IMG/VR virus record: IMGVR_UViG_3300028388_005362 | Location: 29,880 to 93,879 of that record | Source: a virus | DNA length: 64,000 bases | Strand: one strand, 5' to 3' | Shown: in pieces, positions 1-64,000 of the stretch | Layout: each line of letters begins with the position of its first letter | Position numbering within the stretch: position 1 is the stretch's first letter | Translations under genes and position numbers: made by a program | The notes under the pieces: model-generated | What the model saw: only the letters and a program-made list of their open reading frames with translations | Told to the model about the DNA's origin: nothing | Databases searched by the model: none

Positions 1-1
1 C

Positions 2-304
2 ACCTTTCCTTCGCAGGGAGTTGCCACACCTTCTCTCTATGCCAAGGGCGGCAGTTTGATCCCTCCTGCTTACATCGCAGAAGGCGAAGAGGTGGTAGAG
101 CATTCACCCATGGACGTATTGATGACCGATGCTAACGGAGAAACCAACCGTCTGTCCAGCAACATGACCAAGCTGGAAGGCGACAAGCACAGTGCTCCCT
201 CAGGCGGAATAGGAGTGAACCAATCCGGAGGAGGCTTTGTGTTCTCCGACCAGATAGTGGTTCCCCAGGATTTGGTTCAACGCTTCAAAAATGCCCGACT
301 CTAA
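2..304 (+). CDS. 5'-truncated crAss-like virion protein (YAKGG, GDKHS..GGI, FSD motifs)
   Basis: Frame is open from position 2. Stop TAA overlaps the next ATG (TAATG). Confidence 0.6.
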   Translation, partial: TFPSQGVATPSLYAKGGSLIPPAYIAEGEEVVEHSPMDVLMTDANGETNRLSSNMTKLEGDKHSAPSGGIGVNQSGGGFVFSDQIVVPQDLVQRFKNARL

Positions 305-1212
305 TGAAAGAAAAGACATTTGCACAGCTGGCTGAAGAGCTGGCAAAGAAACGTGAAAAATATGAGGTTTTGGCAGACTCGCCAAGCCCCTTCGAACGTA
401 ATACTGCTGAGCGGATGCTCAAGCGCACAGACCGGGTCAGCAACATGCTCAAGGATGAGCAGGTACGACTGGCTCCTGCTCCAGAGACTGAGGAAGTTCC
501 TGTTATGGCACCTGGAGGCTTTCTTGCACCTGCGGGCGCACGTCAGGCGGCAAGTACTGCTGCAGCTAATGCAGGTGGTGGTAGTTTCCTGAGTGGGCTG
601 ATGAGTGGTATTCAAAATAACCTTCCCTTACTTTCAGATCTGGGTGGTAGCCTGCTTGATGCTGGCATACGCCAGGTGGGGACAAACAGTATGCAGGCTC
701 CGCCCAGTCCTTCTTTGATTCCACGAACAACCATCGACACTTCGGTGGACTACTCCCCCCAACTTCGTGCGGTACGGGATGCCCGTACCCTGCAGATGAG
801 AAGTGCTGACCGTAACCTGAGGGATTCACAGGCCGCTGAAGCCTTCAAGAATAAAGCCTTCTCGGATTCACTCAAGGAGTCTTCTGATATTCAGGGCAAG
901 TCCAACTTCGAGCGAGCTATCCTGAAGAGGACACAGGCCCAGGTTGACCAACGTACCAACGAGCAGAATGCCGGCATAGTCAATAACTTCAAGATGATGG
1001 ACAATGCTTTCCAGAACAATCGCACTGCATCGACAGTGAATAACTGGAGCGGAGCGTTGACCAATTTCCGTATGTCTCAGCGTGACCGTATGGCAAACGC
1101 AATGGATATGCTCAAGGCAGAGATCTATTCCCGCCAGTTTGGAGACTCCGGAATATGGCAACGAAACATTCAGGACATCATTGACCAATTTGCTAACAAC
1201 AATTCACGATGA
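304..1212 (+). CDS. Putative virion/cargo protein
   Basis: 302-aa ORF with KTFA and MAPGG motifs, Gly/Ala-rich, directly upstream of the large internal-protein genes. Confidence 0.6.
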   Translation: MKEKTFAQLAEELAKKREKYEVLADSPSPFERNTAERMLKRTDRVSNMLKDEQVRLAPAPETEEVPVMAPGGFLAPAGARQAASTAAANAGGGSFLSGLMSGIQNNLPLLSDLGGSLLDAGIRQVGTNSMQAPPSPSLIPRTTIDTSVDYSPQLRAVRDARTLQMRSADRNLRDSQAAEAFKNKAFSDSLKESSDIQGKSNFERAILKRTQAQVDQRTNEQNAGIVNNFKMMDNAFQNNRTASTVNNWSGALTNFRMSQRDRMANAMDMLKAEIYSRQFGDSGIWQRNIQDIIDQFANNNSR

Positions 1213-3305
1213 ACAATCCTTTTGCTCAAATAGCCCCGGCCCCATATATCTCTAAACGCAATGAGCTTCCATTGGATGCCATCCTGAGTACAGCGGGTGC
1301 CCTGCAGAAAAGATATTACGAGAACAAAGCCCAGATGGATAAGCTGGACATCATGGCGAACAGTTTGCAAATACTGGATAATGACCAGCACATCAAAGAC
1401 GAACTCTTAGGAGAGGTCGACAATACTATCAATGCTATCGCTGCGGATGAGGGAGCTTATGAAAATGCACACCACATCATCGGGCAGTTGGGCAAAAAGG
1501 TCAGCGGAGACCCCAGAGTTCAGGCGGCTATGTTCAATTTCCAGAAGAAGCAGCAGTGGGATGACTGGGCCGCTCAGCAGAGAGCTCAGGGAAAATTCGT
1601 ACATGACTTTGGAGCAGGGGATTTCCGTACAGTGGGGGAAGACGGGAAAATCAATTACTGGAATAACCAGCAAGAGGTTCTTTTAGATTACGGCGACAAG
1701 ATGACCGATATTTGGAAGAATATCGTCAAGGGAGAAGCCGGAGTCGGAGATATTGACCCCGAACAACTCGACCCTAACAATCCTTTCATTCGCGTAGCTC
1801 GCTGGCAGGGAGTCAGTCCTTCTCAAATCGATCGCAAAAAAGCCTATGCTCTTCAGCAGTACATGGAATCTGACGAAGGACGCCAACACGTTCGTTACCT
1901 GCAGAGCACGGGAGAGGAAAACCCCATGGATGCTATTGCCACACAGATGGAAATGGCGGGAGATGCACAGACCTATTATCAGGATCAGTCCAGCTACCTG
2001 GGCAATCCTGAGTACGTCAGCAGCTACAAGCACAAGATGGATATGCTTAACTATATGGCTAAAACCAAGGGCAAGGGAGAAGGCATTGAGTCCTTCACTC
2101 AGGGAATGGCTATGAGCATAGCTGAGCAACTTCATGACCCTGACCATCTGAATGAGCGTATTAAAGGGGCAACCAACGATAACGAACGCAATCTGTATAC
2201 CCATCAAATGCAGGAGGCTCTGGACCACACCTTTAATGTTAACCCGACCTTACAAGCGGAGCATTCCAAAATCAAAGCGGACCACGTGGCAGAGATTGGA
2301 AAGAACTCCTCGGCTATATTCGACCAGTTCGACCGCTATCTCAATATGCAAGCCGGAGCAAGTGTACTGGATGGTGGAAAGATAAAAGATTTCTTGCACT
2401 TGAATCCCGTGCCTGTCAAGCCTACAACAGGAGAGGAGAAGGTTATGAGAGGAAGGTATGCTGTTGAGCGTCAATCACAGTCCGGAGAATACAATCAACC
2501 CCCGGAAACTGCAACCATCATGGGTCAAGAGTATACACTGGAAGAGAGAAACCAGCTCTTCCAAGCCTATAAGGATTTGAGAAACTTCAAAGAAGATACA
2601 TTTGAGGACCAATTCAAAAGGTCTTCTTCTGAGCTTCAGCGCAACTCCCAGGTAATGATTCCTATGGAGAGTTCGGATATGACCGACTTCAAAGCCAACG
2701 TCCGTTCACTTGACCCTATGGCTTTCAGCATTCAACAAGTGTCTGATGGCAGCGATGAGTCTCTGTCTCCTGAAGATATACGAAGTTTTGAAACTTTCGA
2801 GGGAGTGGGCATCACCCCAGGTAACGGAGATTACAGCGGAAGAATCATCGTTAAGGACGAGTATGGAACCCAGTACGCCCTTACACCTAAGAGCAATAAT
2901 GCGGACAGCATGCTGATGAACTGGCTGGCTAAAATGGATGACGGCAAAAACGGTGCTTACTACAACCAGAAATATGTCGGTGAAACCATTCCACAGGAAG
3001 GAAAAGAATACAAGGGTATTCGTCTGAAGCCTGCTGGAAATGGTAAGTACTCAGCCGACATGTCCATCGAGGAATTCATTGGTAAACTCAAAGAGGTCAA
3101 CCCCAATGTTGCAGACAGGCTGTACGTGGATATGCTGATGGAAAGAGGAATATCCTACGCCCAGTTAGAGCTGTATCTGCAGGAACAGGAAGGTGGGGAG
3201 CAACAGCTTACCGACCAGACCCGTCAAAAGATTGAAGACGCCCTCAACTCGGATGCCATTGGCGCCAAGGGGATCATGATTCATAACATCATCAACAATT
3301 TCTAA
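1209..3305 (+). CDS. Putative internal virion (ejection) protein
   Basis: 698-aa ORF; first of three large genes around the virion RNAP, the usual crAss-like arrangement. Confidence 0.6.
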   Translation: MNNPFAQIAPAPYISKRNELPLDAILSTAGALQKRYYENKAQMDKLDIMANSLQILDNDQHIKDELLGEVDNTINAIAADEGAYENAHHIIGQLGKKVSGDPRVQAAMFNFQKKQQWDDWAAQQRAQGKFVHDFGAGDFRTVGEDGKINYWNNQQEVLLDYGDKMTDIWKNIVKGEAGVGDIDPEQLDPNNPFIRVARWQGVSPSQIDRKKAYALQQYMESDEGRQHVRYLQSTGEENPMDAIATQMEMAGDAQTYYQDQSSYLGNPEYVSSYKHKMDMLNYMAKTKGKGEGIESFTQGMAMSIAEQLHDPDHLNERIKGATNDNERNLYTHQMQEALDHTFNVNPTLQAEHSKIKADHVAEIGKNSSAIFDQFDRYLNMQAGASVLDGGKIKDFLHLNPVPVKPTTGEEKVMRGRYAVERQSQSGEYNQPPETATIMGQEYTLEERNQLFQAYKDLRNFKEDTFEDQFKRSSSELQRNSQVMIPMESSDMTDFKANVRSLDPMAFSIQQVSDGSDESLSPEDIRSFETFEGVGITPGNGDYSGRIIVKDEYGTQYALTPKSNNADSMLMNWLAKMDDGKNGAYYNQKYVGETIPQEGKEYKGIRLKPAGNGKYSADMSIEEFIGKLKEVNPNVADRLYVDMLMERGISYAQLELYLQEQEGGEQQLTDQTRQKIEDALNSDAIGAKGIMIHNIINNF

Positions 3306-3306
3306 C

Positions 3307-6300
3307 ATGCCTATCGACAAGGATCTTCTCAAAAGGGGGTTGGCAAAGCAAAAGCAAGGCCCTCAAGTGATCGGCCCATACCAGGGACCCATTGATAATA
3401 TGGAATACGGGTCAGGTTTGTCGGACGCCCTCAAGTACAGACCCAACATCTACAAAGGCGATGACCTCAATAAGATAAAAGCGGACGGTCAAAGCGAATG
3501 GAAGAAGGGATTCAACGCTGTGGTTGGTGGACTGGCTTCCGGATTACTCACTGCGGTAGAAGATACCGGTTATATCCTGGACTTTGAGAACAACCTGAAG
3601 AACCTTGCGGACTTGGAGAACGTGGAGAGCAACTGGCTCAGCGACCTTGCCAAAGAAGGAAAGCATGCCATAGATGAGGCAATGCCCATCTATACCGAAG
3701 ACCCCAACAAGATTTGGGATTGGAACGACAGTGGTCAATACTGGAAAGCATTGAAAGGCATTCTTGACTCGGCTGTGGGCTTCGCCATTCCCGGTGCAGG
3801 TGCAACAAAAGTGGTTGGTGCGGCTCAGCGTCTGGCACGTCTGGGCAGGTACATGAACTTTCTGAAGACCTCTAAGATGGGTCAGCAATTGACCAATTCT
3901 CTGGCAGCTGGTTACATCACCAACTACGGTGAAGGTAAGATGATGGCATTGGAGCAGTACGAGGACTCGTTGGAAAAGTACAAGCATGACCTCTGGGAGC
4001 GTACCTTCAAAGAAATTCAATCTAAGAACCTGGGAGAAGACCCTGGTGTTCTTACTCAACGTGCTCAGGATCTCTACAACCAAAGGTTGGCAGAGAGCAT
4101 GCCTGACTTCGAACGTATTGCCGGCGAAGAGGCGGACAAATTCATGTTCAAGAACAAGGCATTCATGCTCACCGATGCCATGGGCCTACACGGACTTTAC
4201 CGTGGACAGGGACTCACCCGTAACATTATCAAAGACCCTTCTTTCAAAGGCGGGTTGAAGGCTATGGGTAAAGCTGACCTGGATAATCCTATCATCCAGG
4301 GACTCAAGGAGAGTGCCGAGGAAATCGGGCAGAACGTTCTGCAGATGGAAGGCAAGTTCCAAACTGCTCAGCGTATGGGACAAGAAACCGAAAGCAACGA
4401 GGACCTTTGGAAACGTGCCCTGGAGTTTGCCACTTCCGACCAGGCTATACTGGAAGGAGCTATGGGATTCTTTGGTGGTGGTCCTCAACGTGTATTGACC
4501 AAAGCCGCATCCGGACAGTACTCTGCTAAACACCGCAAGCAACAGCGGGAAGCCTATGAGGACCAGCAGTTCATGATGGACCCTGAGGCTAAGACCCGTA
4601 CCGTTACACGTAAGCGCCCGGTCTTTGATAACGAGACCGGAGAAGAAACCTTTGAAGAATATGAAGTAACCGAATACAACAATCAATGGTTCATCGAGAA
4701 CCGCCTGAGCGAGTTCGATCAGACCCGTAAGCTGATTGATAAAGCCATGGAAAGAGGGGAGAAGGGATTGGCAGAGACCCTGAAGAACCAGATGTTCTTG
4801 AAGATGGCATCTGAGAACTTCGGCAGGGGAACCACCGCCAACCTGGAGCGTGCCCTCAAGGATGTTATTGAATCCAACCTCTCGGAAGAAGAAGTAGCTG
4901 AAAAGGGATGGGACCCCGACTACAAAGAGCAGGCCCGTGAACAGCTCAAGCTACTCAAGAAGATGGAGAACCGGTGGAATCGTTACACCAAGTACGAGAA
5001 CCGTGAAGACGTCTTCTACAACCGCATGTCCTATGATACTCTTCATGAACAGTTCTGGAACGCTTATAATAAGAGGAAAGAGGCGGAAGCCCTCACCGAC
5101 CAGATTCTGGAGATGAAAGGACTGCAAAGAGAAAACTTGACCGAGGAGCAATACCAGGAGTATATGCAAATGGAGTCCGTGCAGGATGAAATCTACTACG
5201 AGGAGTTGCGCTCTGCTATCCACAAACAGAGGGAAAAGCTGGATTCAGATTATCGCAAGATAACTTCTGATGAGTACCAGTCCTCTCTTCGTAAGATGGA
5301 CCGGCAATTCAAACGTATTGTCAAAGAACAGGCTGCTAAAGCCCGTGCAGAAGCCAAGCGCCAGAAGGATAAGGCAAAAGCAGAGAGCCGTTCTGAGAAA
5401 CAATCTAAAACTCAACCTAAAAATAACAACGCCGATGAATCAACTGTATCTTCTGAAGAACAGGGTGGAAACACTGGAGGAGAAAGTCAGACGTCTGGAA
5501 CAGACAGTGGAACTACTCAACCAAAAACTCGATCCCCCAAAACCCAGCCTTCCAACCCAGGTACCGACGGTTCCAGTGCAACCTCCGATACCCAGCAAAC
5601 TGAGGCTGAACCCGTTTCAGACGAAGAGTACGCAGATTTTGTTGACAACGGCAATGTAAGCGATCATCGCTTGCACATGATTGCCTCCAAGATACAGTCA
5701 GGCAAACAGAACGAATTATCCGAGAGAGAAAAAGCGATACACGCTGCCAAAACGCAGGAGGTGGAAGAGATGCTCCGTCTGCGAAAACAGCATGAAGAAG
5801 AACGAAAAAGAAAAGAGAAGGGCACTGCCAACGAGCAGACCCGTGCCAAGCAACAGCAGCAGGAGAACACCGATGAGATATTCACCGAGCGGGATACCGA
5901 TTCTACCACAGAGCAGAACACCAAGGCTGAGGAGTTGCTCAATGAGACCAACCCGGACGGTATTGAGGTACACGATAAGGTAGCTCTTCTGTCTCGTAAC
6001 TATATCAGAAAAGGTCAATCCACTTTCATCGACCTGGATAACAATGTCATCCGCTCCATGGATGGAATGCACGACATTCTCTTCAGCGATTTGGTAGGAG
6101 AAGGAACCAAGATCCGACTGGTGGTTGTAGATGACCCGGATGTGGAAATCTCTTCCGAGCTGACCTATCAGGTCTCCACTCAGGGAAAGACCACCTGGGG
6201 AGCCATCCGTGATAACGAACAGGACAAGACCAACAGAATTCCCATCCAGATACAACTGGAGGACGGGACCGCTATTGGCTGGTTGCATGAGATGAACTAT

Positions 6301-9300
6301 GCCAACGAGTTCGCTACTGACGACTCTTCGGCGCGTTTATATGCCGTTCGTAAAGCTGTCCTGGAGAAAGGCCCCATTGAAACTACCGTAACGAGCAATA
6401 ACGGTGGTAAATTTTTTAGATACGCTAACAACGAACAGCGCCCTGTTGGAGAAGCCATGCCGAATGCAACTATGGCGGTTGTCAAGAACGGAGAGCTTAT
6501 TTCCAATGGCGAGGTTGTTCAGGTGGACAATCCTGAGAGCCTGGCAAACGGTATGACCTACACCGTAATAGAGAGTGCGGGCAAGCGTTATGCCTTACAG
6601 GTCAACCCAACCAAGTTCACTGATACCGAATCCGGTCGTGCCCTCAAGCGGACCATTCTGAAAGTCATTGAGATCTTTACCGATGGAGACAGCCGTACAG
6701 CTGAGCAAGAAGAGATTGTCAACCAGATAATGGAGAATACCCGTAACTGGCCCGGAGGTGCAGTCAACATCACCACCGCCAAAGGTATGGACAGGTATCT
6801 GAGTGCCATCATGCTCAACAGCAATATCCACGGAGCTTCTATGCTATGGGCTGGTAGAAACGAAAAGGATAAGTCCAGGGGCTATCTTAACAACAATAAA
6901 ATCAAACCCGGCGCTGTCATCTTCACCATTAAGAATGGCGCCATCTCAGGCTCCCGCGATAAGGGGGTAGAACATGTTTCCCTGTCGAAGAACTCCCCGG
7001 AGAGTTTCCGTAAGGGAAAAGGAATCGAGGTATTTGAATCCCTTCTGGACAAAGCCTATGTCAAGATAGACAAGAACCTGGTGGGCTCCGATAAGAACAT
7101 CGTTCTGATTGGGGAAGACGGACAGGCTACCGTTGAGAAATACCAGGACATCGCAGGAAAGATTACCCAGACCAACCTAAAAGGGGTTCAGGTCAACACA
7201 TCACAGGGCGAACGAACCACCTATCGATTCCAACCACGGATCACGTTCGATATTTCTTTTGCTCCTCTGCCATTACCTGAGCAAAACGCCCAGAGCCAGC
7301 CCGCCAATGAATCCGGGCCGAATGCTATGGAAGTATTCAACAAGGTCAAAGGATTATTCATCAGCGACCCCAATGAGATGCTGGACAAGTGGAACAGCAT
7401 TGCTCCCATGGAACAGTGGTTGACAGAAGCTGTTGTAGAGTGGTTCACCCAGAACAAGAATGCCTACAACAAAGCCATGGAGGATTATGCCAAGTACAGC
7501 GGACAGAAAGCCTCTGATGCTTACAAGCGCTTGATGGTCCTGCAGAAATCTTTTGAGGCGGCTATCAAAAGGGCATCCCTTAAAGCTATCTCTATGCCAG
7601 ATACTTCCTCGGTGGTCAAACCGCCTTTGGAAAAGCCTGTGCAACCGCAGGAGACTCAACAGGAAATGAGCGAGGAAGAGCTGGCAAGTCATTTGGGGTT
7701 AAGTGATGGTCAGATAGGAGACATCAATATTTTGGTGGACGCAGACGAGGAGCCTAATTTCGAGGGTCCCGTACTCACAGAAGCCAAGGTGGCTGAGCTT
7801 ATCAAGGCTACTCAAAACATGATTATCGAAGGTCTGGGGCTTAAATTCCAGACCGAACTGGTAGAGACCATGGCGTCAGACATCTTCCGTCAACTCATCG
7901 AGAGTGAAGAGGGAAGAATGGAGTTTGCCGAGACCATGGAAACCTATAAGGATCTGGCAGCCAAAGCCGTTGCCGCTGCACAAAAAGACATTGATACACT
8001 GTCCGCAGGTATCAACAGCGGGACTCTGTCTGAAAAGAATACTCTGACCGCTAAGAAGGTACTTGCCCAACGACAGAAGGTGCAGGATGTATGGAATAAT
8101 GTACTGAGCAACTGGGACAGACTTTCCCAGTTCACCTTCGAGCGTGTGATGCAATTCAGCGACACGGCTATCGACGGAGACCCGGAGAACTTGCGTTGGG
8201 ATGACAACTCAGCATTCACCGTGGACACTAAAGAGAGTGTAGCTCCTATGCTCAAACGATTTTTGGCTTTGATTCCTGAGCGAGATGCGGACGGGAATAC
8301 CGTTAAGACTGTTTTGGGAACGACCAAGTACTTGGCTTTCGATAAGGTCTACAACATCCTTCAGCGGACCACACCTAATCGCCGTCCGGACTTCAATGAA
8401 TTGATGGAAGCCATCGATGAGAACACCAAAGCCTATCCTTTCTTAGCTGAGGTGAAAGCCGAGTTGATGAAGGCTGACCAGCAGATGAAGAACCTGTTTG
8501 TGGGAGCTATGAGCAACCACTATGTGAACATGCAACTGGTCGAGTGGTCCAGAGGAGAAAACGGAGAGTTCACTCTTCGCGCTCTGAGTGCTAACTCCAA
8601 TGCTATTGCATTGACCATCTTCGACATCTGGAGAGAAAATCTCAAAAGACACGATGATGTTTTTCAGGTGGAAGGTGAAGAGGAAGAGTACTTCATCGGG
8701 CCTGAATTGATTAAACGTCTGACCGATGCAGCTAATACATGGGGACATGTAACCCCGGATAAAGGAGGCCTCAAGTACTGGTTTGAGCAGTTGGGTATCA
8801 CTCTAAGTGAGAAGACTGTCGAGGACATTCTCTCTGGAGCCTTTCAATACGGCAACACAAAGAGTTTCCAGGACCACGTCAACAATCCGGGAGGACTTAT
8901 CCACACCTTGGTTAAAAACCTGAGTACCCGTGGAAAAACCAGCCTGAGCGATAACGATCCTTTGAATAACACCGTTGTCAAGCGGTTGTCCCGTCACGAT
9001 GCCCAGTACAGCCAAAATGCACTGAGTAACTCCCTGCAGACTGGAGGAAAGACCGTATATGCTTACGGACAAAACAAGTATGCCATTGTTCGTCACAACG
9101 AGCTGAAGCGTTTGAACACTTCGACCAAGGACGGCAAGAAGGTAAAGACCAATACACTTCTAACCCGCCTGGCGAAATACGGGTTCAGTGGTAATTCCCT
9201 GTGGTTGTATAAAATGGCTAAGACCAAGAATGGTGAGTTGCAATATGCCGATAACGGAGAGATAATTGTGGATGAGAACGGCGCATTTCTGACCAACCTT

Positions 9301-12300
9301 CGTCCATGGACCACATCTCTGGAACCTTTGCGCAAGAAAGGAAGCTCTTCACGTGAAGGCCGTGAGCTGTACAACATCTCTGCCGCTGAGCACGAACTCT
9401 TCAAGATGGGTATGCTGATGACCGACGTGAGTGATGAGAGCGGAAACAACAAACGTATCATTAACGTCACATATCCGACCAATTCGGATAAGACCACACA
9501 GATCGGATTCCAGATAGAAGCTGCTGATCTGCAGTTGGATCGTGAGGGTAACCTGGACTCCGACTCCCTTGAGTTGTTATACGAGGCGTTGGTTGCCCCG
9601 GAAATACAGCGGGTTCGTCAGGCAAGACAGGGCGGAATCGATGCAAACAACAAGGCGTACTCCAGCGGAGCCAGGTGGTTCATGCTGATGCCTGAGATAA
9701 ACAATATTGAAGGAATCTTCTACGAGGACGGGCGTTTGAACGAGGACATAGAGGGGGAGATGAAGCAGAAGATCATAGAGGTACTCCAAAGCTATGTCAA
9801 GCAGTTAGCGGAAAAGAAAGTATCCGACTGGAACGACATGGGTATAATCACCAAAAGCTCTGAGCTGGATAAGCGTTACCGCGATCACCTCAGTGCCGTA
9901 GATGAGAATAAGCAGCTTCAGGGAGCAGCCACCGATATGGTAGCCCAATACCTGGTAGCCAATGCCGAAATATTCAAGATGTTCATCGGTGACCCGGCCC
10001 AGTTCTATAAGACCTCTGTTTACAAAGATGTCAAAAAGAGACTGGTAGCTGAAGGCGTGGTTACACAACAGCAGGCCGCTGATATGAGCAACCGGGAAGT
10101 GGAAGAGCACTTCACCTCCGATGACATCATTCAGATCGCTGAAGATACTTTCCTCAATGTAGGTAAGCGGTTGGCGGGTGATATTGCTCCGGGACAGGAG
10201 CTGGCAGGAACCGACCGTCAGTACCACCCCATCAAGACAACCAAGCGCAGGTTTGGCAAGAGCAAGACCCGTAAGTTCTCCCGTGCCAACGATACGGGAA
10301 AACAATACAAGACTGTGGTACTCCAAGACTTTAAAGGAACGTCCACAGCCATGAAGCAACTCAAAGAGCTGTTCAAGGATGACCCCAAGGTAGCCGCCCA
10401 GTACGGCGGATTCGAGTCCACTGATGCACAGGAGTATACTACATGGGAAGAGCACCTTAACATGATGCTCTGGACAGGTAAGTTATCCGAGGAAGAGTAT
10501 ACCAATTTCTACGATAAACTCTCCCAGGGAGAAGACCTGGGCAAGAAGGACCTCAAGAAGGTACTCCAGCCCATGAAGCCGGTATATGTCTACAATACCG
10601 AAGACAAATCCGGAACATACGACCGCCGTGTGTATGTCAAAAGCTCCTCCTTCCCATTGATTCCTCAGCTGGTACGGGGATTGGAATTGGAGAAGCTGGC
10701 TAAAGCCATGCAGACACAAGGCATTCAACGCGCTGCATTTGCTACGGCGGTCAAGGTGGGTGCCCCTGCTAAGCTCGCCCAGGTGTTCAATACCGACGGT
10801 ACGATAAAAGATGATTTGGATTTTACTGATTCCCAGTTGACTCTGGAGCGTGCTGGACTTCGTATCCAGCAGCAGATTCCTTACGATGGTTCCAAAGCCT
10901 CCATCAACCGTGTATCTCAGGCGATGAAGAACTTCATGGTGAACATGATGGATGTGGAAGGATTCAAGGTCAAGTGGCATAACGACGGCAAGCCCATTAA
11001 CGGTCGCGAACTTCACTCTTTGTTCCTGGAGAACTACGAGAAGCTGTTCGAGATGAGCAAGGAAGAGCTGTTGGAAGAACTGCAGGATAGCGATGGTAGT
11101 TTCTCCCAGGATAAGATCATCAAACTGTTGCGAAGAGAAGCTATTGAGCGTGACTACCCTATGAGTGAGGTAGAGATGACCGAGTACGAAGACTTCCTTC
11201 GCATGATGCCTTATCTGCCCTCTGCCGATAGATTTGAGGCCCTTTTGAACTCCATTATAACCAATCGCATTGTCAAGCAGAAAATGCCTGGTAAATCGTA
11301 TGTATTGGGTGCTCAGGAAGGCTTTAAGACTTTGGATGAGTTGGACAATGATACCCGTGCCGGTATAACATTCACTCCCGCTTTTGATGGGGAGTTGAAG
11401 AGCAACCAGGTATTGATTCCATGGAAATTCAAGACCCCCGACGGTAAACTGATCAACATGCGTCAGTTCGTGGGCAAGGACGGCAAGATTGACATGGACA
11501 GGCTCAGTCCTGAGGTACTGAAAATATTTGGTATGCGTATTCCAAACCAGGGACCTATGTCACAACGGTCACTGGAAATCGCCGGGTTCCTGCCCAAGGC
11601 TTCCGGAGACCTTATCATTGCTCCTCGTGACCTTGTGGTACAAATGGGTAGTGACTTTGATGTGGATAAGCTCTACACTTACATGTACAACGTAGAGGTG
11701 GTTGGAAGCAAGGAACATCCCCAGCTACTCAAGTTCGTATACAGTGAAGGTAAGCACAACAAGCACAAAAAGTACAAATTTCATAAGAAAATAGATACTG
11801 ACACAGAGCGTGAGATGACCGAGGTTGAAACCATCCGGGAGCTTACCCGAATGGAACACCAGAACAAGGTCATCGACATCATGCACGCTGTTCATGAGAA
11901 CCCTGACCGCTCCGTACAAAAGCAGATCCACACCCCGTTAGGATTCTGGCATTTGCCTGAGGTAGCCCAGAAGGTTACAAAGGCCCGCCGTGCCCGTATG
12001 CAAGGAGGAGATTTGTTCACCGGACTCTCTGATGCCTACCAGCGTCAGAAGTACATCAACGCTACTGCAGGTAAGTCTGGAACAGGAGTATTCGCTAAGG
12101 ATTCTGCCTTCAATGCCACCATCCAGGGGGTGGAAAAGCCCATGAATCTGAGAGGTAAAGGCAAGAGACCATACACGGTCACTTTCGGAAACCGTAACAG
12201 CGGAAAACAGGGACTCAATAGCCCCATGGCACTGGATGGCAAGACTTACAAGAGTGATGTCATCTCCGGATACCTGTCTGCGGCTGTGGATAACGAGAAG

Positions 12301-15234
12301 GAACAGCTGCTGGATAAGCTCAACATCAACAATGCCACCTTCGGAGTGGTTACCCTGTTGAACCAGATGGGATTCACCGATGAGGTGCTGTACTTCATCA
12401 CCCAGGACATTATCTTCGACTACGCTGAAAACCTGGCGAAGGTCAGAAGTTCCCTCAACGAAGAGGAGAAAGGTAATCCTGAGGCACGGGCCATGAAGAT
12501 GACCCTCGACCAATATGAGAAGAAAGCACAGCAGGCTGGAAAGAGTTGGTCCATTGACGACAATGAAGTATGGAACCGCTACAAAGCTCCGTATGTCAAG
12601 GACATGGAGAAGATGATTGTGGAGGGGGAAAATTCCCAGGATTATTTCGTTCGTCAGTTGGCGATACTGGAAAAATTCAAGGAGTTGCAGAAGGCTGCTA
12701 AGAGTCTGGGTGCTGTACAAGCAGCTGTAAACCCGGATTCCAAAGGTATGCCTAAAGATATGGTCGGGTTGAGTTTGAAACAAACTGCAGCCGCTGAGCT
12801 GGGCAAAAAGCTCATTAACGGAGAGGACCTTATCCACCCTGTTGGAAAAGCCAAGACCGTTAACGCCATCGTACACAGGAATGCCACAAACCTGGCAGTC
12901 CAGCTTTGGCTCAGCGGAAACAACGGGGTGAGCTTCCCATACGCCTCTCCATCCACTTTGGAGTCACTGCTTGAAGGCTATCAACTCATTACCCAGAAAG
13001 AGCTGTTCAGCGATACGGAGAAATCCAATGTTGCCCGCGAGATGTGGAATGATATGAAGAGTTATCTGTTCACCGCCCAAACACTGGGATTGAGCAGAAA
13101 GGATGTGAAGTCCTTGCGCCATACCCTCACCCACGACGAACGTAAAAAAGAGAAAGGGGATAACAATACGGTTAGCTGGGAGCACACCAAAATGTCTTTG
13201 GCTTCCATCGTCAAAGCTCTTCAGGATTCCGGGCAGCTGGGCAACAATGCCTTCTTCAACAAACTCATTCCTCACCCGGGATACAAAGGAAACCCTGCGC
13301 GGGTAGACCTTAACGCTGCTGTCAGTGAAGACTTTGACCCCATCAATACTTATCGCGGGTTCATCGATTTGTTGATTCATGACAAACCTTTGGGCACATT
13401 CAACGGGGTTGAGTACACCACACGTAAGCTGGCGAGTGATCTGATTGCTTATGCGTATGTTACGGGAGGAGTACAAAAGGCCCACCAATTCATACGTTAC
13501 GTTCCACCGGCATACCTGAAGACCATCGGGTTCTTTGACGGGTTGTTTGCCATTGAGGATGCCAAACCGGATGTCCAGATATTTCTGGACCAGTGGGCTC
13601 AGCACAATGCCAAGCGGGTTCCCCAGGTCAAGTTCTCCGAAGCACAAAAAAGTGCTGATGGCAAGGATTGGATCTCTTTGACCAGCTTTGCCCCGGATAA
13701 CAAAGTGGATACCTTCTGGTACCAGGAAACGGTGAAGGGGAAAGAACTTAGCTTCCCTGTTCCTTTTGTTGCTGTTAAGAATAGTAAAGGCACCTTGGCA
13801 CTGTTCAAACTCAAGGACGGTGTATACGAGAGGATTGACACACTGGGCAACAAGTTCGGGTACAAGGAATATGACTTCCAGAGTGCTGTCGGAGAATCCC
13901 AGATTCCAAAGAATCGGGGGTATCGCAAAGACAGTGCGGATGTCAACAACCCTTCCCATGAGGATGGAAAAGTTCAGAACACCGACAAGGCAACAAAGGG
14001 TGGGCGATTGATGGACACCGGTGGAAGAACCACCCACAGGAAGAATTTGGGCAGGATAAAGAAAGCAACTACTAACAAGTACCTGCAGACCCTTGCAGAT
14101 GCTTTGAGCAAGCGCCCAGACCTGACTCCAGAGAATATGAGGGTCACCAAAAGCAAGAATCCATTGATTGCCGGACGCTCGTTTGTGGACGAAAGAGGCG
14201 CCAGTATTTTGGAAATGAACCCACATGTTCCGAAATTTGAAGATGTGAATGAATTTGCCAAGACATACCTGCATGAGACCATGCACCTGTTGACCCGCTC
14301 GCAGTTGATCCGTTATGAAAATTATCTCAAGGACACGGAAGGTACCCGGGAATCCCGCATGCGTAAATGGGGGCTGACCCCTAAGAGCATTGCCGCGATG
14401 GCAGAATTGCGTCGGGTACACCTGATGGCAAGAGAGGAGCTGATGAAGGACCCCAAAGCCAAGGAGCTGATGGATAAGTTAGCCCTTCGTGAGCAGTATA
14501 AGGAGCAATATAAGAATGAGGAAATCACCCAGGAGCAGTTACTGGAAAAAGTGGATGCTCTACAACTGAGTACATACGACACACAACAGTACTATGGTAT
14601 ATATAATCTAAAGGAATTCGTTGCAGAAGCATTGACCAATGAGAAGTTCCAGAGGAGATTGAACGATATTACAGATAACCAAGGCACCACCTGGCTCGAC
14701 CGCATCCTCGACAAGCTCAAGGATCTGTTTGCCTCTTTAGGCTTTGAGGTCAAGAAAGGCTCTGTGCTGGAAACAGCCGTAGTGAATACCTTCTCTCTGA
14801 TTGAGGGCATGCCTGCTACTGAGGAAGCCGCTCAGCTCAAGGACATCAAAGAGGAGAAGAAATCGGTCGATAGTCCGCTTGCCGGAATGGCTGGACTGGG
14901 GACAAACTCTTCGGAGTACCCCGCTGTGAATGCCAATCCCGTACTGGAAATCAACCGCAAGCTGATGGGGGAGAACCTGGTGGGACAAGACGGTCGCATC
15001 ACCGGTGGTACCAAGGATTTGAACCGTGCAGCCGAGATAGTCAAGGGACACAACCAAGCCTCCCTGGAGCGTATTGGAGTACCTTTGGCGAAACTTAACT
15101 GGGCTGACCGCAAGGTAGAGTTCGACCAAGCGGCTGTCGATAAGTATCGAAAGTATATGAATGCCACAGAATTCTTAGGAGAGTTCGAGGCAGAGAAAGT
15201 AAATGAATACAAAGAGAAATACAATATTTGTTAA
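3307..15234 (+). CDS. Giant virion-packaged DNA-dependent RNA polymerase with C-terminal zincin-like domain
   Basis: 3,975 aa. RIPNQG, then GSDFDVDKLY (DxDxD, nt ~11653-11667) and AAVDNEK. HETMH (HExxH, nt ~14272-14286) is followed by EFVAEALTN. Confidence 0.9.
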   Translation: MPIDKDLLKRGLAKQKQGPQVIGPYQGPIDNMEYGSGLSDALKYRPNIYKGDDLNKIKADGQSEWKKGFNAVVGGLASGLLTAVEDTGYILDFENNLKNLADLENVESNWLSDLAKEGKHAIDEAMPIYTEDPNKIWDWNDSGQYWKALKGILDSAVGFAIPGAGATKVVGAAQRLARLGRYMNFLKTSKMGQQLTNSLAAGYITNYGEGKMMALEQYEDSLEKYKHDLWERTFKEIQSKNLGEDPGVLTQRAQDLYNQRLAESMPDFERIAGEEADKFMFKNKAFMLTDAMGLHGLYRGQGLTRNIIKDPSFKGGLKAMGKADLDNPIIQGLKESAEEIGQNVLQMEGKFQTAQRMGQETESNEDLWKRALEFATSDQAILEGAMGFFGGGPQRVLTKAASGQYSAKHRKQQREAYEDQQFMMDPEAKTRTVTRKRPVFDNETGEETFEEYEVTEYNNQWFIENRLSEFDQTRKLIDKAMERGEKGLAETLKNQMFLKMASENFGRGTTANLERALKDVIESNLSEEEVAEKGWDPDYKEQAREQLKLLKKMENRWNRYTKYENREDVFYNRMSYDTLHEQFWNAYNKRKEAEALTDQILEMKGLQRENLTEEQYQEYMQMESVQDEIYYEELRSAIHKQREKLDSDYRKITSDEYQSSLRKMDRQFKRIVKEQAAKARAEAKRQKDKAKAESRSEKQSKTQPKNNNADESTVSSEEQGGNTGGESQTSGTDSGTTQPKTRSPKTQPSNPGTDGSSATSDTQQTEAEPVSDEEYADFVDNGNVSDHRLHMIASKIQSGKQNELSEREKAIHAAKTQEVEEMLRLRKQHEEERKRKEKGTANEQTRAKQQQQENTDEIFTERDTDSTTEQNTKAEELLNETNPDGIEVHDKVALLSRNYIRKGQSTFIDLDNNVIRSMDGMHDILFSDLVGEGTKIRLVVVDDPDVEISSELTYQVSTQGKTTWGAIRDNEQDKTNRIPIQIQLEDGTAIGWLHEMNYANEFATDDSSARLYAVRKAVLEKGPIETTVTSNNGGKFFRYANNEQRPVGEAMPNATMAVVKNGELISNGEVVQVDNPESLANGMTYTVIESAGKRYALQVNPTKFTDTESGRALKRTILKVIEIFTDGDSRTAEQEEIVNQIMENTRNWPGGAVNITTAKGMDRYLSAIMLNSNIHGASMLWAGRNEKDKSRGYLNNNKIKPGAVIFTIKNGAISGSRDKGVEHVSLSKNSPESFRKGKGIEVFESLLDKAYVKIDKNLVGSDKNIVLIGEDGQATVEKYQDIAGKITQTNLKGVQVNTSQGERTTYRFQPRITFDISFAPLPLPEQNAQSQPANESGPNAMEVFNKVKGLFISDPNEMLDKWNSIAPMEQWLTEAVVEWFTQNKNAYNKAMEDYAKYSGQKASDAYKRLMVLQKSFEAAIKRASLKAISMPDTSSVVKPPLEKPVQPQETQQEMSEEELASHLGLSDGQIGDINILVDADEEPNFEGPVLTEAKVAELIKATQNMIIEGLGLKFQTELVETMASDIFRQLIESEEGRMEFAETMETYKDLAAKAVAAAQKDIDTLSAGINSGTLSEKNTLTAKKVLAQRQKVQDVWNNVLSNWDRLSQFTFERVMQFSDTAIDGDPENLRWDDNSAFTVDTKESVAPMLKRFLALIPERDADGNTVKTVLGTTKYLAFDKVYNILQRTTPNRRPDFNELMEAIDENTKAYPFLAEVKAELMKADQQMKNLFVGAMSNHYVNMQLVEWSRGENGEFTLRALSANSNAIALTIFDIWRENLKRHDDVFQVEGEEEEYFIGPELIKRLTDAANTWGHVTPDKGGLKYWFEQLGITLSEKTVEDILSGAFQYGNTKSFQDHVNNPGGLIHTLVKNLSTRGKTSLSDNDPLNNTVVKRLSRHDAQYSQNALSNSLQTGGKTVYAYGQNKYAIVRHNELKRLNTSTKDGKKVKTNTLLTRLAKYGFSGNSLWLYKMAKTKNGELQYADNGEIIVDENGAFLTNLRPWTTSLEPLRKKGSSSREGRELYNISAAEHELFKMGMLMTDVSDESGNNKRIINVTYPTNSDKTTQIGFQIEAADLQLDREGNLDSDSLELLYEALVAPEIQRVRQARQGGIDANNKAYSSGARWFMLMPEINNIEGIFYEDGRLNEDIEGEMKQKIIEVLQSYVKQLAEKKVSDWNDMGIITKSSELDKRYRDHLSAVDENKQLQGAATDMVAQYLVANAEIFKMFIGDPAQFYKTSVYKDVKKRLVAEGVVTQQQAADMSNREVEEHFTSDDIIQIAEDTFLNVGKRLAGDIAPGQELAGTDRQYHPIKTTKRRFGKSKTRKFSRANDTGKQYKTVVLQDFKGTSTAMKQLKELFKDDPKVAAQYGGFESTDAQEYTTWEEHLNMMLWTGKLSEEEYTNFYDKLSQGEDLGKKDLKKVLQPMKPVYVYNTEDKSGTYDRRVYVKSSSFPLIPQLVRGLELEKLAKAMQTQGIQRAAFATAVKVGAPAKLAQVFNTDGTIKDDLDFTDSQLTLERAGLRIQQQIPYDGSKASINRVSQAMKNFMVNMMDVEGFKVKWHNDGKPINGRELHSLFLENYEKLFEMSKEELLEELQDSDGSFSQDKIIKLLRREAIERDYPMSEVEMTEYEDFLRMMPYLPSADRFEALLNSIITNRIVKQKMPGKSYVLGAQEGFKTLDELDNDTRAGITFTPAFDGELKSNQVLIPWKFKTPDGKLINMRQFVGKDGKIDMDRLSPEVLKIFGMRIPNQGPMSQRSLEIAGFLPKASGDLIIAPRDLVVQMGSDFDVDKLYTYMYNVEVVGSKEHPQLLKFVYSEGKHNKHKKYKFHKKIDTDTEREMTEVETIRELTRMEHQNKVIDIMHAVHENPDRSVQKQIHTPLGFWHLPEVAQKVTKARRARMQGGDLFTGLSDAYQRQKYINATAGKSGTGVFAKDSAFNATIQGVEKPMNLRGKGKRPYTVTFGNRNSGKQGLNSPMALDGKTYKSDVISGYLSAAVDNEKEQLLDKLNINNATFGVVTLLNQMGFTDEVLYFITQDIIFDYAENLAKVRSSLNEEEKGNPEARAMKMTLDQYEKKAQQAGKSWSIDDNEVWNRYKAPYVKDMEKMIVEGENSQDYFVRQLAILEKFKELQKAAKSLGAVQAAVNPDSKGMPKDMVGLSLKQTAAAELGKKLINGEDLIHPVGKAKTVNAIVHRNATNLAVQLWLSGNNGVSFPYASPSTLESLLEGYQLITQKELFSDTEKSNVAREMWNDMKSYLFTAQTLGLSRKDVKSLRHTLTHDERKKEKGDNNTVSWEHTKMSLASIVKALQDSGQLGNNAFFNKLIPHPGYKGNPARVDLNAAVSEDFDPINTYRGFIDLLIHDKPLGTFNGVEYTTRKLASDLIAYAYVTGGVQKAHQFIRYVPPAYLKTIGFFDGLFAIEDAKPDVQIFLDQWAQHNAKRVPQVKFSEAQKSADGKDWISLTSFAPDNKVDTFWYQETVKGKELSFPVPFVAVKNSKGTLALFKLKDGVYERIDTLGNKFGYKEYDFQSAVGESQIPKNRGYRKDSADVNNPSHEDGKVQNTDKATKGGRLMDTGGRTTHRKNLGRIKKATTNKYLQTLADALSKRPDLTPENMRVTKSKNPLIAGRSFVDERGASILEMNPHVPKFEDVNEFAKTYLHETMHLLTRSQLIRYENYLKDTEGTRESRMRKWGLTPKSIAAMAELRRVHLMAREELMKDPKAKELMDKLALREQYKEQYKNEEITQEQLLEKVDALQLSTYDTQQYYGIYNLKEFVAEALTNEKFQRRLNDITDNQGTTWLDRILDKLKDLFASLGFEVKKGSVLETAVVNTFSLIEGMPATEEAAQLKDIKEEKKSVDSPLAGMAGLGTNSSEYPAVNANPVLEINRKLMGENLVGQDGRITGGTKDLNRAAEIVKGHNQASLERIGVPLAKLNWADRKVEFDQAAVDKYRKYMNATEFLGEFEAEKVNEYKEKYNIC

Positions 15235-18200
15235 TCATGGGAAAAGCCAATTGTCAGATATTCCCGACGGCGCCTAACGGTAAGGATTCCAACCTGTTCA
15301 AGGATGTGTTGGAGTCCACCGGTAGTCGTGAAGCAGCCACTTACGCATACGGATACGCCAGGAGCGAAGAGTTCCGATACAAAATGGGTGACTGGTTGTA
15401 TAAGAATCCACATAACCCCTATAAAGGAACGCTGGACCAGAACGGTGAACCCATCATGGCGGATCTCACTGAGGTGCTTATCACCAAAGACTTCGAGATG
15501 CCTCAAACACAGGATGACCGGTTCAAGCCTTTACACAAGGTACGGGAACTGGAGAAAAGGGACCTATACAAACAACTCGGGGAATTCAAGCGTAAGCTCA
15601 AGGAAACAGAAAAAGATGTTGACAGGGTCAAGTACCGTCAGCTTATCCAGCGTACTGAGCAGCGAATCGATGCTTTGGATATGGAAATGGAAGACATGTT
15701 GAAGAAGTCCTCCCTGGAAGAGATTGAACAGTATGCCCGTCAGGACCTTGATCGTGCATGGGACATCTTACAGAAGGATGAAATCACTCCGGGGGAAATG
15801 TACCTGGTGGGACACATCATCTCTTTGTGGCAGAAAGCCGGAGACTTCTCCGAGGATGACCACCTGTTCTTCGACCAGGCAGAGTTAGAAGCCCGCCGGG
15901 AAGGACTCAAGGAGATAACCGATAAGTTCCTGGAATGGAAGGATGAGGCGGACCACATGTACACCAACTACTTGCTTCCCCTCCAGCGAAACATGGTAGA
16001 GTCTTCTGTCAAGGAAACCTTTGGAGAGAACGCTTCCAGCGGTCTGGATAACTCCAGAAAGGATAAATCGTGGGCGGTGCTAAATTTTTTGGACATCACT
16101 GAAACAAGCGATACGCTGCTGCAAGCCATGGGTGCATGGGTGAAGACAGCTCAATTCAAAGCCCATCAGGAAAGCGAAGCAGTAATGGCTGAGATTGACC
16201 AGTTGATTAAAGAGAGCGGTGTGAAGGATTTCGATCTGTTCATGCAGACCTTCTCCAACGAAGACTCAAGACTCACCGGTAACCTGGTATTCCGCTGGAC
16301 ACAGGCATACTTTGACGAATCCAAACGGCAGAAAGCCCGCTTGCATAAGGCACGTAACCAGGCAATGCTAATCGAAGACCCTAAGGAAAGGGGCCGTAAG
16401 ATTGCCAAGATACACCAGAACTACTTCCGTCAGATGGCAAAGCGTTCGATAACCTTTGACCTCAGGAAGCTGTTCCCGGATGCGGATATGTACAACGAGA
16501 CCTCTTTTACCGAAGAAGAGCGCAGAAATCACGAAGCTGAACTCCGTCTGCACCTGGGAGATAAAGGCTACGAGCGATTCATTGAAGACGCTGAGGAGCT
16601 CTTGGAAGACTACAAGAAGGACAGAGAAGCCTATATGCTGGAGTTGGAAGCTGAATTCCAGGATGAAATGTCTGCAGGAGACACCTCGAACTTCGATGTG
16701 CACCTGCGCGTATGGGAGATGTCAAACTCACCTTACTGGCATGCGCAGTTCCAGGAAGAGGGATACCCATCCAAAGGAATACAGGGCATGTACGCCAAGC
16801 CTACCTCTCGGTATGTCAAGACGGTTCCCCGCCGATTCGATACTGACGGCAATGACACCGGCTATTATGATAAGAAGTATGAGCAGATAGAGGCAGACGA
16901 GAAGAAACTTAAGCTCTACGACTATATCTTTGACACCCTCAAGCAATCCCGGGAATACTTACCCAACCACAAGATCTCTTTCATGCAGGTCAACACCTTG
17001 CCCATGATTGAGAAGACCGTGTTGGAGACCTTTGCCAGGGATGGCATGCTCTCAGGAGCAGCAGGTATGTGGGAGTCCTTAAAGAAAGCCACACGTTCAG
17101 ATGCTTTATCGGATACTGAATACAACGATATTGACCCTTTGACCGGAGAAGCGGGCATGACCCATCAGTTAGCCTTCGTATCCAATCCTACCAAAAGGGT
17201 AGAAGAGTATGTCGAGCGCAAGGAGATTGAATGGACGGGGAAGAACGGCAAGCCTGAATCGGATGCCGAGTTAAACGAATTGCTTCTGCTCAAAGAAGAG
17301 TGGCGTAGAGAAGCCACCGACAAGCTGGCGAACCAGAAGTCCCATGATTTGGGTATGGTCACCAAGGCATTTGCCGCTATGGCGCTCTCATTTAAGCACA
17401 AGGCGCTTATCGAACCCCAGATGACCCTAAGCTACAAGTTGATGAATAACTCCCTTGAGCAGGTCACAAACGATGCCGGATCACAAATGGTTGACAAGGA
17501 CGGGAACCCGATGAAGAAGAAGGGCCTGGAGAACATGCGTAAGATGTTGAAGGATTTCATGGAGACGTCCTATTATGGGTATCCCGTGCGCATCAAGCAA
17601 GGGCAGACCAAGAAAAGGGTGCTTACTCCTCAGGAAAAGAAAGTCCGTAAGGAGATTGAGTCTTCCATGGAACAGCTCAAAGCAATGCACGAAAAGGGAG
17701 ACCTTACCGATGCGGAATACAACGGCAAGCAACAAAAACTGCAGGACCAACTCGATAAGCTGGGCGGAGTATTTACCGCAAGTCAGTTCGGAGATATGAT
17801 GCTCAAGTACGTCCAGATACTTGGACTGGGATGGAACGTGAAGGCCGCCATTGCGAATTTGGGCTTTGGTTTCATCTCCAATATCATTGAGGCTGCCGAT
17901 GGTCGCTCGTTCACTATCGGGGAGTATTTCAAGGCAATGTCCCTGGTCAAAAGTTCTGTATTGAAGAACATGTCCTTCAACCAGATTGAGACCAAGAACG
18001 CCAAGAAGATTCGCAATATGATGGATAAACTTGACGTACTCAAGGACAGCCGATACGAGCTGTACAAGGCTACTGTCGGGGGCAACAAGCTCAAAGAGAA
18101 ACTCAACTGGCTTGACCCGTATAACCCCAATGCCCGAACCGAGTACATCAACCAGGCTTCCATTATGGTTGCCATGTTGATGCACGACGGACTCTGGGAT

Positions 18201-19034
18201 AAGTACGATGAGAATGGTAATCTCAAAGAAGGCGAGGAAGTCGACGAGAAGGCATTCATTGACACCAAACTCCGCATCGACAAACTCAACAAGATCTCCC
18301 ACGGTAATTACGACCCTGACCTGACATTGTCGGTCAAGCGTAAGTTTTTGGGAAGAGCTTTCTCTCAGTTCCGTACCTGGGCCTTTATGGGATTTGCCAA
18401 CCGTTTTCAGGCAGGCTTTTATGATAACCAGTTGGGATATGAGAGAAAGGGAAGATACCGCTCTTATAGCGCACTTGCCCAACAAATAGGCAAGGTGATG
18501 AAACAGGAGAGCGGGTATAGGGCAGCAGCCTTTGGTGCCAAAGAACTGTTGCGTGCAGCTACCTTCGGGGTATATAACCCGGAAAGCGGTATGGTAGAAG
18601 GACTCAGCGAGGTGGATCAAGCCAATCTTCGAAAGAACCTGATGGAGCTTTATCTCTATCTGGCGTTGGCAATCCTGGTGAGGGCATTCTCAGCCATGGC
18701 AGACACAGACGATGACAAAGAGGCGACATGGAAGTATAGTACTTTCTTCACCATCAATATCCTTGCCCGTCTGCAGACTGATATATTGTTCTACACGAAT
18801 CCGTCGGAATTTGAACGATTGCAGAGAAACGCTCTGGCTGTATTCTCTTTGGTGGTAGACAGTCAGAAGGCTCTGGATTCCACATATAATTGGATGGTCG
18901 GGGGCGACGACATTCTCCAAAGGGGGCCTAATAAAGGGGAATCAAGGATGCTTCGTGACTGGTCTAAATTGATTCCCATGTGGAATCAGAAGTATCGCAT
19001 GGAGGCAGCGTACTCGATGATATTCGACCGTTAA
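15228..19034 (+). CDS. Large internal virion protein (likely ATG start at 15237)
   Basis: 1,268 aa, helical, with HGNY..QFRTW motif and a hydrophobic C-terminal segment; follows the vRNAP. Confidence 0.65.
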   Translation: MLIMGKANCQIFPTAPNGKDSNLFKDVLESTGSREAATYAYGYARSEEFRYKMGDWLYKNPHNPYKGTLDQNGEPIMADLTEVLITKDFEMPQTQDDRFKPLHKVRELEKRDLYKQLGEFKRKLKETEKDVDRVKYRQLIQRTEQRIDALDMEMEDMLKKSSLEEIEQYARQDLDRAWDILQKDEITPGEMYLVGHIISLWQKAGDFSEDDHLFFDQAELEARREGLKEITDKFLEWKDEADHMYTNYLLPLQRNMVESSVKETFGENASSGLDNSRKDKSWAVLNFLDITETSDTLLQAMGAWVKTAQFKAHQESEAVMAEIDQLIKESGVKDFDLFMQTFSNEDSRLTGNLVFRWTQAYFDESKRQKARLHKARNQAMLIEDPKERGRKIAKIHQNYFRQMAKRSITFDLRKLFPDADMYNETSFTEEERRNHEAELRLHLGDKGYERFIEDAEELLEDYKKDREAYMLELEAEFQDEMSAGDTSNFDVHLRVWEMSNSPYWHAQFQEEGYPSKGIQGMYAKPTSRYVKTVPRRFDTDGNDTGYYDKKYEQIEADEKKLKLYDYIFDTLKQSREYLPNHKISFMQVNTLPMIEKTVLETFARDGMLSGAAGMWESLKKATRSDALSDTEYNDIDPLTGEAGMTHQLAFVSNPTKRVEEYVERKEIEWTGKNGKPESDAELNELLLLKEEWRREATDKLANQKSHDLGMVTKAFAAMALSFKHKALIEPQMTLSYKLMNNSLEQVTNDAGSQMVDKDGNPMKKKGLENMRKMLKDFMETSYYGYPVRIKQGQTKKRVLTPQEKKVRKEIESSMEQLKAMHEKGDLTDAEYNGKQQKLQDQLDKLGGVFTASQFGDMMLKYVQILGLGWNVKAAIANLGFGFISNIIEAADGRSFTIGEYFKAMSLVKSSVLKNMSFNQIETKNAKKIRNMMDKLDVLKDSRYELYKATVGGNKLKEKLNWLDPYNPNARTEYINQASIMVAMLMHDGLWDKYDENGNLKEGEEVDEKAFIDTKLRIDKLNKISHGNYDPDLTLSVKRKFLGRAFSQFRTWAFMGFANRFQAGFYDNQLGYERKGRYRSYSALAQQIGKVMKQESGYRAAAFGAKELLRAATFGVYNPESGMVEGLSEVDQANLRKNLMELYLYLALAILVRAFSAMADTDDDKEATWKYSTFFTINILARLQTDILFYTNPSEFERLQRNALAVFSLVVDSQKALDSTYNWMVGGDDILQRGPNKGESRMLRDWSKLIPMWNQKYRMEAAYSMIFDR

Positions 19035-19522
19035 AGGTCTTTGACCATACTCATACTTACCTGGGTCTGCCATTCACGGGAGACCCTTTTTGCTACCCTT
19101 CTTTTGATGTCAATAACAGTGAGGTCCTTGACCAGACCTTTAAGGACGTTGTTGGCTTGTTCAATACTTGAGAACATCCAGTGCATCCACAAAGTTACCA
19201 TGCCCGTCATTTCGTGGGGCTCGCTCTGGGATATATGCACACAGAGGTTTTCATCCTCTGCACGGGCAGTCAGGGCCTGGATGGTAGCTTCAGAGGCCAT
19301 TATTTCCACCATTTCCCTGTGTTCTGTTCTGAAAAAGTCGGTATTCACCTTGATGGTGTACCCGGAGATGACTCCGTTGGTGATCAGGTTCTGCACCCTT
19401 ACCAATGTAGGAGGAGGGCTAAGTCCTATCTTCACCGCCAAGTTCCGATTTGTGATACTGGCATCCTGTTCCAGGATTTTAAGTATCTCGACGTCTTTCT
19501 CGTCGATGACTTTCTTTTTCAT
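19031..19522 (-). CDS. Lrp/AsnC-family transcriptional regulator
   Basis: N-terminal IDEKDVEILKILEQDASITNRNLAVKIGLSPPPTLVRVQNL..GVISGY is a canonical AsnC wHTH. Length 163 aa fits wHTH plus RAM domain. Confidence 0.88.
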   Translation of the reverse strand: MKKKVIDEKDVEILKILEQDASITNRNLAVKIGLSPPPTLVRVQNLITNGVISGYTIKVNTDFFRTEHREMVEIMASEATIQALTARAEDENLCVHISQSEPHEMTGMVTLWMHWMFSSIEQANNVLKGLVKDLTVIDIKRRVAKRVSREWQTQVSMSMVKDL

Positions 19523-19590
19523 AGCTAAAGTTAATAACTGATAATTGTTGTTTGTTGGTTAAAGTAACGAAATAAAATAATTTATAACAA

Positions 19591-19619
19591 GCAAAAGAGG
19601 ACATTAAATCCCCTTTTGC
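19591..19619 (-). terminator. Hairpin between ung and the Lrp gene
   Basis: GCAAAAGAGG...CCCCTTTTGC inverted repeat. Confidence 0.45.
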
Positions 19620-19635
19620 AAAATTAAGTAAAAAC

Positions 19636-20661
19636 TTACCACTTTACGGTCTTTTTCCCGTGGTCCATTAGATAAACATTCGCCTGGGAAAAATGTTTGC
19701 ACCCGAAAAACCCTCTGTTTGCGCTGAGAGGAGAAGGGTGTGCGGCTTCAAGGATCAGGTGTCGCTTCGCATCGATTAGGCCCTTGAGATTTCTGGCAGG
19801 GTTGCCCCACAACATGAATACGACATTCTCCAAATTGTCGTTTATAAGGGAAATAGTTTTGTGGGTGAAGTTCTGCCAGCCTATCCTGCTATGAGAAGCG
19901 GGCTCTCCTTTTCGCACGGTTAAAATGGTATTGAGTAAGAATACACCTTGATAGGCCCATCGCTCCAGTGAGGGAAAACTCCTCAGGTAGAGTCCTCGGC
20001 TGACGTCCTTTTCTATCTCTTTGTAGATGTTCTTCAGAGAAGGAGGTACAACGGAGGGGTCCTTGCTTGAAAAAGCAAGACCGTGTGCCATTCCAGGGGT
20101 GTGGTAAGGGTCTTGTCCGAGTATCACAACTTTTATGTTGTCAAACCCGGTCAATCGATAAGCGTTGAATACGTCGGATGAATCCGGGAAGATGGTATGG
20201 GAAGCTCTTTCTTGCTTGAGCAACTTCATCATTTCCTTCATATAAGGCTGAAGGAACTGCTTACCTATCTTCGGTGCCCACTGATGCCCCACCAGGTCCA
20301 CTATCTTCTCGTGAAGAGCAGATTTAGGACGGCGGGTCCAATGGGAAAGTCCGACTATCCACCAACCGGAGTCATCGGGAGGGGTTCCAGGATACCGGTT
20401 CCCGTCCTCGATGACATGTTCGGCGTTGATGAGATAATCCACATACGGGGTTCTGTAACAGATCACCTTCCCTGCCGAAGACAATCCTTGTCTTACTAAG
20501 AATGCCTGTTGTGAAGGCATCCAATGCTCGTCAGTGACTTCGACAAGGGAGGTGTCGTTATCGACGGTTGCCAGAAGCTCCTCGCTTCCCCTTCCGTCGT
20601 CCGGTTCCAGAATTATCATATCATCGCGTAATTTTGCCGTAAATGTTGATGGTTGGTACAT
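19636..20661 (-). CDS. ung: Family-1 uracil-DNA glycosylase with ~120-aa N-terminal extension
   Basis: GQDPYH, GLAFS, GVFLLNTILTV and HPSPLS motifs. Confidence 0.93.
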   Translation of the reverse strand: MYQPSTFTAKLRDDMIILEPDDGRGSEELLATVDNDTSLVEVTDEHWMPSQQAFLVRQGLSSAGKVICYRTPYVDYLINAEHVIEDGNRYPGTPPDDSGWWIVGLSHWTRRPKSALHEKIVDLVGHQWAPKIGKQFLQPYMKEMMKLLKQERASHTIFPDSSDVFNAYRLTGFDNIKVVILGQDPYHTPGMAHGLAFSSKDPSVVPPSLKNIYKEIEKDVSRGLYLRSFPSLERWAYQGVFLLNTILTVRKGEPASHSRIGWQNFTHKTISLINDNLENVVFMLWGNPARNLKGLIDAKRHLILEAAHPSPLSANRGFFGCKHFSQANVYLMDHGKKTVKW

Positions 20662-21037
20662 GTTTAAGGGTTTCAACAGGGTCAGCTCCAAGCAGTTCGC
20701 ATATTTCATACCAGCTCTGACGGAAGTCTTTGTTGGTATGGATAAGATCCACGGCTTTACTGTTGGCGAACAAGGCTGTGGTCCGATCCTTGTTCAACAG
20801 CGGCCCTGCTGTTTCTGCAGTGTATTTGTATATACCGGTCAAGGCTAACCAAAAGAGTTTACGCCCGTCCGCATAGTAACGTGTCTGGGTCTTGCTGACC
20901 AGGTTTTCACGGGTCAACCCGGTTACTTTCAAAACGGCTTTGTAAACATCTTTCTCAGGGTCCGCAATAAGCCCCAGAATTACTTCCGGGGCGCTGCGGT
21001 TGTCTATGGCTTGCTGTATAGCTTCAATCTTTGTCAT
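20621..21037 (-). CDS. DnaA C-terminal (domain IV)-like HTH protein
   Basis: LVSKTQTRYYADGRK...AGPLLNKDRTTALFA resembles the DnaA-C S..R...R....G.F.RDHTTV pattern. Confidence 0.65.
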   Translation of the reverse strand: MTKIEAIQQAIDNRSAPEVILGLIADPEKDVYKAVLKVTGLTRENLVSKTQTRYYADGRKLFWLALTGIYKYTAETAGPLLNKDRTTALFANSKAVDLIHTNKDFRQSWYEICELLGADPVETLKHVPTINIYGKITR

Positions 21038-21233
21038 AACCTTTGAATCTTACCTGTCGACTTTGGCACCGGGGACAGGAGATGGCTCCTGTTTTTGGGT
21101 CCTCTACGGTACGGGTTTTGTCGTACATAATTAAACTGCTTGACTGTGGGGGTCGGGGGTGATCAAATACGTGACTGCAATGCAGACACTTTAATTTGAC
21201 CAGATGGTCGTGTATCTGTTTCTCCGGGCTCAT
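21024..21233 (-). CDS. Small zinc-ribbon protein
   Basis: CLHC...CPRC. Confidence 0.55.
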   Translation of the reverse strand: MSPEKQIHDHLVKLKCLHCSHVFDHPRPPQSSSLIMYDKTRTVEDPKTGAISCPRCQSRQVRFKGYDKD

Positions 21234-21333
21234 ATCCACAATGTGCGCAGAATCCCTTGGCTGCAGGGACAATCAAATTATCCTTGCCGCACTTGGGGCA
21301 TTCTGGTAATGGGTCTTTAATCTTCTTGTTCAT
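21163..21333 (-). CDS. Small zinc-ribbon protein (56 aa, not in ORF track)
   Basis: Hand-translated MNKKIKDPLPECPKCGKDNLIVPAAKGFCAHCGYEP...; start overlaps the end of the nuclease gene. Confidence 0.55.
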   Translation of the reverse strand: MNKKIKDPLPECPKCGKDNLIVPAAKGFCAHCGYEPGETDTRPSGQIKVSALQSRI

Positions 21334-22366
21334 CGGCTGCTACCTCCATAGGTTCTAATACAAACTCCCCACCATTCTCCAGCTCTTCGCGGGAGAATAT
21401 CCAATTCTGATCCTTAGAGTGGGAGAGAATACGACGGATGAGGTCCATGTATTCTTCTCTACCCATTTCCAAGTACTTCCTGTGTACTTTGAACCTACGT
21501 ACCAGGTTGTAGCCCGTGGTCTCAACAACGACCATATAATGGTCTGCGGGTTTGAAACCTTTAAAGCCAGCTTCTTCCAGGCGGTACATCACTGCACGCT
21601 CGTAGAATGCCATCTGGCGGTAGTATCGATAATATTCGAATGAATTTTGAAAACGTTGGACGCTCTTTGACGTGGTTTTAAGGTCTCTGATGGAGAAGGT
21701 CTTGTTCTCCATGTCGAGTAGAAGTCCGTCGAGCTTACTTTTACACTCAACAATTTGTCCGTCCACATCCAGTTTCCAGAATATCTCTTTCTCCAGAAAC
21801 AGTTGTTGCTTGGATGTTTGTGGTTCAGCAAACATCTCTTTAACAGAAGGACGTTGAGTGAGGTTCAGTTTGATTCTGGTGATATTGGACATGGTCTTTG
21901 CATCCACGATGTCCTTGCCTTCGTTGACAAGCATGAAGTTCCAATATGCTTGCCCACTCTTTTGTATATCCTTGATGATACGATCGTCCTTGTAGTTCCC
22001 CTTGCCGTATTTTAATTCGTTGGCTGCTTTGAGAACAAAGACCTTGTTATCTTCAATGGATGTATTTCCCCCGGCTTCTCCAAAGCTGAGGGATTCTGTG
22101 CTTCCTGCCTCTTTTCTGTACTGTAAGGCTTTGTCGATGATGTTCTTGACCGTGTCACTGGGCACTTTGTCCAGCATGACCGGTTCAATATTCTCCAATA
22201 TCAACTTATGGACCAAATCGCCCAAGGTGAGTGCCTTGGTATCGTCTCCTTTAAAGGTGCCCATGACATAGTCGTGGTACTTTTCAGGAGAGCCGCCTTC
22301 ATCCGGGTTGATGTAGGAGAGTGAGCTATTGTTGATAGCTTTTGACTCCTCATAGGTAGTGTTCAT
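21317..22366 (-). CDS. PD-(D/E)xK exonuclease (RecE/ExoVIII-like)
   Basis: LGDLVH, KSKLD, DLKTT and YYRQMAFY motifs. Confidence 0.8.
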   Translation of the reverse strand: MNTTYEESKAINNSSLSYINPDEGGSPEKYHDYVMGTFKGDDTKALTLGDLVHKLILENIEPVMLDKVPSDTVKNIIDKALQYRKEAGSTESLSFGEAGGNTSIEDNKVFVLKAANELKYGKGNYKDDRIIKDIQKSGQAYWNFMLVNEGKDIVDAKTMSNITRIKLNLTQRPSVKEMFAEPQTSKQQLFLEKEIFWKLDVDGQIVECKSKLDGLLLDMENKTFSIRDLKTTSKSVQRFQNSFEYYRYYRQMAFYERAVMYRLEEAGFKGFKPADHYMVVVETTGYNLVRRFKVHRKYLEMGREEYMDLIRRILSHSKDQNWIFSREELENGGEFVLEPMEVAADEQED

Positions 22367-22405
22367 AACTTTATTTTCTTTCTTGATTGCTTGATTAAAG
22401 AATCA

Positions 22406-22431
22406 CAAATTTAAACAGAATTATATTCTGT
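22406..22431 (-). promoter_or_regulatory. Bacteroidota -7 element TAAATTTG (22413-22406) with adjacent perfect palindrome ACAGAAT-TAT-ATTCTGT (22415-22431)
   Basis: Matches TAnnTTTG consensus upstream of the nuclease gene; box is one of ~10 copies. Confidence 0.7.
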
Positions 22432-22435
22432 GAAA

Positions 22436-22502
22436 GGGTAGGAAGGAGAATACTCATAAATGAGTATTTTTCACAAAATTTGTGTTAATCTCCTTCCTAT
22501 CC
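22436..22502 (-). terminator. Branched hairpin after rIIB
   Basis: GGTAGGAAGGAGA/TCTCCTTCCTATC outer stem enclosing two small hairpins. Confidence 0.5.
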
Positions 22503-22518
22503 TTGGACAAGCAAAATA

Positions 22519-23928
22519 TTATGCTTTTATTTCGAAGTCGGGTCCCGTTTCATTGGGATTGTCCATTGACAGATCCACCAAGCGGCCTTTGAGCAGCTCA
22601 ATGACCTCATCCAGTTCGACGTCTTCAATATCACGAGAAGCCATCTCATGACGCTTGACGCGCAACTCCTGCAAACGCTCACTTACTTTGGAGCGTTCGT
22701 AGTCCAGAAAGTCCACTTCGAAATACTTAGTATCTACCTCACGAATTTTCCCGTCCTCGTCCAGTTCACACACCGCATAAGGGTAGTATCTGCTGGTACG
22801 CATCTTCTCAAAATTGTAGTCGTAAGGAACTGCGGCAACGTCAGCCGGATTGACCAGGCATGCCAGGACAAAACGGTCTTCCTGATGCCCCCCAAACATT
22901 TTCACATACCCGGGTGCACCTACGTGCAGACCGGAAGAACATGTGTTGTTCGGGTTGGTATCGCAATCTTCCATTGGCATTTCCACTGGGGTCCCCAGCT
23001 TGATGGTCATGCGGCGGCTGTGAATGTCGGTGAAGACATCTTCGCCATCGGTGGAGACCTTGAACTTTTGGATGAGTTCTTCGTACAGCTGTTCGAGGTT
23101 GCCCAGGTGATGCCACAACTCTGTTTCGTTCACCAGAGCTTCGACCTCAGGATTGGTCAGACGCTGGTATCCCAAACTCTCAGCCAAGGCTAAGCCGGCC
23201 TCAAATGTATAATCCGGGTTGTTGTACTTGAAGCGTTCGTATGCCTGGTTACGGTCGAAGTCGTCCTGCAGATACTCCACAACATGGTCCCACTCACGCT
23301 CATCTCTCCAGAACTCCACATTTCTTTCCACGATCTCTGCCCACTCCTTGGGAGTGTATAGCATGAATCCATCATCTTCGTCTTCTCCCTGTCGGAACAC
23401 CTCGTAATCCTGAGGCTTGCGTCCGTTGGAGATATGATAGAGGAATTTGCCGGAAATAAAAGCTGCATAGTTCTTGAAGGATTGTCCTTTCCACAGAACA
23501 GATTTGTAGGCGATAAAGTAGCCGTGGTCTGTGATTGGGAACTGGAAGCGGTCTGCAAATGAGAACAAATCATCCTTGACGTGCTCATTCTCATTAGTCA
23601 TTAGCAGACGCCAGAAGTTGATCAGTGGGTCAACTCCCAGCTCATCCTCTTCTCTTTCCTTGATGCGGTCGACCATCAGCTGAGGTAAGGCACGACGGAT
23701 ACCATCGAGGAAGTACTTACCCTTGCGGTTCTTTTTGAGTACACCTTCGGTGGTCATGAAATCATCTGAGAAAAATTCAGCAAGCATGCTGGGCCAGTCG
23801 ATCAGTTTTTTGGCGTCCTCAACCATTTGCCTGGCGTGTTCCTCTTCTTCGAAGGGAACCTGATACTGTTTTCCATTAACATACGCAGTTACAGTACTAC
23901 CACTGCGCATTACAATAGGTTTTGCCAT
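22519..23928 (-). CDS. rIIB: rIIB-like protein
   Basis: ITDHGYFIAYKSV, CDTNPNNTCSSGLHVG, VNPADVAAVPYDY..KMR motifs. Confidence 0.85.
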   Translation of the reverse strand: MAKPIVMRSGSTVTAYVNGKQYQVPFEEEEHARQMVEDAKKLIDWPSMLAEFFSDDFMTTEGVLKKNRKGKYFLDGIRRALPQLMVDRIKEREEDELGVDPLINFWRLLMTNENEHVKDDLFSFADRFQFPITDHGYFIAYKSVLWKGQSFKNYAAFISGKFLYHISNGRKPQDYEVFRQGEDEDDGFMLYTPKEWAEIVERNVEFWRDEREWDHVVEYLQDDFDRNQAYERFKYNNPDYTFEAGLALAESLGYQRLTNPEVEALVNETELWHHLGNLEQLYEELIQKFKVSTDGEDVFTDIHSRRMTIKLGTPVEMPMEDCDTNPNNTCSSGLHVGAPGYVKMFGGHQEDRFVLACLVNPADVAAVPYDYNFEKMRTSRYYPYAVCELDEDGKIREVDTKYFEVDFLDYERSKVSERLQELRVKRHEMASRDIEDVELDEVIELLKGRLVDLSMDNPNETGPDFEIKA

Positions 23929-26293
23929 ATAGCGATTTGAAATTTAAAAGGGATTTTAGATATGAGTTGAAATATTTTTCGGGATTTGAGTCATCCACCA
24001 TCAGCCTGGTGATGAGTGAGCGGGAAGTCTCCCTAACTCCTGTAATCCAGAGATTGTCTTGCAGGAACCGGTATATCAACCGATGCACAGAGAACATGTC
24101 GTAGTTGACTCCGTCCACAGTATGAATAATATCAGCATGCAGACTGGCGTAAGGCCCCCAATTACGGAAAGGTATATACGGAAGATCCTTCTTTACCCGG
24201 TGCTCTTTATAAAAGGACCTGTATACTCCATAGAGTTTTTCCAGACGGCTGTCTTTGACAAGGTGCCTGATAGCCTCATACTGCTTGTTGAAGTCAGGAA
24301 AAGCAACAATGAAATAACTGCGGGCAATATCCTTGGCAAATACCTTCATTGCCTGGTTCGGGGACAAGAATCTTGGGTTGTCCCTGAAATACTTCAGATT
24401 AGCCTGACTCACCCGGGCAAAAGCCACCCTTTTAGAGAATCTATTGTACCCTGTAAAGCTCATGCCTTCAAACTTTTTAAGCGATTTAAGCGAAAGCGCC
24501 AGGTTCTCTAAACGATTGGTATCATCCATGGTACCTACAACAAAGAGTAATTTTTCGGAAGCCTCAAAGATGTCAGCTACTTTGTGGTTGTCCGTATACC
24601 AATAGAAATCATAACAGGTACTTGGTTGAAGCAATCGGAAAGTGATTTTTTCGTTTCCTCTTTTTCTTTCCCGCTCTTCCTTGAGGTCTGATTCGTACTG
24701 CTTGATCCACTCGTCAGGAACTTGGTGCTCTTCATAGCTGTCCACATTGTGTAGCAAGTAATTGCTTATGTACTCTCGGTAGAATATCACGGCTTTGTCC
24801 TGGGTTTCCTGGGGAATTTTCATGGCTTCGCCAGCAGCTATTTTAGCGAACACATTTTGGTTGTAGTTCCTTGGGCGGATCAAGTAGATATTGTTTCCGT
24901 ACTTCTCATTCAGGTACAATGCTTTACGCTTTGACACTTTTTCTTCTTGGACGCGCAGGCACACAGTATCCTTGTCCCAATAGCGGTTTTTATATTGAGA
25001 GGAAAAACCCCACAAATAAGCACCTACCTGGAATTCGTGTTTGGGCTCCCGCCCATCAGCTTCGTCTTTTTTGTAACTTTCGCTCTCTGATGCCACCTTT
25101 AGCACTTTCCCACGGGCCAGTTTTCTTTTGACCTCGTACTCAAAGAATGGGTTTAAAGGAATATCAAATTTCATTTGATTCTCCTTTTCAAAGGCTTCAA
25201 AGGGAGTGAAGACTACATGGTTCTTTATTTTGAAAGGTACCCAAAGGTTGACATCCTCTGTAAGAGGGATGTAGTCTAAAGACCTTCCTTGTAGATACTC
25301 TTTCAAATCGTCGAACCGCAGTTTATTTCTGGTTATCTCAAAGAGTTCCAGCAGCATATCGACAATTTTATTGACTATCTTCTCGGCAACATCGTCCTTG
25401 TACTCAAGAGATTCTCGGGACATGGTCACCGGCAGCTGCCCTACCTCAAAGCGAAGGGCAACAGGAGTATAAAGTACTTTGTCAACATTGGTTATCTTGG
25501 CAAATCGCTCAGAGATCCTCTTGGTGAGAAGTTCTTTGATATGGGATTCGCTGATGGGATACCGGACACGCCCCAGGGCAATCTCCAATTTTTCTGGGGT
25601 ATTGCTTGGGTTGTAAAGGAATGTTTTTCCTTTGATTATCTGGAAGTCATTGTCGGCTGTTATGAATCCTTGGTAATACAGCTCTTCGAAGTAGCGAAGC
25701 TGGTTTTTGATGGCTATCTTGAACAGATCTTCGTCCTTAACGGACTTCAACGATATGCTCACCTGGGTTCCATTGCCTTTTTCGGTTTCATAGGAGTCCA
25801 TCAGTTTGATGGAAGGGGCTTTCTCGCCCCGGTGTACCGTGTAGATGTACTCTGTACCGGCAAATCGGGTGCGCACATTGAATGCGTCCACGTATGCCAG
25901 AGGTGACTTGGCGCCAATACCAAAACCACCGATCTGTCCGTTGGTCTCTCTTTTGGTGGAAGAAAAGTACTTGGCGTAAATCTTGGCGACCCTTTCACGA
26001 GACATACCCACACCGAAGTCTTCCACTACAAAACGAGCCGGAAGGTCAGAGGATGGGTCCGAGGGAAATAACGAGACGAGTACGGGCTTATCGACCTTGG
26101 CTTCTATATGTGAGTCGACGCCATTAGAGACGATTTCCCGCACGATTGACCCTATCTTATCCGAATAGGTGGAATCGGAGAAAACCTTGAAGAAAATGCC
26201 CAAAGATTCGCTGTCAAGGGCAAATTCCTGCTCTGCTATATTCTCACCACCGATAACTTCGGTAGTGGTATCTTGAACTTGATCAATTATCAT
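23897..26293 (-). CDS. rIIA: rIIA-like protein (GHKL/Hsp90-type ATPase N-terminus)
   Basis: REIVSNGVDSH, DFGVGMS, STKR..NGQIGGFGIGAKSP; adjacent to rIIB. Confidence 0.88.
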   Translation of the reverse strand: MIIDQVQDTTTEVIGGENIAEQEFALDSESLGIFFKVFSDSTYSDKIGSIVREIVSNGVDSHIEAKVDKPVLVSLFPSDPSSDLPARFVVEDFGVGMSRERVAKIYAKYFSSTKRETNGQIGGFGIGAKSPLAYVDAFNVRTRFAGTEYIYTVHRGEKAPSIKLMDSYETEKGNGTQVSISLKSVKDEDLFKIAIKNQLRYFEELYYQGFITADNDFQIIKGKTFLYNPSNTPEKLEIALGRVRYPISESHIKELLTKRISERFAKITNVDKVLYTPVALRFEVGQLPVTMSRESLEYKDDVAEKIVNKIVDMLLELFEITRNKLRFDDLKEYLQGRSLDYIPLTEDVNLWVPFKIKNHVVFTPFEAFEKENQMKFDIPLNPFFEYEVKRKLARGKVLKVASESESYKKDEADGREPKHEFQVGAYLWGFSSQYKNRYWDKDTVCLRVQEEKVSKRKALYLNEKYGNNIYLIRPRNYNQNVFAKIAAGEAMKIPQETQDKAVIFYREYISNYLLHNVDSYEEHQVPDEWIKQYESDLKEERERKRGNEKITFRLLQPSTCYDFYWYTDNHKVADIFEASEKLLFVVGTMDDTNRLENLALSLKSLKKFEGMSFTGYNRFSKRVAFARVSQANLKYFRDNPRFLSPNQAMKVFAKDIARSYFIVAFPDFNKQYEAIRHLVKDSRLEKLYGVYRSFYKEHRVKKDLPYIPFRNWGPYASLHADIIHTVDGVNYDMFSVHRLIYRFLQDNLWITGVRETSRSLITRLMVDDSNPEKYFNSYLKSLLNFKSLYGKTYCNAQW

Positions 26294-26303
26294 GAGATGG
26301 ATT

Positions 26304-26951
26304 TTAAAATTCGATCTTCTCGACTGCTGGTTCTTCGCCTATCGGGGTGTGCTGATAAGGACTCAGTCGGATGATCAGACGTCTTTGAACGTCTTCTGGG
26401 ATGAAACAATATTCCCCGCCACCGGCCTTTCGGACCAAGTCGCAGGTGTCATTAGGTATAACGCCAACGTCTACCAGGGAATCCAAGATAACCTTGTTGT
26501 ATATCCAGGAGTTGTTGTCCACATCAAAGAGTTGTTTGGGTTCAGGCAAGTAAAAGCTCAGCTCCATCTGGATAGGAAACCAGTGTTGAGGGATTTTCTT
26601 GATTGGAGCATCTTTGAGCGCCTTGCGTATTTCCTCACGGAAATACTCTTTGATGGCATTGACCATTTGGTAGCGTTGTATAGGCACATTGCCGCCGCTG
26701 TAGAAATCCTGACCGTTTATTTTCTTGAGTCTGGGGGTTCCTACGGTCTTGGGATTGGCAATGACCTTTTCTCCCGTGAGCTTGCTGATTAGAATACCTT
26801 CCTTGTTGAATCCGTATAGCTTACGATTCTGATACTTCTTGGGAAGGTTTTTCTTTTCAACCCATTCACGGGTGTAGTATCGGGCACGTCTGCTTTTTGC
26901 CAGCTGGACGTGTGTGATATAATTGGGGATTTGAATGATTAATTCTGACAT
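26304..26951 (-). CDS. RusA-like Holliday junction resolvase
   Basis: FDVDN...KVILDSL..GVIPND acidic motifs. Confidence 0.7.
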   Translation of the reverse strand: MSELIIQIPNYITHVQLAKSRRARYYTREWVEKKNLPKKYQNRKLYGFNKEGILISKLTGEKVIANPKTVGTPRLKKINGQDFYSGGNVPIQRYQMVNAIKEYFREEIRKALKDAPIKKIPQHWFPIQMELSFYLPEPKQLFDVDNNSWIYNKVILDSLVDVGVIPNDTCDLVRKAGGGEYCFIPEDVQRRLIIRLSPYQHTPIGEEPAVEKIEF

Positions 26952-27959
26952 TTAAACGTTGTGTTTCTTACGGGCTTGCTCGATTATCTTTTGTGCTCTT
27001 TCAATCGAGTGATTGGTAACGAACTCAGCCGGATCTTTAGCTTGAAAGTTAGCTGAGCCGAAGCGCCCGTTGGTAAGAAATATGGGGTGTATGCCGTATA
27101 GACGTTTTATCTGGTTTGCCATACATACCCCGGCATAATCGAAATCATACAGGGAGTAAATATGGGTGAACCTTCCGTTGAGTTCCTCGATGAGTTCCTT
27201 GGGAGGCAATACGCTCTCAGCTTGCATCGCACAACTATACAGTCCAAGTCTTCTTATTACGATGACATCCTTCATACTCTTGGTCAAAATCAACAAGTCA
27301 GCCGAATCAGGTAGCTGGTTGTAACCTTGCACGCGAGTGGTGTTGGATATAAATCGCGTCTTTTGCCCGTCCCGCGAACGGTAGGGGAAGTAGACCTTGA
27401 ACTCTCCCTGGGCAAAGCGGTAAGCATAAGCCGGGTCGGAAGGGGAGAAGTTGTAGATGATATTGTCGCCGAGCCACAGGGTTTGCACCAGGTGGGTATC
27501 GAAATACTGCAGATTGTGGTAAGTAATACCCATGCCGCCCCAGAAGTCTTTGTCTACCTTATGGGGCTCACGGGTTGAAATGGTAAGTTTTGTTTCCTCC
27601 TTGATTGCCTGTTCTATTTTGTCTATATCTTTTGGTTTGAGGCTTTTGAAATCAGGTGCGGAAATCAAATCGAAATCTCCAGCCACTTTTCTGAGTGCTT
27701 GGTCGTAGTTGAGACCGAAGACGTGCTGAACGATGTCGAACACGTCTCCAAAAAAGTGACCGGAGAAATCTTTGAAATACAATCTGCCGTTACGAGCGTA
27801 TTTGAACCCACAGGTAGGATGGTTGTCCCTTCTCAGCGGTGAGCGTACTTTTTGGGAGAATTGTACCGGGATACCCAGGTAGTGCTCCATCATTTGCTCT
27901 TGACTGATATGTCGAAGGATAAACTCCCGGTCTACCGGGTTGGTAAGCTCGTAGAGCAT
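26952..27959 (-). CDS. DNA primase (TOPRIM)
   Basis: SPLRRDNHPTC, FKDF, LTKSMKDV and YDFDYAG. Confidence 0.82.
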   Translation of the reverse strand: MLYELTNPVDREFILRHISQEQMMEHYLGIPVQFSQKVRSPLRRDNHPTCGFKYARNGRLYFKDFSGHFFGDVFDIVQHVFGLNYDQALRKVAGDFDLISAPDFKSLKPKDIDKIEQAIKEETKLTISTREPHKVDKDFWGGMGITYHNLQYFDTHLVQTLWLGDNIIYNFSPSDPAYAYRFAQGEFKVYFPYRSRDGQKTRFISNTTRVQGYNQLPDSADLLILTKSMKDVIVIRRLGLYSCAMQAESVLPPKELIEELNGRFTHIYSLYDFDYAGVCMANQIKRLYGIHPIFLTNGRFGSANFQAKDPAEFVTNHSIERAQKIIEQARKKHNV

Positions 27960-27962
27960 GGT

Positions 27963-28652
27963 TTAGAAGCTCAGTTCTTCGGTAGTACTGGCGTCCATGG
28001 TTGCACTATCAGCAGCTTCTTCAGCCGTCTCGTTCTTCGGAGCCTCAGCGGCATCGAAGTTCATGGGAGTGCTGGCTGCAGGAGAACCATCACCATCAGG
28101 CTTTGGCTTCTTGACCACGCGGTCATATTTAGGATCAAGTACTAAACGTGTAGGAACACCCTCTTTCATCAATTCAACAAACGGGCTGATAGCACGCTTG
28201 GGGAAGGTGGTGTAGTCCTTATTGTTGAGGATGAGCTTGATGCGAAGAGGAATACCTTGGTAATGATTTCCAGCCAGGGCAATGTATTGCTCTGCCAACA
28301 CTTTGAAGTTGGGAGCTTTCAATACCAACTGCTCAGCTGGGATGAAAGGCTCCAAAATATGCTTCAGACGTTCTCCCATGGCATTCATCTCACTCTTGAT
28401 GAACTCTTTTGGATCTTTCTGGAATACAGTCTTGGCGAGCTTTTCCCACTGCTTGAAATCCGGTGAAAACTCCTTGTGTACAAAAGTAGAACCTGCAGGG
28501 TCAGTAAAGGTGATGGCGATAACCATCTTGTCTGAGCCTTGTTTCATGGGTTCGTACTTGATTGAGGTAATTTGCACATTCTCGTTGATACCAGCGTTCA
28601 TGAATTTACCAGCGCCGGTGGACTCGTCAAAACCGAAATGATTTTCTGACAT
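27963..28652 (-). CDS. Putative single-stranded DNA-binding protein
   Basis: Between AAA ATPase and primase; acidic tail ending EELSF. Confidence 0.6.
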   Translation of the reverse strand: MSENHFGFDESTGAGKFMNAGINENVQITSIKYEPMKQGSDKMVIAITFTDPAGSTFVHKEFSPDFKQWEKLAKTVFQKDPKEFIKSEMNAMGERLKHILEPFIPAEQLVLKAPNFKVLAEQYIALAGNHYQGIPLRIKLILNNKDYTTFPKRAISPFVELMKEGVPTRLVLDPKYDRVVKKPKPDGDGSPAASTPMNFDAAEAPKNETAEEAADSATMDASTTEELSF

Positions 28653-28680
28653 AATAACTTATTTAAGTAGGGATTAGAAA

Positions 28681-28723
28681 CAAATTTACGAATTATTACT
28701 CTTTATACAGTATATAATTATGC
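28681..28723 (-). promoter_or_regulatory. -7 element TAAATTTG (28688-28681) with box ACAGTAT-ATA-ATTATGC (28707-28723) 18 nt upstream
   Basis: Same geometry as the promoters at 48907 and 63297. Confidence 0.65.
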
Positions 28724-28737
28724 TTAAAGCACAAAAA

Positions 28738-29409
28738 TTAATCTATATAGATCTTCTTCCAGTCAAAGGGAATGACCTTGCCTGCCAGGTGAGCACTACG
28801 GGAGCCGCATTCTACTCCACCCTGACTGTTAAAGCTGACCATTAGCTTGTCTTCTTCGCTTCGATGAACGAATCCGATAGCGTCCATATCAGCCATGACA
28901 ATGTTCTTGAGCTTGCCGGTTAAATCCAGCGAGCTTTCTGAAAACTCGACACTGTCGCTTCCTAAAACGGTCTTCTTCAGGTGTCCCACAATAATGACTC
29001 GGCTTCCCAGGGTCTTGAACAGGTCGACCACTTGCATCACCTGTGTGCGGACAATCCCGTACCCAGCACCGTATTCGATCTCACCGATGTGGGCAACTCC
29101 TTTTTCAGCCGCTACTTTGGCTTCAATCCAGTCGGCGATCTTATCGATGGGGTCAAGGGCGATATAATCGTATTTGTGTTCGCTCTCCTTGATAGCACGG
29201 CCTACACTCATCAGCTCGGCAAGGGAATTGGCGCTTACTTTCAAAGCATCCAGCTTGCGGGTACCCTTCTCCAGGTCAATGATCAGACAGTTGGGAAGTT
29301 TAGCAAGCATTGAGGTTTTACCGACCTTGGGCGGTCCAAAAATCAGTAAAGGGTCGGGAGACAAACTCTCGGCTTTTACCTTTTTGGTAGGTAATTGAAT
29401 TGTTGACAT
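28738..29409 (-). CDS. AAA ATPase (Sak4/AAA_24-like)
   Basis: Walker A GPPKVGKT, IIDLEKG, IALD. Confidence 0.8.
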   Translation of the reverse strand: MSTIQLPTKKVKAESLSPDPLLIFGPPKVGKTSMLAKLPNCLIIDLEKGTRKLDALKVSANSLAELMSVGRAIKESEHKYDYIALDPIDKIADWIEAKVAAEKGVAHIGEIEYGAGYGIVRTQVMQVVDLFKTLGSRVIIVGHLKKTVLGSDSVEFSESSLDLTGKLKNIVMADMDAIGFVHRSEEDKLMVSFNSQGGVECGSRSAHLAGKVIPFDWKKIYID

Positions 29410-29410
29410 A

Positions 29411-30394
29411 TTATTCAGCTGTAAAGTCAATAAAATCGGGTTCTACATACTCGATGATGCGACCGTTGGCAAAGTCCTCGGTCAGAGGCAGCCACTTGTT
29501 GGGCTCTCCGAATCGGTTCTTCACACTGTGCAGTGCAATGAGCCTGTCGGTATCCAGTGCACTCTCAGGGTCGCTTCCATACTGGGAGATGTGCAGCATC
29601 TCCGGGCGATGGATGACAATGACGTGGTCCATGGCATGAAATACCTGCTTGGAACCAAAGATGTCTCCCATCTTGGGGAATTGTTTACCGAATTCTCTGC
29701 GCTTGGGATCTTCGATGGTATCCTTGAGCTGGCCCACCAAAAAATTGATGTTGTTCAGCTTCTGACGCACACGTATGTACATCTTAGCCAGGTTAGCCAT
29801 CATTTCCACCTCTGATTCTGAGCCTGCGCGTTCGGTCAGCAGTCCGTGGTCAAGGGAGGTAATCAACATGTGGTCAGGAAATTTCTCCTGTATGTCGTAT
29901 ATGGTCTCCTCGACCTGGTTAACAGTTCCGGTGGTGTTTATCCACAGGGTGTCATCCCTGTCGGAGAAAGCCTCCAACATCTTCTTGATATACTCAAGCT
30001 GGTTGGGAGTTATCTTCTCGCCCACACCCAGTAGTTGAGAATATTTCAGCCCAGTTGCAGCAATGATGTCCCGGAGTCCTTCTTCGGTCATATCCATTTC
30101 AAAGGTGAAATGCACATTGATTCTCTTTTTGGGGAACTTTCCGTTAAGGGCATCGTTGGCAAAATCCTGGTGCAGCATACGCAAGAAAAAACTCTTACCA
30201 CTACCTGAGAGTCCACTCAACAGCACATTTCGACTCTGATGAAACCCACCCACCAACGTACCGTTGAGCTTGGGGTATCTTGTCTGCAGGTAATTGGGGT
30301 GCGGACTCATTCCTTTCAGCACTCTCTCCAGGGTAGCCTTGGCTACATCGGAATTGCGGTGAAAAGGAAGGTTGTAGTTAAAGTCGTCCATCAT
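29411..30394 (-). CDS. DnaB-like replicative helicase
   Basis: GLSGSGKS, FTFEM, LDH, GQL, VKNRFG. Confidence 0.82.
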   Translation of the reverse strand: MMDDFNYNLPFHRNSDVAKATLERVLKGMSPHPNYLQTRYPKLNGTLVGGFHQSRNVLLSGLSGSGKSFFLRMLHQDFANDALNGKFPKKRINVHFTFEMDMTEEGLRDIIAATGLKYSQLLGVGEKITPNQLEYIKKMLEAFSDRDDTLWINTTGTVNQVEETIYDIQEKFPDHMLITSLDHGLLTERAGSESEVEMMANLAKMYIRVRQKLNNINFLVGQLKDTIEDPKRREFGKQFPKMGDIFGSKQVFHAMDHVIVIHRPEMLHISQYGSDPESALDTDRLIALHSVKNRFGEPNKWLPLTEDFANGRIIEYVEPDFIDFTAE

Positions 30395-30938
30395 CTTTCT
30401 TTCGGGTATTGGATATACGGTCAGCTTCTTCCAGCAAAGGCTTCCAGACCTCACCCTTCAACCACCGGTCGATACGTGATTTGACCTCATCGAGGTTTTT
30501 GCCATGTTGGAGTGCCCGCATGATGTCCCTGTGACGGGACAGACTGCCGTGTACTTCGTTATTATAATATTCGATGAATTCTTCCTTGTCCAGTTGCTTG
30601 AGGTATACCCTCTGTCCGTTAATCCAGGTGGACGGCGGGTACGCATCCCAGAACTCGTAACCGGGTGAGGGGTCAGAGTCCAGACGGAGTTCCTTGCGTA
30701 TCTTATCAGACACACTGTAATAACTCACGTCGGTCTCCTTAGGGTCCTTGGGCGGTATGACCAGCCCTCGGTCAATCAACTCACCAATCTCGCTGTGCAG
30801 GAATTTTCGGTTCTTTTCCTGATAGATCGTCAGCGGTGCCCAGTTCTCCTCAGCGATCAGACGCATGAAGAAATACTGGTTGGGAGAGATTTTGTGCTTA
30901 ACCAAGAAATCGGTGTATTCCTTGACGTTCTGAATCAT
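30378..30938 (-). CDS. Hypothetical replication-module protein
   Basis: EFWDAYP motif; coupled to DnaB. Confidence 0.55.
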   Translation of the reverse strand: MIQNVKEYTDFLVKHKISPNQYFFMRLIAEENWAPLTIYQEKNRKFLHSEIGELIDRGLVIPPKDPKETDVSYYSVSDKIRKELRLDSDPSPGYEFWDAYPPSTWINGQRVYLKQLDKEEFIEYYNNEVHGSLSRHRDIMRALQHGKNLDEVKSRIDRWLKGEVWKPLLEEADRISNTRKKDDGRL

Positions 30939-31134
30939 AGTATCTATGTTTCTGTATTTCGTACATCTCATCGTAGTATATGCCTTCGACGGCATCTACT
31001 ATCTCCTTTAGGGAATACAAGTTCCCATACGCCAGGTAGAGTTCCCTTTGAATGTCTTTGGAATCATCCGAAAGTGAAATAGGGTTGCTCTTCCTGTGGG
31101 TCAAGGCTGAGATTTGCGTTCTGATTAAACTCAT
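30898..31134 (-). CDS. Small hypothetical protein
   Basis: 78-aa ORF bridging the helicase and the next gene. Confidence 0.35.
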   Translation of the reverse strand: MSLIRTQISALTHRKSNPISLSDDSKDIQRELYLAYGNLYSLKEIVDAVEGIYYDEMYEIQKHRYYDSERQGIHRFLG

Positions 31135-32219
31135 CTATTTCCTCCAATCGATTAATCCAGAAGACTCCAGGAACGCCCGCCATTCTTTTTCGGGTCCAGT
31201 CTTCGTCCTTAGAATCTCGGATGTACAGGTTAACAATAAGTGCAGATTTGCCTTCCTTAAAGCGGATGGCTCTTCCGATACGCTGGATTCCCTGGCGTTT
31301 GGTCGAGTTACCGCTACAAATCACCGCAAGCTCAATTCCTTCCACGTTGAAGCCTTCATCGAGGGCTTTGGCGGAAGAGATCACACGAACCTTGGTTCTT
31401 TTGTCCTTGAATCGCTCCAGGTTTGCCAGGCGTTGTTTCTTGGGAATCTTACTGTGGAATCCCACAGCCCTTTCTGGGATGTTCGTTGAGAATCTTCTTG
31501 CGCTGTTGCATGGTACGGGCAAAGTTGATCGCAGCCACTTGTATCTCCTGAGGCGTCATGTCCCACTCATCGGCGACGGTCTGGCGAAGCAGAGGGTCAC
31601 TCAGAGCAGCCATAGCCCGGCGGAAGTCATGGTTGAAGAAACGGAAATTATAGATGAATCTTCGATTGAGGCCCTTGTAGGCTTCTCTTTCGTCCTCTTC
31701 CATATCCAAGGGAATGTTGTAGATCCTAAAATCTGACACATACCCCTCTTCCCGTGCCTCCTTCATGCCCAGAGTGTAGATAACAGGAGCACGATCGGTA
31801 ATCAAATCGTGTTTGCCATCCTCTCTTTCCAGTGTGGCTGTTAGCCCCAGGATGAAGTGATATTTTACAGCACTAAAGACCCGACGAAACTGCTCGGCTG
31901 CATAGCGGTGGACTTCGTCCAAAATAAGCAGGTGAATGTCATATTGGTTGCGAATCACCGTATTGATGACCACAACCGTGACATTCTTGAGCTTGTGCGT
32001 CTTTATTTCCGCCTCCCACTGACTCTTTAGTACCAGTGTTGGTACCACTATCATGGTGGTGCGGTCGGGGTGACGCTCGTTCATGTCTTTAATGATGAGA
32101 ATTCCAATGAAGGATTTTCCGAAGCCGGTCACAGCAGAGACAGTCCCTTTTGCGCCGGCCTGTATCCAATCGGCGATGATTGCCTTTTGCTTCTTCAGCT
32201 TCTTCTGATTGATTTTCAT
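31064..32219 (-). pseudogene. SF2 (DExH) helicase split into two frames near 31470-31480
   Basis: 31449-32219 has AVTGFGKS, DEVH, GLTAT. 31064-31522 has KALDEGFN and QRIGRAIR. Motif IV region appears absent. Confidence 0.75.
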
Positions 32220-32794
32220 TTTAAGAAGGGTTCTATTACTTCGTTGAACCGCTTGTAGTGCGGAGAGTCTTCTACTTCAGATGTCAGAATGCGGTCGTAG
32301 GCATCCATCAGGTTGTCATACTCCTTACCTTTGTATGTAAAGGGACCTTCTTCGTCCGAATCGTACTCTCCTTTGGCTTCAAGCTGTTCTAAGAAGTTTT
32401 CTAACTCACTTATCTGGTCTTCGATACCAACGGTCACCAAAGTGTCCTCAAAGATGTACCGGGCGTCATATATGCCCATACCCAACTCCTCTTGTTCGGC
32501 GTAAACACCTGAGAGCTGGTAGGTATCGTAGATGAGCCGGAGCAATTCATCGTCCAGTGCCCAGTCCACAGAGAAGTTGACCTGCAGGTAGGTCTTGGTG
32601 TGAGACTCTTCGTACACATAGACTTCGTAGATGCCCCTGTATTCCAGATCTTCCTGTTTGGTGCGCTCCAGGTGGAAATACCTATCCTGGCTGTCCTGCT
32701 GTTTGCGCTCTATGTCAGCGAAGTCTTTGTAAGCAGCGGCTATTTTTCCAGGTCCCCCGTACATCTGAAGGAAAACCGCGCAATGATTAGCCAT
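32216..32794 (-). CDS. Hypothetical acidic protein
   Basis: 192-aa ORF in operon. Confidence 0.6.
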   Translation of the reverse strand: MANHCAVFLQMYGGPGKIAAAYKDFADIERKQQDSQDRYFHLERTKQEDLEYRGIYEVYVYEESHTKTYLQVNFSVDWALDDELLRLIYDTYQLSGVYAEQEELGMGIYDARYIFEDTLVTVGIEDQISELENFLEQLEAKGEYDSDEEGPFTYKGKEYDNLMDAYDRILTSEVEDSPHYKRFNEVIEPFLK

Positions 32795-33584
32795 CGGTCA
32801 CCTCAGCTTCCTCTACCGGCTCGATTTGGCGAATCACACCTCCTACATTGGTCCATCCCATCTCCGAGAGGATCTGGTTGTGTACCTTCAGGTGTCCGCC
32901 ACTGTATTCTCCCGGTGGGTTGTACTTGAGCAGTTCAGTGAATTGGTTATACACATTCCACACGTTAAAGGTGCGGGGCTCCTTGGGGTCTAATGCCCAG
33001 TTCTTGTCTGTATGAAGATTTCTGCGAAGCATTTCCAGCTGAAGTGTATTCAGCAGGCGCTCCTCCATATAGAACTTACCAGCCAGTTTGTGGACCAGTT
33101 CCATATCCACGCGGGTCTCCATCATCTTCTGACGGGACTCTTCCAGGTTATTCAGGTACTTATCAGCACCAGCGAATATCTTGTCGAGCAGTTTGGTCAG
33201 CTGATCGATGACTTTACCGGTGTGCATGTGAGAGCCTCCGGCGAACTGACGCTCGGTCACCATTCCGTTGGAGCAGGCAAGCACCAAACCCATCAAACCG
33301 ATGGAGAGCTTACGGGTTTTGTCGTAGGAATTGGTGAAGTTGACAGACAGGTTGAGTGGTCCGGGCTTTTCTTCGCGTCCGATCATGGTCACACCGGTTA
33401 CCACTTTGAGTTGGTTGGTTCCCATATATCCGGAACCATAAACACGGAATCCTTCATCCTGGGCTCTCTGCCTGATTTGTTGGATGATGGTTTTGTTGGG
33501 TACGGGAACATAGGTCTCCGTAGCCTGTGGGAGTGGGACTTCAATAACGTCCGACTCCCTGACGTTGTACTTCTTTAGTGCCAT
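32787..33584 (-). CDS. DUF932-like protein
   Basis: TETYVPVPN, NSYDKT, LACSNGM, WNVYNQFTE. Confidence 0.7.
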   Translation of the reverse strand: MALKKYNVRESDVIEVPLPQATETYVPVPNKTIIQQIRQRAQDEGFRVYGSGYMGTNQLKVVTGVTMIGREEKPGPLNLSVNFTNSYDKTRKLSIGLMGLVLACSNGMVTERQFAGGSHMHTGKVIDQLTKLLDKIFAGADKYLNNLEESRQKMMETRVDMELVHKLAGKFYMEERLLNTLQLEMLRRNLHTDKNWALDPKEPRTFNVWNVYNQFTELLKYNPPGEYSGGHLKVHNQILSEMGWTNVGGVIRQIEPVEEAEVTDG

Positions 33585-33903
33585 CGTTTAACGATTTGCG
33601 GGATTGTTCAATAAAATATTGCGTAGCGTATACTGCGTGGATGTTGGTGCCTCCAACGTTCCAGTTACGCATCATGTGTTTGGGGACTCGGCTATTCCAG
33701 TCGTATATGGTGAATACGACAGAATTTCCGTTTTCGTCCAGACATTTGCCTTGCCAGTGCCAGCGAAATTTGTAATCGATTTCTTCTGCGGGTTCGCCGA
33801 AAATAGCAATGAGTTCATCGTAGGTGACATCGTATAGATGCCCTTTGAAAGAAGTAGGGGTAATGAATACATCACGCCCGGCTTCTAAGTCTGTGAAAAT
33901 CAT
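33541..33903 (-). CDS. Hypothetical protein
   Basis: TSFKG..VTYDEL..FGEP, FTIYDW, WNVGG pattern seen in phage proteins. Confidence 0.6.
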   Translation of the reverse strand: MIFTDLEAGRDVFITPTSFKGHLYDVTYDELIAIFGEPAEEIDYKFRWHWQGKCLDENGNSVVFTIYDWNSRVPKHMMRNWNVGGTNIHAVYATQYFIEQSRKSLNDGTKEVQRQGVGRY

Positions 33904-34286
33904 TTGAGTGATTCTAAAGGATACGAGACTGATTCCTTCAGGTCGTCTTCTTTGTAGTCATCTATGACTAAAACAATAACACAGTCCTGAACCAGTCCGT
34001 TCTTGTAGTAGGTTACACTCAGATTCTCTTCTGAGGTACCATCACTGTCCATATTATCCCATAACTTAAAGACTACTCCCGGATATTCAAGGGATTGCTT
34101 CAGCATGAACTTTTCCCAATAGGCAAAGGTATTGTAGTAGGAAAAGCCCGTCCCGTGATTGATAATATCAGAATCAGGCATGTGTTCTTCTTCCAGGGAT
34201 TTGATAACCTCTTGGATAATCATTTCGCTGGGCATCTCCGTAGGATTCTCCTGTATGGAGATTTCTGTGTAAGAATAAGTTCTCAT
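33900..34286 (-). CDS. Hypothetical protein
   Basis: 128-aa ORF, coupled. Confidence 0.55.
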   Translation of the reverse strand: MRTYSYTEISIQENPTEMPSEMIIQEVIKSLEEEHMPDSDIINHGTGFSYYNTFAYWEKFMLKQSLEYPGVVFKLWDNMDSDGTSEENLSVTYYKNGLVQDCVIVLVIDDYKEDDLKESVSYPLESLK

Positions 34287-34486
34287 GTCTTGTCGGGTAT
34301 AATTCTCAATTGATGTGTGTGAACACTGAAATGTTCTGCATTGAATCCACTTTCAAAATCTTCAGAAGATTCATAAATAACACCACCTTTAAGTTTTGCT
34401 AAGCCTTCAAACGCTTCATCGCTTAGATTTGAAGGGTCATCCACTGATCCATTAAGGGTGTCCCAATTAAATAGTAAGTATCTCAT
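34283..34486 (-). CDS. Small hypothetical protein
   Basis: ATG preceded by AAGGAG. Confidence 0.5.
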   Translation of the reverse strand: MRYLLFNWDTLNGSVDDPSNLSDEAFEGLAKLKGGVIYESSEDFESGFNAEHFSVHTHQLRIIPDKT

Positions 34487-34487
34487 A

Positions 34488-34958
34488 TCACTCTCCTTTC
34501 TTGGTGGGGGTGTTAAAGGCATCAAACAACTCATTAAAGGAATAGTAAACGGGAATGTTTAAATGCTTAGCGAGACTTACCTCGCCATCAGCGCCGCTAC
34601 TTTTACCATCAAGTCTCAATACACAATCACAAACTTGAACCCATTCCAAATCAATATTAATCCAATCTTGGTACGGTCTTGGGTGCGCCATGTGCTGAAA
34701 ATGGCTGTATAAAGGTGCAAATGGAGCAAAGCCTTTGTCCATTAATTTATCTACGGCATCTAATTGCCTTTTGACATTTACAGCTACATCTCCTAATGTG
34801 TAAGGGCTTGCTATATAAACCCTAATCATTCTCTCCCCCTCACTCGGTTGGGTGAGTTTGGATTCGAGCCATTGAGCATACCAGTCATCTATATTCCATT
34901 CATTTATAACGTTTCCCGTTTCCTCCTCATAGAGTTGTCTTAATTCTTCTGCTTTCAT
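34488..34958 (-). CDS. DUF4406 / nucleoside 2-deoxyribosyltransferase-like protein with short N-terminal module
   Basis: VYIASPYT, CDCVLRL, SSGADGE. Confidence 0.7.
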   Translation of the reverse strand: MKAEELRQLYEEETGNVINEWNIDDWYAQWLESKLTQPSEGERMIRVYIASPYTLGDVAVNVKRQLDAVDKLMDKGFAPFAPLYSHFQHMAHPRPYQDWINIDLEWVQVCDCVLRLDGKSSGADGEVSLAKHLNIPVYYSFNELFDAFNTPTKKGE

Positions 34959-35215
34959 TTCTCGCTCCTTTCTTTAAACCATTTTAGGAAGTTGTTGACT
35001 GTTAATATATCTTGTAGTTGATAATGACCTTGTTCAAGCTCATCTACCGTAGCATTCTCACGTGCTGTAGCAACCCACTCCTCCACATCCTTTTCAGTAG
35101 GTAAACTTGCTTCTAAATGACAGATGTAGGTATCCAGGTCAACCCTATATTGTCTTTCGTCGAAATCTCTTGTACCTGTCCAATACTTATCATCACTTCT
35201 TTTTGGTCTTTTCAT
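34955..35215 (-). CDS. Hypothetical protein
   Basis: 86-aa ORF flanked by 20-bp direct repeats. Confidence 0.55.
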   Translation of the reverse strand: MKRPKRSDDKYWTGTRDFDERQYRVDLDTYICHLEASLPTEKDVEEWVATARENATVDELEQGHYQLQDILTVNNFLKWFKERSEK

Positions 35216-35248
35216 TTCTCACTCCTTTCGTTTAGGTAGGTATAAATT

Positions 35249-35276
35249 AGGGGGTAGAGTTGCTTTTCTACCCCCT
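35249..35276 (-). terminator. Hairpin
   Basis: AGGGGGTAGA/TCTACCCCCT. Confidence 0.55.
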
Positions 35277-35287
35277 GAATAATAGAC

Positions 35288-35857
35288 TTATTCAGCCAAG
35301 CTCGCAATCCTTGTGTGAGCAATTTCCTGCCCTTGTTTCAGGGCAATTGTACGGTCATAGTCATACCCGTTGAAACTTCCATCACTGGATTCGCTGTGCA
35401 GTAAACTGAAAAAGGCCATGTCGCCCCTCATGTTGATACCGGTACAGCCATATCTGCGGGTTGTTTCGTCGGGCATATCCATTTGAATGATGTCTCCAAT
35501 ACACCACCTTTCAGGGAATCCGTTTTCCATCATATCCCTTACTTTGGGCCGATCCTCTTCAGGAACGAACTCTTTGAGGATCATAATGGCCTTATGGACT
35601 TCATTCAAAATGAATGGTTCTGCATTTGCATCCTCTAAGGTTTTACGTCCTTCTTTTAGTGAAAGAATAGCATTTACCAAGGAATCATTTTTTCTTGTGG
35701 CTTCGGAGTTGTGTAGTCTGTGTAGACCGACCTCAATTCTTACAAGGGCTTCATGCTGTTGTTTTGTCGGCCCTGTGTAGTTTTGAGCTTCCCTGACGAG
35801 TTTTTTGACAAACTCAGTCCTTGTGGGGTTAAATAAATCTAAACTGTTTTCAATCAT
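35288..35857 (-). CDS. Hypothetical protein
   Basis: 189-aa ORF. Confidence 0.55.
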   Translation of the reverse strand: MIENSLDLFNPTRTEFVKKLVREAQNYTGPTKQQHEALVRIEVGLHRLHNSEATRKNDSLVNAILSLKEGRKTLEDANAEPFILNEVHKAIMILKEFVPEEDRPKVRDMMENGFPERWCIGDIIQMDMPDETTRRYGCTGINMRGDMAFFSLLHSESSDGSFNGYDYDRTIALKQGQEIAHTRIASLAE

Positions 35858-35909
35858 TTTTAAATAGTGTTTAGTTAGATATTTTATTTATCACCTTTCA
35901 ATTTCTTTG

Positions 35910-36560
35910 CTATTGTTGGTTACAAAATTCAAGTAGTTCAATTAGTTTAATTGCCTGTGCCCGTAAGCCAACAAGAGTAGCGTTGTAAACCTCCAAGTCA
36001 GCATCCAAGTCGCTTATATAGGCTTCTGATTCATGAGGATCTGATGGAGACTCCATTCCCTTGCGCGTAATACGAACAAGGATGCCTCCCTTATCCTTTA
36101 TAGCATCAACCTCATTAGGGAAACGGGTATCAGAAATGATCCATCTGTCCTTATCCTTGTACTCTGCCATCAGAGAATTAACCCAGGCGTTTTGGTGAAC
36201 CGCTTTACGAATACCTTCAGTTCCCAGCTTTTGTAGGAACTCCCGGTAAGTCATTGGTTTACCATCTATATTCCACTCCGGTGGCAGCTGTTGGTCTCTG
36301 AACGCTTGGTCGTTCTCCCAACGTTCGGCAAAGTCAGGCATTCCTAAAAGGATTCCTGCTATTTCTTTGACCTTGCCGGCCCATTTGTGGTTCTCCCATT
36401 GACCTATACGATCATGGTTAGATGTTAAGTTTTTAAGAGTGTCGAAAAAAACTACATCTTCAACTTCCATTTTATGGCGGTCATACTTAAGCTGAAGCAT
36501 CAGGATGTGGGCAAAGGTGTCCTTGCCGGACCCCTTATACCCTATTAGTCCTATAATCAT
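35910..36560 (-). CDS. Deoxynucleoside monophosphate kinase
   Basis: GYKGSGKDT, REFLQKLGTE, ISDTRFPNE, HESE. Confidence 0.88.
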   Translation of the reverse strand: MIIGLIGYKGSGKDTFAHILMLQLKYDRHKMEVEDVVFFDTLKNLTSNHDRIGQWENHKWAGKVKEIAGILLGMPDFAERWENDQAFRDQQLPPEWNIDGKPMTYREFLQKLGTEGIRKAVHQNAWVNSLMAEYKDKDRWIISDTRFPNEVDAIKDKGGILVRITRKGMESPSDPHESEAYISDLDADLEVYNATLVGLRAQAIKLIELLEFCNQQ

Positions 36561-36931
36561 TTGATTTCTGTTTGGCGTTTTGTTCTTCCTACCAAGTGAA
36601 AAGCATTCCTGCTGTATGTTTCTGCATGCTGTATAGCATTGATTACAGCTTCCGACGCACTGAGATAAGATTTGTTTTCGTCCCAGTCAAAGGGAGGATC
36701 TCCAAAATTATCCGAAAGTACGCGAGCGGTATAGGTAGATTCGTGGTCATCAAACTCCAGAACAGTCACCTGAACAGTGCCCAGACGAGCAGCAACACGC
36801 CAATACCCGTCAAACCAAACATGAGCCGTCCAGTCTCCACCTACAGCCTTTTTCAGCTCCTGTGCCATGCTCATAGCGTGCTCTTTTGCTGTGGATTCAC
36901 CGGGGTGAGCATTAATATTATACCTTATCAT
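36557..36931 (-). CDS. Hypothetical protein
   Basis: 124-aa ORF. Confidence 0.55.
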   Translation of the reverse strand: MIRYNINAHPGESTAKEHAMSMAQELKKAVGGDWTAHVWFDGYWRVAARLGTVQVTVLEFDDHESTYTARVLSDNFGDPPFDWDENKSYLSASEAVINAIQHAETYSRNAFHLVGRTKRQTEIK

Positions 36932-37227
36932 TAGTTTCCGTTTTTATAAATTGGATCTGTATTTCTCTGCCCATTTTTGTCAACGATGTCCTTAACCACC
37001 TCAATTGTGGAAAACCCACCATTTTGTTCTGGGGATAAATACGAATCAGTCTCTTCCAAAGACTCGAATACGGGGATATACCCCTCATCTTCAATAAACT
37101 CAAATAGGGAAGTACCGGATGTTATCTCGTTAGAGGAAATCTTCTCCAGTATTTCTTTTTGAAGTTCTTCAGGAAGGTTTTCTAAAGGGAATTTCTCCCA
37201 ACGACTGAGCTTAAAATGTACTTCCAT
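36931..37227 (-). CDS. Hypothetical protein (paralog of 37227-37502)
   Basis: Shared KI....IT.G..L.EFIE and P.QN.G.ST. Confidence 0.6.
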   Translation of the reverse strand: MEVHFKLSRWEKFPLENLPEELQKEILEKISSNEITSGTSLFEFIEDEGYIPVFESLEETDSYLSPEQNGGFSTIEVVKDIVDKNGQRNTDPIYKNGN

Positions 37228-37502
37228 TATGATTCTCCGTTTTGAAATACTACTTGCAAAGAATTGGATTTTTGCACCAGGAAGGTGGAGTTTCCAAAAT
37301 TCTGGTCGGGGTTTATATACTCAGAATGGTTGGCAAAACCGTAAATGGGCCTATCGTAGTTCTCTTCGATGAACTCCGCCAATTCATTCCCGTCGGTTAT
37401 AACGCCCGCTTTGATTTTTGCAAGTACTTCCTCTCTTTGCTTCTCAGTGAGTTTCGAGAGGTCATACTGCTCTTCTACGAGGTAAAATGCTGTGACTATC
37501 AT
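37227..37502 (-). CDS. Hypothetical protein (paralog of 36931-37227)
   Basis: Shared KI....IT.G..L.EFIE and P.QN.G.ST. Confidence 0.6.
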   Translation of the reverse strand: MIVTAFYLVEEQYDLSKLTEKQREEVLAKIKAGVITDGNELAEFIEENYDRPIYGFANHSEYINPDQNFGNSTFLVQKSNSLQVVFQNGES

Positions 37503-38626
37503 AAACTTAAAATTTTGGAAAGGAAACCTCTTCTCCTGTTTGGTTCGGCAACTTCCTTTTCCACATGTATGGTAGTTGTGCATGGGAACTTGACTCCCAG
37601 AGAATCCATCTTCTGTGCTACTTCATTGACAGTAATGTCTCTTTCTTGGAAGTAATTTATCACAGTGGATTGCTCCATGTTAGACTCTACCATGGTAATC
37701 AAATCGTATTCCATAGCTTCTGTCCATTTACTTACAGGGGTCAATTCAACAGGGGGAAGCTGTTCAAAGAGCTCTTGCTCAACAACTTCTTTTGTTTCAT
37801 TGTCTCTCTTGTAAGGAATGCCTTTTTCAACAGAATATCCTTCTACATTAAGTTTAGCCTTTATAGCACCTTCTGTACGGTCAGGGAATATTTCAGCAAG
37901 TCTATCTACCGTAACTCCCAAATCTGCATACGCCTTTAAAGATTTTATATCTTCTGCTGCCCATTTAGAACCGCTGGATTTTGGCGAGCAAAGCGCCAGG
38001 TCTTTTTTAGAGGCAGATACCTCAGGTGTAGGATTATTGCCTGTTGCATGCCCGTAGTAAAGGGAATACAATAGAATTTCCTTCACCATTCGGTTGTTTA
38101 TCTCATAAGACCCCCATTTATACGCACTAAACTGCTTTTCTACAATCCCAAGGTTGATCGCAGCACGCAAGGTCCGTTTAATGATACTTTTATGTATACC
38201 CATTTGTTGGTATAGATAGTCAACAGAACACCTTCCCGGCGCTTCTTTTACCGCCAACAACAGGGAATGTGCTTGTTTCTCACGTTTCTCCTTAGACTTC
38301 ACTAAAGGATAATCAGCTAATGTGCTGAGTTTGCCTCTATATACTTTAAGAGGGGCTTCTTCCTCTTTAGGAGGCGTTGGCTCCTGCAGACCGTAGAAAT
38401 AAGCATTTACCTTATTGTTGTCAAGGTCAATGGGCTTTAAATACAGTTCCCCATCTTTATTACGCAATAATATTTGCATCTTCATTAAAATGCCCTTCAA
38501 TTTTTCGTAGTCATAGCCATATTTAATGGTATGCTTTTCAAGGGAATTCTCCGTAAACTTATTGCCTGAAAAAGTATTAAATACTCCGGGGATGAATTCG
38601 GACAAAGGAACGATTGCTGTGCTCAT
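37499..38626 (-). CDS. Putative DNA-binding protein with wHTH and Myb/SANT-like segments
   Basis: KWAAEDIKSL..DRLAEIFPDRTEGAIKAKL and KWTEAMEYDL. Confidence 0.5.
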   Translation of the reverse strand: MSTAIVPLSEFIPGVFNTFSGNKFTENSLEKHTIKYGYDYEKLKGILMKMQILLRNKDGELYLKPIDLDNNKVNAYFYGLQEPTPPKEEEAPLKVYRGKLSTLADYPLVKSKEKREKQAHSLLLAVKEAPGRCSVDYLYQQMGIHKSIIKRTLRAAINLGIVEKQFSAYKWGSYEINNRMVKEILLYSLYYGHATGNNPTPEVSASKKDLALCSPKSSGSKWAAEDIKSLKAYADLGVTVDRLAEIFPDRTEGAIKAKLNVEGYSVEKGIPYKRDNETKEVVEQELFEQLPPVELTPVSKWTEAMEYDLITMVESNMEQSTVINYFQERDITVNEVAQKMDSLGVKFPCTTTIHVEKEVAEPNRRRGFLSKILSL

Positions 38627-38985
38627 AAACTTAGTTTTTGAATGGATTCTTCTAATGCTTCTTTAACTTGCCGTATCGCATCAATGCGCTGGGAGAGACT
38701 CTCGATGTAGTTGGAAATCTCGTCCGGGTCATTGGATACGTAATATCCGTTGGCAGTAGCCAAAAGATTGGGTACCACACCCGTAGTCCGGATGTGGTTG
38801 ATTATCTTTCTCACACGTGCACCTCCGAGCTTGATGCCCTTCTTTTTGAAGTGTTCAGTGATCTGATTTGCCGTGATGGCATTGTCCTTGCCCACCCGCG
38901 ATGAAAGCGAGCGAACAAAGACACGGACATACTTTTTCTCGATTCCCGATAAGGGAGCCGTTTCTTTTTCAAATCCGTTTATCAT
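38623..38985 (-). CDS. Winged-helix protein
   Basis: GKDNAIT..I, RVRKIINHIR, NGYY. Confidence 0.6.
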   Translation of the reverse strand: MINGFEKETAPLSGIEKKYVRVFVRSLSSRVGKDNAITANQITEHFKKKGIKLGGARVRKIINHIRTTGVVPNLLATANGYYVSNDPDEISNYIESLSQRIDAIRQVKEALEESIQKLSL

Positions 38986-38991
38986 GGGATG

Positions 38992-40986
38992 TTACTTTTT
39001 CCAGTGCTCACATATCTCGGCTTCAGCCTTCAGCAGACCGGAAGGAATGATGGCAAGAGCAGCCTCTTCCATTTTACGGACAAGGATCTCTTTCCATTCC
39101 AACGCGAAATCTTTGTGACAGATAGTGTCAATCTGGTCGTGGACCATCATGACCATGAATACTGGGTAGTTATTACGAATGATTTCATGTCGGAGCTTAC
39201 CGACAGCATATTTGGTCATGTCTGCTCCTGAACCCTGGATATGGGTGTTCTTGCTCTGGCGTTCTATCTCGCCTCTGACCTTACCTTCGAACCGGTTATA
39301 CCAATTTTTGAACCAACGAATGCGACCAAAGGGAGGCATGGTTCGAATATAACCGCTGGTCATGCCGTACTCGGCAGAGCGTTCCAGGGAATCTTTAATC
39401 TTTGGAAAAGCATTGAAATACTGCTCGATGAGTTCTTCAGCCTCTTCCAGGGAAATTCCCAGGGCGTCATGCAGCTTGTGGGCTGACATACCGTAGGCAA
39501 GACCGAAGTTGATGGTCTTCACACCGGTTCGAAGCGACTTATGCTTTTTGCATTTACACTTCTTCTTGGCGAGGGTTTCCACCAGTACTCCACCTTCTTG
39601 CTCTGTTGTGTGCTCATAGAACGCACAATCGTCCTCGGCAGCCTCTTTCCACTTGTCGCCATAGACCAGGGCGGCAGCTACCGAGTGAAGGTCTTGTCCT
39701 TTTCGGAGTGCTTCCAACCAAACAGGGTCCTGGCTGTCGTGTGCGATCAGTGCCAGCTCCTGAGATGAGTAATCCGCAGAGACGAAAACGTAGTCCTCGT
39801 ATCCGGGTTCAAAACAGGCACGATAGGCATTGATGTCCCCGTGCACTTCAGCTACGGTTTCTTTAGCTGGAACCTGTTGAAGGTTGGGGTCTCGCGAAGA
39901 TACTCTGCCGGTGGAGACAATCAGGTTGAAGTCTGTTCTGACCCTTCCATCTGAATCTACATGCTTGAAGTAATCCAGCCCGTAGGTAGTCACCATCTTG
40001 CGGTATTCTCCGCTTTTGAGGTACATGGAGATAATGGGATGTCTCCATTTGTGGGGAGTCAACTCATCTACACCAACACCTTCCAATTCAGGAACGACCT
40101 TGCGCATGACCTTGAGTACTTGGGCAACGGAAGACCACGAGACTTCTACCTTTCGAAGCTGCTCATACGGAGTGAACATATCTGTCTGAGTGGCACGGGC
40201 ACGGAAGTCTGCGAACAGATCGTCTGTCATGACGATTTCATCCAGCTTGGCATTCATCTTGTCAACCATGGGCTTGGCTGTCTCATACAGCTTGGTCCAT
40301 TTTTCTTTGTTGAGGTGCATGCCCCTGAATTCCATCTCTGCGGCACCCAGTGTCCCTTCGTTCTCAATCTTCATCACATTGGACAGCCCGTGAACACGAG
40401 CCTGCTGGACTTGGATATTGAACAGGTCAATGAGTTTGTTTACATCGCCCGCAGCGTATCGGATTTCTCCGAGTGTGAACGGACCAGAGGTCTTACCGAT
40501 GAAGGTATTTCTCTGGGTCTTATCCATATCGATGTCGAATCTACGCTTGAGCACTTCAGCCAGGGAGTTGCCCGGCTGTTTCTTAGGCTTCTGTTTGAGT
40601 TTGCCCAGAACATCGCTCAGATGCTTTCCTTTGGTGAGGATCTCTTCACCTAAGAAGGTACAGTGAACGTTATTGATGGGAATTCCGTTTTTGAGCAGGA
40701 ATTTGGCATCAAACTTCATGTTGTGAGCTATCTTGGTTATATCCGGGCTGTTGAAGACATCGAATAAGAATAGGGGAGAATAGCTCAGACAATCCAGAAC
40801 GAACTGGTCTTTTTCATCTCCCAGTATGAGAAGAAGCAGCTTATTGTCCAGTGGACTAAGACCTGAGGTCTCTGTATCGAAGCCCAATACGCTGTGTTTG
40901 TTTGCGAAATTGAGCATCTCATCCGGAGTGGCGCTTAGCACCCCGTCACCCTCAATGAAGGTCTGATTGCTTACAAAATGTATCAT
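38992..40986 (-). CDS. polA: Family A DNA polymerase with 3'-5' exonuclease
   Basis: DTETSG, HNMKFD, YAAGD; TGRVSSRDPNLQQ, ADYSSQEL, R...KTINFGLAYG, VHDQI. Confidence 0.95.
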   Translation of the reverse strand: MIHFVSNQTFIEGDGVLSATPDEMLNFANKHSVLGFDTETSGLSPLDNKLLLLILGDEKDQFVLDCLSYSPLFLFDVFNSPDITKIAHNMKFDAKFLLKNGIPINNVHCTFLGEEILTKGKHLSDVLGKLKQKPKKQPGNSLAEVLKRRFDIDMDKTQRNTFIGKTSGPFTLGEIRYAAGDVNKLIDLFNIQVQQARVHGLSNVMKIENEGTLGAAEMEFRGMHLNKEKWTKLYETAKPMVDKMNAKLDEIVMTDDLFADFRARATQTDMFTPYEQLRKVEVSWSSVAQVLKVMRKVVPELEGVGVDELTPHKWRHPIISMYLKSGEYRKMVTTYGLDYFKHVDSDGRVRTDFNLIVSTGRVSSRDPNLQQVPAKETVAEVHGDINAYRACFEPGYEDYVFVSADYSSQELALIAHDSQDPVWLEALRKGQDLHSVAAALVYGDKWKEAAEDDCAFYEHTTEQEGGVLVETLAKKKCKCKKHKSLRTGVKTINFGLAYGMSAHKLHDALGISLEEAEELIEQYFNAFPKIKDSLERSAEYGMTSGYIRTMPPFGRIRWFKNWYNRFEGKVRGEIERQSKNTHIQGSGADMTKYAVGKLRHEIIRNNYPVFMVMMVHDQIDTICHKDFALEWKEILVRKMEEAALAIIPSGLLKAEAEICEHWKK

Positions 40987-41005
40987 GGGAAAAGGATTTA
41001 AAAGA

Positions 41006-41039
41006 GTCCGGGGGAGAAATCCTCGAAAAACCCCCGGAC
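41006..41039 (-). terminator. Hairpin plus U-tract upstream of polA
   Basis: GTCCGGGGG/CCCCCGGAC followed by TCTTTT on the - strand. Confidence 0.55.
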
Positions 41040-41049
41040 ATAATTACAC

Positions 41050-41388
41050 CTAAACTGATTCCATCTTCTCCATTCTTTCAAACCACTTGCGGTCGTTTTC
41101 CAGAATCGAGTATTTTTCAGGATTCACTTCAGAGAGAGATTGGAGCTGCAGGTTCCTGCGACGCGACTCACTTAACAGCGAGCGAATCTTTTTGGAAAGC
41201 AGAGCAGCGGTATCAGCATGGCGTATTGCCTGATTATTGTGTTTGACATAGCGAGACTCAGCTGAACGCAGTGCGGCCTGCATGTGCTCGTCAGTCATTT
41301 GGGTCATGGGAATTCTTTCGCCTTTGGCAGTTACCCATACGTGATCGTCTTCGTTGTAGGTAAACTCGATGGTTTTTTCCTGTTTCAT
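41050..41388 (-). CDS. Hypothetical protein
   Basis: WVTAKGERIPMTQMTDEH motif. Confidence 0.55.
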   Translation of the reverse strand: MKQEKTIEFTYNEDDHVWVTAKGERIPMTQMTDEHMQAALRSAESRYVKHNNQAIRHADTAALLSKKIRSLLSESRRRNLQLQSLSEVNPEKYSILENDRKWFERMEKMESV

Positions 41389-41409
41389 TTTTATGGATCA
41401 GTTAAGTTA

Positions 41410-41961
41410 TTAAAAGGTAAGTTGACCGGCCTGGGCTGGGGCTTCTTCTTCGTCCTTCTTGGTGATTTGCTCAAGGGACACGCCAGCTTTGGGCTTTTCC
41501 TCAGTTGGTTCCAGTGGCTTGAGGGGAGCCTGTTTTACAGCAGCTTTAGGGGCTTCTGCAGGAACATCACCCACCAAGGGGTGACCGGCACTCTTGAATA
41601 CTTTTTGAACAGCAACTTCAAAGAGTGGATGGTCGTCTTTGACAAAGACAGCGGCGGAATAGGTATTCACTTCTCTGTCGCCAATGACGTAAGGACGAAC
41701 CGGGCGGGTCTCAATGGAGCCAACCACTTTCATACCTTCGGTTGCTTTCCAGAGGAAAGACGGCTTGTCGTTGAGGTAACTCTCCTTGTAGGCAGTGGTC
41801 ATCACGGATTTGGCTTCGACCAGGGCTTTGATGATTTCCCCGGTGTCTTCATCCACGTAGGTTTCCACTTCAGGATTGCTTAGCTCAACGAGCTTGTAGT
41901 CTCTTCCGTTCTTGTCCTTTCGGACGTCGCTCACGGAGATGACGGTTAGAAATTTGGGCAT
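41410..41961 (-). CDS. Hypothetical protein (possible OB-fold)
   Basis: KDKNGRDYKLVEL; low-complexity tail. Confidence 0.55.
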   Translation of the reverse strand: MPKFLTVISVSDVRKDKNGRDYKLVELSNPEVETYVDEDTGEIIKALVEAKSVMTTAYKESYLNDKPSFLWKATEGMKVVGSIETRPVRPYVIGDREVNTYSAAVFVKDDHPLFEVAVQKVFKSAGHPLVGDVPAEAPKAAVKQAPLKPLEPTEEKPKAGVSLEQITKKDEEEAPAQAGQLTF

Positions 41962-41985
41962 GTTGTTAGGTGTATGGTGAAACAA

Positions 41986-42141
41986 TTACTTTAAACAGCT
42001 CTCCAACCGGTTGATTCGATTGACGAGTTTGAGGCGCTCAGAGCGTTTCTGAGCGTTCATCTGGTTCAACTGGTGGTTAGCATCGAAGGCTTGGAGTTTT
42101 GCTCTGAGGGCCTTCAATTCAGGGGGAATATGCTCATTCAT
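41986..42141 (-). CDS. Small coiled-coil protein (51 aa)
   Basis: Hand-translated MNEHIPPELKALRAKL...; fills the intergenic gap. Confidence 0.45.
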   Translation of the reverse strand: MNEHIPPELKALRAKLQAFDANHQLNQMNAQKRSERLKLVNRINRLESCLK

Positions 42142-42143
42142 GA

Positions 42144-42812
42144 CTAAGAGTTTTTAGTGGCTTTCACATCAGCGTTCATGGCAGCTTCGAGCTTAAAGGC
42201 CTCATTAGAAGCCAACACATCCAGGCAGTACTTTTGGAAGTTCTCTGGCTTTTTATTCAAATAGTCCTTCCAATAGCTTATCATCCTTTCTCGAACCACC
42301 TCAAACCCTTCGGTAAAGGCTTTGACAGGTACATACAAGGACCCTTCAGAGGTCTTCATGTATATTTCATAGTCTTCTCCGATGGAATTGGCGTAAATGG
42401 ACCAGTCAAACCAACTGAAGTACTCATACCGCATACTGAGGATGAAGTTGATTATCTGAGCTACTTCATTGGCCTGGTAGTGAGAAGGTGTGCAGTATTT
42501 ACAGTATTTGCTGTAAACAAAGTTCTGATCCTCTCTGCTGTACTTTCTTACCTGAAAGGTTTCAGTCAAAACATGGGGGTATGAAGGAGTAACTCCTTCG
42601 GGGTATTCGCTGTAACGGTCTGTTAATTTGCTGGTGGTAATGCCCAGCATACGAATCGCCTGGAGGATTTCCCTTTCGGAAAACATCTTCAGCAGTTCGT
42701 CTTTACAGGCGATCCAGTCGATTATAGGAATCTTAGTAATCTGCTCAGAGACAAGGTTTATGTCGATGTACTGGTTATTGATTTTTTGGCTTGTGTCTAT
42801 GCTTGAATACAT
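42144..42812 (-). CDS. Hypothetical protein
   Basis: 222-aa ORF. Confidence 0.55.
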   Translation of the reverse strand: MYSSIDTSQKINNQYIDINLVSEQITKIPIIDWIACKDELLKMFSEREILQAIRMLGITTSKLTDRYSEYPEGVTPSYPHVLTETFQVRKYSREDQNFVYSKYCKYCTPSHYQANEVAQIINFILSMRYEYFSWFDWSIYANSIGEDYEIYMKTSEGSLYVPVKAFTEGFEVVRERMISYWKDYLNKKPENFQKYCLDVLASNEAFKLEAAMNADVKATKNS

Positions 42813-42979
42813 GGTATTTCTTTTTCAATCCAGGTCTTGTTATCGACCTCGATTAGTTCAAACTTCTTCCCTTTTCGTTGGGCTCTGATCTCTGCCAGGA
42901 GTTTGCGGGCAGCTTCCACGTTATCGCGGTTGTCGGGGGCAAACAGATCCCCATCCAAATAGGGCACACTCTCATTCAT
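42797..42979 (-). CDS. Small hypothetical protein
   Basis: MNESVPYLDG...; coupled. Confidence 0.45.
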   Translation of the reverse strand: MNESVPYLDGDLFAPDNRDNVEAARKLLAEIRAQRKGKKFELIEVDNKTWIEKEIPCIQA

Positions 42980-43247
42980 AAAGCGCAAGGTTTTGTCCGC
43001 CCGGGGTGTACTTGGAGTACATATAACCGTTCTTATCGTAAGCAATCTCGTCGGCTCCGATGAAGGCTACCTTGCCCAGCTTGTCGGCATGGGCATCGAT
43101 TTGCTCCTGTTGGGCAGAATCCTGAATAACACTTTCATTTTGTTGCTCCTGAAGCTGCCCAATCTCTTCGGATTGGGTTCTTACCTTGTGTATGGTGGCA
43201 AGCAAAACACAGCCTATGATTATGTTGAGCACATAGATTGATTTCAT
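42972..43247 (-). CDS. Small protein with N-terminal hydrophobic anchor
   Basis: MKSIYVLNIIIGCVLLA. Confidence 0.5.
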   Translation of the reverse strand: MKSIYVLNIIIGCVLLATIHKVRTQSEEIGQLQEQQNESVIQDSAQQEQIDAHADKLGKVAFIGADEIAYDKNGYMYSKYTPGGQNLALYE

Positions 43248-43280
43248 ATCGAATGGTGTTGGTGAGACTTAGGGGAAAAG

Positions 43281-43308
43281 AAACCCTATGTATTAATACA
43301 TAGGGTTT
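43281..43308 (-). terminator. Perfect 28-bp palindrome ending the surface-protein operon
   Basis: AAACCCTATGTATTAATACATAGGGTTT. Confidence 0.65.
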
Positions 43309-43329
43309 GCTTGATCTTTGGAGAAATTG

Positions 43330-43749
43330 TTATTTAGATGCTGTATATATTCTAAGCAAGCATATATCTTCCGACTCTATAAAAGAGCCATCCGATTGCT
43401 TTGCCCAAATACTGCATATTGTTGTAGGTGTAAGTGGTGCGCTTCCAGAACCAGTGTAAACAAATGTTAGCTCAAAAGCTCCAGGCCCTACAATCCAATA
43501 ACCATCAGTCACAGTACGACTGTTCTGAATTCCGGGTTGAATTGGGTTTAAATCTAACCCAGTTGTTAGAACTGTGCCAGACCCGTGTGCAAGAATGATG
43601 TTCGACCAATCCACAGTCACTCTGGGAGGGGTCTTTTCATAAGACTCATAGTAATCAGCCGCTGAGGCAACTACTGGGGGGCTTGACAACTGGGCAAAAG
43701 TCGAAACAGTAAAGGCAAGAAATGCAAAGAGAACAAAATACTTCTTCAT
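43330..43749 (-). CDS. Secreted protein (Sec signal peptide)
   Basis: MKKYFVLFAFLAFTVSTFA-Q, a Bacteroidota-style signal with +1 Gln. Confidence 0.7.
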   Translation of the reverse strand: MKKYFVLFAFLAFTVSTFAQLSSPPVVASAADYYESYEKTPPRVTVDWSNIILAHGSGTVLTTGLDLNPIQPGIQNSRTVTDGYWIVGPGAFELTFVYTGSGSAPLTPTTICSIWAKQSDGSFIESEDICLLRIYTASK

Positions 43750-43846
43750 AACGAATAAAGTTTTAATGGGTAAAAAATTGATTGGAAACAAGGGCAGGGG
43801 ATTCCTGCCCTCGTGGAGGACAGGGTCGTCCCCTCTTTGATTTACT

Positions 43847-46800
43847 CTATAAGACCACTACTCGAACAAGTTTTCCGTCTAACCAGAGGTCTTCCCAGCC
43901 GGTGAAACGTACTCCGTTGTGAGGGTAGAAGCGTGCCTCTGTCCCATGAATTCTCCAAGTACCTTTTGGGGTATTAACCTCTTTGTACTCAGCGGTGAAT
44001 GGAACATTGGTAACTGTGAAATACTCCAGTTTGTGGAAACGTCTGAGGTATTTGACAATACGTACATCCCCTTGAGGGAATTCGTTGTCGTTTGCCAAAG
44101 AAGAAGTCTCATCCAAACCAGTCACTTCACGAGCTGCGCTACGAATTCTGTACTCAGTCTCTACGTTTACATAATACTGATGTACACTATAGAAACCATG
44201 GGTGAGTGTCAGGTCATCGTACTTAGCCAGAGGATCGAACACATACATAGGCTCGATGGTCACCCAACCTTTGTCATAGGTCAGACGATAGTTATCCTTC
44301 TCAACGGTATATTGGTTTCCTGAAACAGAAGTATCAAGGTCACCAACCGCCTTATGGAATGTTCCGTACATATAATCGGCAAGACCGAACCATGCGATTG
44401 CAGGCATACGGGCCATCCCTTGGGCAAGCGTCCAATAGTTGATAGGATTATGCCATTGTGGGACACTATTGTTCGGCTCAGCATCGTAGTCAACCATCAC
44501 CTCCAAAGCAGTCAATCCTGCGTGTGAAGGATAAACGTTACCAAGACCGTCCATTGGAGCCAGATAAACTGTGGACAGAATGTAGTCTTTCTCGTCTCCT
44601 GAACCTCCGGTGATGTAGTAAGCGTATCCTTGAATGTCATGTAACCAGAACCCATTTCCCAGATCGATGCTATCCAAAACTGTTTGGGTAGATGGATTAT
44701 ATAGCCTAAGCCTTGGAAGAGCCTCAAGAGTGCTATAATTAGCAGCAATGTCTCCAGCATCGAAAGTATATACACCGTTGTGCTCATTTGCCTGGGTCAG
44801 AAGAATAGTAGTATTCTCTGACTCGGGGTTAGAGTTACCTGCATACGATATTCCGTTATAGCACTCTATTCTGTAAGTCACATTGTAACGGATTCCGAAG
44901 TCATCTTCCAGTTGAGCATAGACTGCGATTGGCCCCCCACTCATGAGCGTATCTCCACTCTGTGGAATGGCTTGCCACACAATCTTGTTGGTTCCTGACC
45001 TCACTTTCTTTTCAACCTTGAGGTCGTACAGACCAGCAGGACTATTTACTTCTCGGGTATAAACACTCACCTTAGACTTATTGGTCAAATCCCAAATGGA
45101 CCAATTTGCCATGGTCATCGTCGTATAGTCCGCCCACTCAATGAATGGAATATCAGCGATATTCATCTCTCCAGAAAAGTGCATATCTCCCTCAAATATA
45201 GGAGCAGCGGTCAGGTCATAGTTGTACTCGATCTCAGGATAAACTTCTTGGCAACTCAATGGACGTTCATCAAAATACATCATCAATGAACCAGTATTGG
45301 AGTAATTGCCTTCAGTATCGAACACGCGTATAGCCAAAGAAACTGTTTCTCCGACAAGATCGTTATCCTTTGCGATTCGAATCCACTGGTTAATCTCAGA
45401 ATCATGTTTACTCCAAATAACTGCTGTGTCACCTGGTTGCCATACCCATTGGCGCTTTTCCTGGTCTCCGGGTGTAGTAATATCAACATCAATACCAGCA
45501 ATTGGATTATCTCCTGGAGTTATATAAGGGCTCAGGTCAATCCACCACTCATTTCCAGCGGAGCTTGCACAGATGGTCTCGTAGATATTCTGCGTTATTT
45601 CCGGATCACCCTCATTGTTATCATCAATTGGAGTTGGACAATCACAAGTAGGCTCAGTGCCGTCAAAATACAGGGTATATTGAACATGGTTAGAGAAATC
45701 ATACTCGGTATCATATACCCTCAGCCAGATGGTAATCGAAGAACCTTCCAGGCTAACTCCCTGGTCCTTGATGAATTTGAGCTCTGTCTCTCCCTCTACA
45801 TTATTGTAACTGAAGAATGTTCCTTTACCAAATACATGTAGGCTATTTTCGATAGCTTCTGTACCAGTATCCAGGTCAATTCCAGCAATAGTCTGTCCAT
45901 TGGTAGTGATGTGAGAATCAAGGTCTGTCAAATACGCACAGGTATACCAGTCAATATTATAACATACCGTGTCTGTAATTGGCGTTTGAACACTCGGAGA
46001 ATCTGCAGGATTGATAGTGTCCACCAGACATTCACAAGTGGTTTGTGAAGGTTCAAAATACAACGTGATTGTAGAAGTAGTACTGGTATCCCCATCTGTA
46101 TCAAACACTTGAACATCGAAAGTTATTGAATCTCCGTCCAACAGCCCATGTTCTTGTGGGTAGATACGAATAAGTAAGGGGTTGTCTGCCCCGTGTTCTG
46201 TCCATAGGAGAGCCTCCGGTGTTTCAGTGGCTTCTTGGAAACCCGCCTGAGAAACATTCATATCTATACCCTCAACAATCTGGTCGTTATTATCCACGTA
46301 TGGGCTCATATCGAATAAGTATCCCAGACAATCCTGAGCCACCGTCCCACACAAAGTATCATTGATAGGTGAGGTAACAAGTGGAGGACAGCTGATACAA
46401 ATAGTGTCCATTGTACAGGCGCAAGTGGAGTCAGTACCATCGAAGAAAACAGTCAGAGTCTTGTAATCACTGGTGTCTCCCTCAGTATCAAAGGCTACCA
46501 TACCCAATATCAGTTCTTGTCCCTCTACACTTGCATTTTCTTTCTCGTAGAAATCGATGACAAATGGAGAAGCAGAATCGTGGTCTGTGTAATATGTACC
46601 ATAGAACCAGTTGGTGTAGGTGTCTTGGAAACCAGCTATGTCCGTATCAATGTCCAAACCAACGACTGTTTGACCGTTAGCGTCAATATAATCGCTAATA
46701 TCAAACCTCCAGCCAGGACAATCAGCTGCTTTGTTGTAACAAGCAGTCACATATACATCAGACAGTATTGGTGGGTCCAGTGGGTCAGGAGTTGAATCTC

Positions 46801-48844
46801 CGTAAGTACAAGAACAGTTGGTCAATGTATCGTTGAAGTATACCTGCAACGTAACAAAATCACTGCCGTTGCCTTCTTCATCCACCACACGGGCTTGTAT
46901 TTCCAAAGTATCTCCAGCGATGCTGTCAAAATATCCAGGGTTTGGAGTTACCCAGAACTTGGTTAAAGTATCTTGCTCGTAGTCTGTCTCAAAGGTTACA
47001 TACTCCAGAACATTTATACTGTCCATGTCCACTCCCAGGTCAAGGTCTATTCCTTGCAAGGTCTGACCATTGAGGTTAACATACGATGCAAGATCAAAAC
47101 TCCATCCAGCACAAGTCGATGTATCGATGTCATAACAGGCTTCAAACAATACAGGGTCTTGAGTAATTTCCGGAGCTGCTTGTTTGACTATATCACCCAG
47201 GCAAATACACTCGCTGTCCCCATTGGGGTCAAAGTATACTGAGGCAGTATAATAGTTTCCTACATCACCGTCCATATCGTAAGGATACATAGCAAGATAG
47301 AGTGTGTCCCCTGAAGGATTATACCCAGAGTCCGCTTCGAAAATCACTTCCTTGTTGTACACACTTCCCGGACGAGCATGCCAGGTTCCTTGTGCATAAG
47401 CATAGAAGGTGTTCTGGTTTCCGGAATCGGCAGTATTTAGATCTAACCCATCGAGCTCTTGACCATTCTCATCGATAAAATCTGACAGGTCAACCACCCA
47501 AGTATCACACCCTGAAGGTTGGTTGGCAGAAACAACCGCAAGAGAAGTTCCAGACATTTGTGGAGCATTCGACACCACTCTGCTGCCAAAGTCAGATACT
47601 TCAACAGTAATCGTAGCAGAATCAGTCCAATTACCATACTGGTCCTTATAGCGATACTGGAATGTGTGTTGAGTACCTACTGAAGGCATTGTTTGTCCAT
47701 CACGTAAGAACACCCAGAAACTTCCATTACCATAGAAATAGGAGCCTCCAGAAGAAGTCTTGTAGTAATGACTTTTTACTTTGTAAGGCCCAAAATCAAA
47801 TGAATCATCTACTGCCGCTGTGGCGGGGTTTAAGTCAAGCTCTATATCATGGTATCCCCCGTTACTTCCCGCATTATCGTCAGCGCCAGCGGTAACCCTC
47901 AGATTCTTGAGGATAAAATTGTGTCCGACATGGTACTGCTGTGACTTGTCGAAGTAAACCAAATCATCAAAGATCTTGACCGGAGAAGAACATAAAGAAT
48001 CTCCAGAAGGACTCTCTACAATATTCACGTTCAAAGCCGTGAAGTGGTCGTTATTGATGTGGTCATAGTTTCCTGCATAGTAAACTTTGTCCCAACCAGT
48101 AAAGTTAGTGTCCTGTGAGTCAAGAAAGAATGTGTAGGAATGACCGTAAGGCTCTCCTTCTCCGACTTGCCCCTCAGAAGGCCAGGTAATTACACCTGAG
48201 GCGTCTGTTGGTATAACCCCAGCAGGCTCAGCATTATAATTGTATTCCTGATAGTTGAAATTAAGCGACCTATACCCAGCTCTATCGCCCCACAATGGGT
48301 TTTCTATGGCGTCTTGAGTATAACGTATATCTACCTCTTTTGGCCCTGCTGGCTGAGCCATAAATTGGGAAGTACGGCTAATATCCGTTGTGCCCCCTGG
48401 TTGATAATACCTATACGTGAACTCATTGATCGTTGTTCTTGGAATACCGTGAGATTTGAAATAAAATTCACAGTATCCAGAACCAATAGAGTCCACCCAT
48501 ATCTGAAGATAGTCTTCAGCGTTATGGTAAATGGTCAAGGTGTCCACCCAAGCTCCTGTGTGAGTTTTGAATTTCACAGAATCTATGGTGCCTGTGATAT
48601 TATCAGATAGAGCCCGATTCCATCCTTGCGGGTTATCGATGTTGCCATCAGTGTCATAAAGGGAACCTACGCTTTCCCAGTAGATACCTGACTGAGAGAA
48701 AGCTCCCAGGGAAAGCAACATAACCATTGCTGTTGCAACAGTTCTGCGAAAATTTAGACTCTCAATAAATGAGGTCAGGGCATACAAGACGCCCGCTCCA
48801 GCCATGCCAAGCATGAGTAGAGGAAACAATACAAGTTTGTTCAT
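43847..48844 (-). CDS. 1,665-aa exported/surface protein with tandem Ig/CshA-like repeats
   Basis: Hydrophobic N-terminus; six ~130-aa Cys-containing repeats (nt ~45240-47570). Confidence 0.75.
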   Translation of the reverse strand: MNKLVLFPLLMLGMAGAGVLYALTSFIESLNFRRTVATAMVMLLSLGAFSQSGIYWESVGSLYDTDGNIDNPQGWNRALSDNITGTIDSVKFKTHTGAWVDTLTIYHNAEDYLQIWVDSIGSGYCEFYFKSHGIPRTTINEFTYRYYQPGGTTDISRTSQFMAQPAGPKEVDIRYTQDAIENPLWGDRAGYRSLNFNYQEYNYNAEPAGVIPTDASGVITWPSEGQVGEGEPYGHSYTFFLDSQDTNFTGWDKVYYAGNYDHINNDHFTALNVNIVESPSGDSLCSSPVKIFDDLVYFDKSQQYHVGHNFILKNLRVTAGADDNAGSNGGYHDIELDLNPATAAVDDSFDFGPYKVKSHYYKTSSGGSYFYGNGSFWVFLRDGQTMPSVGTQHTFQYRYKDQYGNWTDSATITVEVSDFGSRVVSNAPQMSGTSLAVVSANQPSGCDTWVVDLSDFIDENGQELDGLDLNTADSGNQNTFYAYAQGTWHARPGSVYNKEVIFEADSGYNPSGDTLYLAMYPYDMDGDVGNYYTASVYFDPNGDSECICLGDIVKQAAPEITQDPVLFEACYDIDTSTCAGWSFDLASYVNLNGQTLQGIDLDLGVDMDSINVLEYVTFETDYEQDTLTKFWVTPNPGYFDSIAGDTLEIQARVVDEEGNGSDFVTLQVYFNDTLTNCSCTYGDSTPDPLDPPILSDVYVTACYNKAADCPGWRFDISDYIDANGQTVVGLDIDTDIAGFQDTYTNWFYGTYYTDHDSASPFVIDFYEKENASVEGQELILGMVAFDTEGDTSDYKTLTVFFDGTDSTCACTMDTICISCPPLVTSPINDTLCGTVAQDCLGYLFDMSPYVDNNDQIVEGIDMNVSQAGFQEATETPEALLWTEHGADNPLLIRIYPQEHGLLDGDSITFDVQVFDTDGDTSTTSTITLYFEPSQTTCECLVDTINPADSPSVQTPITDTVCYNIDWYTCAYLTDLDSHITTNGQTIAGIDLDTGTEAIENSLHVFGKGTFFSYNNVEGETELKFIKDQGVSLEGSSITIWLRVYDTEYDFSNHVQYTLYFDGTEPTCDCPTPIDDNNEGDPEITQNIYETICASSAGNEWWIDLSPYITPGDNPIAGIDVDITTPGDQEKRQWVWQPGDTAVIWSKHDSEINQWIRIAKDNDLVGETVSLAIRVFDTEGNYSNTGSLMMYFDERPLSCQEVYPEIEYNYDLTAAPIFEGDMHFSGEMNIADIPFIEWADYTTMTMANWSIWDLTNKSKVSVYTREVNSPAGLYDLKVEKKVRSGTNKIVWQAIPQSGDTLMSGGPIAVYAQLEDDFGIRYNVTYRIECYNGISYAGNSNPESENTTILLTQANEHNGVYTFDAGDIAANYSTLEALPRLRLYNPSTQTVLDSIDLGNGFWLHDIQGYAYYITGGSGDEKDYILSTVYLAPMDGLGNVYPSHAGLTALEVMVDYDAEPNNSVPQWHNPINYWTLAQGMARMPAIAWFGLADYMYGTFHKAVGDLDTSVSGNQYTVEKDNYRLTYDKGWVTIEPMYVFDPLAKYDDLTLTHGFYSVHQYYVNVETEYRIRSAAREVTGLDETSSLANDNEFPQGDVRIVKYLRRFHKLEYFTVTNVPFTAEYKEVNTPKGTWRIHGTEARFYPHNGVRFTGWEDLWLDGKLVRVVVL

Positions 48845-48881
48845 GAATAAGTTGATTGGATAAATAATTTGTTAACTGGAT

Positions 48882-48949
48882 GCAGAATCTTATTCTGTCA
48901 GAACTGCAAATATACAGCTTTTTTGCCTGTATACAGTATATTATTCTGT
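48882..48949 (-). promoter_or_regulatory. Promoter TATATTTG (48914-48907) bracketed by 17-bp boxes (48882-48898, 48933-48949)
   Basis: GCAGAAT-CTT-ATTCTGT and ACAGTAT-ATT-ATTCTGT, 51 bp apart. Confidence 0.72.
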
Positions 48950-48972
48950 GGTATGTCCAAATAAAAAACCGC

Positions 48973-49281
48973 TTACACTTCGTAGTACAAGAACCCATCT
49001 GCATCGATAGATTCCACAAAACCCATGCGTGTATATATCTTTCTAAGACGCCTTAAATACCAACCCACTCCAGAAGCAGGATAGAGACGACATTTCTTGT
49101 TTTGCGCACGGGCATAGGCTTTCACAGCGTTGATTATCTTGTATCCGTAGCCTTTGTGTCTGTAGCCTTTTCGGATCTCGATATACTCAACAAGAACTGT
49201 GGTATCATCTTCGTTCAACCACAGTTCCTTGAGCACATGCTGCATGTCGACGCAATAGTCGACCAGCTCGAATAGTTTCAC
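48973..49281 (-). CDS. GNAT-family acetyltransferase
   Basis: IEIRKGYRHKGYG acetyl-CoA motif; IYTRMGF. Confidence 0.8.
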   Translation of the reverse strand: MKLFELVDYCVDMQHVLKELWLNEDDTTVLVEYIEIRKGYRHKGYGYKIINAVKAYARAQNKKCRLYPASGVGWYLRRLRKIYTRMGFVESIDADGFLYYEV

Positions 49282-49452
49282 AAGTCAACCCCTCCATTGG
49301 TTAGGGTTATCCAAATCGATATTGCCCTGTAACAGGCAGTATATGAGACCGAATACAGCCCCTATTTTGTGTACAAATTTCTTCATAAGCAGTATTATAT
49401 TTCGTATTTTTGCAAGAATCATTTACTAATAACCCTTAAACATCATTTAATT

Positions 49453-49713
49453 ATGTCAGACGTATCATTAGGCGCTTACCTTCAAGATTGTGGAGTCAAA
49501 GGACTCGTTGAAAAGCAGTACATCAGTACTACTACTCCAATCAATACTTACATGGCGCAGCCTGCAGAATCAGCGTTTGCCAACGGAGCCTTAGGCTCAC
49601 AGTTCGTTGCTGACCCTGATGCGGGCAATCAGACAGAAGGTTGGTGGGACGATATGTGGGATTACTGGGGTCGCAAGGTAAGCGACTGGACGCTCGAAAA
49701 TATCGAACGATAG
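49453..49713 (+). CDS. Small orphan protein, opposite to its neighbours
   Basis: Upstream TATTTTTG (49405-49412) and box, AT-rich leader, downstream terminator. Confidence 0.65.
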   Translation: MSDVSLGAYLQDCGVKGLVEKQYISTTTPINTYMAQPAESAFANGALGSQFVADPDAGNQTEGWWDDMWDYWGRKVSDWTLENIER

Positions 49714-49731
49714 TTTCTCCAACACATCATG

Positions 49732-49764
49732 AAAAACCCAGGCAATCGTCTGGGTTTTTTATTT
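49732..49764. terminator. Bidirectional intrinsic terminator
   Basis: AAAAACCCAG...CTGGGTTTTTT between convergent genes. Confidence 0.75.
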
Positions 49765-49932
49765 GAGTAGATTTACCAGGGATACCACAAAGGCTGTGAT
49801 ACATAAGGCCCCCAGCAACCAGCCCAACCAGTAGTCAGGCGACAGGACGAAATAGAACAAAAATGGAAATGCTAAAACCACCCCAATCAATGCTGAGGCT
49901 CGTCCTATAAACAAATTTCTTTTGGTCCTCAT
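49759..49932 (-). CDS. Small two-TM membrane protein (57 aa)
   Basis: Hand-translated MRTKRNLFIGRASALIGVVLAFPFLFYFVL... Confidence 0.55.
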   Translation of the reverse strand: MRTKRNLFIGRASALIGVVLAFPFLFYFVLSPDYWLGWLLGALCITAFVVSLVNLLK

Positions 49933-50104
49933 AGGTTTGGTTTATAGTTGTACTTTTAGAGCGAATTTATAAAAAGGAGCCGAGACCCACGGTGCCGTAG
50001 CCGGGCCAACGTGGATCGACTTCCCTATAATTTACTGAAAGAAAAAACTCTGTAAAGTGATTGTTTAAGTTGAGAACGTCGGGCTACTATTTATTTTGAG
50101 GATT

Positions 50105-50683
50105 TTATACAGGTACAGAGAACTCAAACAGCTTAGTCAGTGACTTGGAACCTCCTTGTATGTATAGCATTGCTAAATCGAATCGAGGATGGGTGACCTG
50201 AAGCATTCTATCCATGCAGCCCAGCTTCTCCTCGTAGGTATCGGCTACCATCATCTCCAAAAGGATTTCGTTGAGGGTAGGTAGACCGTAGTCTGAGATG
50301 AGCCACTGACCGTTTTCCTGGCTCCAGCAGTATTTGTCAGTCCAGGCTTCCAGGGATTCTTCAGTGCCTTCAGGCCAATCCCCTTCATCGGGAACATGTA
50401 CTTCGAATATATGTAAAGGTTTTAATGGGGAGTGACCACACAACTCAGTGTTGAGTTGAAGTCTTGCAGTTGTTTCAATGAACCTATCGATGACCTTCTC
50501 CATCAGTTTCTCTGAGCGAACAAACCCATACCGGGCGTACTCGACCCAGAGGCGACGGATCTCATGGAAAGGGGAGATGTTCCACTTTTGTTTAGTGACA
50601 CCCCCCATCCAATCTTGGTACATTTCATAAATAAGCTCATCGTATACTTCGTAGTATGCGTGTACAGCCTGGTCTTTGTTCAT
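50105..50683 (-). CDS. Hypothetical protein
   Basis: ISDYGL and H.R.DLA..YI.GG pattern. Confidence 0.6.
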   Translation of the reverse strand: MNKDQAVHAYYEVYDELIYEMYQDWMGGVTKQKWNISPFHEIRRLWVEYARYGFVRSEKLMEKVIDRFIETTARLQLNTELCGHSPLKPLHIFEVHVPDEGDWPEGTEESLEAWTDKYCWSQENGQWLISDYGLPTLNEILLEMMVADTYEEKLGCMDRMLQVTHPRFDLAMLYIQGGSKSLTKLFEFSVPV

Positions 50684-51105
50684 AATCGAGGCATGTTTAG
50701 TTCTTGCCAGAATCTCTCCGGCAAGCAAATATTAGGCACATCCATCGCATCGTAGAACAAAGGAGCAATGTGCTCAGGCTCATACCCAGCCAATCCACAT
50801 CCTATCTCTGTTACCAGGAAGGTATGGGAAGGGTGAGCTTTGGCATACCTGATGAAATTATCAACATGTATCTCGATAGCGTCAAGAGAAATAGTTTCGA
50901 TTTGGTATCCTTTGGTTGGAATGGCAAAACACTGGCCTGTCATTCCATAACCCACACCCCACTGGGCATTCCACTGGATGTGAGCCGCACGAGCAGCGCC
51001 AGCCCCGTGTATGCCAGCAAGGTTAGAACCAAATACGAACACCTCACCACTGTTAAGCCCAGTGATGTGTTCAGGGGTTGTTCTATTTGTCACGCTGAGT
51101 CTCAT
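50680..51105 (-). CDS. Macrodomain-like phage protein
   Basis: VFVFGSNLAGIHGAGAA and IGCGLAG glycine loops. Confidence 0.75.
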   Translation of the reverse strand: MRLSVTNRTTPEHITGLNSGEVFVFGSNLAGIHGAGAARAAHIQWNAQWGVGYGMTGQCFAIPTKGYQIETISLDAIEIHVDNFIRYAKAHPSHTFLVTEIGCGLAGYEPEHIAPLFYDAMDVPNICLPERFWQELNMPRL

Positions 51106-51461
51106 GACGACTTCTTTAACGGTACAGGAGCAACCGAAAGTCCGAGAGCATTTTTAATCTGGGTAGGAGTCATACCAGCCGCTTCCATTTCTTTGAGAGT
51201 GACTTCTCGCTCAGAGACAGCCGTTCGACGGATCTGGGCGCGTAGTTTTTCTCTTTGCAGGGTCATGTCGTTAACTTTGACGTTAGCAACCTGAACTGCG
51301 ATTATGTTCCTTGCGGATTCGTTGAGTGCGTAGGCTTTGTCTACGCCAAGTTTTCCATCTTTTAACTCTCTACGCTCTTGGAGCATGTCTTCTGTGAGCT
51401 CATCTAATAAAGTGGAGTTGTACTCAGCTTTGTGCGAGTCTGATCTTTTTTCTTCTTTCAC
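51102..51461 (-). CDS. Hypothetical helical protein
   Basis: 119-aa ORF, GTG start. Confidence 0.55.
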   Translation of the reverse strand: MKEEKRSDSHKAEYNSTLLDELTEDMLQERRELKDGKLGVDKAYALNESARNIIAVQVANVKVNDMTLQREKLRAQIRRTAVSEREVTLKEMEAAGMTPTQIKNALGLSVAPVPLKKSS

Positions 51462-52080
51462 GGTTGTAATTATTTTTAGAGGTAGTTATACATTTTTTAC
51501 ACTTAAACAGGTTGTTCTCTGCATTCTTTCCTTTTTTAGGGACATAGAAATTTTCTTCTGTGTAAGGCTTAGAGGTTCCGCAAGAAATGCACGTCAGAGT
51601 TTTTAGATCTCCCTTTCTTATTTGATTTCTCAGCTCTCTTATAAGTAAGAGTTGCGATCTTTTGAGTTCTATCACACTGTCAGGAAGTTCGTGCATCTCT
51701 TCCAGAGAGAGATCAAACTGCTTCTGCAGGTGCCCACGAATAATGTAGTCCTTTAAAACCAAAGAGTCTTTTTTCTTTCTCTTTTTTCTATAATATTTAA
51801 CTGCTTCAGGGTTTTTTAGTTCCCAATTCTTCTTGTACTGCTTAACTCTATCTGGGTGGGCAGCTACCCAGGCATCTCTTAGTTCTTTTTGTCTTTTTTT
51901 ATATTCGAGACTTCGGCTGTGGTAATCCTTTTTTGCTTTTTCGTTAATACAGCTCCTACAAGTATGTTTGAAGTAAGTTTTTGTTTTTCCGCCTCGTTTC
52001 TTAGTTTGAGTTGGAAAGAAGTCCAGATTCAGGAGTTTCTCTTCCCCACATTTAATGCACGTTCTCTTTTCTTCTTTCAT
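51424..52080 (-). CDS. Zinc-ribbon basic protein (paralog of 52052-52795)
   Basis: CxxC pairs; IELKRSQLLLIREL. Confidence 0.65.
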   Translation of the reverse strand: MKEEKRTCIKCGEEKLLNLDFFPTQTKKRGGKTKTYFKHTCRSCINEKAKKDYHSRSLEYKKRQKELRDAWVAAHPDRVKQYKKNWELKNPEAVKYYRKKRKKKDSLVLKDYIIRGHLQKQFDLSLEEMHELPDSVIELKRSQLLLIRELRNQIRKGDLKTLTCISCGTSKPYTEENFYVPKKGKNAENNLFKCKKCITTSKNNYNRERRKKIRLAQS

Positions 52081-52795
52081 GGGTTTTCTTATTTTTCTGG
52101 TATATGTTACAGCATACTTTGCATTTAAAGTCAAACTTTTGCTTTGCGGGATGCCAATAGAAGAACTCAGTGCTTAGTGGGTATGTAGTCCCACAACTTT
52201 TACACAAACGAAGACCTTCAGCTTTAAGATCCTTCTCCTTGTGTTTGAGTTCCCGAAGCATAAGAAGTTGCTGCCTTTTAGCCTCAATTAGACCAGGATG
52301 GGCACGAACTTCTTGATGGGTTATGGATACGCCAAGCGTTTTTTCAACTATCAGCTTGACTATGTATGAATCAGATAGGGTATCCCTTCTGTTCTGGTGG
52401 TAGTTCCTTTCCCTTTCCCGTATTGTGTCCTTTTGTCTCTCGTAACGAGCTTTGTAAGTAGCTGCATTACGTTTAGTTTCCTCTCTTCTCCACTCTCTTT
52501 TCTTTTCTGTTTTACAGGAAGGACAATATTTCGCATTAGCACTCTTTGCAGCAAAAGTAGATCCACAAGATGTACATGTCATGTTGTTATGCCTCTGCTG
52601 GGTCTGCAAACGGAGCTTATCCTGGAACTTCTTCATGTTCTTAGCCATTTTCTCTTTGTTATTCTTGGCGTATTCCCTGAAATACTCTCGGGAACACACC
52701 TTACATAAAGAATATGGCTTCCCACTTCTTATGGGGAACTCTGTAATAGGCATGACTTCACCACACCGGTTACATTTCTTAGTATCACTACACAT
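52052..52795 (-). CDS. Zinc-ribbon basic protein
   Basis: Three CxxC pairs; IEAKRQQLLMLREL. Confidence 0.65.
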   Translation of the reverse strand: MCSDTKKCNRCGEVMPITEFPIRSGKPYSLCKVCSREYFREYAKNNKEKMAKNMKKFQDKLRLQTQQRHNNMTCTSCGSTFAAKSANAKYCPSCKTEKKREWRREETKRNAATYKARYERQKDTIRERERNYHQNRRDTLSDSYIVKLIVEKTLGVSITHQEVRAHPGLIEAKRQQLLMLRELKHKEKDLKAEGLRLCKSCGTTYPLSTEFFYWHPAKQKFDFKCKVCCNIYQKNKKTHERRKENVH

Positions 52796-52976
52796 AATGT
52801 TTTTAAAGGGTTAAGGGTTGAAAAACCAGGGGGCCTTGACCACCACCCCCTGGAAACTATGAGAAACAAAACCTGCACTGCAAAACACATCGGGGAATTT
52901 GCCTCTTAGGGCTATGGAGTTCTGCGGCTCTTCATACTCACAAGGAGCACCTTCACCGCCATAATACAGGTTTAGG

Positions 52977-53034
52977 GCTTGGGGTGGGATTCGAACCCAC
53001 GTACCCGGGTGACACACCGTTGTCACTCCCAAGC
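52977..53034 (-). ncRNA. 58-nt tRNA-like element lacking the anticodon arm
   Basis: 7-bp acceptor GCTTGGG/CCCAAGC, canonical T-arm GTGGG-TTCGAAT-CCCAC, one D-like hairpin. Confidence 0.7.
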
Positions 53035-53264
53035 GTGTAAAAAGGGGGAGAGAAACACTTGAAAACTCTCCCCCAAACCAAATTAATCCACTAACCAATT
53101 TCTCACATGGATGAGAAATGGGTCAACTTATATGGTAAAATGCTTATATTCGCATGGCATTCTGCTTTTGGGAAAAGGGGCAGATCATTTGAAATATTAG
53201 CATTGTATAGAAACAAGATTTCAATGAACTTCGTCAAACGGTATTTTGTTAGGTGTTGACGAAG

Positions 53265-53306
53265 CAAATATAATACTTTTTGTTTTTATACAAAACAATA
53301 TTCTGT
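53265..53306 (-). promoter_or_regulatory. Promoter TATATTTG (53272-53265) with box ACAAAAC-AAT-ATTCTGT (53290-53306)
   Basis: Box 17 nt upstream of the -7 element and just upstream of the divergent PAS gene. Confidence 0.6.
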
Positions 53307-53320
53307 ATAAAAAGGAGGAA

Positions 53321-53956
53321 ATGTTTCGATTATTTAGGAAAGCTACTATGGATGATTATCCCAAAACCAGAGATTTACTTGTCCAAAAAATACGTTTGTT
53401 GGATATGTTCCAGGATAGCGTGGGAGGATTACTCGTTAAGGATTTTGAGGAGCGGAAGGTGATTCACGTCAACAAGAACTTCTTGAGGTATATGAATATG
53501 GAAACTTTGAAGGAAGGGATAACAGGAGTTGAGCTCATGCAGCAGTTTATACACCCAGACTATTTACAGTACCACCAGAATTCTATTGAGTATTTGAGAA
53601 ATGAGAATAGCAAACGAGATGTGGTCACACACCTGATTCGAAGAGCTTCGGACAAAGCAGTCTTCAGGGCGGTGCTAATCAAGGTATCCGTAGAAGGAAC
53701 ACCACTGAAATTAATAGTGGGCAGGTATTTTCCACAAGATGAAGAGGAAATACTCAATGAGTATAGGGGGTTGCTCTATGATAAGATCCAGCAGGTGGAC
53801 GACTTTGTTGAAGCCGCCCAAGACCCGCTGGATTCTGTTGTAAAAAGGTCGATGTCCCTGAGTAAAATACCAGAAATGGCAGAGGTCACACGTTATGTGC
53901 AACAATTAGAGGATTTGATCACTGATTTAAGGGACAGCAACAAGACGCCCGACTAA
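53321..53956 (+). CDS. Stand-alone PAS-domain protein with C-terminal helical region
   Basis: FQDSVGGLLVKD...IHVNKNFLRYM...FIHPDY is a PAS signature; no kinase domain. Confidence 0.75.
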   Translation: MFRLFRKATMDDYPKTRDLLVQKIRLLDMFQDSVGGLLVKDFEERKVIHVNKNFLRYMNMETLKEGITGVELMQQFIHPDYLQYHQNSIEYLRNENSKRDVVTHLIRRASDKAVFRAVLIKVSVEGTPLKLIVGRYFPQDEEEILNEYRGLLYDKIQQVDDFVEAAQDPLDSVVKRSMSLSKIPEMAEVTRYVQQLEDLITDLRDSNKTPD

Positions 53957-54198
53957 GCAGGCACTTTACGGAGGGATTCTTTAAGGTATTCACGGTCGAG
54001 GTAGCCTTTTATTCCCGTACTCGGGCAAATAAAGCTCCCCTCATGTGACATCTGGTCATACTGTGCACGGGACAGGTACGAACAGAACTTGCTACCACCT
54101 AAGTGATAGACATGACCACTATTTTTATGCTCAAATAGCATTGAGCGTACTTTGTGGTCATTGGCGCAAATGATCACCCTGTAAGGTGTGACAGTCAT
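53953..54198 (-). CDS. Hypothetical protein
   Basis: Coupled ATG at 54198. Confidence 0.45.
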   Translation of the reverse strand: MTVTPYRVIICANDHKVRSMLFEHKNSGHVYHLGGSKFCSYLSRAQYDQMSHEGSFICPSTGIKGYLDREYLKESLRKVPA

Positions 54199-54500
54199 CG
54201 GGCAAATGCTGGGGTAGGATGCTTGTGAGAGGTATACTCCGTGCGTATTACCTCGTCTTTTTCCCACACCTTGTATTTAGACACCGGTATGGCGCGTCCC
54301 GACTTAACACGGGTGACCTTACCGGTCAATGGGTTAACAGTTTCGTAAACTTTGGCTTTGTGTGTTGTCGTGAAGAGATCTTCTTTTGCTTTGACATCAC
54401 GCAGCTTCTTGCGTACATAGAATGCACGGCCTTTACGGTTATTAATACGGTCCGATGTACCCGGACGATAGCGATTCAAAAGATTTGCAAAAAGGTTCAT
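54195..54500 (-). CDS. Basic hypothetical protein
   Basis: 101-aa ORF. Confidence 0.55.
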   Translation of the reverse strand: MNLFANLLNRYRPGTSDRINNRKGRAFYVRKKLRDVKAKEDLFTTTHKAKVYETVNPLTGKVTRVKSGRAIPVSKYKVWEKDEVIRTEYTSHKHPTPAFAR

Positions 54501-54698
54501 TTTTGATTTGTATTTGTGATTGAACTTTTACTTGTCAACAGCCAAACTCACCGTAAGTGGTGAGTCTGACTGATCTGCCCGACCAATCCCTCGGGCTGGG
54601 TATGAGAGTGAAGAGGTGTTCTTAGGAGGAAGTACTATGCTTTAACCAAAATCAATTGCCTGGCAGGATAGTTGGCGGGAGAACACCTCTTCAGTATC

Positions 54699-55568
54699 TT
54701 AGGCTTCAGCTGGGCGCTTTTCACACATAGCCTCTTGCCATACTTGTTCAGCTAAATATCGACCGGCAGTAACATCGGTGAGAATATGTCCCACCCATCT
54801 CTCAGGTCGTTCGTCCTGAAGGTCATCGTATGAAATGCTTTTGGCACTCATATTAGCCTCAATGACGTCCAGGTATTTATACTTGGTGAACAGGTCTTTG
54901 AAGAGTTTGAGGTTCTTATCGAACTCCAAACGTTTCCTCGCTGCAGCTTCAGCTTCTTTCTTGACCTTGGCAGGTTCCTCGATGAGGTTAGGGAAGAGCT
55001 CCAAAAACTTCTGGTATCTTTCATTGAGGTCCCCCCAGAACGGCTCACCTTCTGGGGTATTCTCCCAGAGGAAAGCAGAATCAAGCAAATGCTTATGCTT
55101 ATAGTCTTTATAACGCTCTACAAACTTCTCCAGGGACTCATGAGCTGCAGTGATAGCGGCTTTAAAAGGGTCAATCGCCCCTGCAACCTGCATGAACAGC
55201 ACGATGGGATAGAGTATTGATGGGCCGTGAAACCCGTATTGTGCGTGAACCTCAACTTCACCTGGAAGATCTTCTTTTACAGGTTCGGCCTTGTTTTCGC
55301 TTAGGACTTTGTCAACAAGGGCATGCCATTTGTCATGAATTTGGGTCCAGTACTCAAGGCCCTCATCGGTGTCCGACCAATCGAAAGCATGAATTATTAC
55401 TTTCTCAGGTTTATGGGCAAGAACACCATCCAAATTCTTGTAAACTACCCATACATTGTCTTTTGTTGAAGCTCTGCCTAAATAAGCCATACGCTCATAA
55501 AAAGTGGTTACACCATTCTCCTTCAAGAATGTGTGGAATTGTCCTACTGTGATTTTCTTCTTTTCCAT
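54699..55568 (-). CDS. Hypothetical protein with internal AFxWxxTxEGxx(F/Y)W repeat
   Basis: AFDWSDTDEGLEYW and AFLWENTPEGEPFW. Confidence 0.65.
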   Translation of the reverse strand: MEKKKITVGQFHTFLKENGVTTFYERMAYLGRASTKDNVWVVYKNLDGVLAHKPEKVIIHAFDWSDTDEGLEYWTQIHDKWHALVDKVLSENKAEPVKEDLPGEVEVHAQYGFHGPSILYPIVLFMQVAGAIDPFKAAITAAHESLEKFVERYKDYKHKHLLDSAFLWENTPEGEPFWGDLNERYQKFLELFPNLIEEPAKVKKEAEAAARKRLEFDKNLKLFKDLFTKYKYLDVIEANMSAKSISYDDLQDERPERWVGHILTDVTAGRYLAEQVWQEAMCEKRPAEA

Positions 55569-55631
55569 TTGATTATTCTGTTTAATGGATTAAATATCGG
55601 TTATTTGACTGTTATACGGTATTATATACTG

Positions 55632-55727
55632 CTATGAAATGCCAACAAAATGGCTTAGCAGCATGACCCCGACAGTCAGGATGACTGCCAGGATCAGTTG
55701 TGCGGCGATAATTATGTGTCGTTTCAT
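55632..55727 (-). CDS. 31-aa membrane peptide
   Basis: Hand-translated MKRHIIIAAQLILAVILTVGVMLLSHFVGIS; ATGA-coupled. Confidence 0.45.
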   Translation of the reverse strand: MKRHIIIAAQLILAVILTVGVMLLSHFVGIS

Positions 55728-55972
55728 GTTTCTGCGAGTTCGGTTTGGGATATTCTACGAGCAGCCATATCAATACGAAGGTTGAGATAGGTATGAGTAG
55801 ATTTTGGGATCTGTGCGAGGTCATCCAGGTCCATGGCATTGATAGTGTCATCAATACGATTGTCAATGGTGATGTCGCCTGTTTCGAGAAGGTGCTTGTA
55901 TGCTTCTTCGAGAAGCACCAGCACTGCAGTGTGCTGCTTGAGTGTTAGCAGTCTCATCACTGTTTTGTCCAT
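55724..55972 (-). CDS. Hypothetical protein
   Basis: ATG after A-rich leader. Confidence 0.5.
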   Translation of the reverse strand: MDKTVMRLLTLKQHTAVLVLLEEAYKHLLETGDITIDNRIDDTINAMDLDDLAQIPKSTHTYLNLRIDMAARRISQTELAET

Positions 55973-56054
55973 AGGATTTGTTTTTTTTAAAGTTCTTAAA
56001 TAAAAAATTAGGTTTTCTGTTGCCAGGATAACCTTAAACCCCGGTGATTGCCGT

Positions 56055-56369
56055 CTACATGTAGACAGCAAAACTCTTGCATCCGATGATGCGTCCCTGG
56101 GAATCTCTGACGAGATCGTGAGGAGCAACAACATCAGGACGAAGAGCCGCCTGTGCTACCATAGATGATACGATGAAGATCGTACCTTCTGTGGGAGCCG
56201 GGAGATTCTCAATCTCACCGAAAGAAACGGCGCAGATTGGAATATCACCGCCGGCAATCTGTTCGCTGTCCATAGACACGCGAGCAATATCGCCGGAAGG
56301 CTCAATCACCTCGGTCTCCCCGTTTACCATCAGGTTGATGGCATGAGGAGTCAAGTTGATCTTTCTCAT
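56055..56369 (-). CDS. NLTPH-motif protein, candidate Crn4-like ring nuclease
   Basis: INLTPH, PSG..ARV, IVS..VA, R.D, VRD..GRIIGC. Confidence 0.55.
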   Translation of the reverse strand: MRKINLTPHAINLMVNGETEVIEPSGDIARVSMDSEQIAGGDIPICAVSFGEIENLPAPTEGTIFIVSSMVAQAALRPDVVAPHDLVRDSQGRIIGCKSFAVYM

Positions 56370-56397
56370 TGTCAAGTGGTATTAATTGGTTTCAAAT

Positions 56398-56430
56398 GAA
56401 AAAGCAGACCCAGTTAACCAGGTCTGCTTC
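56398..56430 (-). terminator. Intrinsic terminator-like hairpin
   Basis: AAGCAGACC/GGTCTGCTT plus U-run on the - strand. Confidence 0.65.
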
Positions 56431-57262
56431 GATAGCTGTGTTTCAGGCAATTGACTTTCTGTCCAGCTACCCGCCCCTCAAGAGCCAACCCTTCCAGGCA
56501 AACCAAGTAGCTGCTTGGTCTGTTATCCTTTGAGATTGACGGAAATTTGTAGGACCTATTGTAGAAACTTCACGGCATTCTCCTGAGCCATTGGCCGAGC
56601 CGACCTCTTCCCGGGTCGTTGTTTCTGCAAATTGGTAGTTGCTAACTACCACGGCGTATTTAATTCGTTATGTGCACTGTAAAAATAGTTTTGAGAACAA
56701 CAATACCCAGCCCGTAGGCTATGACCAGTCTCATTGGTGCGGGTGCCACCTCATCACCTCTGATTATGGTTTGGGTATTGCTGTTCTGTTGTAGAGGACA
56801 TCTCCCCTGCATACACTTTATTGTTTGGGCAAGCTACGCCCAACAGGTCTGCTGTTAATTCAGCTCAAGTATGCAACCTGTCTATCTTGAATTTCTTAAC
56901 GGTCTCGAAAGAAAGTTCCTATGTATAGAATAGGAGTGCTAAAAACACGCCCAGGCAGTATGGAGGACTAACCTGGGACGTGTCAGCAGATAAAATGAAC
57001 GATTGTTTATCCGGTAAAAATTATGAAAAGCCGAATAGGACAACAGTACAATTCCTCTTCCTGACTTACTCAGCAAACACCGGAAGAGGGGAAGGGTGTT
57101 TAGCTGGAAGGCGTCAACAGACGCTCACTCTAATCGTTGTCATAATCCCTAACATCTTGGATGTCAGAAACTACGACGCCATTAACTACATAATAGGTCA
57201 TGGTGTTGTGGGTATATTGGTGAAACATAAGTGTTCAACGCTATGACGAGAGTGCAGTCGTA
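56431..57262. ncRNA. Putative long structured non-coding RNA region
   Basis: No convincing ORF; many long stems; bounded by two terminator-like hairpins. Confidence 0.45.
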
Positions 57263-57296
57263 AAAAACAAATCCCCAACTCCGAAGAGCTGGGGAT
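57262..57296 (-). terminator. Intrinsic terminator
   Basis: ATCCCCAGCTC-TTCG-GAGTTGGGGAT-TTGTTTTTT. Confidence 0.8.
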
Positions 57297-57303
57297 AAGT
57301 CGG

Positions 57304-57630
57304 CTACGCAGTGGCGATAACCCTGGCTTTCATGGTACCCTTAGATACCAGAACGTCACCAGTGTCTTCATCAACCACGTCACGCACTGCTGTTTGCTCC
57401 GCTACCATGTAGGCAGCAGCATCAGTACGTACACCCTTAGCAACTGGTATGTACACCACTTCATCTCCGATTCTTGCACGCAAGCTGAAGTTGCCTGCAA
57501 AAGATTCGGACTCCGTGATGTAGTTGTCAGCGTCTACCTGTACGGTGACGCTTTTACCAGTAGTTGCATAAACAGGCTGGCTGGAATATTTCTTCAGCGA
57601 GCCTAAGTTCAGTTGTGATAATACACTCAT
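57304..57630 (-). CDS. Hypothetical protein, first gene of the leftward block
   Basis: MSVLSQLNLGSL..., followed by a terminator. Confidence 0.65.
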   Translation of the reverse strand: MSVLSQLNLGSLKKYSSQPVYATTGKSVTVQVDADNYITESESFAGNFSLRARIGDEVVYIPVAKGVRTDAAAYMVAEQTAVRDVVDEDTGDVLVSKGTMKARVIATA

Positions 57631-57850
57631 GAGAATAGGATTTTGTGATGAAACATTTACGACTACAGCAGACCCCGGGGGGTCTACTCTCAACCTTTAG
57701 TGTGGGGTGATTGCTGTAGGTGGTAAACAAACACGTATACCCGTTCAATTTTTTTTCTGGAAAAATTTTTCCCGTCCCTCAGCTCAAAGAAGAAATCGTG
57801 CAATCGGATTGCAGATCTGGGAGGATTCGTACAGTGTAGTGTGCTTTTGT

Positions 57851-58406
57851 ATGCAATTTTGCACCCGGATTGCATTTTTGCATGGATAAGTACAGGTTAA
57901 TGTACTTTCCCTTGCATCAAATAACCGTCAAATAAACGACAGTTATCTGATTTACTGGTAAATTTTTGATTGGGCAATTTGAGGTGGTGTACTTAAATTA
58001 AGAAAATTCACGCTAATTTTTCAGGTACGTTTGAATTGTTCACGTATCGTGAACGGTCAACTATCTTGTTCAAAATACTTGACTGATAAAACCAACACTA
58101 ACTAAGAAAATTGGACTTAGCGTATGGTTTAACCAACATAATGTAAAATACACTTGACAAATAGAGGGCTGTTTGTAAAATACGGTTTACATTTGGTAAT
58201 TCCGCTTAACCCCTGACGGTATTCGGAAAAAACTAACCCCTACCCGGAAATTTCCGCTTATGTAAAGGACACTATCAAAGACATTCAGTCCTTTATCCTG
58301 TCGCAAATAGTGCTAAAATGTGCGACAATTTTATGCACGTTTACAGTCATATGTACAAATTATGCTGTTTTTTGTACATATTCTCAAATATTCGCTATTC
58401 GCGAAT
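57851..58406. repeat. Array of ~14 different short inverted repeats
   Basis: Back-to-back palindromes with 5-11-bp arms in a non-coding divergent region. Confidence 0.75.
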
Positions 58407-58497
58407 CAAGAATCAACAGCACTTTGTGGAAGATTGGGTTCTGGATTTAACATACAGTTCCTCTGTTGCAGGTATATTGTACCCAGTTTAACACCCA

Positions 58498-58917
58498 ATG
58501 ACTATGAATGTAGAAGAAATGACACGTCAACAGCGCCTGGAAGCCATACAAGAGTATCATCCAGGTTGTGCTCCGGGAAAGTTTTCTTACCTGGTCATCG
58601 CTACTAAGGAAGGAGAATACCAGTGGAACACCGAAAGGCTTGAAAAAGCCTCTGACCAGGTATTGTTTAAGGTGCTGGTGCACATGAAGATCAACAAAGC
58701 GGACGCTATGGTGAATTTCCGCAAGTTCCAACAGGCCCGAGAGAAATTCTTTGAGGCGAATCCGGATACTGCCCAGTTCAAACGGACCATCAAAGGACCG
58801 ATAGGGGAGGATATGGATGTGGATGGGTACGAAGCACACCTGGCTACCTTTCGGCGTAATAAGTATAATGAGCGCATGAGAGACCGTGTGCTGTATGGAG
58901 AGGAGGTAAAAGCATGA
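58498..58917 (+). CDS. Hypothetical protein
   Basis: 139-aa ORF, first of the rightward block. Confidence 0.6.
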   Translation: MTMNVEEMTRQQRLEAIQEYHPGCAPGKFSYLVIATKEGEYQWNTERLEKASDQVLFKVLVHMKINKADAMVNFRKFQQAREKFFEANPDTAQFKRTIKGPIGEDMDVDGYEAHLATFRRNKYNERMRDRVLYGEEVKA

Positions 58918-59075
58918 ATGAGACATTCGACGGGATATTCGGGGGACAGAACGGTGAGGTGATCACCCTGCATAACTCTGGGGGACAGGTGAAGTATCCC
59001 GTCGTCATTATCTACGATAAGAACGGAAATTTATTAAAAATAGACTGCCATGCAGACGCAAAAGAAGCCGCCTAA
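58914..59075 (+). CDS. Small hypothetical protein (53 aa)
   Basis: ATGA-coupled; hand-translated MNETFDGIFGG... Confidence 0.4.
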   Translation: MNETFDGIFGGQNGEVITLHNSGGQVKYPVVIIYDKNGNLLKIDCHADAKEAA

Positions 59076-59577
59076 ACAGGTCGCCATCACATTCAGTGAA
59101 CTGAAAGCATACGCCAGGGACTGGAATTTCGCCCGGATCGTTATATTTGAGAAGATTCTGGCGCTTTACAGCCGATATGGGGTGCAGATCCGGCTTTCCC
59201 GCAGGGATCTGATGCGTGAGATCGATCTTTTATCCCGAAGAAACATCCAGGCATCCCTGGATTACTTCGAAAAGCAGGGATTCCTTGAGGTATTGCCCAC
59301 TCCCCATGGAAAAACCACTACCCTCCTGCTGAATACCCAGAAGATAGTGGACTCTGCCCACATTATCTACCGCACAGACCGCTTCAAAGACCCGGAAGAA
59401 TCCTTGGCTTTCCTGGATATGAAACGTCAATACCTTAAAGGGCTGCTCAGGACCGTTTCCCTGCAGTTGGATGAGGATACTTACACCCCAGAATTCGGAT
59501 TCCCTGTTGGGAGTCCAACGTGCACAGTTGACCAAAAAACACTAAAAGAGAGTCCAACGTACACACAACAGTATTAA
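59050..59577 (+). CDS. wHTH protein, possible replication initiator
   Basis: LSRRDLMREIDLLSRRNIQASLDYFEKQGFLEV; repeats in its 3' end. Confidence 0.55.
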   Translation: MQTQKKPPKQVAITFSELKAYARDWNFARIVIFEKILALYSRYGVQIRLSRRDLMREIDLLSRRNIQASLDYFEKQGFLEVLPTPHGKTTTLLLNTQKIVDSAHIIYRTDRFKDPEESLAFLDMKRQYLKGLLRTVSLQLDEDTYTPEFGFPVGSPTCTVDQKTLKESPTYTQQY

Positions 59578-59615
59578 TAGTAATATATAGTAATATAATA
59601 GAAGTTAGTAGAATT

Positions 59616-59927
59616 ATGAAGACTATAGAGACCAGCGCCGATGCCCTGCAAGAGGAAGGCAAGACCTACCAGGTTTCGCCAGGTCATCGCCCATCTTACT
59701 GCCTCAGAAGGGCGGAATTCTATCTTCACCTTCTCTGGAGTGAGACATCGATAAAGAAATTTAAAGCCCGCTCAGGCCGTCAGCGCAAGCTCAGACGGGT
59801 ACAGATCCTGGTCGGACAAACAACCAAACAAGCCCATGAGGATGTAGGTACGGGAATCGTATACAAAGACGATAAAGGAATGCCCACCTGGATTATCTGG
59901 AGCAAATGTCAAATCATTAAACAGTAG
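59616..59927 (+). CDS. Hypothetical protein
   Basis: 103-aa ORF. Confidence 0.45.
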   Translation: MKTIETSADALQEEGKTYQVSPGHRPSYCLRRAEFYLHLLWSETSIKKFKARSGRQRKLRRVQILVGQTTKQAHEDVGTGIVYKDDKGMPTWIIWSKCQIIKQ

Positions 59928-59931
59928 TATT

Positions 59932-60411
59932 ATGCAAACTTACATTGGAACCAAGATCATTGAAGCACGTCCTATGAACAGGGGAGATTACAACCTTTAC
60001 AGGGGCTGGGATATACCCGAGGACGAAAATCCTGACGATACAGGATACCTCGTTCGATACCCCGATGGTTATGAAAGCTGGTCTCCCAGCAAGCAATTCG
60101 AAGCTGCTTACAAGGTGATGGATTCGGATATGGACTTCGGTACCGCACTTCTGGGCCTCAAGCAGGGCAAGAAGATTGCCCGACAGGGGTGGAATGGAAA
60201 AGGCATGTTCTTATTCCTTCTGCCTGCAGGAACCATTCCCAAATCGGCTATCCATGACCCCATGCTCAAAAGCATACTCTCTGACAATGGCAAGGACCAT
60301 TTTGAAGCCTTAGGCTCTATTCGTATGAAAACTGCCGATGACAAGATCCTTACCGGCTGGCTGGCTTCTCAGACAGATATGTTGGCAGAGGATTGGGTAT
60401 TTGTAGATTAA
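59932..60411 (+). CDS. DUF2829 (Tad2-type) protein with N-terminal YIGTK/GYESWSP domain
   Basis: MDFGTAL..LKQGKKIARQGWNGKGMF...WLASQTDMLAEDW. Confidence 0.8.
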   Translation: MQTYIGTKIIEARPMNRGDYNLYRGWDIPEDENPDDTGYLVRYPDGYESWSPSKQFEAAYKVMDSDMDFGTALLGLKQGKKIARQGWNGKGMFLFLLPAGTIPKSAIHDPMLKSILSDNGKDHFEALGSIRMKTADDKILTGWLASQTDMLAEDWVFVD

Positions 60412-60502
60412 CGAAGAAATGAGCTAAACAGAACAAAGTTCTGAGCCCGTACTGACATCCTGTCACAAATGCACACGAAGAGGTATCGTTGGAGGTATCA
60501 CA

Positions 60503-60537
60503 AAAAACAGCCCGCTAAAAAAGCGGGCTATTTTGTT
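60503..60537. terminator. Terminator-like hairpin downstream of the tRNA fragment and the Tad2 gene
   Basis: AGCCCGCT-AAAAA-AGCGGGCT with A/T runs on both sides. Confidence 0.65.
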
Positions 60538-60546
60538 GATTATCAA

Positions 60547-60602
60547 GTGATTCGCCTGGGGCTCGAACCCAGGACCCACGCCTTAAAAGGGCGTTGCTCT
60601 AC
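60547..60602 (-). tRNA. 5'-truncated tRNA-Lys(UUU) fragment (attP core), not a complete tRNA
   Basis: ACGCC-CTTTTAA-GGCGT anticodon arm, CTGGG-TTCGAGC-CCCAG T-arm, 3' acceptor strand GCGAATC; matching 5' strand absent. Confidence 0.85.
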
Positions 60603-60802
60603 GCCCTGCTTAATAACTTCCCTACAGATTAAAAACCACCTCTATTTCTTTAATAACGAGCGTTTGCGATGATTTGCGTCTCATTCTGCAAACATAACAA
60701 TATTTGTTATATTGGCAAAAATGGGCTACTTTTACATCGTCTGAGGTATCATTGGAGGTATCTTTTGAAGAGACCCCAAAAAGATACCTCCGAAGCTCTG
60801 TA

Positions 60803-62020
60803 ATGAAGCACAAAATAAAACTCATCCACCCGTCTATCAAGAGGTTACGCACTGCCGAGGGATACCCCATCATGTTGGAGGTATACCTGGGTCGTGGAGA
60901 CCGGATTCGACTCAAATCGGGGTATCATTTTGACAAAGAGGCAGTCTCAGATACTGGATTGGTACGGGGAAGATCTTCCGCTGCAGTGCAGACAAACAAG
61001 CAACTGAAGCGAATGCTGGACAAAGCCCACCAGATTGATGAGATGCTGGGGGCTGAATACACCCGCAAGCAGTTCATGGATGCCTGGAGGGGGATAGACA
61101 AGGAGGATGACCCCAGTGATTTGTTTAAGTACTTTGAAATCGTGATTCCGCAAAAGCCAAAGGGCAGGACAAGGAACTACTTTGTCACCACCTTAAAGCA
61201 CCTGAAGGCATTTCACCCAGATCCCATACCTATATATAAGGTAGACAAGGACTTTGTGGAAGGATACAGGAAATTTTTGGAGGAATGGCTGGCACCCAAT
61301 ACCGTCAGAACGCATCTATCTAAGCTCAGAAACGTGCTCAATCTGGCGGTGGGAGACAAGAATATGGACCTGAAGGGGTATGTACCTCCTTTTATGACCA
61401 ACCGCTTACTCCCTGCTCCCGTGCGCAAGACAAGGGACCGCTCGTTGAATCCCCGGCTGATTCAGCGATTGTTCGAGCTTCCGACAGCCAAAGGCAGACG
61501 CCACTACAAGTCCCAGCGGCTGTATCATTTGTCCTATCTTTGTTATGGGGCTAACCTGATTGACCTGGCATTGCTCAAGCAGTCATCCATCGTTGGGGGA
61601 ACCCTGGAGTTTGACCGCAGCAAAACGGGTCGTCAGATTCCACCGGTGGTGATAACCTCCGAGATGGAGCAGATCTTTGAGGATCTGAAGCCCTACTGCA
61701 AGGAAGATTACCTGGTCCACATCCTCAAGGATGAGTTCAACTGGCACAACGTCAGAACACGGGTTGACCGCTGGGACAGACACATCAACGACTGGTTGAG
61801 CTCAGCCTGTGATGTACTGGGAATACAGCCCAAGGTGACCTTCTATTCGGCCCGGCATAGTTTTGCCCAACATTTGCGCTACGCGGATAAGAGCGATTCG
61901 TTCATTGCCAGGTTCTTGGCGCACTCCTCAGAGAGTACGGTCAAGGGATACCTGGTCAACCATGATGTAAAACAATTAATTGAAGTTCAGGATAGCCTGC
62001 TTCAGCAACGTAAACCATAA
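60803..62020 (+). CDS. int: Tyrosine integrase (Bacteroidota type)
   Basis: Arm-binding N-terminus, SAM-like core, YLCYGANLIDL, RSKT, TFYSARHSFA, LAHS, TVKGYL. Confidence 0.9.
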   Translation: MKHKIKLIHPSIKRLRTAEGYPIMLEVYLGRGDRIRLKSGYHFDKEAVSDTGLVRGRSSAAVQTNKQLKRMLDKAHQIDEMLGAEYTRKQFMDAWRGIDKEDDPSDLFKYFEIVIPQKPKGRTRNYFVTTLKHLKAFHPDPIPIYKVDKDFVEGYRKFLEEWLAPNTVRTHLSKLRNVLNLAVGDKNMDLKGYVPPFMTNRLLPAPVRKTRDRSLNPRLIQRLFELPTAKGRRHYKSQRLYHLSYLCYGANLIDLALLKQSSIVGGTLEFDRSKTGRQIPPVVITSEMEQIFEDLKPYCKEDYLVHILKDEFNWHNVRTRVDRWDRHINDWLSSACDVLGIQPKVTFYSARHSFAQHLRYADKSDSFIARFLAHSSESTVKGYLVNHDVKQLIEVQDSLLQQRKP

Positions 62021-62031
62021 ACAATAAGACC

Positions 62032-63129
62032 ATGGGAGTTTTTAGAGTAGAAAGAGACACTAAGGGGCTGGTGAAGGTTGTGTGGGAGAACCACAGCAAC
62101 CACACCGATCGTTTTGCCTTGTCTACTGGTGTGAAGGTCTCCCAGGAGAACTTCCACTCAGGTCGGGTCTTGGATACAGACCCCCACCACAAGTTCAAAA
62201 ACGAGGTTATCAAGGAGTACTTCTCCGAGATCATCTCTCTGGTGATTCGCTGTAACAAGCAGAACAACCAGACTAACGCCAAACTGTTGGAAGGAATGTG
62301 GAGTGCACGTCAGGACGGAGTCAATTTTGACTATGTCATCCAGTACAAAACGTGGGCCGAAAGCAAATACCTGGATAAGGGGTATAGCGAGCAGACCCTC
62401 AAGAATGTAATGGGACACGCCAATCTGATCTCCGAGTTCGAAGCTCATCGCCGCATGTCCCTGGATGTGTCTGTGTTTGACAAAGCGACCATGGATGAGT
62501 TGGTGGTTTACATGCAGCTGCACAAACAGTATACTGACCAGCACGTGCTGCGCCAGGTCCGAATGGTCAAGACCTTCTTGAGCGAGCGGTATCCTGTGGC
62601 AGACTGGGGCTGGATAAAATATCGTCCGATGTCAACCCGGATTCACTGGCTCAACGACAGTGACATCCAGCTGCTGCAGCGAACACAGCTTGAGCCTCGC
62701 CTTAACCAGGTACGGGAAATGCTGTTGGTGATGATAGGAGGAGGACTAAGTCTGCAGGACATGTTCAGGCGTCAGAAGTTTGTCCGGGGATTCCGTTCCC
62801 GGTACTACGAGCTGGCAATTGAGTTGTACAAGGATCACACTCGTGTGGACCCGGACGAAGAACGCTTTGAGGGCCAGTTGCGTGAGGTTCTCTACAAGTG
62901 TGAGATAGAACGTCAAGTGGAAACAGACAGCGGACAGTACGTACCTTTATATATGGCGGTATCTGGTTCCCTGGGATTTGACACCTATGTGATGGAAGCA
63001 CTCATTCGTGGGTACAGCCCTTACAAGTTGTTCTACAGTTTACCTATGGCCCACTGGCAATTGTTCTATCCTTATATACGAGAGCGGAATCGCTACAACA
63101 AAGAGCTCAAAAAGTTCAAAGGGTTCTAA
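62032..63129 (+). CDS. Degenerate, probably catalytically inactive integrase-like protein
   Basis: LSTGVKV arm region and SAM-like core; GLSLQDM replaces GLR..D and no HxxR. Confidence 0.65.
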   Translation: MGVFRVERDTKGLVKVVWENHSNHTDRFALSTGVKVSQENFHSGRVLDTDPHHKFKNEVIKEYFSEIISLVIRCNKQNNQTNAKLLEGMWSARQDGVNFDYVIQYKTWAESKYLDKGYSEQTLKNVMGHANLISEFEAHRRMSLDVSVFDKATMDELVVYMQLHKQYTDQHVLRQVRMVKTFLSERYPVADWGWIKYRPMSTRIHWLNDSDIQLLQRTQLEPRLNQVREMLLVMIGGGLSLQDMFRRQKFVRGFRSRYYELAIELYKDHTRVDPDEERFEGQLREVLYKCEIERQVETDSGQYVPLYMAVSGSLGFDTYVMEALIRGYSPYKLFYSLPMAHWQLFYPYIRERNRYNKELKKFKGF

Positions 63130-63134
63130 ACAAC

Positions 63135-63167
63135 AAACCCCCGGCATACCACCGGGGGTTTTTATTT
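63135..63167 (+). terminator. Intrinsic terminator after the integrase pair
   Basis: AAACCCCCGG/CCGGGGGTTT-TTATTT. Confidence 0.8.
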
Positions 63168-63261
63168 ACCCAACAACACCGGGTAAATGTTTCACCACCG
63201 CAAATCTACACAAAATTTACAACTGTTTGTGGATAAAAGGTCCCTATATTTGGCGACCTAA

Positions 63262-63329
63262 CCATAATAATATTCTGTATAACGTATAGTATTCCTTATA
63301 TTTGTTCTCATAACAGAATATAATTATGG
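63262..63329 (+). promoter_or_regulatory. Promoter TATATTTG (63297-63304) bracketed by 17-bp boxes (63262-63278, 63313-63329)
   Basis: Box-18 nt-TATATTTG-8 nt-box, identical in geometry to 48882-48949. Confidence 0.75.
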
Positions 63330-63628
63330 ATATAGTCAAACCGGGAGTGGTATTCGAGCTGAAGAATTTGGAGGCTGATTCTGTCCAGACCATTCGGTTC
63401 GTAGAGAAAGTAGCTGGCAAGTTAATGCCCGGAACGACCAACGAAGAAGTCATCCAAATGATGATCGAACGCTTCTACCACCTCCAGAAGGAGGGTCCCT
63501 CGGTGGAAAACCAGATGATTCTCATGCTTTTAAAGGACATCAGACGCACACTGGTTCGCCGACAACAGAAGAAATTCCAGAGAAAACAGCAGGCAGGACA
63601 TGAAAAAGAAGTTAAAAGTACCCTTTAG
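63326..63628 (+). CDS. Tad1-like protein (divergent)
   Basis: QTIRF...GTTNEEVIQMMIERF..LQ....ENQ..L..L.....L.RR. Confidence 0.55.
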   Translation: MDIVKPGVVFELKNLEADSVQTIRFVEKVAGKLMPGTTNEEVIQMMIERFYHLQKEGPSVENQMILMLLKDIRRTLVRRQQKKFQRKQQAGHEKEVKSTL

Positions 63629-63935
63629 CAAACAGGAGTATATTGCCACATACGTAAAGTTGCTCAACGGGGTCTTCGATTTGACCCCCAGAGAACTGCA
63701 AGCCCTCACCATCTTCCTGCAAAAGGATTTGAAGACTCCTGCTACAACTCCCGCCCGTAAAGCCGCTCTGGAGCAAATGAAGCTCACCTCTCCGATGGCA
63801 ATCAACAATCTGGTCAAATCCCTGCGCACCAAAGGAGCTATCCTTGGAGAGCCGGGAGACTACCAATACCACCCCATACTCAGAATAGACAAGAGACCCG
63901 CACAGTTAATATACGAATTCGATGAACAAGTCTGA
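63600..63935 (+). CDS. Putative HTH protein
   Basis: LLNGVFDLTPREL and INNLVKSLRTKGAI. Confidence 0.55.
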   Translation: MKKKLKVPFSKQEYIATYVKLLNGVFDLTPRELQALTIFLQKDLKTPATTPARKAALEQMKLTSPMAINNLVKSLRTKGAILGEPGDYQYHPILRIDKRPAQLIYEFDEQV

Positions 63936-64000
63936 AGCAGTTAAGAACCGAGAAGAACTGGTACGCCAGGTAGCCGAGGAGATAGGCTCTTCTTTGGAAG
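63922..64000 (+). CDS. 3'-truncated IHF/HU-like protein
   Basis: MNKSEAVKNREELVRQVAEEIGSSLE; such genes precede the crAss-like capsid module. Confidence 0.45.
   Translation, partial: MNKSEAVKNREELVRQVAEEIGSSLE

What the first reader, a model, noticed from the sequence alone, without database searches (positions are those of the whole stretch)
19031..63329. Candidate phage-encoded Lrp/AsnC regulon: ~10 Lrp-like 17-bp palindromes at fixed promoter positions
Seen: boxes of consensus ACAGWAT-N3-ATWCTGT lie in intergenic DNA or over start codons at 22415 (perfect), 28707, 48882, 48933, 49389, 53290, 55565, 55616, 63262 and 63313, with a weaker one at 48914. Box-18 nt-TAnnTTTG occurs at 28707, 48933 and 63262, and with 17 nt at 53290. 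The full box-18-TATATTTG-8-box occurs at both 48882-48949 and 63262-63329. Three loci have box pairs exactly 51 bp apart, and two downstream boxes cover the start codon. Established: TAnnTTTG is the Bacteroidota -7 element, and the E. coli Lrp consensus is YAGHAW-ATT-WTDCTR. Inference: the phage Lrp/AsnC protein (19031-19522), an amino-acid-sensing family, co-regulates the recombination, replication, surface-protein, PAS and Tad1-like/late-side promoters. This would be a nutrient-responsive switch in an integrase-bearing crAss-like phage that shows no recognisable CI-type repressor in this window.
Basis: partly seen in the sequence, partly recalled or inferred. Interest (0 to 1): 0.9.

Follow-up and report, generated by a model that had tools for sequence, protein, structure and literature searches.

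The report
Phage Lrp regulator with conserved operators
A crAss-like phage carries its own Lrp/AsnC-type regulator and about 15 matching 17-bp operator boxes clamped around its main replication and structural-gene promoters; related phages that have the regulator also have an integrase and the boxes, and relatives without it have neither, so this is probably the lysogeny or lytic-gene control switch of a temperate crAss-like lineage.

Summary
ACAGWAT-N3-ATWCTGT occurs 8 times at two mismatches or fewer, against 0.71 expected. A weight matrix finds 16 sites in the 93.9-kb genome against about 1 expected, and 15 lie outside coding DNA. Five pairs are 51 bp apart, in a strand-aware layout: box, 18 nt, TAnnTTTG, 8 nt, box. 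The downstream box often holds the start codon. Half-site deviations are not compensated, so this is a protein site and not a hairpin.

The 163-aa protein at 19031-19522 is a full-length Lrp/AsnC member by profile (E 2e-25 to E. coli Lrp) and by fold (TM 0.72-0.76). The box core equals the published E. coli Lrp consensus AGAATwwwATTCT.

Three syntenic but very divergent relatives carry the Lrp ortholog, an integrase and the same paired boxes at orthologous promoters. A fifth, fragmentary genome has integrase and boxes. Four relatives that lack Lrp lack both, though they form one clade, so this is one loss event. Only four genes share that distribution, and Lrp is the only recognisable transcription factor among them. 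Bacteroidota host lrp genes carry similar sites just upstream of themselves.

Binding, direction of regulation and any amino-acid response are untested. The scan has not reported this on other DNA. A sibling note on this genome proposes the same link.

The parts
19031..19522 (-). Phage Lrp/AsnC-family regulator gene (163 aa, P0001). It has an N-terminal AsnC-type winged HTH with recognition helix PTLVRVQNL and a C-terminal RAM-like beta-alpha-beta-beta-alpha-beta domain. It is the last gene of the minus-strand replication block, after a terminator that follows the UDG gene.
   Evidence: Pfam HTH_24 7e-14 and HTH_AsnC-type 5e-11. The family profile matches E. coli Lrp 2gqq over positions 4-157, E 2e-25. 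AlphaFold2 pLDDT 90.8 with a RAM fold. Foldseek top hits are all Lrp/AsnC, TM 0.72-0.76.
22415..22431 (-). Perfect box ACAGAATTATATTCTGT. It abuts the -7 element TAAATTTG (22413-22406, 1-nt gap) upstream of the PD-(D/E)XK nuclease gene 21317-22366.
28707..28723 (-). Box, then 18 nt, then TAAATTTG (28688-28681), upstream of the 229-aa gene 27963-28652. Relatives G001, G008 and G017p carry box pairs at the orthologous AAA_24 / 229-aa junction.
48882..48949 (-). Double-box promoter: box 48949-48933, 18 nt, TATATTTG (48914-48907), 8 nt, box 48898-48882. It heads the long minus-strand replication block; the first gene is the 1665-aa ORF 43847-48844.
49389..49456 (+). Box pair 51 bp apart (49389 and 49440). 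The downstream box contains the in-frame ATG 49453 of the ORF ending at 49713. The -7 element between the boxes is degenerate.
53290..53306 (-). Box, then 17 nt, then TATATTTG (53272-53265), directed leftwards. It also lies 14 nt upstream of the plus-strand ATG near 53321, in a divergent region.
55565..55632 (-). Box pair 51 bp apart (55632-55616 and 55581-55565). The downstream box covers the start codon (55568-55566) of the 289-aa gene 54699-55568. The -7 element is degenerate (GATATTTA).
63210..63329 (+). Phased triple box (63210, 63262, 63313) with two TATATTTG -7 elements (63245 and 63297). The last box holds the ATG 63326. This promoter heads the plus-strand block that runs over the contig end into the terminase, portal, capsid and virion-RNAP genes. 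A boxed orthologous promoter is present in G001, G008, G017p and G003.
60428..60708 (.). Two weak boxes (60428, 11.6 bits; 60692, 11.5 bits) flank the tRNA-like fragment and lie just upstream of the integrase start.
60704..63129 (+). Tyrosine integrase (60704-62020) and an integrase-like paralog (62032-63129), directly upstream of the triple-box promoter. The same integrase-next-to-boxed-promoter arrangement occurs in G001, G008, G017p and G003.

Best explanation
The 17-bp boxes are operators of the phage's own Lrp/AsnC-family protein (19031-19522). A dimer binds each palindrome, AC-AGAATwwwATTCT-GT.

At the main host-RNA-polymerase promoters, two boxes about five helical turns apart (51-52 bp) bracket the Bacteroidota -7 element. 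One box occupies roughly -47 to -31, where the -33 element would normally sit. The other covers +1 to about +17, often including the start codon. Cooperative occupation of both, as expected for an oligomerising Lrp-type protein, would occlude the promoter. That would shut off the replication (middle) and structural (late) operons together.

The regulator, the boxes and an integrase are inherited and lost as a set. The most likely role is therefore the lytic-gene repressor or lysis-lysogeny regulator of a temperate crAss-like lineage, possibly autoregulated.

Shown here: the motif, its architecture, its conservation, the family membership of the protein, and the co-distribution. Inferred: that this protein binds the boxes, that binding represses, and that the system serves lysogeny. 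No evidence bears on any small-molecule (amino-acid) response.
For: (1) Enrichment and placement. There are 8 matches against 0.71 expected. A weight matrix gives 16 hits against about 0.85 expected, 15 of them outside coding DNA, p about 1e-14. Spacing to TAnnTTTG is fixed.
(2) It is a protein site. Of 301 arm positions in 43 sites, 100 are asymmetric and only 9 are compensated.
(3) The protein is a full-length Lrp/AsnC member. The box core equals the published E. coli Lrp consensus AGAATwwwATTCT / yAGhAwATTwTdCTr (PMC5554404).
(4) Conservation. G001, G008 and G017p share 25-73% amino-acid identity and the same gene order. Each has the Lrp ortholog after the UDG gene. A matrix trained only on G000 finds pairs 50-53 bp apart numbering 5, 3, 1, 1 and 2 in the five boxed genomes. 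It finds 0 in eight others, with 0.00 expected. Aligning the five late promoters shows that only the two boxes and the -7 element are conserved.
(5) Lrp-less relatives lack boxes at the orthologous promoter. These are G005, G006 and G011 (96-100% complete) and G002 (78% complete, and it includes the UDG-RNAP junction).
(6) Only four G000 genes share the distribution: an unknown 302-aa protein, Lrp, a dNMP kinase and the integrase-like gene.
(7) Integrase is present in all five boxed genomes and in no unboxed one.
(8) Independent support from outside phages. In 29 Bacteroidota host lrp loci, 17 of 23 matrix hits lie within 250 bp upstream of the gene, p 3e-15. A chromosomal member of the phage-like subfamily has a box pair 53 bp apart beside it.
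(9) Boxes also lie upstream of the Lrp genes of G017p (17 bits, abutting a -7 element), G008 and G001.
Against: There is no binding or expression data.

The Lrp-less genomes form one clade on an MCP+TerL tree. The co-distribution is therefore a single evolutionary event, and it is equally shared by the integrase, a dNMP kinase and an unknown 302-aa protein.

Small fast-evolving proteins could escape the tblastn presence/absence test.

Host Lrp proteins appear to recognise very similar sites and could be the true binder.

In G000 itself the Lrp gene has no good box (best 8.5 bits) and no clean promoter of its own. The gene is not near the integrase, unlike classical immunity regions.

The upstream box is centred near -39, which would also suit a class II activator, so the sign of regulation is open.
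Confidence: 0.6

Rival explanations
1. The boxes are read mainly by a host Lrp/AsnC protein, so the phage ties its middle and late promoters to the host's feast/famine state. The phage Lrp would then be a competitor, mimic or modulator and not the primary binder.
For: Bacteroidota host lrp genes carry sites matching the same weight matrix just upstream of themselves. Lrp/AsnC genes are common in the phylum: 66 of 301 sampled genomes at E of 1e-18 or lower. The box core is the generic Lrp consensus.
Against: The boxes disappear together with the phage gene in Lrp-less relatives, which presumably still infect Lrp-bearing Bacteroidota. Phage boxes have strongly conserved outer ACAG/CTGT positions that vary in host sites. 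The phage recognition helix (PTLVRVQNL) differs from the host type (PTLERVKKL).
Confidence: 0.15
2. Another phage protein binds the boxes. Candidates are the integrase-like paralog, the unknown 302-aa protein, or an undetected small regulator in the early region. The Lrp protein would have a different target.
For: The integrase-like gene and the 302-aa gene share the same presence/absence pattern. The integrase sits next to the boxed late promoter in all five genomes. Many small early proteins have no family assignment.
Against: A 7-3-7 palindrome with an AT-rich centre, identical to the Lrp consensus, is not what tyrosine-recombinase arm or core sites look like. That statement rests on established knowledge of the family and was not tested here. 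No other HTH regulator was found among the co-distributed genes. Host and chromosomal Lrp genes are flanked by the same motif.
Confidence: 0.1
3. The phage Lrp binds the boxes but works as an activator or dual regulator of lytic timing, for example switching on -33-less middle and late promoters. It would have nothing to do with lysogeny, and the co-loss with integrase would be coincidental.
For: The upstream box replaces the -33 element at a fixed 18-nt distance from the -7 element, centred near -39, which resembles class II activator sites. Boxed promoters lack a TTTG -33 motif. The gene lies in the replication block and not in an immunity region.
Against: Downstream boxes over +1 and the start codon, and boxes abutting the -7 element (22415; the G017p Lrp promoter), are repressor positions. 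The same architecture at both middle and late operon heads argues against a temporal discriminator. Loss coincides with loss of integrase.
Confidence: 0.12
4. The palindromes are hairpin or cruciform promoter elements for the virion RNA polymerase, like N4 early promoters, or they are chance AT-rich repeats.
For: The 7-bp arm with a 3-nt centre recalls N4 vRNAP hairpin promoters (established knowledge). The phage encodes a giant virion RNAP-like protein (3307-15234).
Against: Arm deviations are not compensated: 100 asymmetric against 9 compensated. The boxes sit at fixed distance from host-type -7 elements in front of middle and late genes. In crAss-like phage phi14:2 such genes are host-RNAP dependent, and early vRNAP transcripts have no common upstream motif (10.1101/2020.03.07.982082). 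Chance is excluded.
Confidence: 0.02

Closest known systems
E. coli Lrp and the Lrp/AsnC (feast/famine regulatory protein) family, with their palindromic operators
   Same: The protein has the same domain order and fold, an AsnC-type winged HTH plus a RAM domain. The operator core AGAATwwwATTCT is the published E. coli Lrp consensus. Sites occur in multiple, helically phased copies. An operator probably lies upstream of the regulator's own gene.
   Different: It is encoded by a phage and its targets are phage promoters. The recognition helix is PTLVRVQNL and not P(C/T)LERV(R/K)(R/K)L. The RAM domain is so divergent that Pfam's AsnC_trans_reg model does not hit, and no conserved ligand loop is visible. 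The operator is extended to 17 bp with conserved outer ACAG/CTGT. Site pairs are strictly 51-52 bp apart and bracket a -7 element.
Lambdoid CI/Cro-type prophage repressors with multiple operators overlapping lytic promoters
   Same: There are palindromic 17-bp operators in several copies that overlap core promoter elements of the lytic transcription units. The system is associated with an integrase. Autoregulation is probable. The logic is one protein silencing many lytic promoters.
   Different: The protein fold is unrelated (Lrp/AsnC, not the HTH_3/Cro family). The operators are dispersed over more than 40 kb at operon heads and internal promoters, and are not clustered in one immunity region. 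The regulator gene is far from the integrase. No anti-repressor or LexA-type cleavage module was identified.
Predicted repressor/anti-repressor genes of epsilon crAss-like phages (PMC11054128), and the tripartite middle promoters of crAss-like phage phi14:2 (10.1101/2020.03.07.982082)
   Same: These are crAss-like phages with hints of temperate regulation. Middle and late genes are read by host RNA polymerase from promoters that carry an extra conserved block.
   Different: The epsilon-group repressor was identified as a conventional prophage repressor, and no integrase was found there. Here the regulator is Lrp-type and an integrase is present. tblastn with the Lrp protein found no crAss-like record among 50,697 deposited phage genomes. 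PHROGs has no family for it.

Membership tests
Lrp/AsnC (FFRP) transcription regulators | N-terminal AsnC-type winged helix-turn-helix | tested here: met
   Pfam HTH_24 scores 51.5 bits (cut-off 21.9). HTH_AsnC-type scores 42.6 bits (cut-off 27) at residues 6-52.
Lrp/AsnC (FFRP) transcription regulators | C-terminal RAM (beta-alpha-beta-beta-alpha-beta) domain, total length about 150-170 aa | tested here: met
   Pfam's AsnC_trans_reg model does not hit. The family profile nevertheless aligns to E. coli Lrp over positions 4-157 (E 2e-25). The AF2 model (pLDDT 90.8) has E68-76, H78-89, E94-99, E109-117, H120-130 and E138-143. Foldseek gives full-length TM 0.72-0.76 to Lrp/AsnC structures.
Lrp/AsnC (FFRP) transcription regulators | Binds AT-rich-centred palindromes of the AGAATwwwATTCT type as a dimer or higher oligomer | not testable with these tools
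   The motif matches the consensus and co-distributes with the gene. Binding itself needs EMSA or footprinting.
Lrp/AsnC (FFRP) transcription regulators | Effector (amino-acid) binding at the RAM-domain interface | tested here: inconclusive
   No conserved residues are seen in the C-terminal half of the 39-member subfamily alignment. The stretch aligned to E. coli Lrp SGDF--DY is variable and carries an insertion. This neither shows nor excludes a ligand.
Temperate-phage immunity repressor (functional class) | Operators overlapping the promoters of the lytic transcription units | tested here: met
   Boxes lie at about -47 to -31 and at +1 to +17, or abut the -7 element, at the heads of the replication and structural operons and at internal promoters.
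Temperate-phage immunity repressor (functional class) | Co-occurrence with an integration module | tested here: met
   A PF00589 integrase is present in all five boxed genomes and in none of G002, G004, G005, G006, G010, G011 and G013. A partial tRNA-like segment lies next to the integrase in G000. The distribution reflects a single loss event on the tree.
Temperate-phage immunity repressor (functional class) | Expressed in the lysogen and required to keep lytic genes off; confers superinfection immunity | not testable with these tools
   No sequencing run holding this DNA was listed. There is no cultured host or lysogen.
Crassvirales (crAss-like phages) | crAss-type major capsid, tail ring proteins, giant virion RNAP block, genome of about 90-100 kb | tested here: met
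   Pfam CrAss_Ring_1, CrAss_Ring_2 and CrAss_Ring_3_4 hit. The MCP is 34-36% identical to crAss002, Carjivirus and others over 97-99% of its length. The genome is 93,879 bp with a 3975-aa ORF.

The most novel reading that the evidence does not exclude
An ancestral temperate lineage of environmental crAss-like phages uses a captured and re-specified Lrp/AsnC protein as its prophage repressor, in place of a CI-type protein. Paired operators, phased five helical turns apart, bracket each host-polymerase promoter and silence the replication and virion operons. A derived lytic clade lost repressor, operators and integrase together. If the divergent RAM domain still senses a metabolite, induction would be coupled to host nutrition and not to the SOS response.
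Probability: 0.35. Interest if true: 0.85.

Novelty: new variant of a known kind. Interest (0 to 1): 0.72.

Why it matters
crAss-like phages are among the most abundant phages known. Whether and how they lysogenise is an open question, and cultured members are described as unable to do so (PMC8375218 abstract).

This finding gives a concrete, testable control circuit for an integrase-bearing crAss-like lineage. It names a regulator, a defined 17-bp operator, a precise promoter architecture and the list of controlled operons. It also provides natural 'knock-out' relatives that lost the whole set.

It would be the first Lrp/AsnC-type regulator shown to run a phage's gene programme. No PHROG family covers it, and no crAss-like genome in the phage database searched here has it. 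It also suggests a route by which phage development could be coupled to host Lrp-type regulation.

Tried and rejected
Searches for relatives that returned nothing useful:
- Single-protein peptide-pattern scans of IMG/VR with the Lrp protein and with the N-terminus of the 1665-aa protein found no relatives.
- A composite DNA pattern scan of IMG/VR returned 78 loci, all chance matches without full boxes.
- A second promoter-pattern scan re-found only G001 and G008.
- The metagenome scan with the Lrp alignment gave only three short contigs without informative flanks.
- The genome-contig scan with the capsid protein found no prophage copies.
- The blastn comparison with known phages gave only a 53-nt N4-like match.

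Annotation that stayed empty:
- PHROGs and Pfam gave no annotation for most small early proteins.
- The Pfam LexA_DNA_bind hit seen in the pooled scan was not located.

Readings considered and rejected:
- The hairpin-promoter reading was rejected because arm mismatches are not compensated.
- rIIA/rIIB were rejected as box partners, because G002 has them but has no boxes.
- The putative box at 48914 was rejected (no matrix hit).


Full report
**Observation**

The window is bases 29880-93879 of a 93,879-bp virus record. The pattern ACAGWAT-N3-ATWCTGT occurs 8 times at two mismatches or fewer. Dinucleotide-preserving shuffles expect 0.71, and none of 100 shuffles reaches 8.

Read on the strand of the gene each box serves, the boxes form one architecture:
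- an upstream box, 18 nt (once 17, once 19), and the Bacteroidota -7 element TAnnTTTG;
- in the full version, 8 more nt and a second box.

Box pairs exactly 51 bp apart occur at five places:
- 48882/48933
- 49389/49440
- 55565/55616
- 63262/63313
- genome 4541/4592, which is outside the window.

A third phased box lies at 63210. In three downstream boxes the gene's ATG is at box positions 14-16.

A symmetric weight matrix gives 16 hits of 11 bits or more in the genome, against about 0.85 in shuffles. Fifteen of them lie outside coding DNA, which is only about 6-10% of the genome, so p is about 1e-14. The suggested weak box at 48914 is not supported.

**Protein site or hairpin**

I examined 43 sites from five genomes, which give 301 arm positions. 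One hundred of these are asymmetric, so they would be mismatches in a hairpin. Only 9 are symmetric departures from consensus. Typically one half-site is a good ACAGAAT and the other is degenerate. That is the signature of a dimeric DNA-binding protein and not of an extruded stem-loop.

**The protein**

ORF 19031-19522 (minus strand, 163 aa) hits Pfam HTH_24 and HTH_AsnC-type. It does not hit the Pfam RAM-domain model. An exhaustive HMMER search found a subfamily of proteins of about 160-170 aa. They share the N-terminus MRKKxID...GLSPxPTLVRVxNL and have a very divergent C-terminal half.

Three results place the protein in the Lrp/AsnC family:
- A profile of 39 subfamily members matches E. coli Lrp (2gqq) over essentially its full length, E 2e-25, and then some 25 further Lrp/AsnC structures.
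- The AlphaFold2 model (pLDDT 90.8) has three N-terminal helices followed by a beta-alpha-beta-beta-alpha-beta domain.
- The best Foldseek matches are all Lrp/AsnC proteins, at TM 0.72-0.76 over the whole chain.

Membership is therefore met. An amino-acid ligand is not shown. Nothing in the C-terminal half is conserved across the subfamily, and the stretch aligned to Lrp's SGDFDY loop is variable.

**The motif is an Lrp-type site**

The published E. coli Lrp consensus sequences are yAGhAwATTwTdCTr and AGAATwwwATTCT (PMC5554404). The phage consensus TAA-ACAGAAT-AAT-ATTCTGT-TTA contains the second one exactly.

There is also support from outside phages. I sampled 301 Bacteroidota genomes and fetched 29 host lrp/asnC loci. 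Of 23 matrix hits of 9 bits or more in these loci, 17 fall within 250 bp upstream of the lrp start codon. That region is about 7% of the DNA searched, so p is 3e-15. Examples are GCAGAATCTTTTTCTGT and AAAGAATATTATTCTTT. These are most simply autoregulatory operators.

A chromosomal member of the phage-like subfamily sits in a Bacteroidales MAG, in a neighbourhood of TonB receptors and a PDZ protease. It has a box pair 53 bp apart, with a best score of 22 bits, in the intergenic region next to it.

**Relatives**

The genome is crAss-like. It has the CrAss tail-ring Pfam families. Its major capsid protein is 34-36% identical to crAss002, Carjivirus and others.

Capsid-based retrieval from IMG/VR gave 168 relatives. 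I analysed the long ones.

G001 (92.5 kb) and G008 (92.2 kb, 100% complete) are syntenic with this phage at 25-73% protein identity. Each has the Lrp ortholog in the same place, after the UDG gene at the end of the replication block. A 96.4-kb contig binned in a Bacteroidetes MAG (G017p) is a fourth such genome.

A matrix trained only on this window's eight sites finds box pairs 50-53 bp apart as follows:
- G000: 5 pairs
- G001: 3
- G008: 1
- G017p: 1
- the fragment G003: 2
- each of eight other relatives: 0, with 0.00 expected.

The boxed promoters are orthologous across genomes:
- the head of the structural operon, which is the gene homologous to 63326-63628;
- the head of the replication operon;
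- the AAA_24 / 229-aa junction.

When the five late promoters are aligned, only the two boxes and the -7 element are conserved. The spacers are not.

Relatives without an Lrp gene lack the boxes at the same promoter. These are G005, G006 and G011 at 96-100% completeness, and G002 at 78%, which includes the UDG-RNAP junction.

**Which protein is the binder**

Compare the three other Lrp-positive genomes with the four Lrp-negative ones. Only four genes of this phage are present in all of the former and in none of the latter:
- an unknown 302-aa protein in the virion block;
- the Lrp gene;
- a dNMP kinase;
- the integrase-like gene.

rIIA and rIIB are excluded because G002 keeps them without boxes. 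Lrp is the only recognisable sequence-specific transcription factor in the set.

There are caveats:
- On a capsid-plus-terminase tree the Lrp-negative genomes form one derived clade. The pattern is therefore one loss event and not repeated correlation.
- Small fast-evolving proteins could escape tblastn.
- Host Lrp proteins evidently recognise similar sites.

**Link to lysogeny**

A PF00589 tyrosine integrase lies immediately upstream of the double-boxed late promoter in all five boxed genomes. It is absent from all seven unboxed genomes that were searched for PF00589. In this window a partial tRNA-like segment (60556-60610) sits beside the integrase. Two weak boxes flank that region.

Several placements point to repression:
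- Boxes cover the -33 region and the +1/start-codon region.
- Some boxes abut the -7 element (22415; the G017p Lrp promoter).
- The same arrangement stands at the heads of both large host-polymerase transcription units, which fits simultaneous silencing.

[quoted passage not shown] Early virion-RNAP transcripts there have no common upstream motif (10.1101/2020.03.07.982082). The boxed promoters carry host-type -7 elements and stand in front of middle and late genes.

I therefore favour a repressor that keeps lytic genes off, acting as a prophage-maintenance or lysis-lysogeny regulator.

Points against this reading:
- The gene is far from the integrase.
- In this genome the Lrp gene lacks a clear promoter and a clear box of its own.
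- The upstream box is centred near -39, which would also suit an activator.

**Comparison with what is known**

No paper in the library links Lrp/AsnC proteins with crAss-like phages. Epsilon crAss-like phages were reported to have a conventional repressor and anti-repressors but no integrase (PMC11054128). The protein has no PHROG family. tblastn found no crAss-like homolog among 50,697 deposited phage genomes.

The components are of known kinds: an Lrp-type regulator, palindromic operators and an integrase. Three things are new:
- a phage-encoded Lrp regulon;
- the strict two-box architecture phased at 51-52 bp around a Bacteroidota -7 element;
- its association with temperate crAss-like phages.

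**Verdict**

The regulon and its cognate protein are well supported computationally, and I put about 0.7 on the phage Lrp binding the boxes. Repression in the service of lysogeny is plausible, at about 0.4-0.5. The nutrient-sensing element is unsupported.

Noticed in passing
L231-L259 (29 host lrp/asnC loci from sampled Bacteroidota genomes): Host-type lrp/asnC genes, with recognition helix PTLERV[KR][KR]L, carry palindromes matching the phage-box matrix 10-165 bp upstream of their start codons. This holds in 14 of 29 loci and for 17 of 23 hits. They are presumably autoregulatory operators.
   Followed up: partly
L198:10589-10658: A chromosomal member of the phage-like Lrp subfamily (PTLVRVQKL) lies in a Bacteroidales MAG, in a TonB-receptor / PDZ-protease neighbourhood. 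A box pair 53 bp apart sits in the 470-bp intergenic region after the gene.
   Followed up: partly
G008:39917-39937 (L175): ACAGAAC-N7-ATTCTGT lies 106 nt upstream of the G008 Lrp gene. The half-sites are those of the box, but the centre is 7 nt and not 3.
   Followed up: no
window 50993-51045: A 53-nt stretch is 85-87% identical to the gp14 / macrodomain (ADP-ribosylglycohydrolase) gene of N4-like coliphages. It is the only nucleotide-level match of this region to deposited phages.
   Followed up: no
window 60556-60610 (-): There is a partial tRNA match (Rfam model positions 9-63 of 71, 25.5 bits, below gathering) just upstream of the integrase. This is consistent with an attP core derived from a tRNA 3' part.
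   Followed up: partly
whole genome G000, proteins under 420 aa: The pooled Pfam scan reported a Tad2-like anti-Thoeris domain (5.8e-23) and a weak LexA_DNA_bind domain (4.7e-05) in proteins that I did not locate individually.
   Followed up: no
P0003 (2321-aa protein from the representative library): This protein matches residues 80-117 of the phage Lrp RAM domain in 18 separate stretches (E 1e-31). It is a long repeat protein built of a RAM-like segment, and it is unexplained.
   Followed up: no
window 304-1212 and 35910-36560: An unknown 302-aa protein in the virion block and a dNMP kinase share the Lrp/integrase/box presence-absence pattern. Both are present in all Lrp-positive genomes and absent from all Lrp-negative ones.
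   Followed up: partly
window 19600-19640 (-): A TAATTTTG -7-like element overlaps the 5' arm of the terminator hairpin that follows the UDG gene, about 105 nt upstream of the Lrp start. A transcript starting there would lack the full hairpin and could read into the Lrp gene.
   Followed up: no

Follow-up and report, generated by a model that had tools for sequence, protein, structure and literature searches.

A putative tRNA-Lys attachment site and an adjoining tyrosine integrase gene in the complete genome of a crAss-like phage

The crAss-like phages are usually described as incapable of lysogeny (PMC8375218), and it is an open question by what means they are maintained alongside their hosts; published work already gives hints of integrases and prophages among these phages (PMC9980608, PMC11054128, PMC13503771). 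The locus analyzed here, in which a piece of a tRNA-Lys gene lies between sets of short repeats next to an integrase gene, raises the question whether a phage of this assemblage can insert into the chromosome of its host. The first-pass annotation of the sequence took the locus to be the intact attP of a temperate crAss-like phage with a virion RNA polymerase. The analysis described below indicates that the att-int segment probably represents the integration module of a complete circular crAss-like phage genome of ~93.9 kb, and that this phage is probably able to insert into the host chromosome. The window, i.e., the entire 64-kb stretch that was analyzed, covers positions 29880-93879 of a record of 93,879 bp. 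The features of the module and its surroundings are as follows (coordinates are those of the window):

60480..60499, plus strand: putative P-arm, two direct GAGGTATC repeats, 12 bp start to start (exact copies)
60509..60529, no strand assigned: hairpin whose 8-bp stem includes 6 G-C pairs; T-runs on both strands (terminator scan)
60547..60602, minus strand: putative attP core, the 3′ 56 nt of tRNA-Lys(UUU) (tRNA-Lys BLAST and partial Rfam match)
60743..60762, plus strand: putative P′-arm, two direct GAGGTATC repeats with the 12-bp register kept (exact copies)
60783..60790, minus strand: inverted arm-type copy, GATACCTC on the plus strand, lying 13 bp ahead of the ATG of int (exact)
60803..62020, plus strand: tyrosine integrase P0001 (Int), 405 aa, with N-terminal beta-sheet, SAM_5 core-binding and catalytic domains (Pfam, PHROGs, alignments and model)
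60861..60926, no strand assigned: three one-mismatch 8-mers (60861, inverted; 60878; 60919) within the 5′ end of int (mismatch scan)
62032..63129, plus strand: 365-aa ORF that begins 11 nt after int (ESM Atlas features and Atlas model only)

The paired repeats and the inverted copy on which the first-pass annotation had based its attP are all letter-perfect and are concentrated at the locus. The 8-mer GAGGTATC occurs seven times in the window, against 1.63 occurrences expected, a count reached in none of 100 shuffles, and five of the seven copies fall within 60480-60790. The 20-mer GAGGTATCNTTGGAGGTATC, that is, GAGGTATC-NTTG-GAGGTATC, is present exactly at both arm positions, with 0.01 occurrences expected. 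When one mismatch is allowed, eight copies of the 8-mer are found in 60400-60950 (65 in the 64 kb), where ~0.6 would be expected; those in the 5′ end of int may be either extra arm sites or chance matches. The resulting arrangement, in which repeated arm sites flank the core and int adjoins, spans ~310 bp. A search of IMG/VR with the arm 20-mer yielded four matches, all with neither an integrase nor a tRNA nearby, that were judged unrelated.

The tRNA fragment between the arms has sharp boundaries. The contiguous BLAST match has exactly the limits originally proposed, running on the minus strand from GTAGAGCA (60602) to one base beyond the discriminator (60547), and covers the end of the D-loop, the anticodon arm, the variable loop, the T-arm and the 3′ strand of the acceptor. 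The 5′ acceptor strand and the D-stem are missing, so that the fragment is sharply truncated on its 5′ side, and all the stems that it retains pair perfectly. ARAGORN detects no tRNA gene in the whole genome, and the tRNA model of Rfam gives a partial match (60556-60610, minus strand, model positions 9-63, 25.5 bits, E = 0.005). The comparison of the core with bacterial genes that the first-pass annotation called for shows that it closely resembles real tRNA-Lys(UUU) genes (up to 54/56 identity, E ~2e-20 per genome), with 52-54 of the 56 positions identical in Bacteroidota. The tRNA-Lys genes of Cytophagales reach 54/56 and share with the core a 47-nt exact block that extends from the D-loop to the T-stem; other Bacteroidota, including Marinoscillum pacificum, share a 31-nt exact block from the variable loop to the 3′ end. 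A degenerate pattern combining the acceptor and the anticodon likewise finds matches almost only in Bacteroidota. A 45-nt stretch of the core, sought as an exact sequence, has no match in 185,579 GTDB species genomes, in IMG/VR or in 241 million JGI metagenome records, and none of the host tRNAs retrieved combines the anticodon stem with the acceptor strand in the way seen in the phage. The suggestion that the core could identify the host is borne out in part: it narrows the search only to Bacteroidota, with the closest tRNA-Lys genes in Cytophagales rather than in gut Bacteroidales, and none of the host genes found matches it exactly. On these tRNA comparisons, the host is likely an environmental member of the Bacteroidota, possibly of the Cytophagales, rather than a gut Bacteroides.

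The hairpin located between the P-arm and the core (60509-60529) terminates the upstream Tad2-like gene on the plus strand. On the minus strand, it lies ~17 nt beyond the 3′ end of the tRNA fragment, and the minus-strand hairpin with its U-run could be aligned to the terminator portions of Rfam models; in this orientation, it would serve the tRNA gene rebuilt by integration.

The gene next to the repeats encodes, as originally annotated, a tyrosine integrase. The ORF runs uninterrupted from an ATG at 60803 to a stop codon that ends at 62020. The core-binding domain is recognized by PF13102 (Phage_int_SAM_5; residues 139-224) at 50.5 bits (cutoff 22.3), PF00589, for the catalytic domain, scores 26.5 bits, just below the cutoff of 27.1 bits, and the protein matches phrog_1 (integrase) with E = 4.9e-25. 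The catalytic residues R272, K274, R351 and Y383 are invariant in alignments of 13 and 72 sequences; H374 is invariant among the 13 sequences and shared by 90% or more of the 72, and the His-II position is occupied by Tyr348, as in the entire subfamily. Judged by its sequence, Int is intact, with every family-invariant residue kept. The AF2 model (pLDDT 87.7) finds its best PDB fold matches, at 12-18% sequence identity, in full-length lambda Int (1z1g, 1z1b) and Tn1549 Int, and Foldseek assigns a probability of 1.00 to the similarity with lambda Int, Tn1549 Int, XerA and Cre. At the N-terminus, the model contains a three-stranded sheet and a helix; the predicted sheet is compatible with an arm-binding domain. 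PF17293 (Arm-DNA-bind_5) was not detected in Int at E = 0.01 or better; residues 1-60 align with relatives that carry this domain.

In the collections searched, Int is an orphan. Its protein cluster comprises one member on one contig, a word-indexed protein search retrieved only Int itself and two proteins at 24-25% identity, and a full HMMER scan gave a best relative at 31-34% identity and none above 34%; a related-locus search of IMG/VR yielded no relatives of Int. Given that Int is confined to a single contig, no integrated copy of the phage is possible in those collections.

The replicon that carries this module is a phage, and its genome is complete and circular. The ends of the record share 15 exact bases, which closes it into a circle of ~94 kb, and an 87-aa ORF that spans the end-to-end junction has homologues in 27 relatives in which the gene order is kept. 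Since the record closes on itself, phage genes flank the att-int module on either side, as the first-pass annotation had it. The major capsid protein (MCP) matches PF23898 (Crass_capsid) at 297.8 bits (cutoff 27 bits); all 147 phage records matched by it seem to be crAss-like or FpV4-like, as judged by their names and by the 25 matches listed. The best-hit identity of the MCP to gut crAss-like phages is 36%, and its nearest homologues come from environmental relatives; one relative, an ENA contig of 89,902 bp, carries the MCP P0278, which falls in one 90% cluster with P0155, an MCP of 81% identity. A 3975-aa giant virion protein (phrog_16227, E = 1.6e-85) matches, over residues 2353-2812, the virion RNA polymerase gp66 of phage phi14:2 (6vr4, E = 3.9e-40), which agrees with the initial description of a virion-RNA-polymerase phage. 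The large terminase subunit (TerL) is 41.6% identical, by best hit, to the FpV4 group, and FpV4 itself sits outside Crassvirales in the NCBI taxonomy. The designation crAss-like is correct in the broad sense, as judged from the MCP, the virion RNA polymerase and best-hit identities.

An attP is the best, if unproven, explanation of the combination of core, arm repeats and int. A 1.61-Mb contig of Zeaxanthinibacter sp. PT1 encodes an MCP (PP178_03905, WP_272592999.1) that is 77% identical to that of the phage, which suggests that relatives may reside in chromosomes and counts in favor of this reading. From this anatomy we infer recombination, the position of the crossover and the maintenance of lysogeny, and the process could be envisaged as follows. 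Int would be heterobivalent, with the N-terminal domain binding the arm sites on either side and the core-binding and catalytic domains binding the tRNA-derived core, in which the symmetric stem-loop of either the anticodon arm or the T-arm would supply the inverted core sites. The core would recombine with the 3′ part of the host tRNA-Lys(UUU) gene. Integration would join the 5′ half of the host tRNA to the 3′ half from the phage, together with the phage hairpin terminator, so that the tRNA gene would stay whole, and int and the Tad2-like anti-defence gene would mark opposite ends of the prophage.

This mechanism is in itself classical; it is the phage group that is unusual. The lambda Int/attP (POP′) system and the integrases of Tn916/Tn1549 similarly combine a three-domain integrase, arm sites flanking a core and an adjoining int; however, the core of the lambda attP is intergenic whereas that of the phage is the 3′ fragment of a tRNA gene, and neither an Xis nor IHF-type sites were identified in the phage. 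IntDOT of CTnDOT and IntN1/IntN2 of NBU1/NBU2, to which Int is likened by domains and motifs, share with it PF13102 and, at the score just below the cutoff, PF00589; PF17293 is carried by relatives, and the targets of these integrases are tRNA-Leu and tRNA-Ser genes. The integrases of the SAM_5 type from Bacteroidota also have in common with Int the R-x-K-T and Y-x-A-R-H-S-F motifs and the 3′ end of a tRNA gene as the type of target, putative in the case of Int; they differ in that Int is at most 34% identical to any relative and has no detected PF17293. Furthermore, CTnDOT and NBU1/NBU2 are transposon-type elements, whereas the element described here is a 94-kb virulent-type podophage genome. 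Among the cultured, environmental crAss-like phages, Cellulophaga phage phi14:2, with its homologous virion RNA polymerase, and the Flavobacterium phages of the FpV4/Fpv2 group have genomes of ~90 kb as well, and none of them is known to integrate. Genomic signs of lysogeny within the crAss-like assemblage come from the epsilon crAss-like phages (crAssE-Sib) and from prophage remnants in Parabacteroides (PMC11054128). The epsilon phages encode a repressor and antirepressors, with no reported integrase or attP (PMC11054128), whereas the present phage, which by its MCP belongs to a different lineage, possesses int and a putative attP but no recognisable repressor. What the present case adds is a well-delimited instance with a new putative target, tRNA-Lys, and an orphan integrase; an intact int and an attP of textbook layout are found together in one complete genome, so that the case lends itself directly to testing, and it broadens the view beyond the gut to Bacteroidota of the environment.

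An integrase by itself predicts lysogeny weakly (PMC9980608). Of the original proposal that this is the free form of a phage that lysogenises at the host tRNA-Lys gene, the attP layout stands and the lysogeny step is presumptive: besides the missing exact core, neither an integrated copy of the phage nor attL/attR was found in the collections searched, and scans with Pfam, PHROGs and NCBIfam detected no CI-type repressor, antirepressor or excisionase among the flanking and early-region ORFs tested. The only regulators found in these ORFs are an Lrp/AsnC protein (19031-19522) and a weak LexA-type wHTH (63600-63935), the latter also carried by relatives that lack int. The MCP of the phage has no match in 10 candidate host genomes and a single distant one, at 27% identity, in 401 Cytophagales genomes; the contig with this match has no other gene in common with the phage.

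The lack of a repressor and an excisionase in these scans is what one would expect if the module were a relic, recently gained from a temperate phage or integrative element through recombination but no longer supporting lysogeny, in a phage that is lytic or persists in a carrier state. The module is, moreover, located in a variable region: relatives with TerL identity of 55-60% lack both the att-int module and most of the ~21-kb accessory region that holds it. The catalytic-domain score just below the cutoff and the lack of an exact attB in any of the collections scanned point in the same direction. Decay, however, would be expected to blur first the very features that are preserved here, namely the uninterrupted int with all family-invariant residues, the five perfect arm 8-mers, the fully paired stems of the tRNA fragment and a composition that is entirely phage-like, and these count against a relic, which we consider unlikely.

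Still less probable is a recombinase with another job, such as multimer resolution of an episomal prophage or DNA inversion, in which case the tRNA piece would be the remains of a decayed phage tRNA gene. The crAss-like phages persist without known integration (PMC8375218), tRNA genes are common in their genomes (PMC13503771), and no attL/attR is known for this phage. A decayed phage tRNA would nevertheless be diverged, unlike the 47-nt block that the core has in common with cellular tRNA-Lys genes, and would hardly be expected to end so abruptly on its 5′ side, with arm repeats on both flanks and int adjoining. The core has no duplicate in the genome to act as a partner in inversion or resolution, and self-BLAST of the genome reveals one 35-bp inverted repeat (94%; record positions 73157-73191), ~17 kb from int. 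Simple resolvases of the Xer/Cre type also lack the N-terminal arm domain that is seen in the model of Int.

Finally, the phage might have been invaded at this place by a separate mobile element comprising att and int, or the assembly might be chimeric. Either possibility, which the first-pass annotation had named as fatal to its reading, accommodates the absence of the module from relatives and the orphan status of both Int and the 365-aa ORF but is highly improbable, given that the core is not directly repeated (its 18-mers are all unique in the genome, even when 3 mismatches are allowed) and flanking duplications are absent, that the genome has no intact tRNA as a possible target (insertion into a phage tRNA gene is thereby ruled out), that the tetranucleotide correlation at the module is 0.80-0.84 versus a genome mean of 0.79, and that the flanks consist of phage genes in conserved order on a circle closed via a conserved ORF.

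With an integration module as the preferred interpretation, the 365-aa ORF downstream of int deserves mention. Only its ESM Atlas features and the model provided in that Atlas make it look integrase-like, with the Arg-His of the ARHSFA motif apparently replaced. Sequence methods, including hhalign and BLASTP against Int, gave no integrase similarity, a related-locus search of IMG/VR found no relatives of this ORF, and its single-sequence AF2 model (pLDDT 36.6) is unusable. As a weak lead, its product may be an accessory or directionality factor. A more far-reaching scenario, possible although doubtful, is that an environmental lineage of crAss-like phages which package a virion RNA polymerase leads a genuinely temperate life, with the orphan Int integrating at a Cytophagales-type tRNA-Lys gene, the 365-aa protein, as a degenerate integrase-shaped paralogue, replacing Xis as a directionality or architectural factor, and the lysogeny regulator lying beyond the reach of current profiles.

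The locus is best explained as an attP-int integration module, a reading that we consider fairly probable, the main rival being that the module is a relic. All the elements on which the first-pass annotation had built its proposal, namely the arm repeats at 60480-60499 and 60743-60762, an inverted copy at 60783, a truncated tRNA-Lys and an integrase gene, are present where it placed them, and the observation of an attP-type layout next to an integrase is thus confirmed. The features of the locus are as follows.

59932-60411, plus strand: gene for a Tad2-like (Thoeris anti-defence 2) domain protein (PF11195, 81.6 bits; phrog_872, E 6.4e-52)
60509-60529, both strands: strong hairpin with T-runs on both strands, ending the upstream Tad2-like gene
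60547-60602, minus strand: 3′ fragment of tRNA-Lys(UUU), 56 nt, between the arms (the core)
60803-62020, plus strand, start ATG at 60803: tyrosine integrase int, 405 aa (PF13102, phrog_1)
62032-63129, plus strand: 365-aa ORF, 11 nt downstream of int

The sequence GAGGTATC occurs 7 times in the 64-kb window (1.63 expected), with five of the seven copies falling inside 311 bp, and the 20-mer GAGGTATC-NTTG-GAGGTATC has exactly two exact copies, at 60480 and 60743 (0.01 expected). The inverted GAGGTATC copy at 60783 is exact as well, and three one-mismatch copies lie within the first 120 bp of int. Read from its 5′ side, the core consists of the end of the D-loop and the 3′ strand of the D-stem, a perfectly paired anticodon arm with the loop CTTTTAA, a variable loop of 5 nt, a perfectly paired T-arm with TTCGAGC, and the acceptor 3′ strand GCGAATC followed by the discriminator A. 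ARAGORN called no tRNA genes across the whole genome and the Rfam tRNA model matches the core only partially; both results bear out the absence of the 5′ acceptor strand and D-stem. On the minus strand, the hairpin is located just 3′ of the tRNA fragment. The arm 20-mer GAGGTATCNTTGGAGGTATC is also found once in each of four unrelated IMG/VR viral contigs, where neither an integrase homologue nor a tRNA is near it.

The integrase matches PF13102 (Phage_int_SAM_5) and phrog_1 (E 4.9e-25) and scores slightly below the cutoff for PF00589. Scanned in full with HMMER, a set of 1.84 billion representatives yielded 3,903 relatives, none with more than 34% identity, and in a word-indexed protein search the cluster of int comprised one member from one contig. 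Aligned with 12 and with 71 relatives, int retains four residues that are invariant in both sets (R272, K274, R351 and Y383) as well as H374, which all of the 12 and at least 90% of the 71 share; it also has the subfamily motifs R-x-K-T and Y-x-A-R-H-S-F. The AlphaFold2 model, built from a 72-sequence alignment, is confident (pLDDT 87.7) and has a three-stranded sheet at its N-terminus, a core-binding domain made of helices, and a catalytic domain; its top PDB matches are full-length lambda integrase and the Tn1549 integrase. The modelled architecture is that of a heterobivalent integrase, predicted to read arm and core sites, in keeping with the repeats on either side of the core. The 365-aa ORF is rated integrase-like by ESM Atlas (feature score 0.97; TM 0.64 over 292 residues in the Atlas's own model), and no integrase similarity was found by Pfam, PHROGs, NCBIfam, hhalign or BLASTP. 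By eye, it has AVSGSLG at the position of ARHSFA, so that the Arg-His of this motif appears to be replaced and Arg-II would be lost; that this ORF encodes an integrase-like protein is a lead only.

The assignment to a crAss-like phage with a virion RNA polymerase holds: the major capsid protein (MCP) matches Pfam Crass_capsid (297.8 bits), and gp66, the virion RNA polymerase of Cellulophaga phage phi14:2, is matched by the 3975-aa ORF at 3307-15234 (PDB 6vr4, E 3.9e-40). The terminase large subunit (TerL), portal and MCP belong to PHROGs 6681, 6547 and 11589, respectively. TerL is 41.6% identical to that of Flavobacterium phages of the FpV4/Fpv2 group (FpV4 is placed outside Crassvirales in the NCBI taxonomy) and the MCP is 36% identical to those of gut crAss-like phages. 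Nearer uncultured relatives, with MCP identity of 70-81%, were found in data from JGI, ENA, Logan and Tara; among them are proteins assigned by name to a Prolixibacteraceae MAG and to Zeaxanthinibacter sp. PT1. Judged by these marker matches and identities, the phage is a crAss-like member of an environmental branch of the assemblage. Adjoining rIIA-like (798 aa) and rIIB-like (469 aa) genes are located at 22519-26293 on the minus strand (PHROGs E 1.8e-63 and 4.9e-34).

The window covers bases 29880-93879 of a 93,879-bp IMG/VR virus record. The first 15 bases of this record are identical to the last 15 (window 63986-64000), and when the ends are joined an 87-aa ORF runs across the junction without interruption. 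In 27 related contigs its homologues occupy the same position, upstream of TerL and between the counterparts of the 111-aa and 206-aa ORFs. The genome is therefore circular and closed, at about 93,864 bp, and phage genes accordingly flank the att-int locus on both sides, as the first-pass annotation had it. IMG/VR lists the record as linear, with a CheckV completeness estimate of 66%; larger relatives, about 142 kb in size, probably account for this figure.

The weaker alternative of an element inserted in a phage tRNA gene is excluded because the genome lacks an intact tRNA gene and none of the core's 18-mers recurs in it, even when three mismatches are allowed. The integrase is absent from relatives with TerL at 55-60% identity, and the distance from the DNA polymerase block to the late operon is about 5 kb in those relatives versus about 21 kb here (about 41960-63330), a region of mostly orphan genes that include int, the 365-aa ORF and the Tad2-like anti-Thoeris gene. 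These comparisons point to a lineage-specific acquisition of the module in a variable region, apparently long enough ago to take the composition of the phage: its tetranucleotide profile correlates with that of the genome at 0.80-0.84 (genome mean 0.79). The Tad2-like gene lies directly upstream of attP, and integration would place it at the prophage end opposite int. Also in the 21-kb region is a 1665-aa ORF (43847-48844, minus strand) for which neither Pfam nor PHROGs gave a match.

An exact 45-nt stretch of the core was found in none of the genomes of 185,579 species (one per species), IMG/VR or the JGI metagenomes. A degenerate pattern that fixed only the acceptor strand, T-loop core, anticodon loop and D-stem retrieved more than 120 loci, nearly all of them Bacteroidota tRNA-Lys(UUU) genes. 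Over 31 nt, from the variable loop to the 3′ end, the core is identical to tRNAs of many Bacteroidales and of the marine Cytophagales bacterium Marinoscillum pacificum; these tRNAs differ from it by two or three compensatory pairs in the anticodon stem. The best BLAST matches of the core were 52/56 in 401 sampled Bacteroidales genomes, 53/56 in 401 genomes sampled across the class, and 54/56, in four genomes, among 401 from the order of Marinoscillum. These four share an exact 47 nt with the core, from GTAGAGCA to the end of the T-stem, and differ at only two acceptor positions; on this comparison, the core combines two tRNA-Lys variants, both found in Cytophagales, and no host gene with exactly this combination was found in the genomes searched. 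Paired with the GATTCGG 5′ strand of the 54/56 hosts, the core acceptor would form six Watson-Crick pairs and one G-G mismatch. The pattern of matches points to Bacteroidota, most nearly Cytophagales, and neither to a species nor to gut Bacteroides, so that the suggestion that the core could identify the host holds at the level of Bacteroidota and falls short of a species.

The attP-int mechanism is classical, and integration is so far poorly documented in the phage group concerned. Cultured gut crAss-like phages are described as unable to lysogenise (PMC8375218), and integrases are not mentioned in the main text of Yutin et al. (2021). One paper mentions integrases for some crAss-like genomes (PMC9980608). 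For epsilon crAss-like phages, prophage remnants have been reported along with a repressor and antirepressors (PMC11054128), and a mouse catalogue gave integrated signals (PMC13503771). Among the relatives, WP_272592999.1, with 77% identity to the MCP of the phage, is encoded on a 1,610,633-bp contig of Zeaxanthinibacter sp. PT1 (Flavobacteriaceae) and probably marks an integrated relative, which lends indirect support to the idea that this clade integrates.

Among the ORFs scanned, Pfam, PHROGs and NCBIfam recognised no repressor, antirepressor or excisionase. The 111-aa ORF (63600-63935, plus strand) weakly matches a LexA-type winged helix (Pfam 23.5 bits; TIGR00498, E 2.5e-4); 12 relatives without the integrase keep this ORF upstream of TerL, and so it is not lysogeny-specific. 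An Lrp/AsnC-type regulator gene (19031-19522, minus strand; HTH_24 51.5 bits, HTH_AsnC-type 42.6 bits) sits where plus- and minus-strand gene blocks join. The MCP search found no match in ten candidate host genomes and, in 401 Cytophagales genomes, only one distant match (27% identity), on a contig with no other gene in common with the phage. In this 91,990-bp contig, the first 20 kb are host-like (GC about 0.39-0.41, with a tRNA-Tyr/Gly/Thr cluster), the crAss-type MCP lies in a low-GC stretch (0.28-0.32) starting near 50 kb, and a tRNA-Met is found at 64.4 kb; the contig may hold an unrelated crAss-related prophage that runs off its end.
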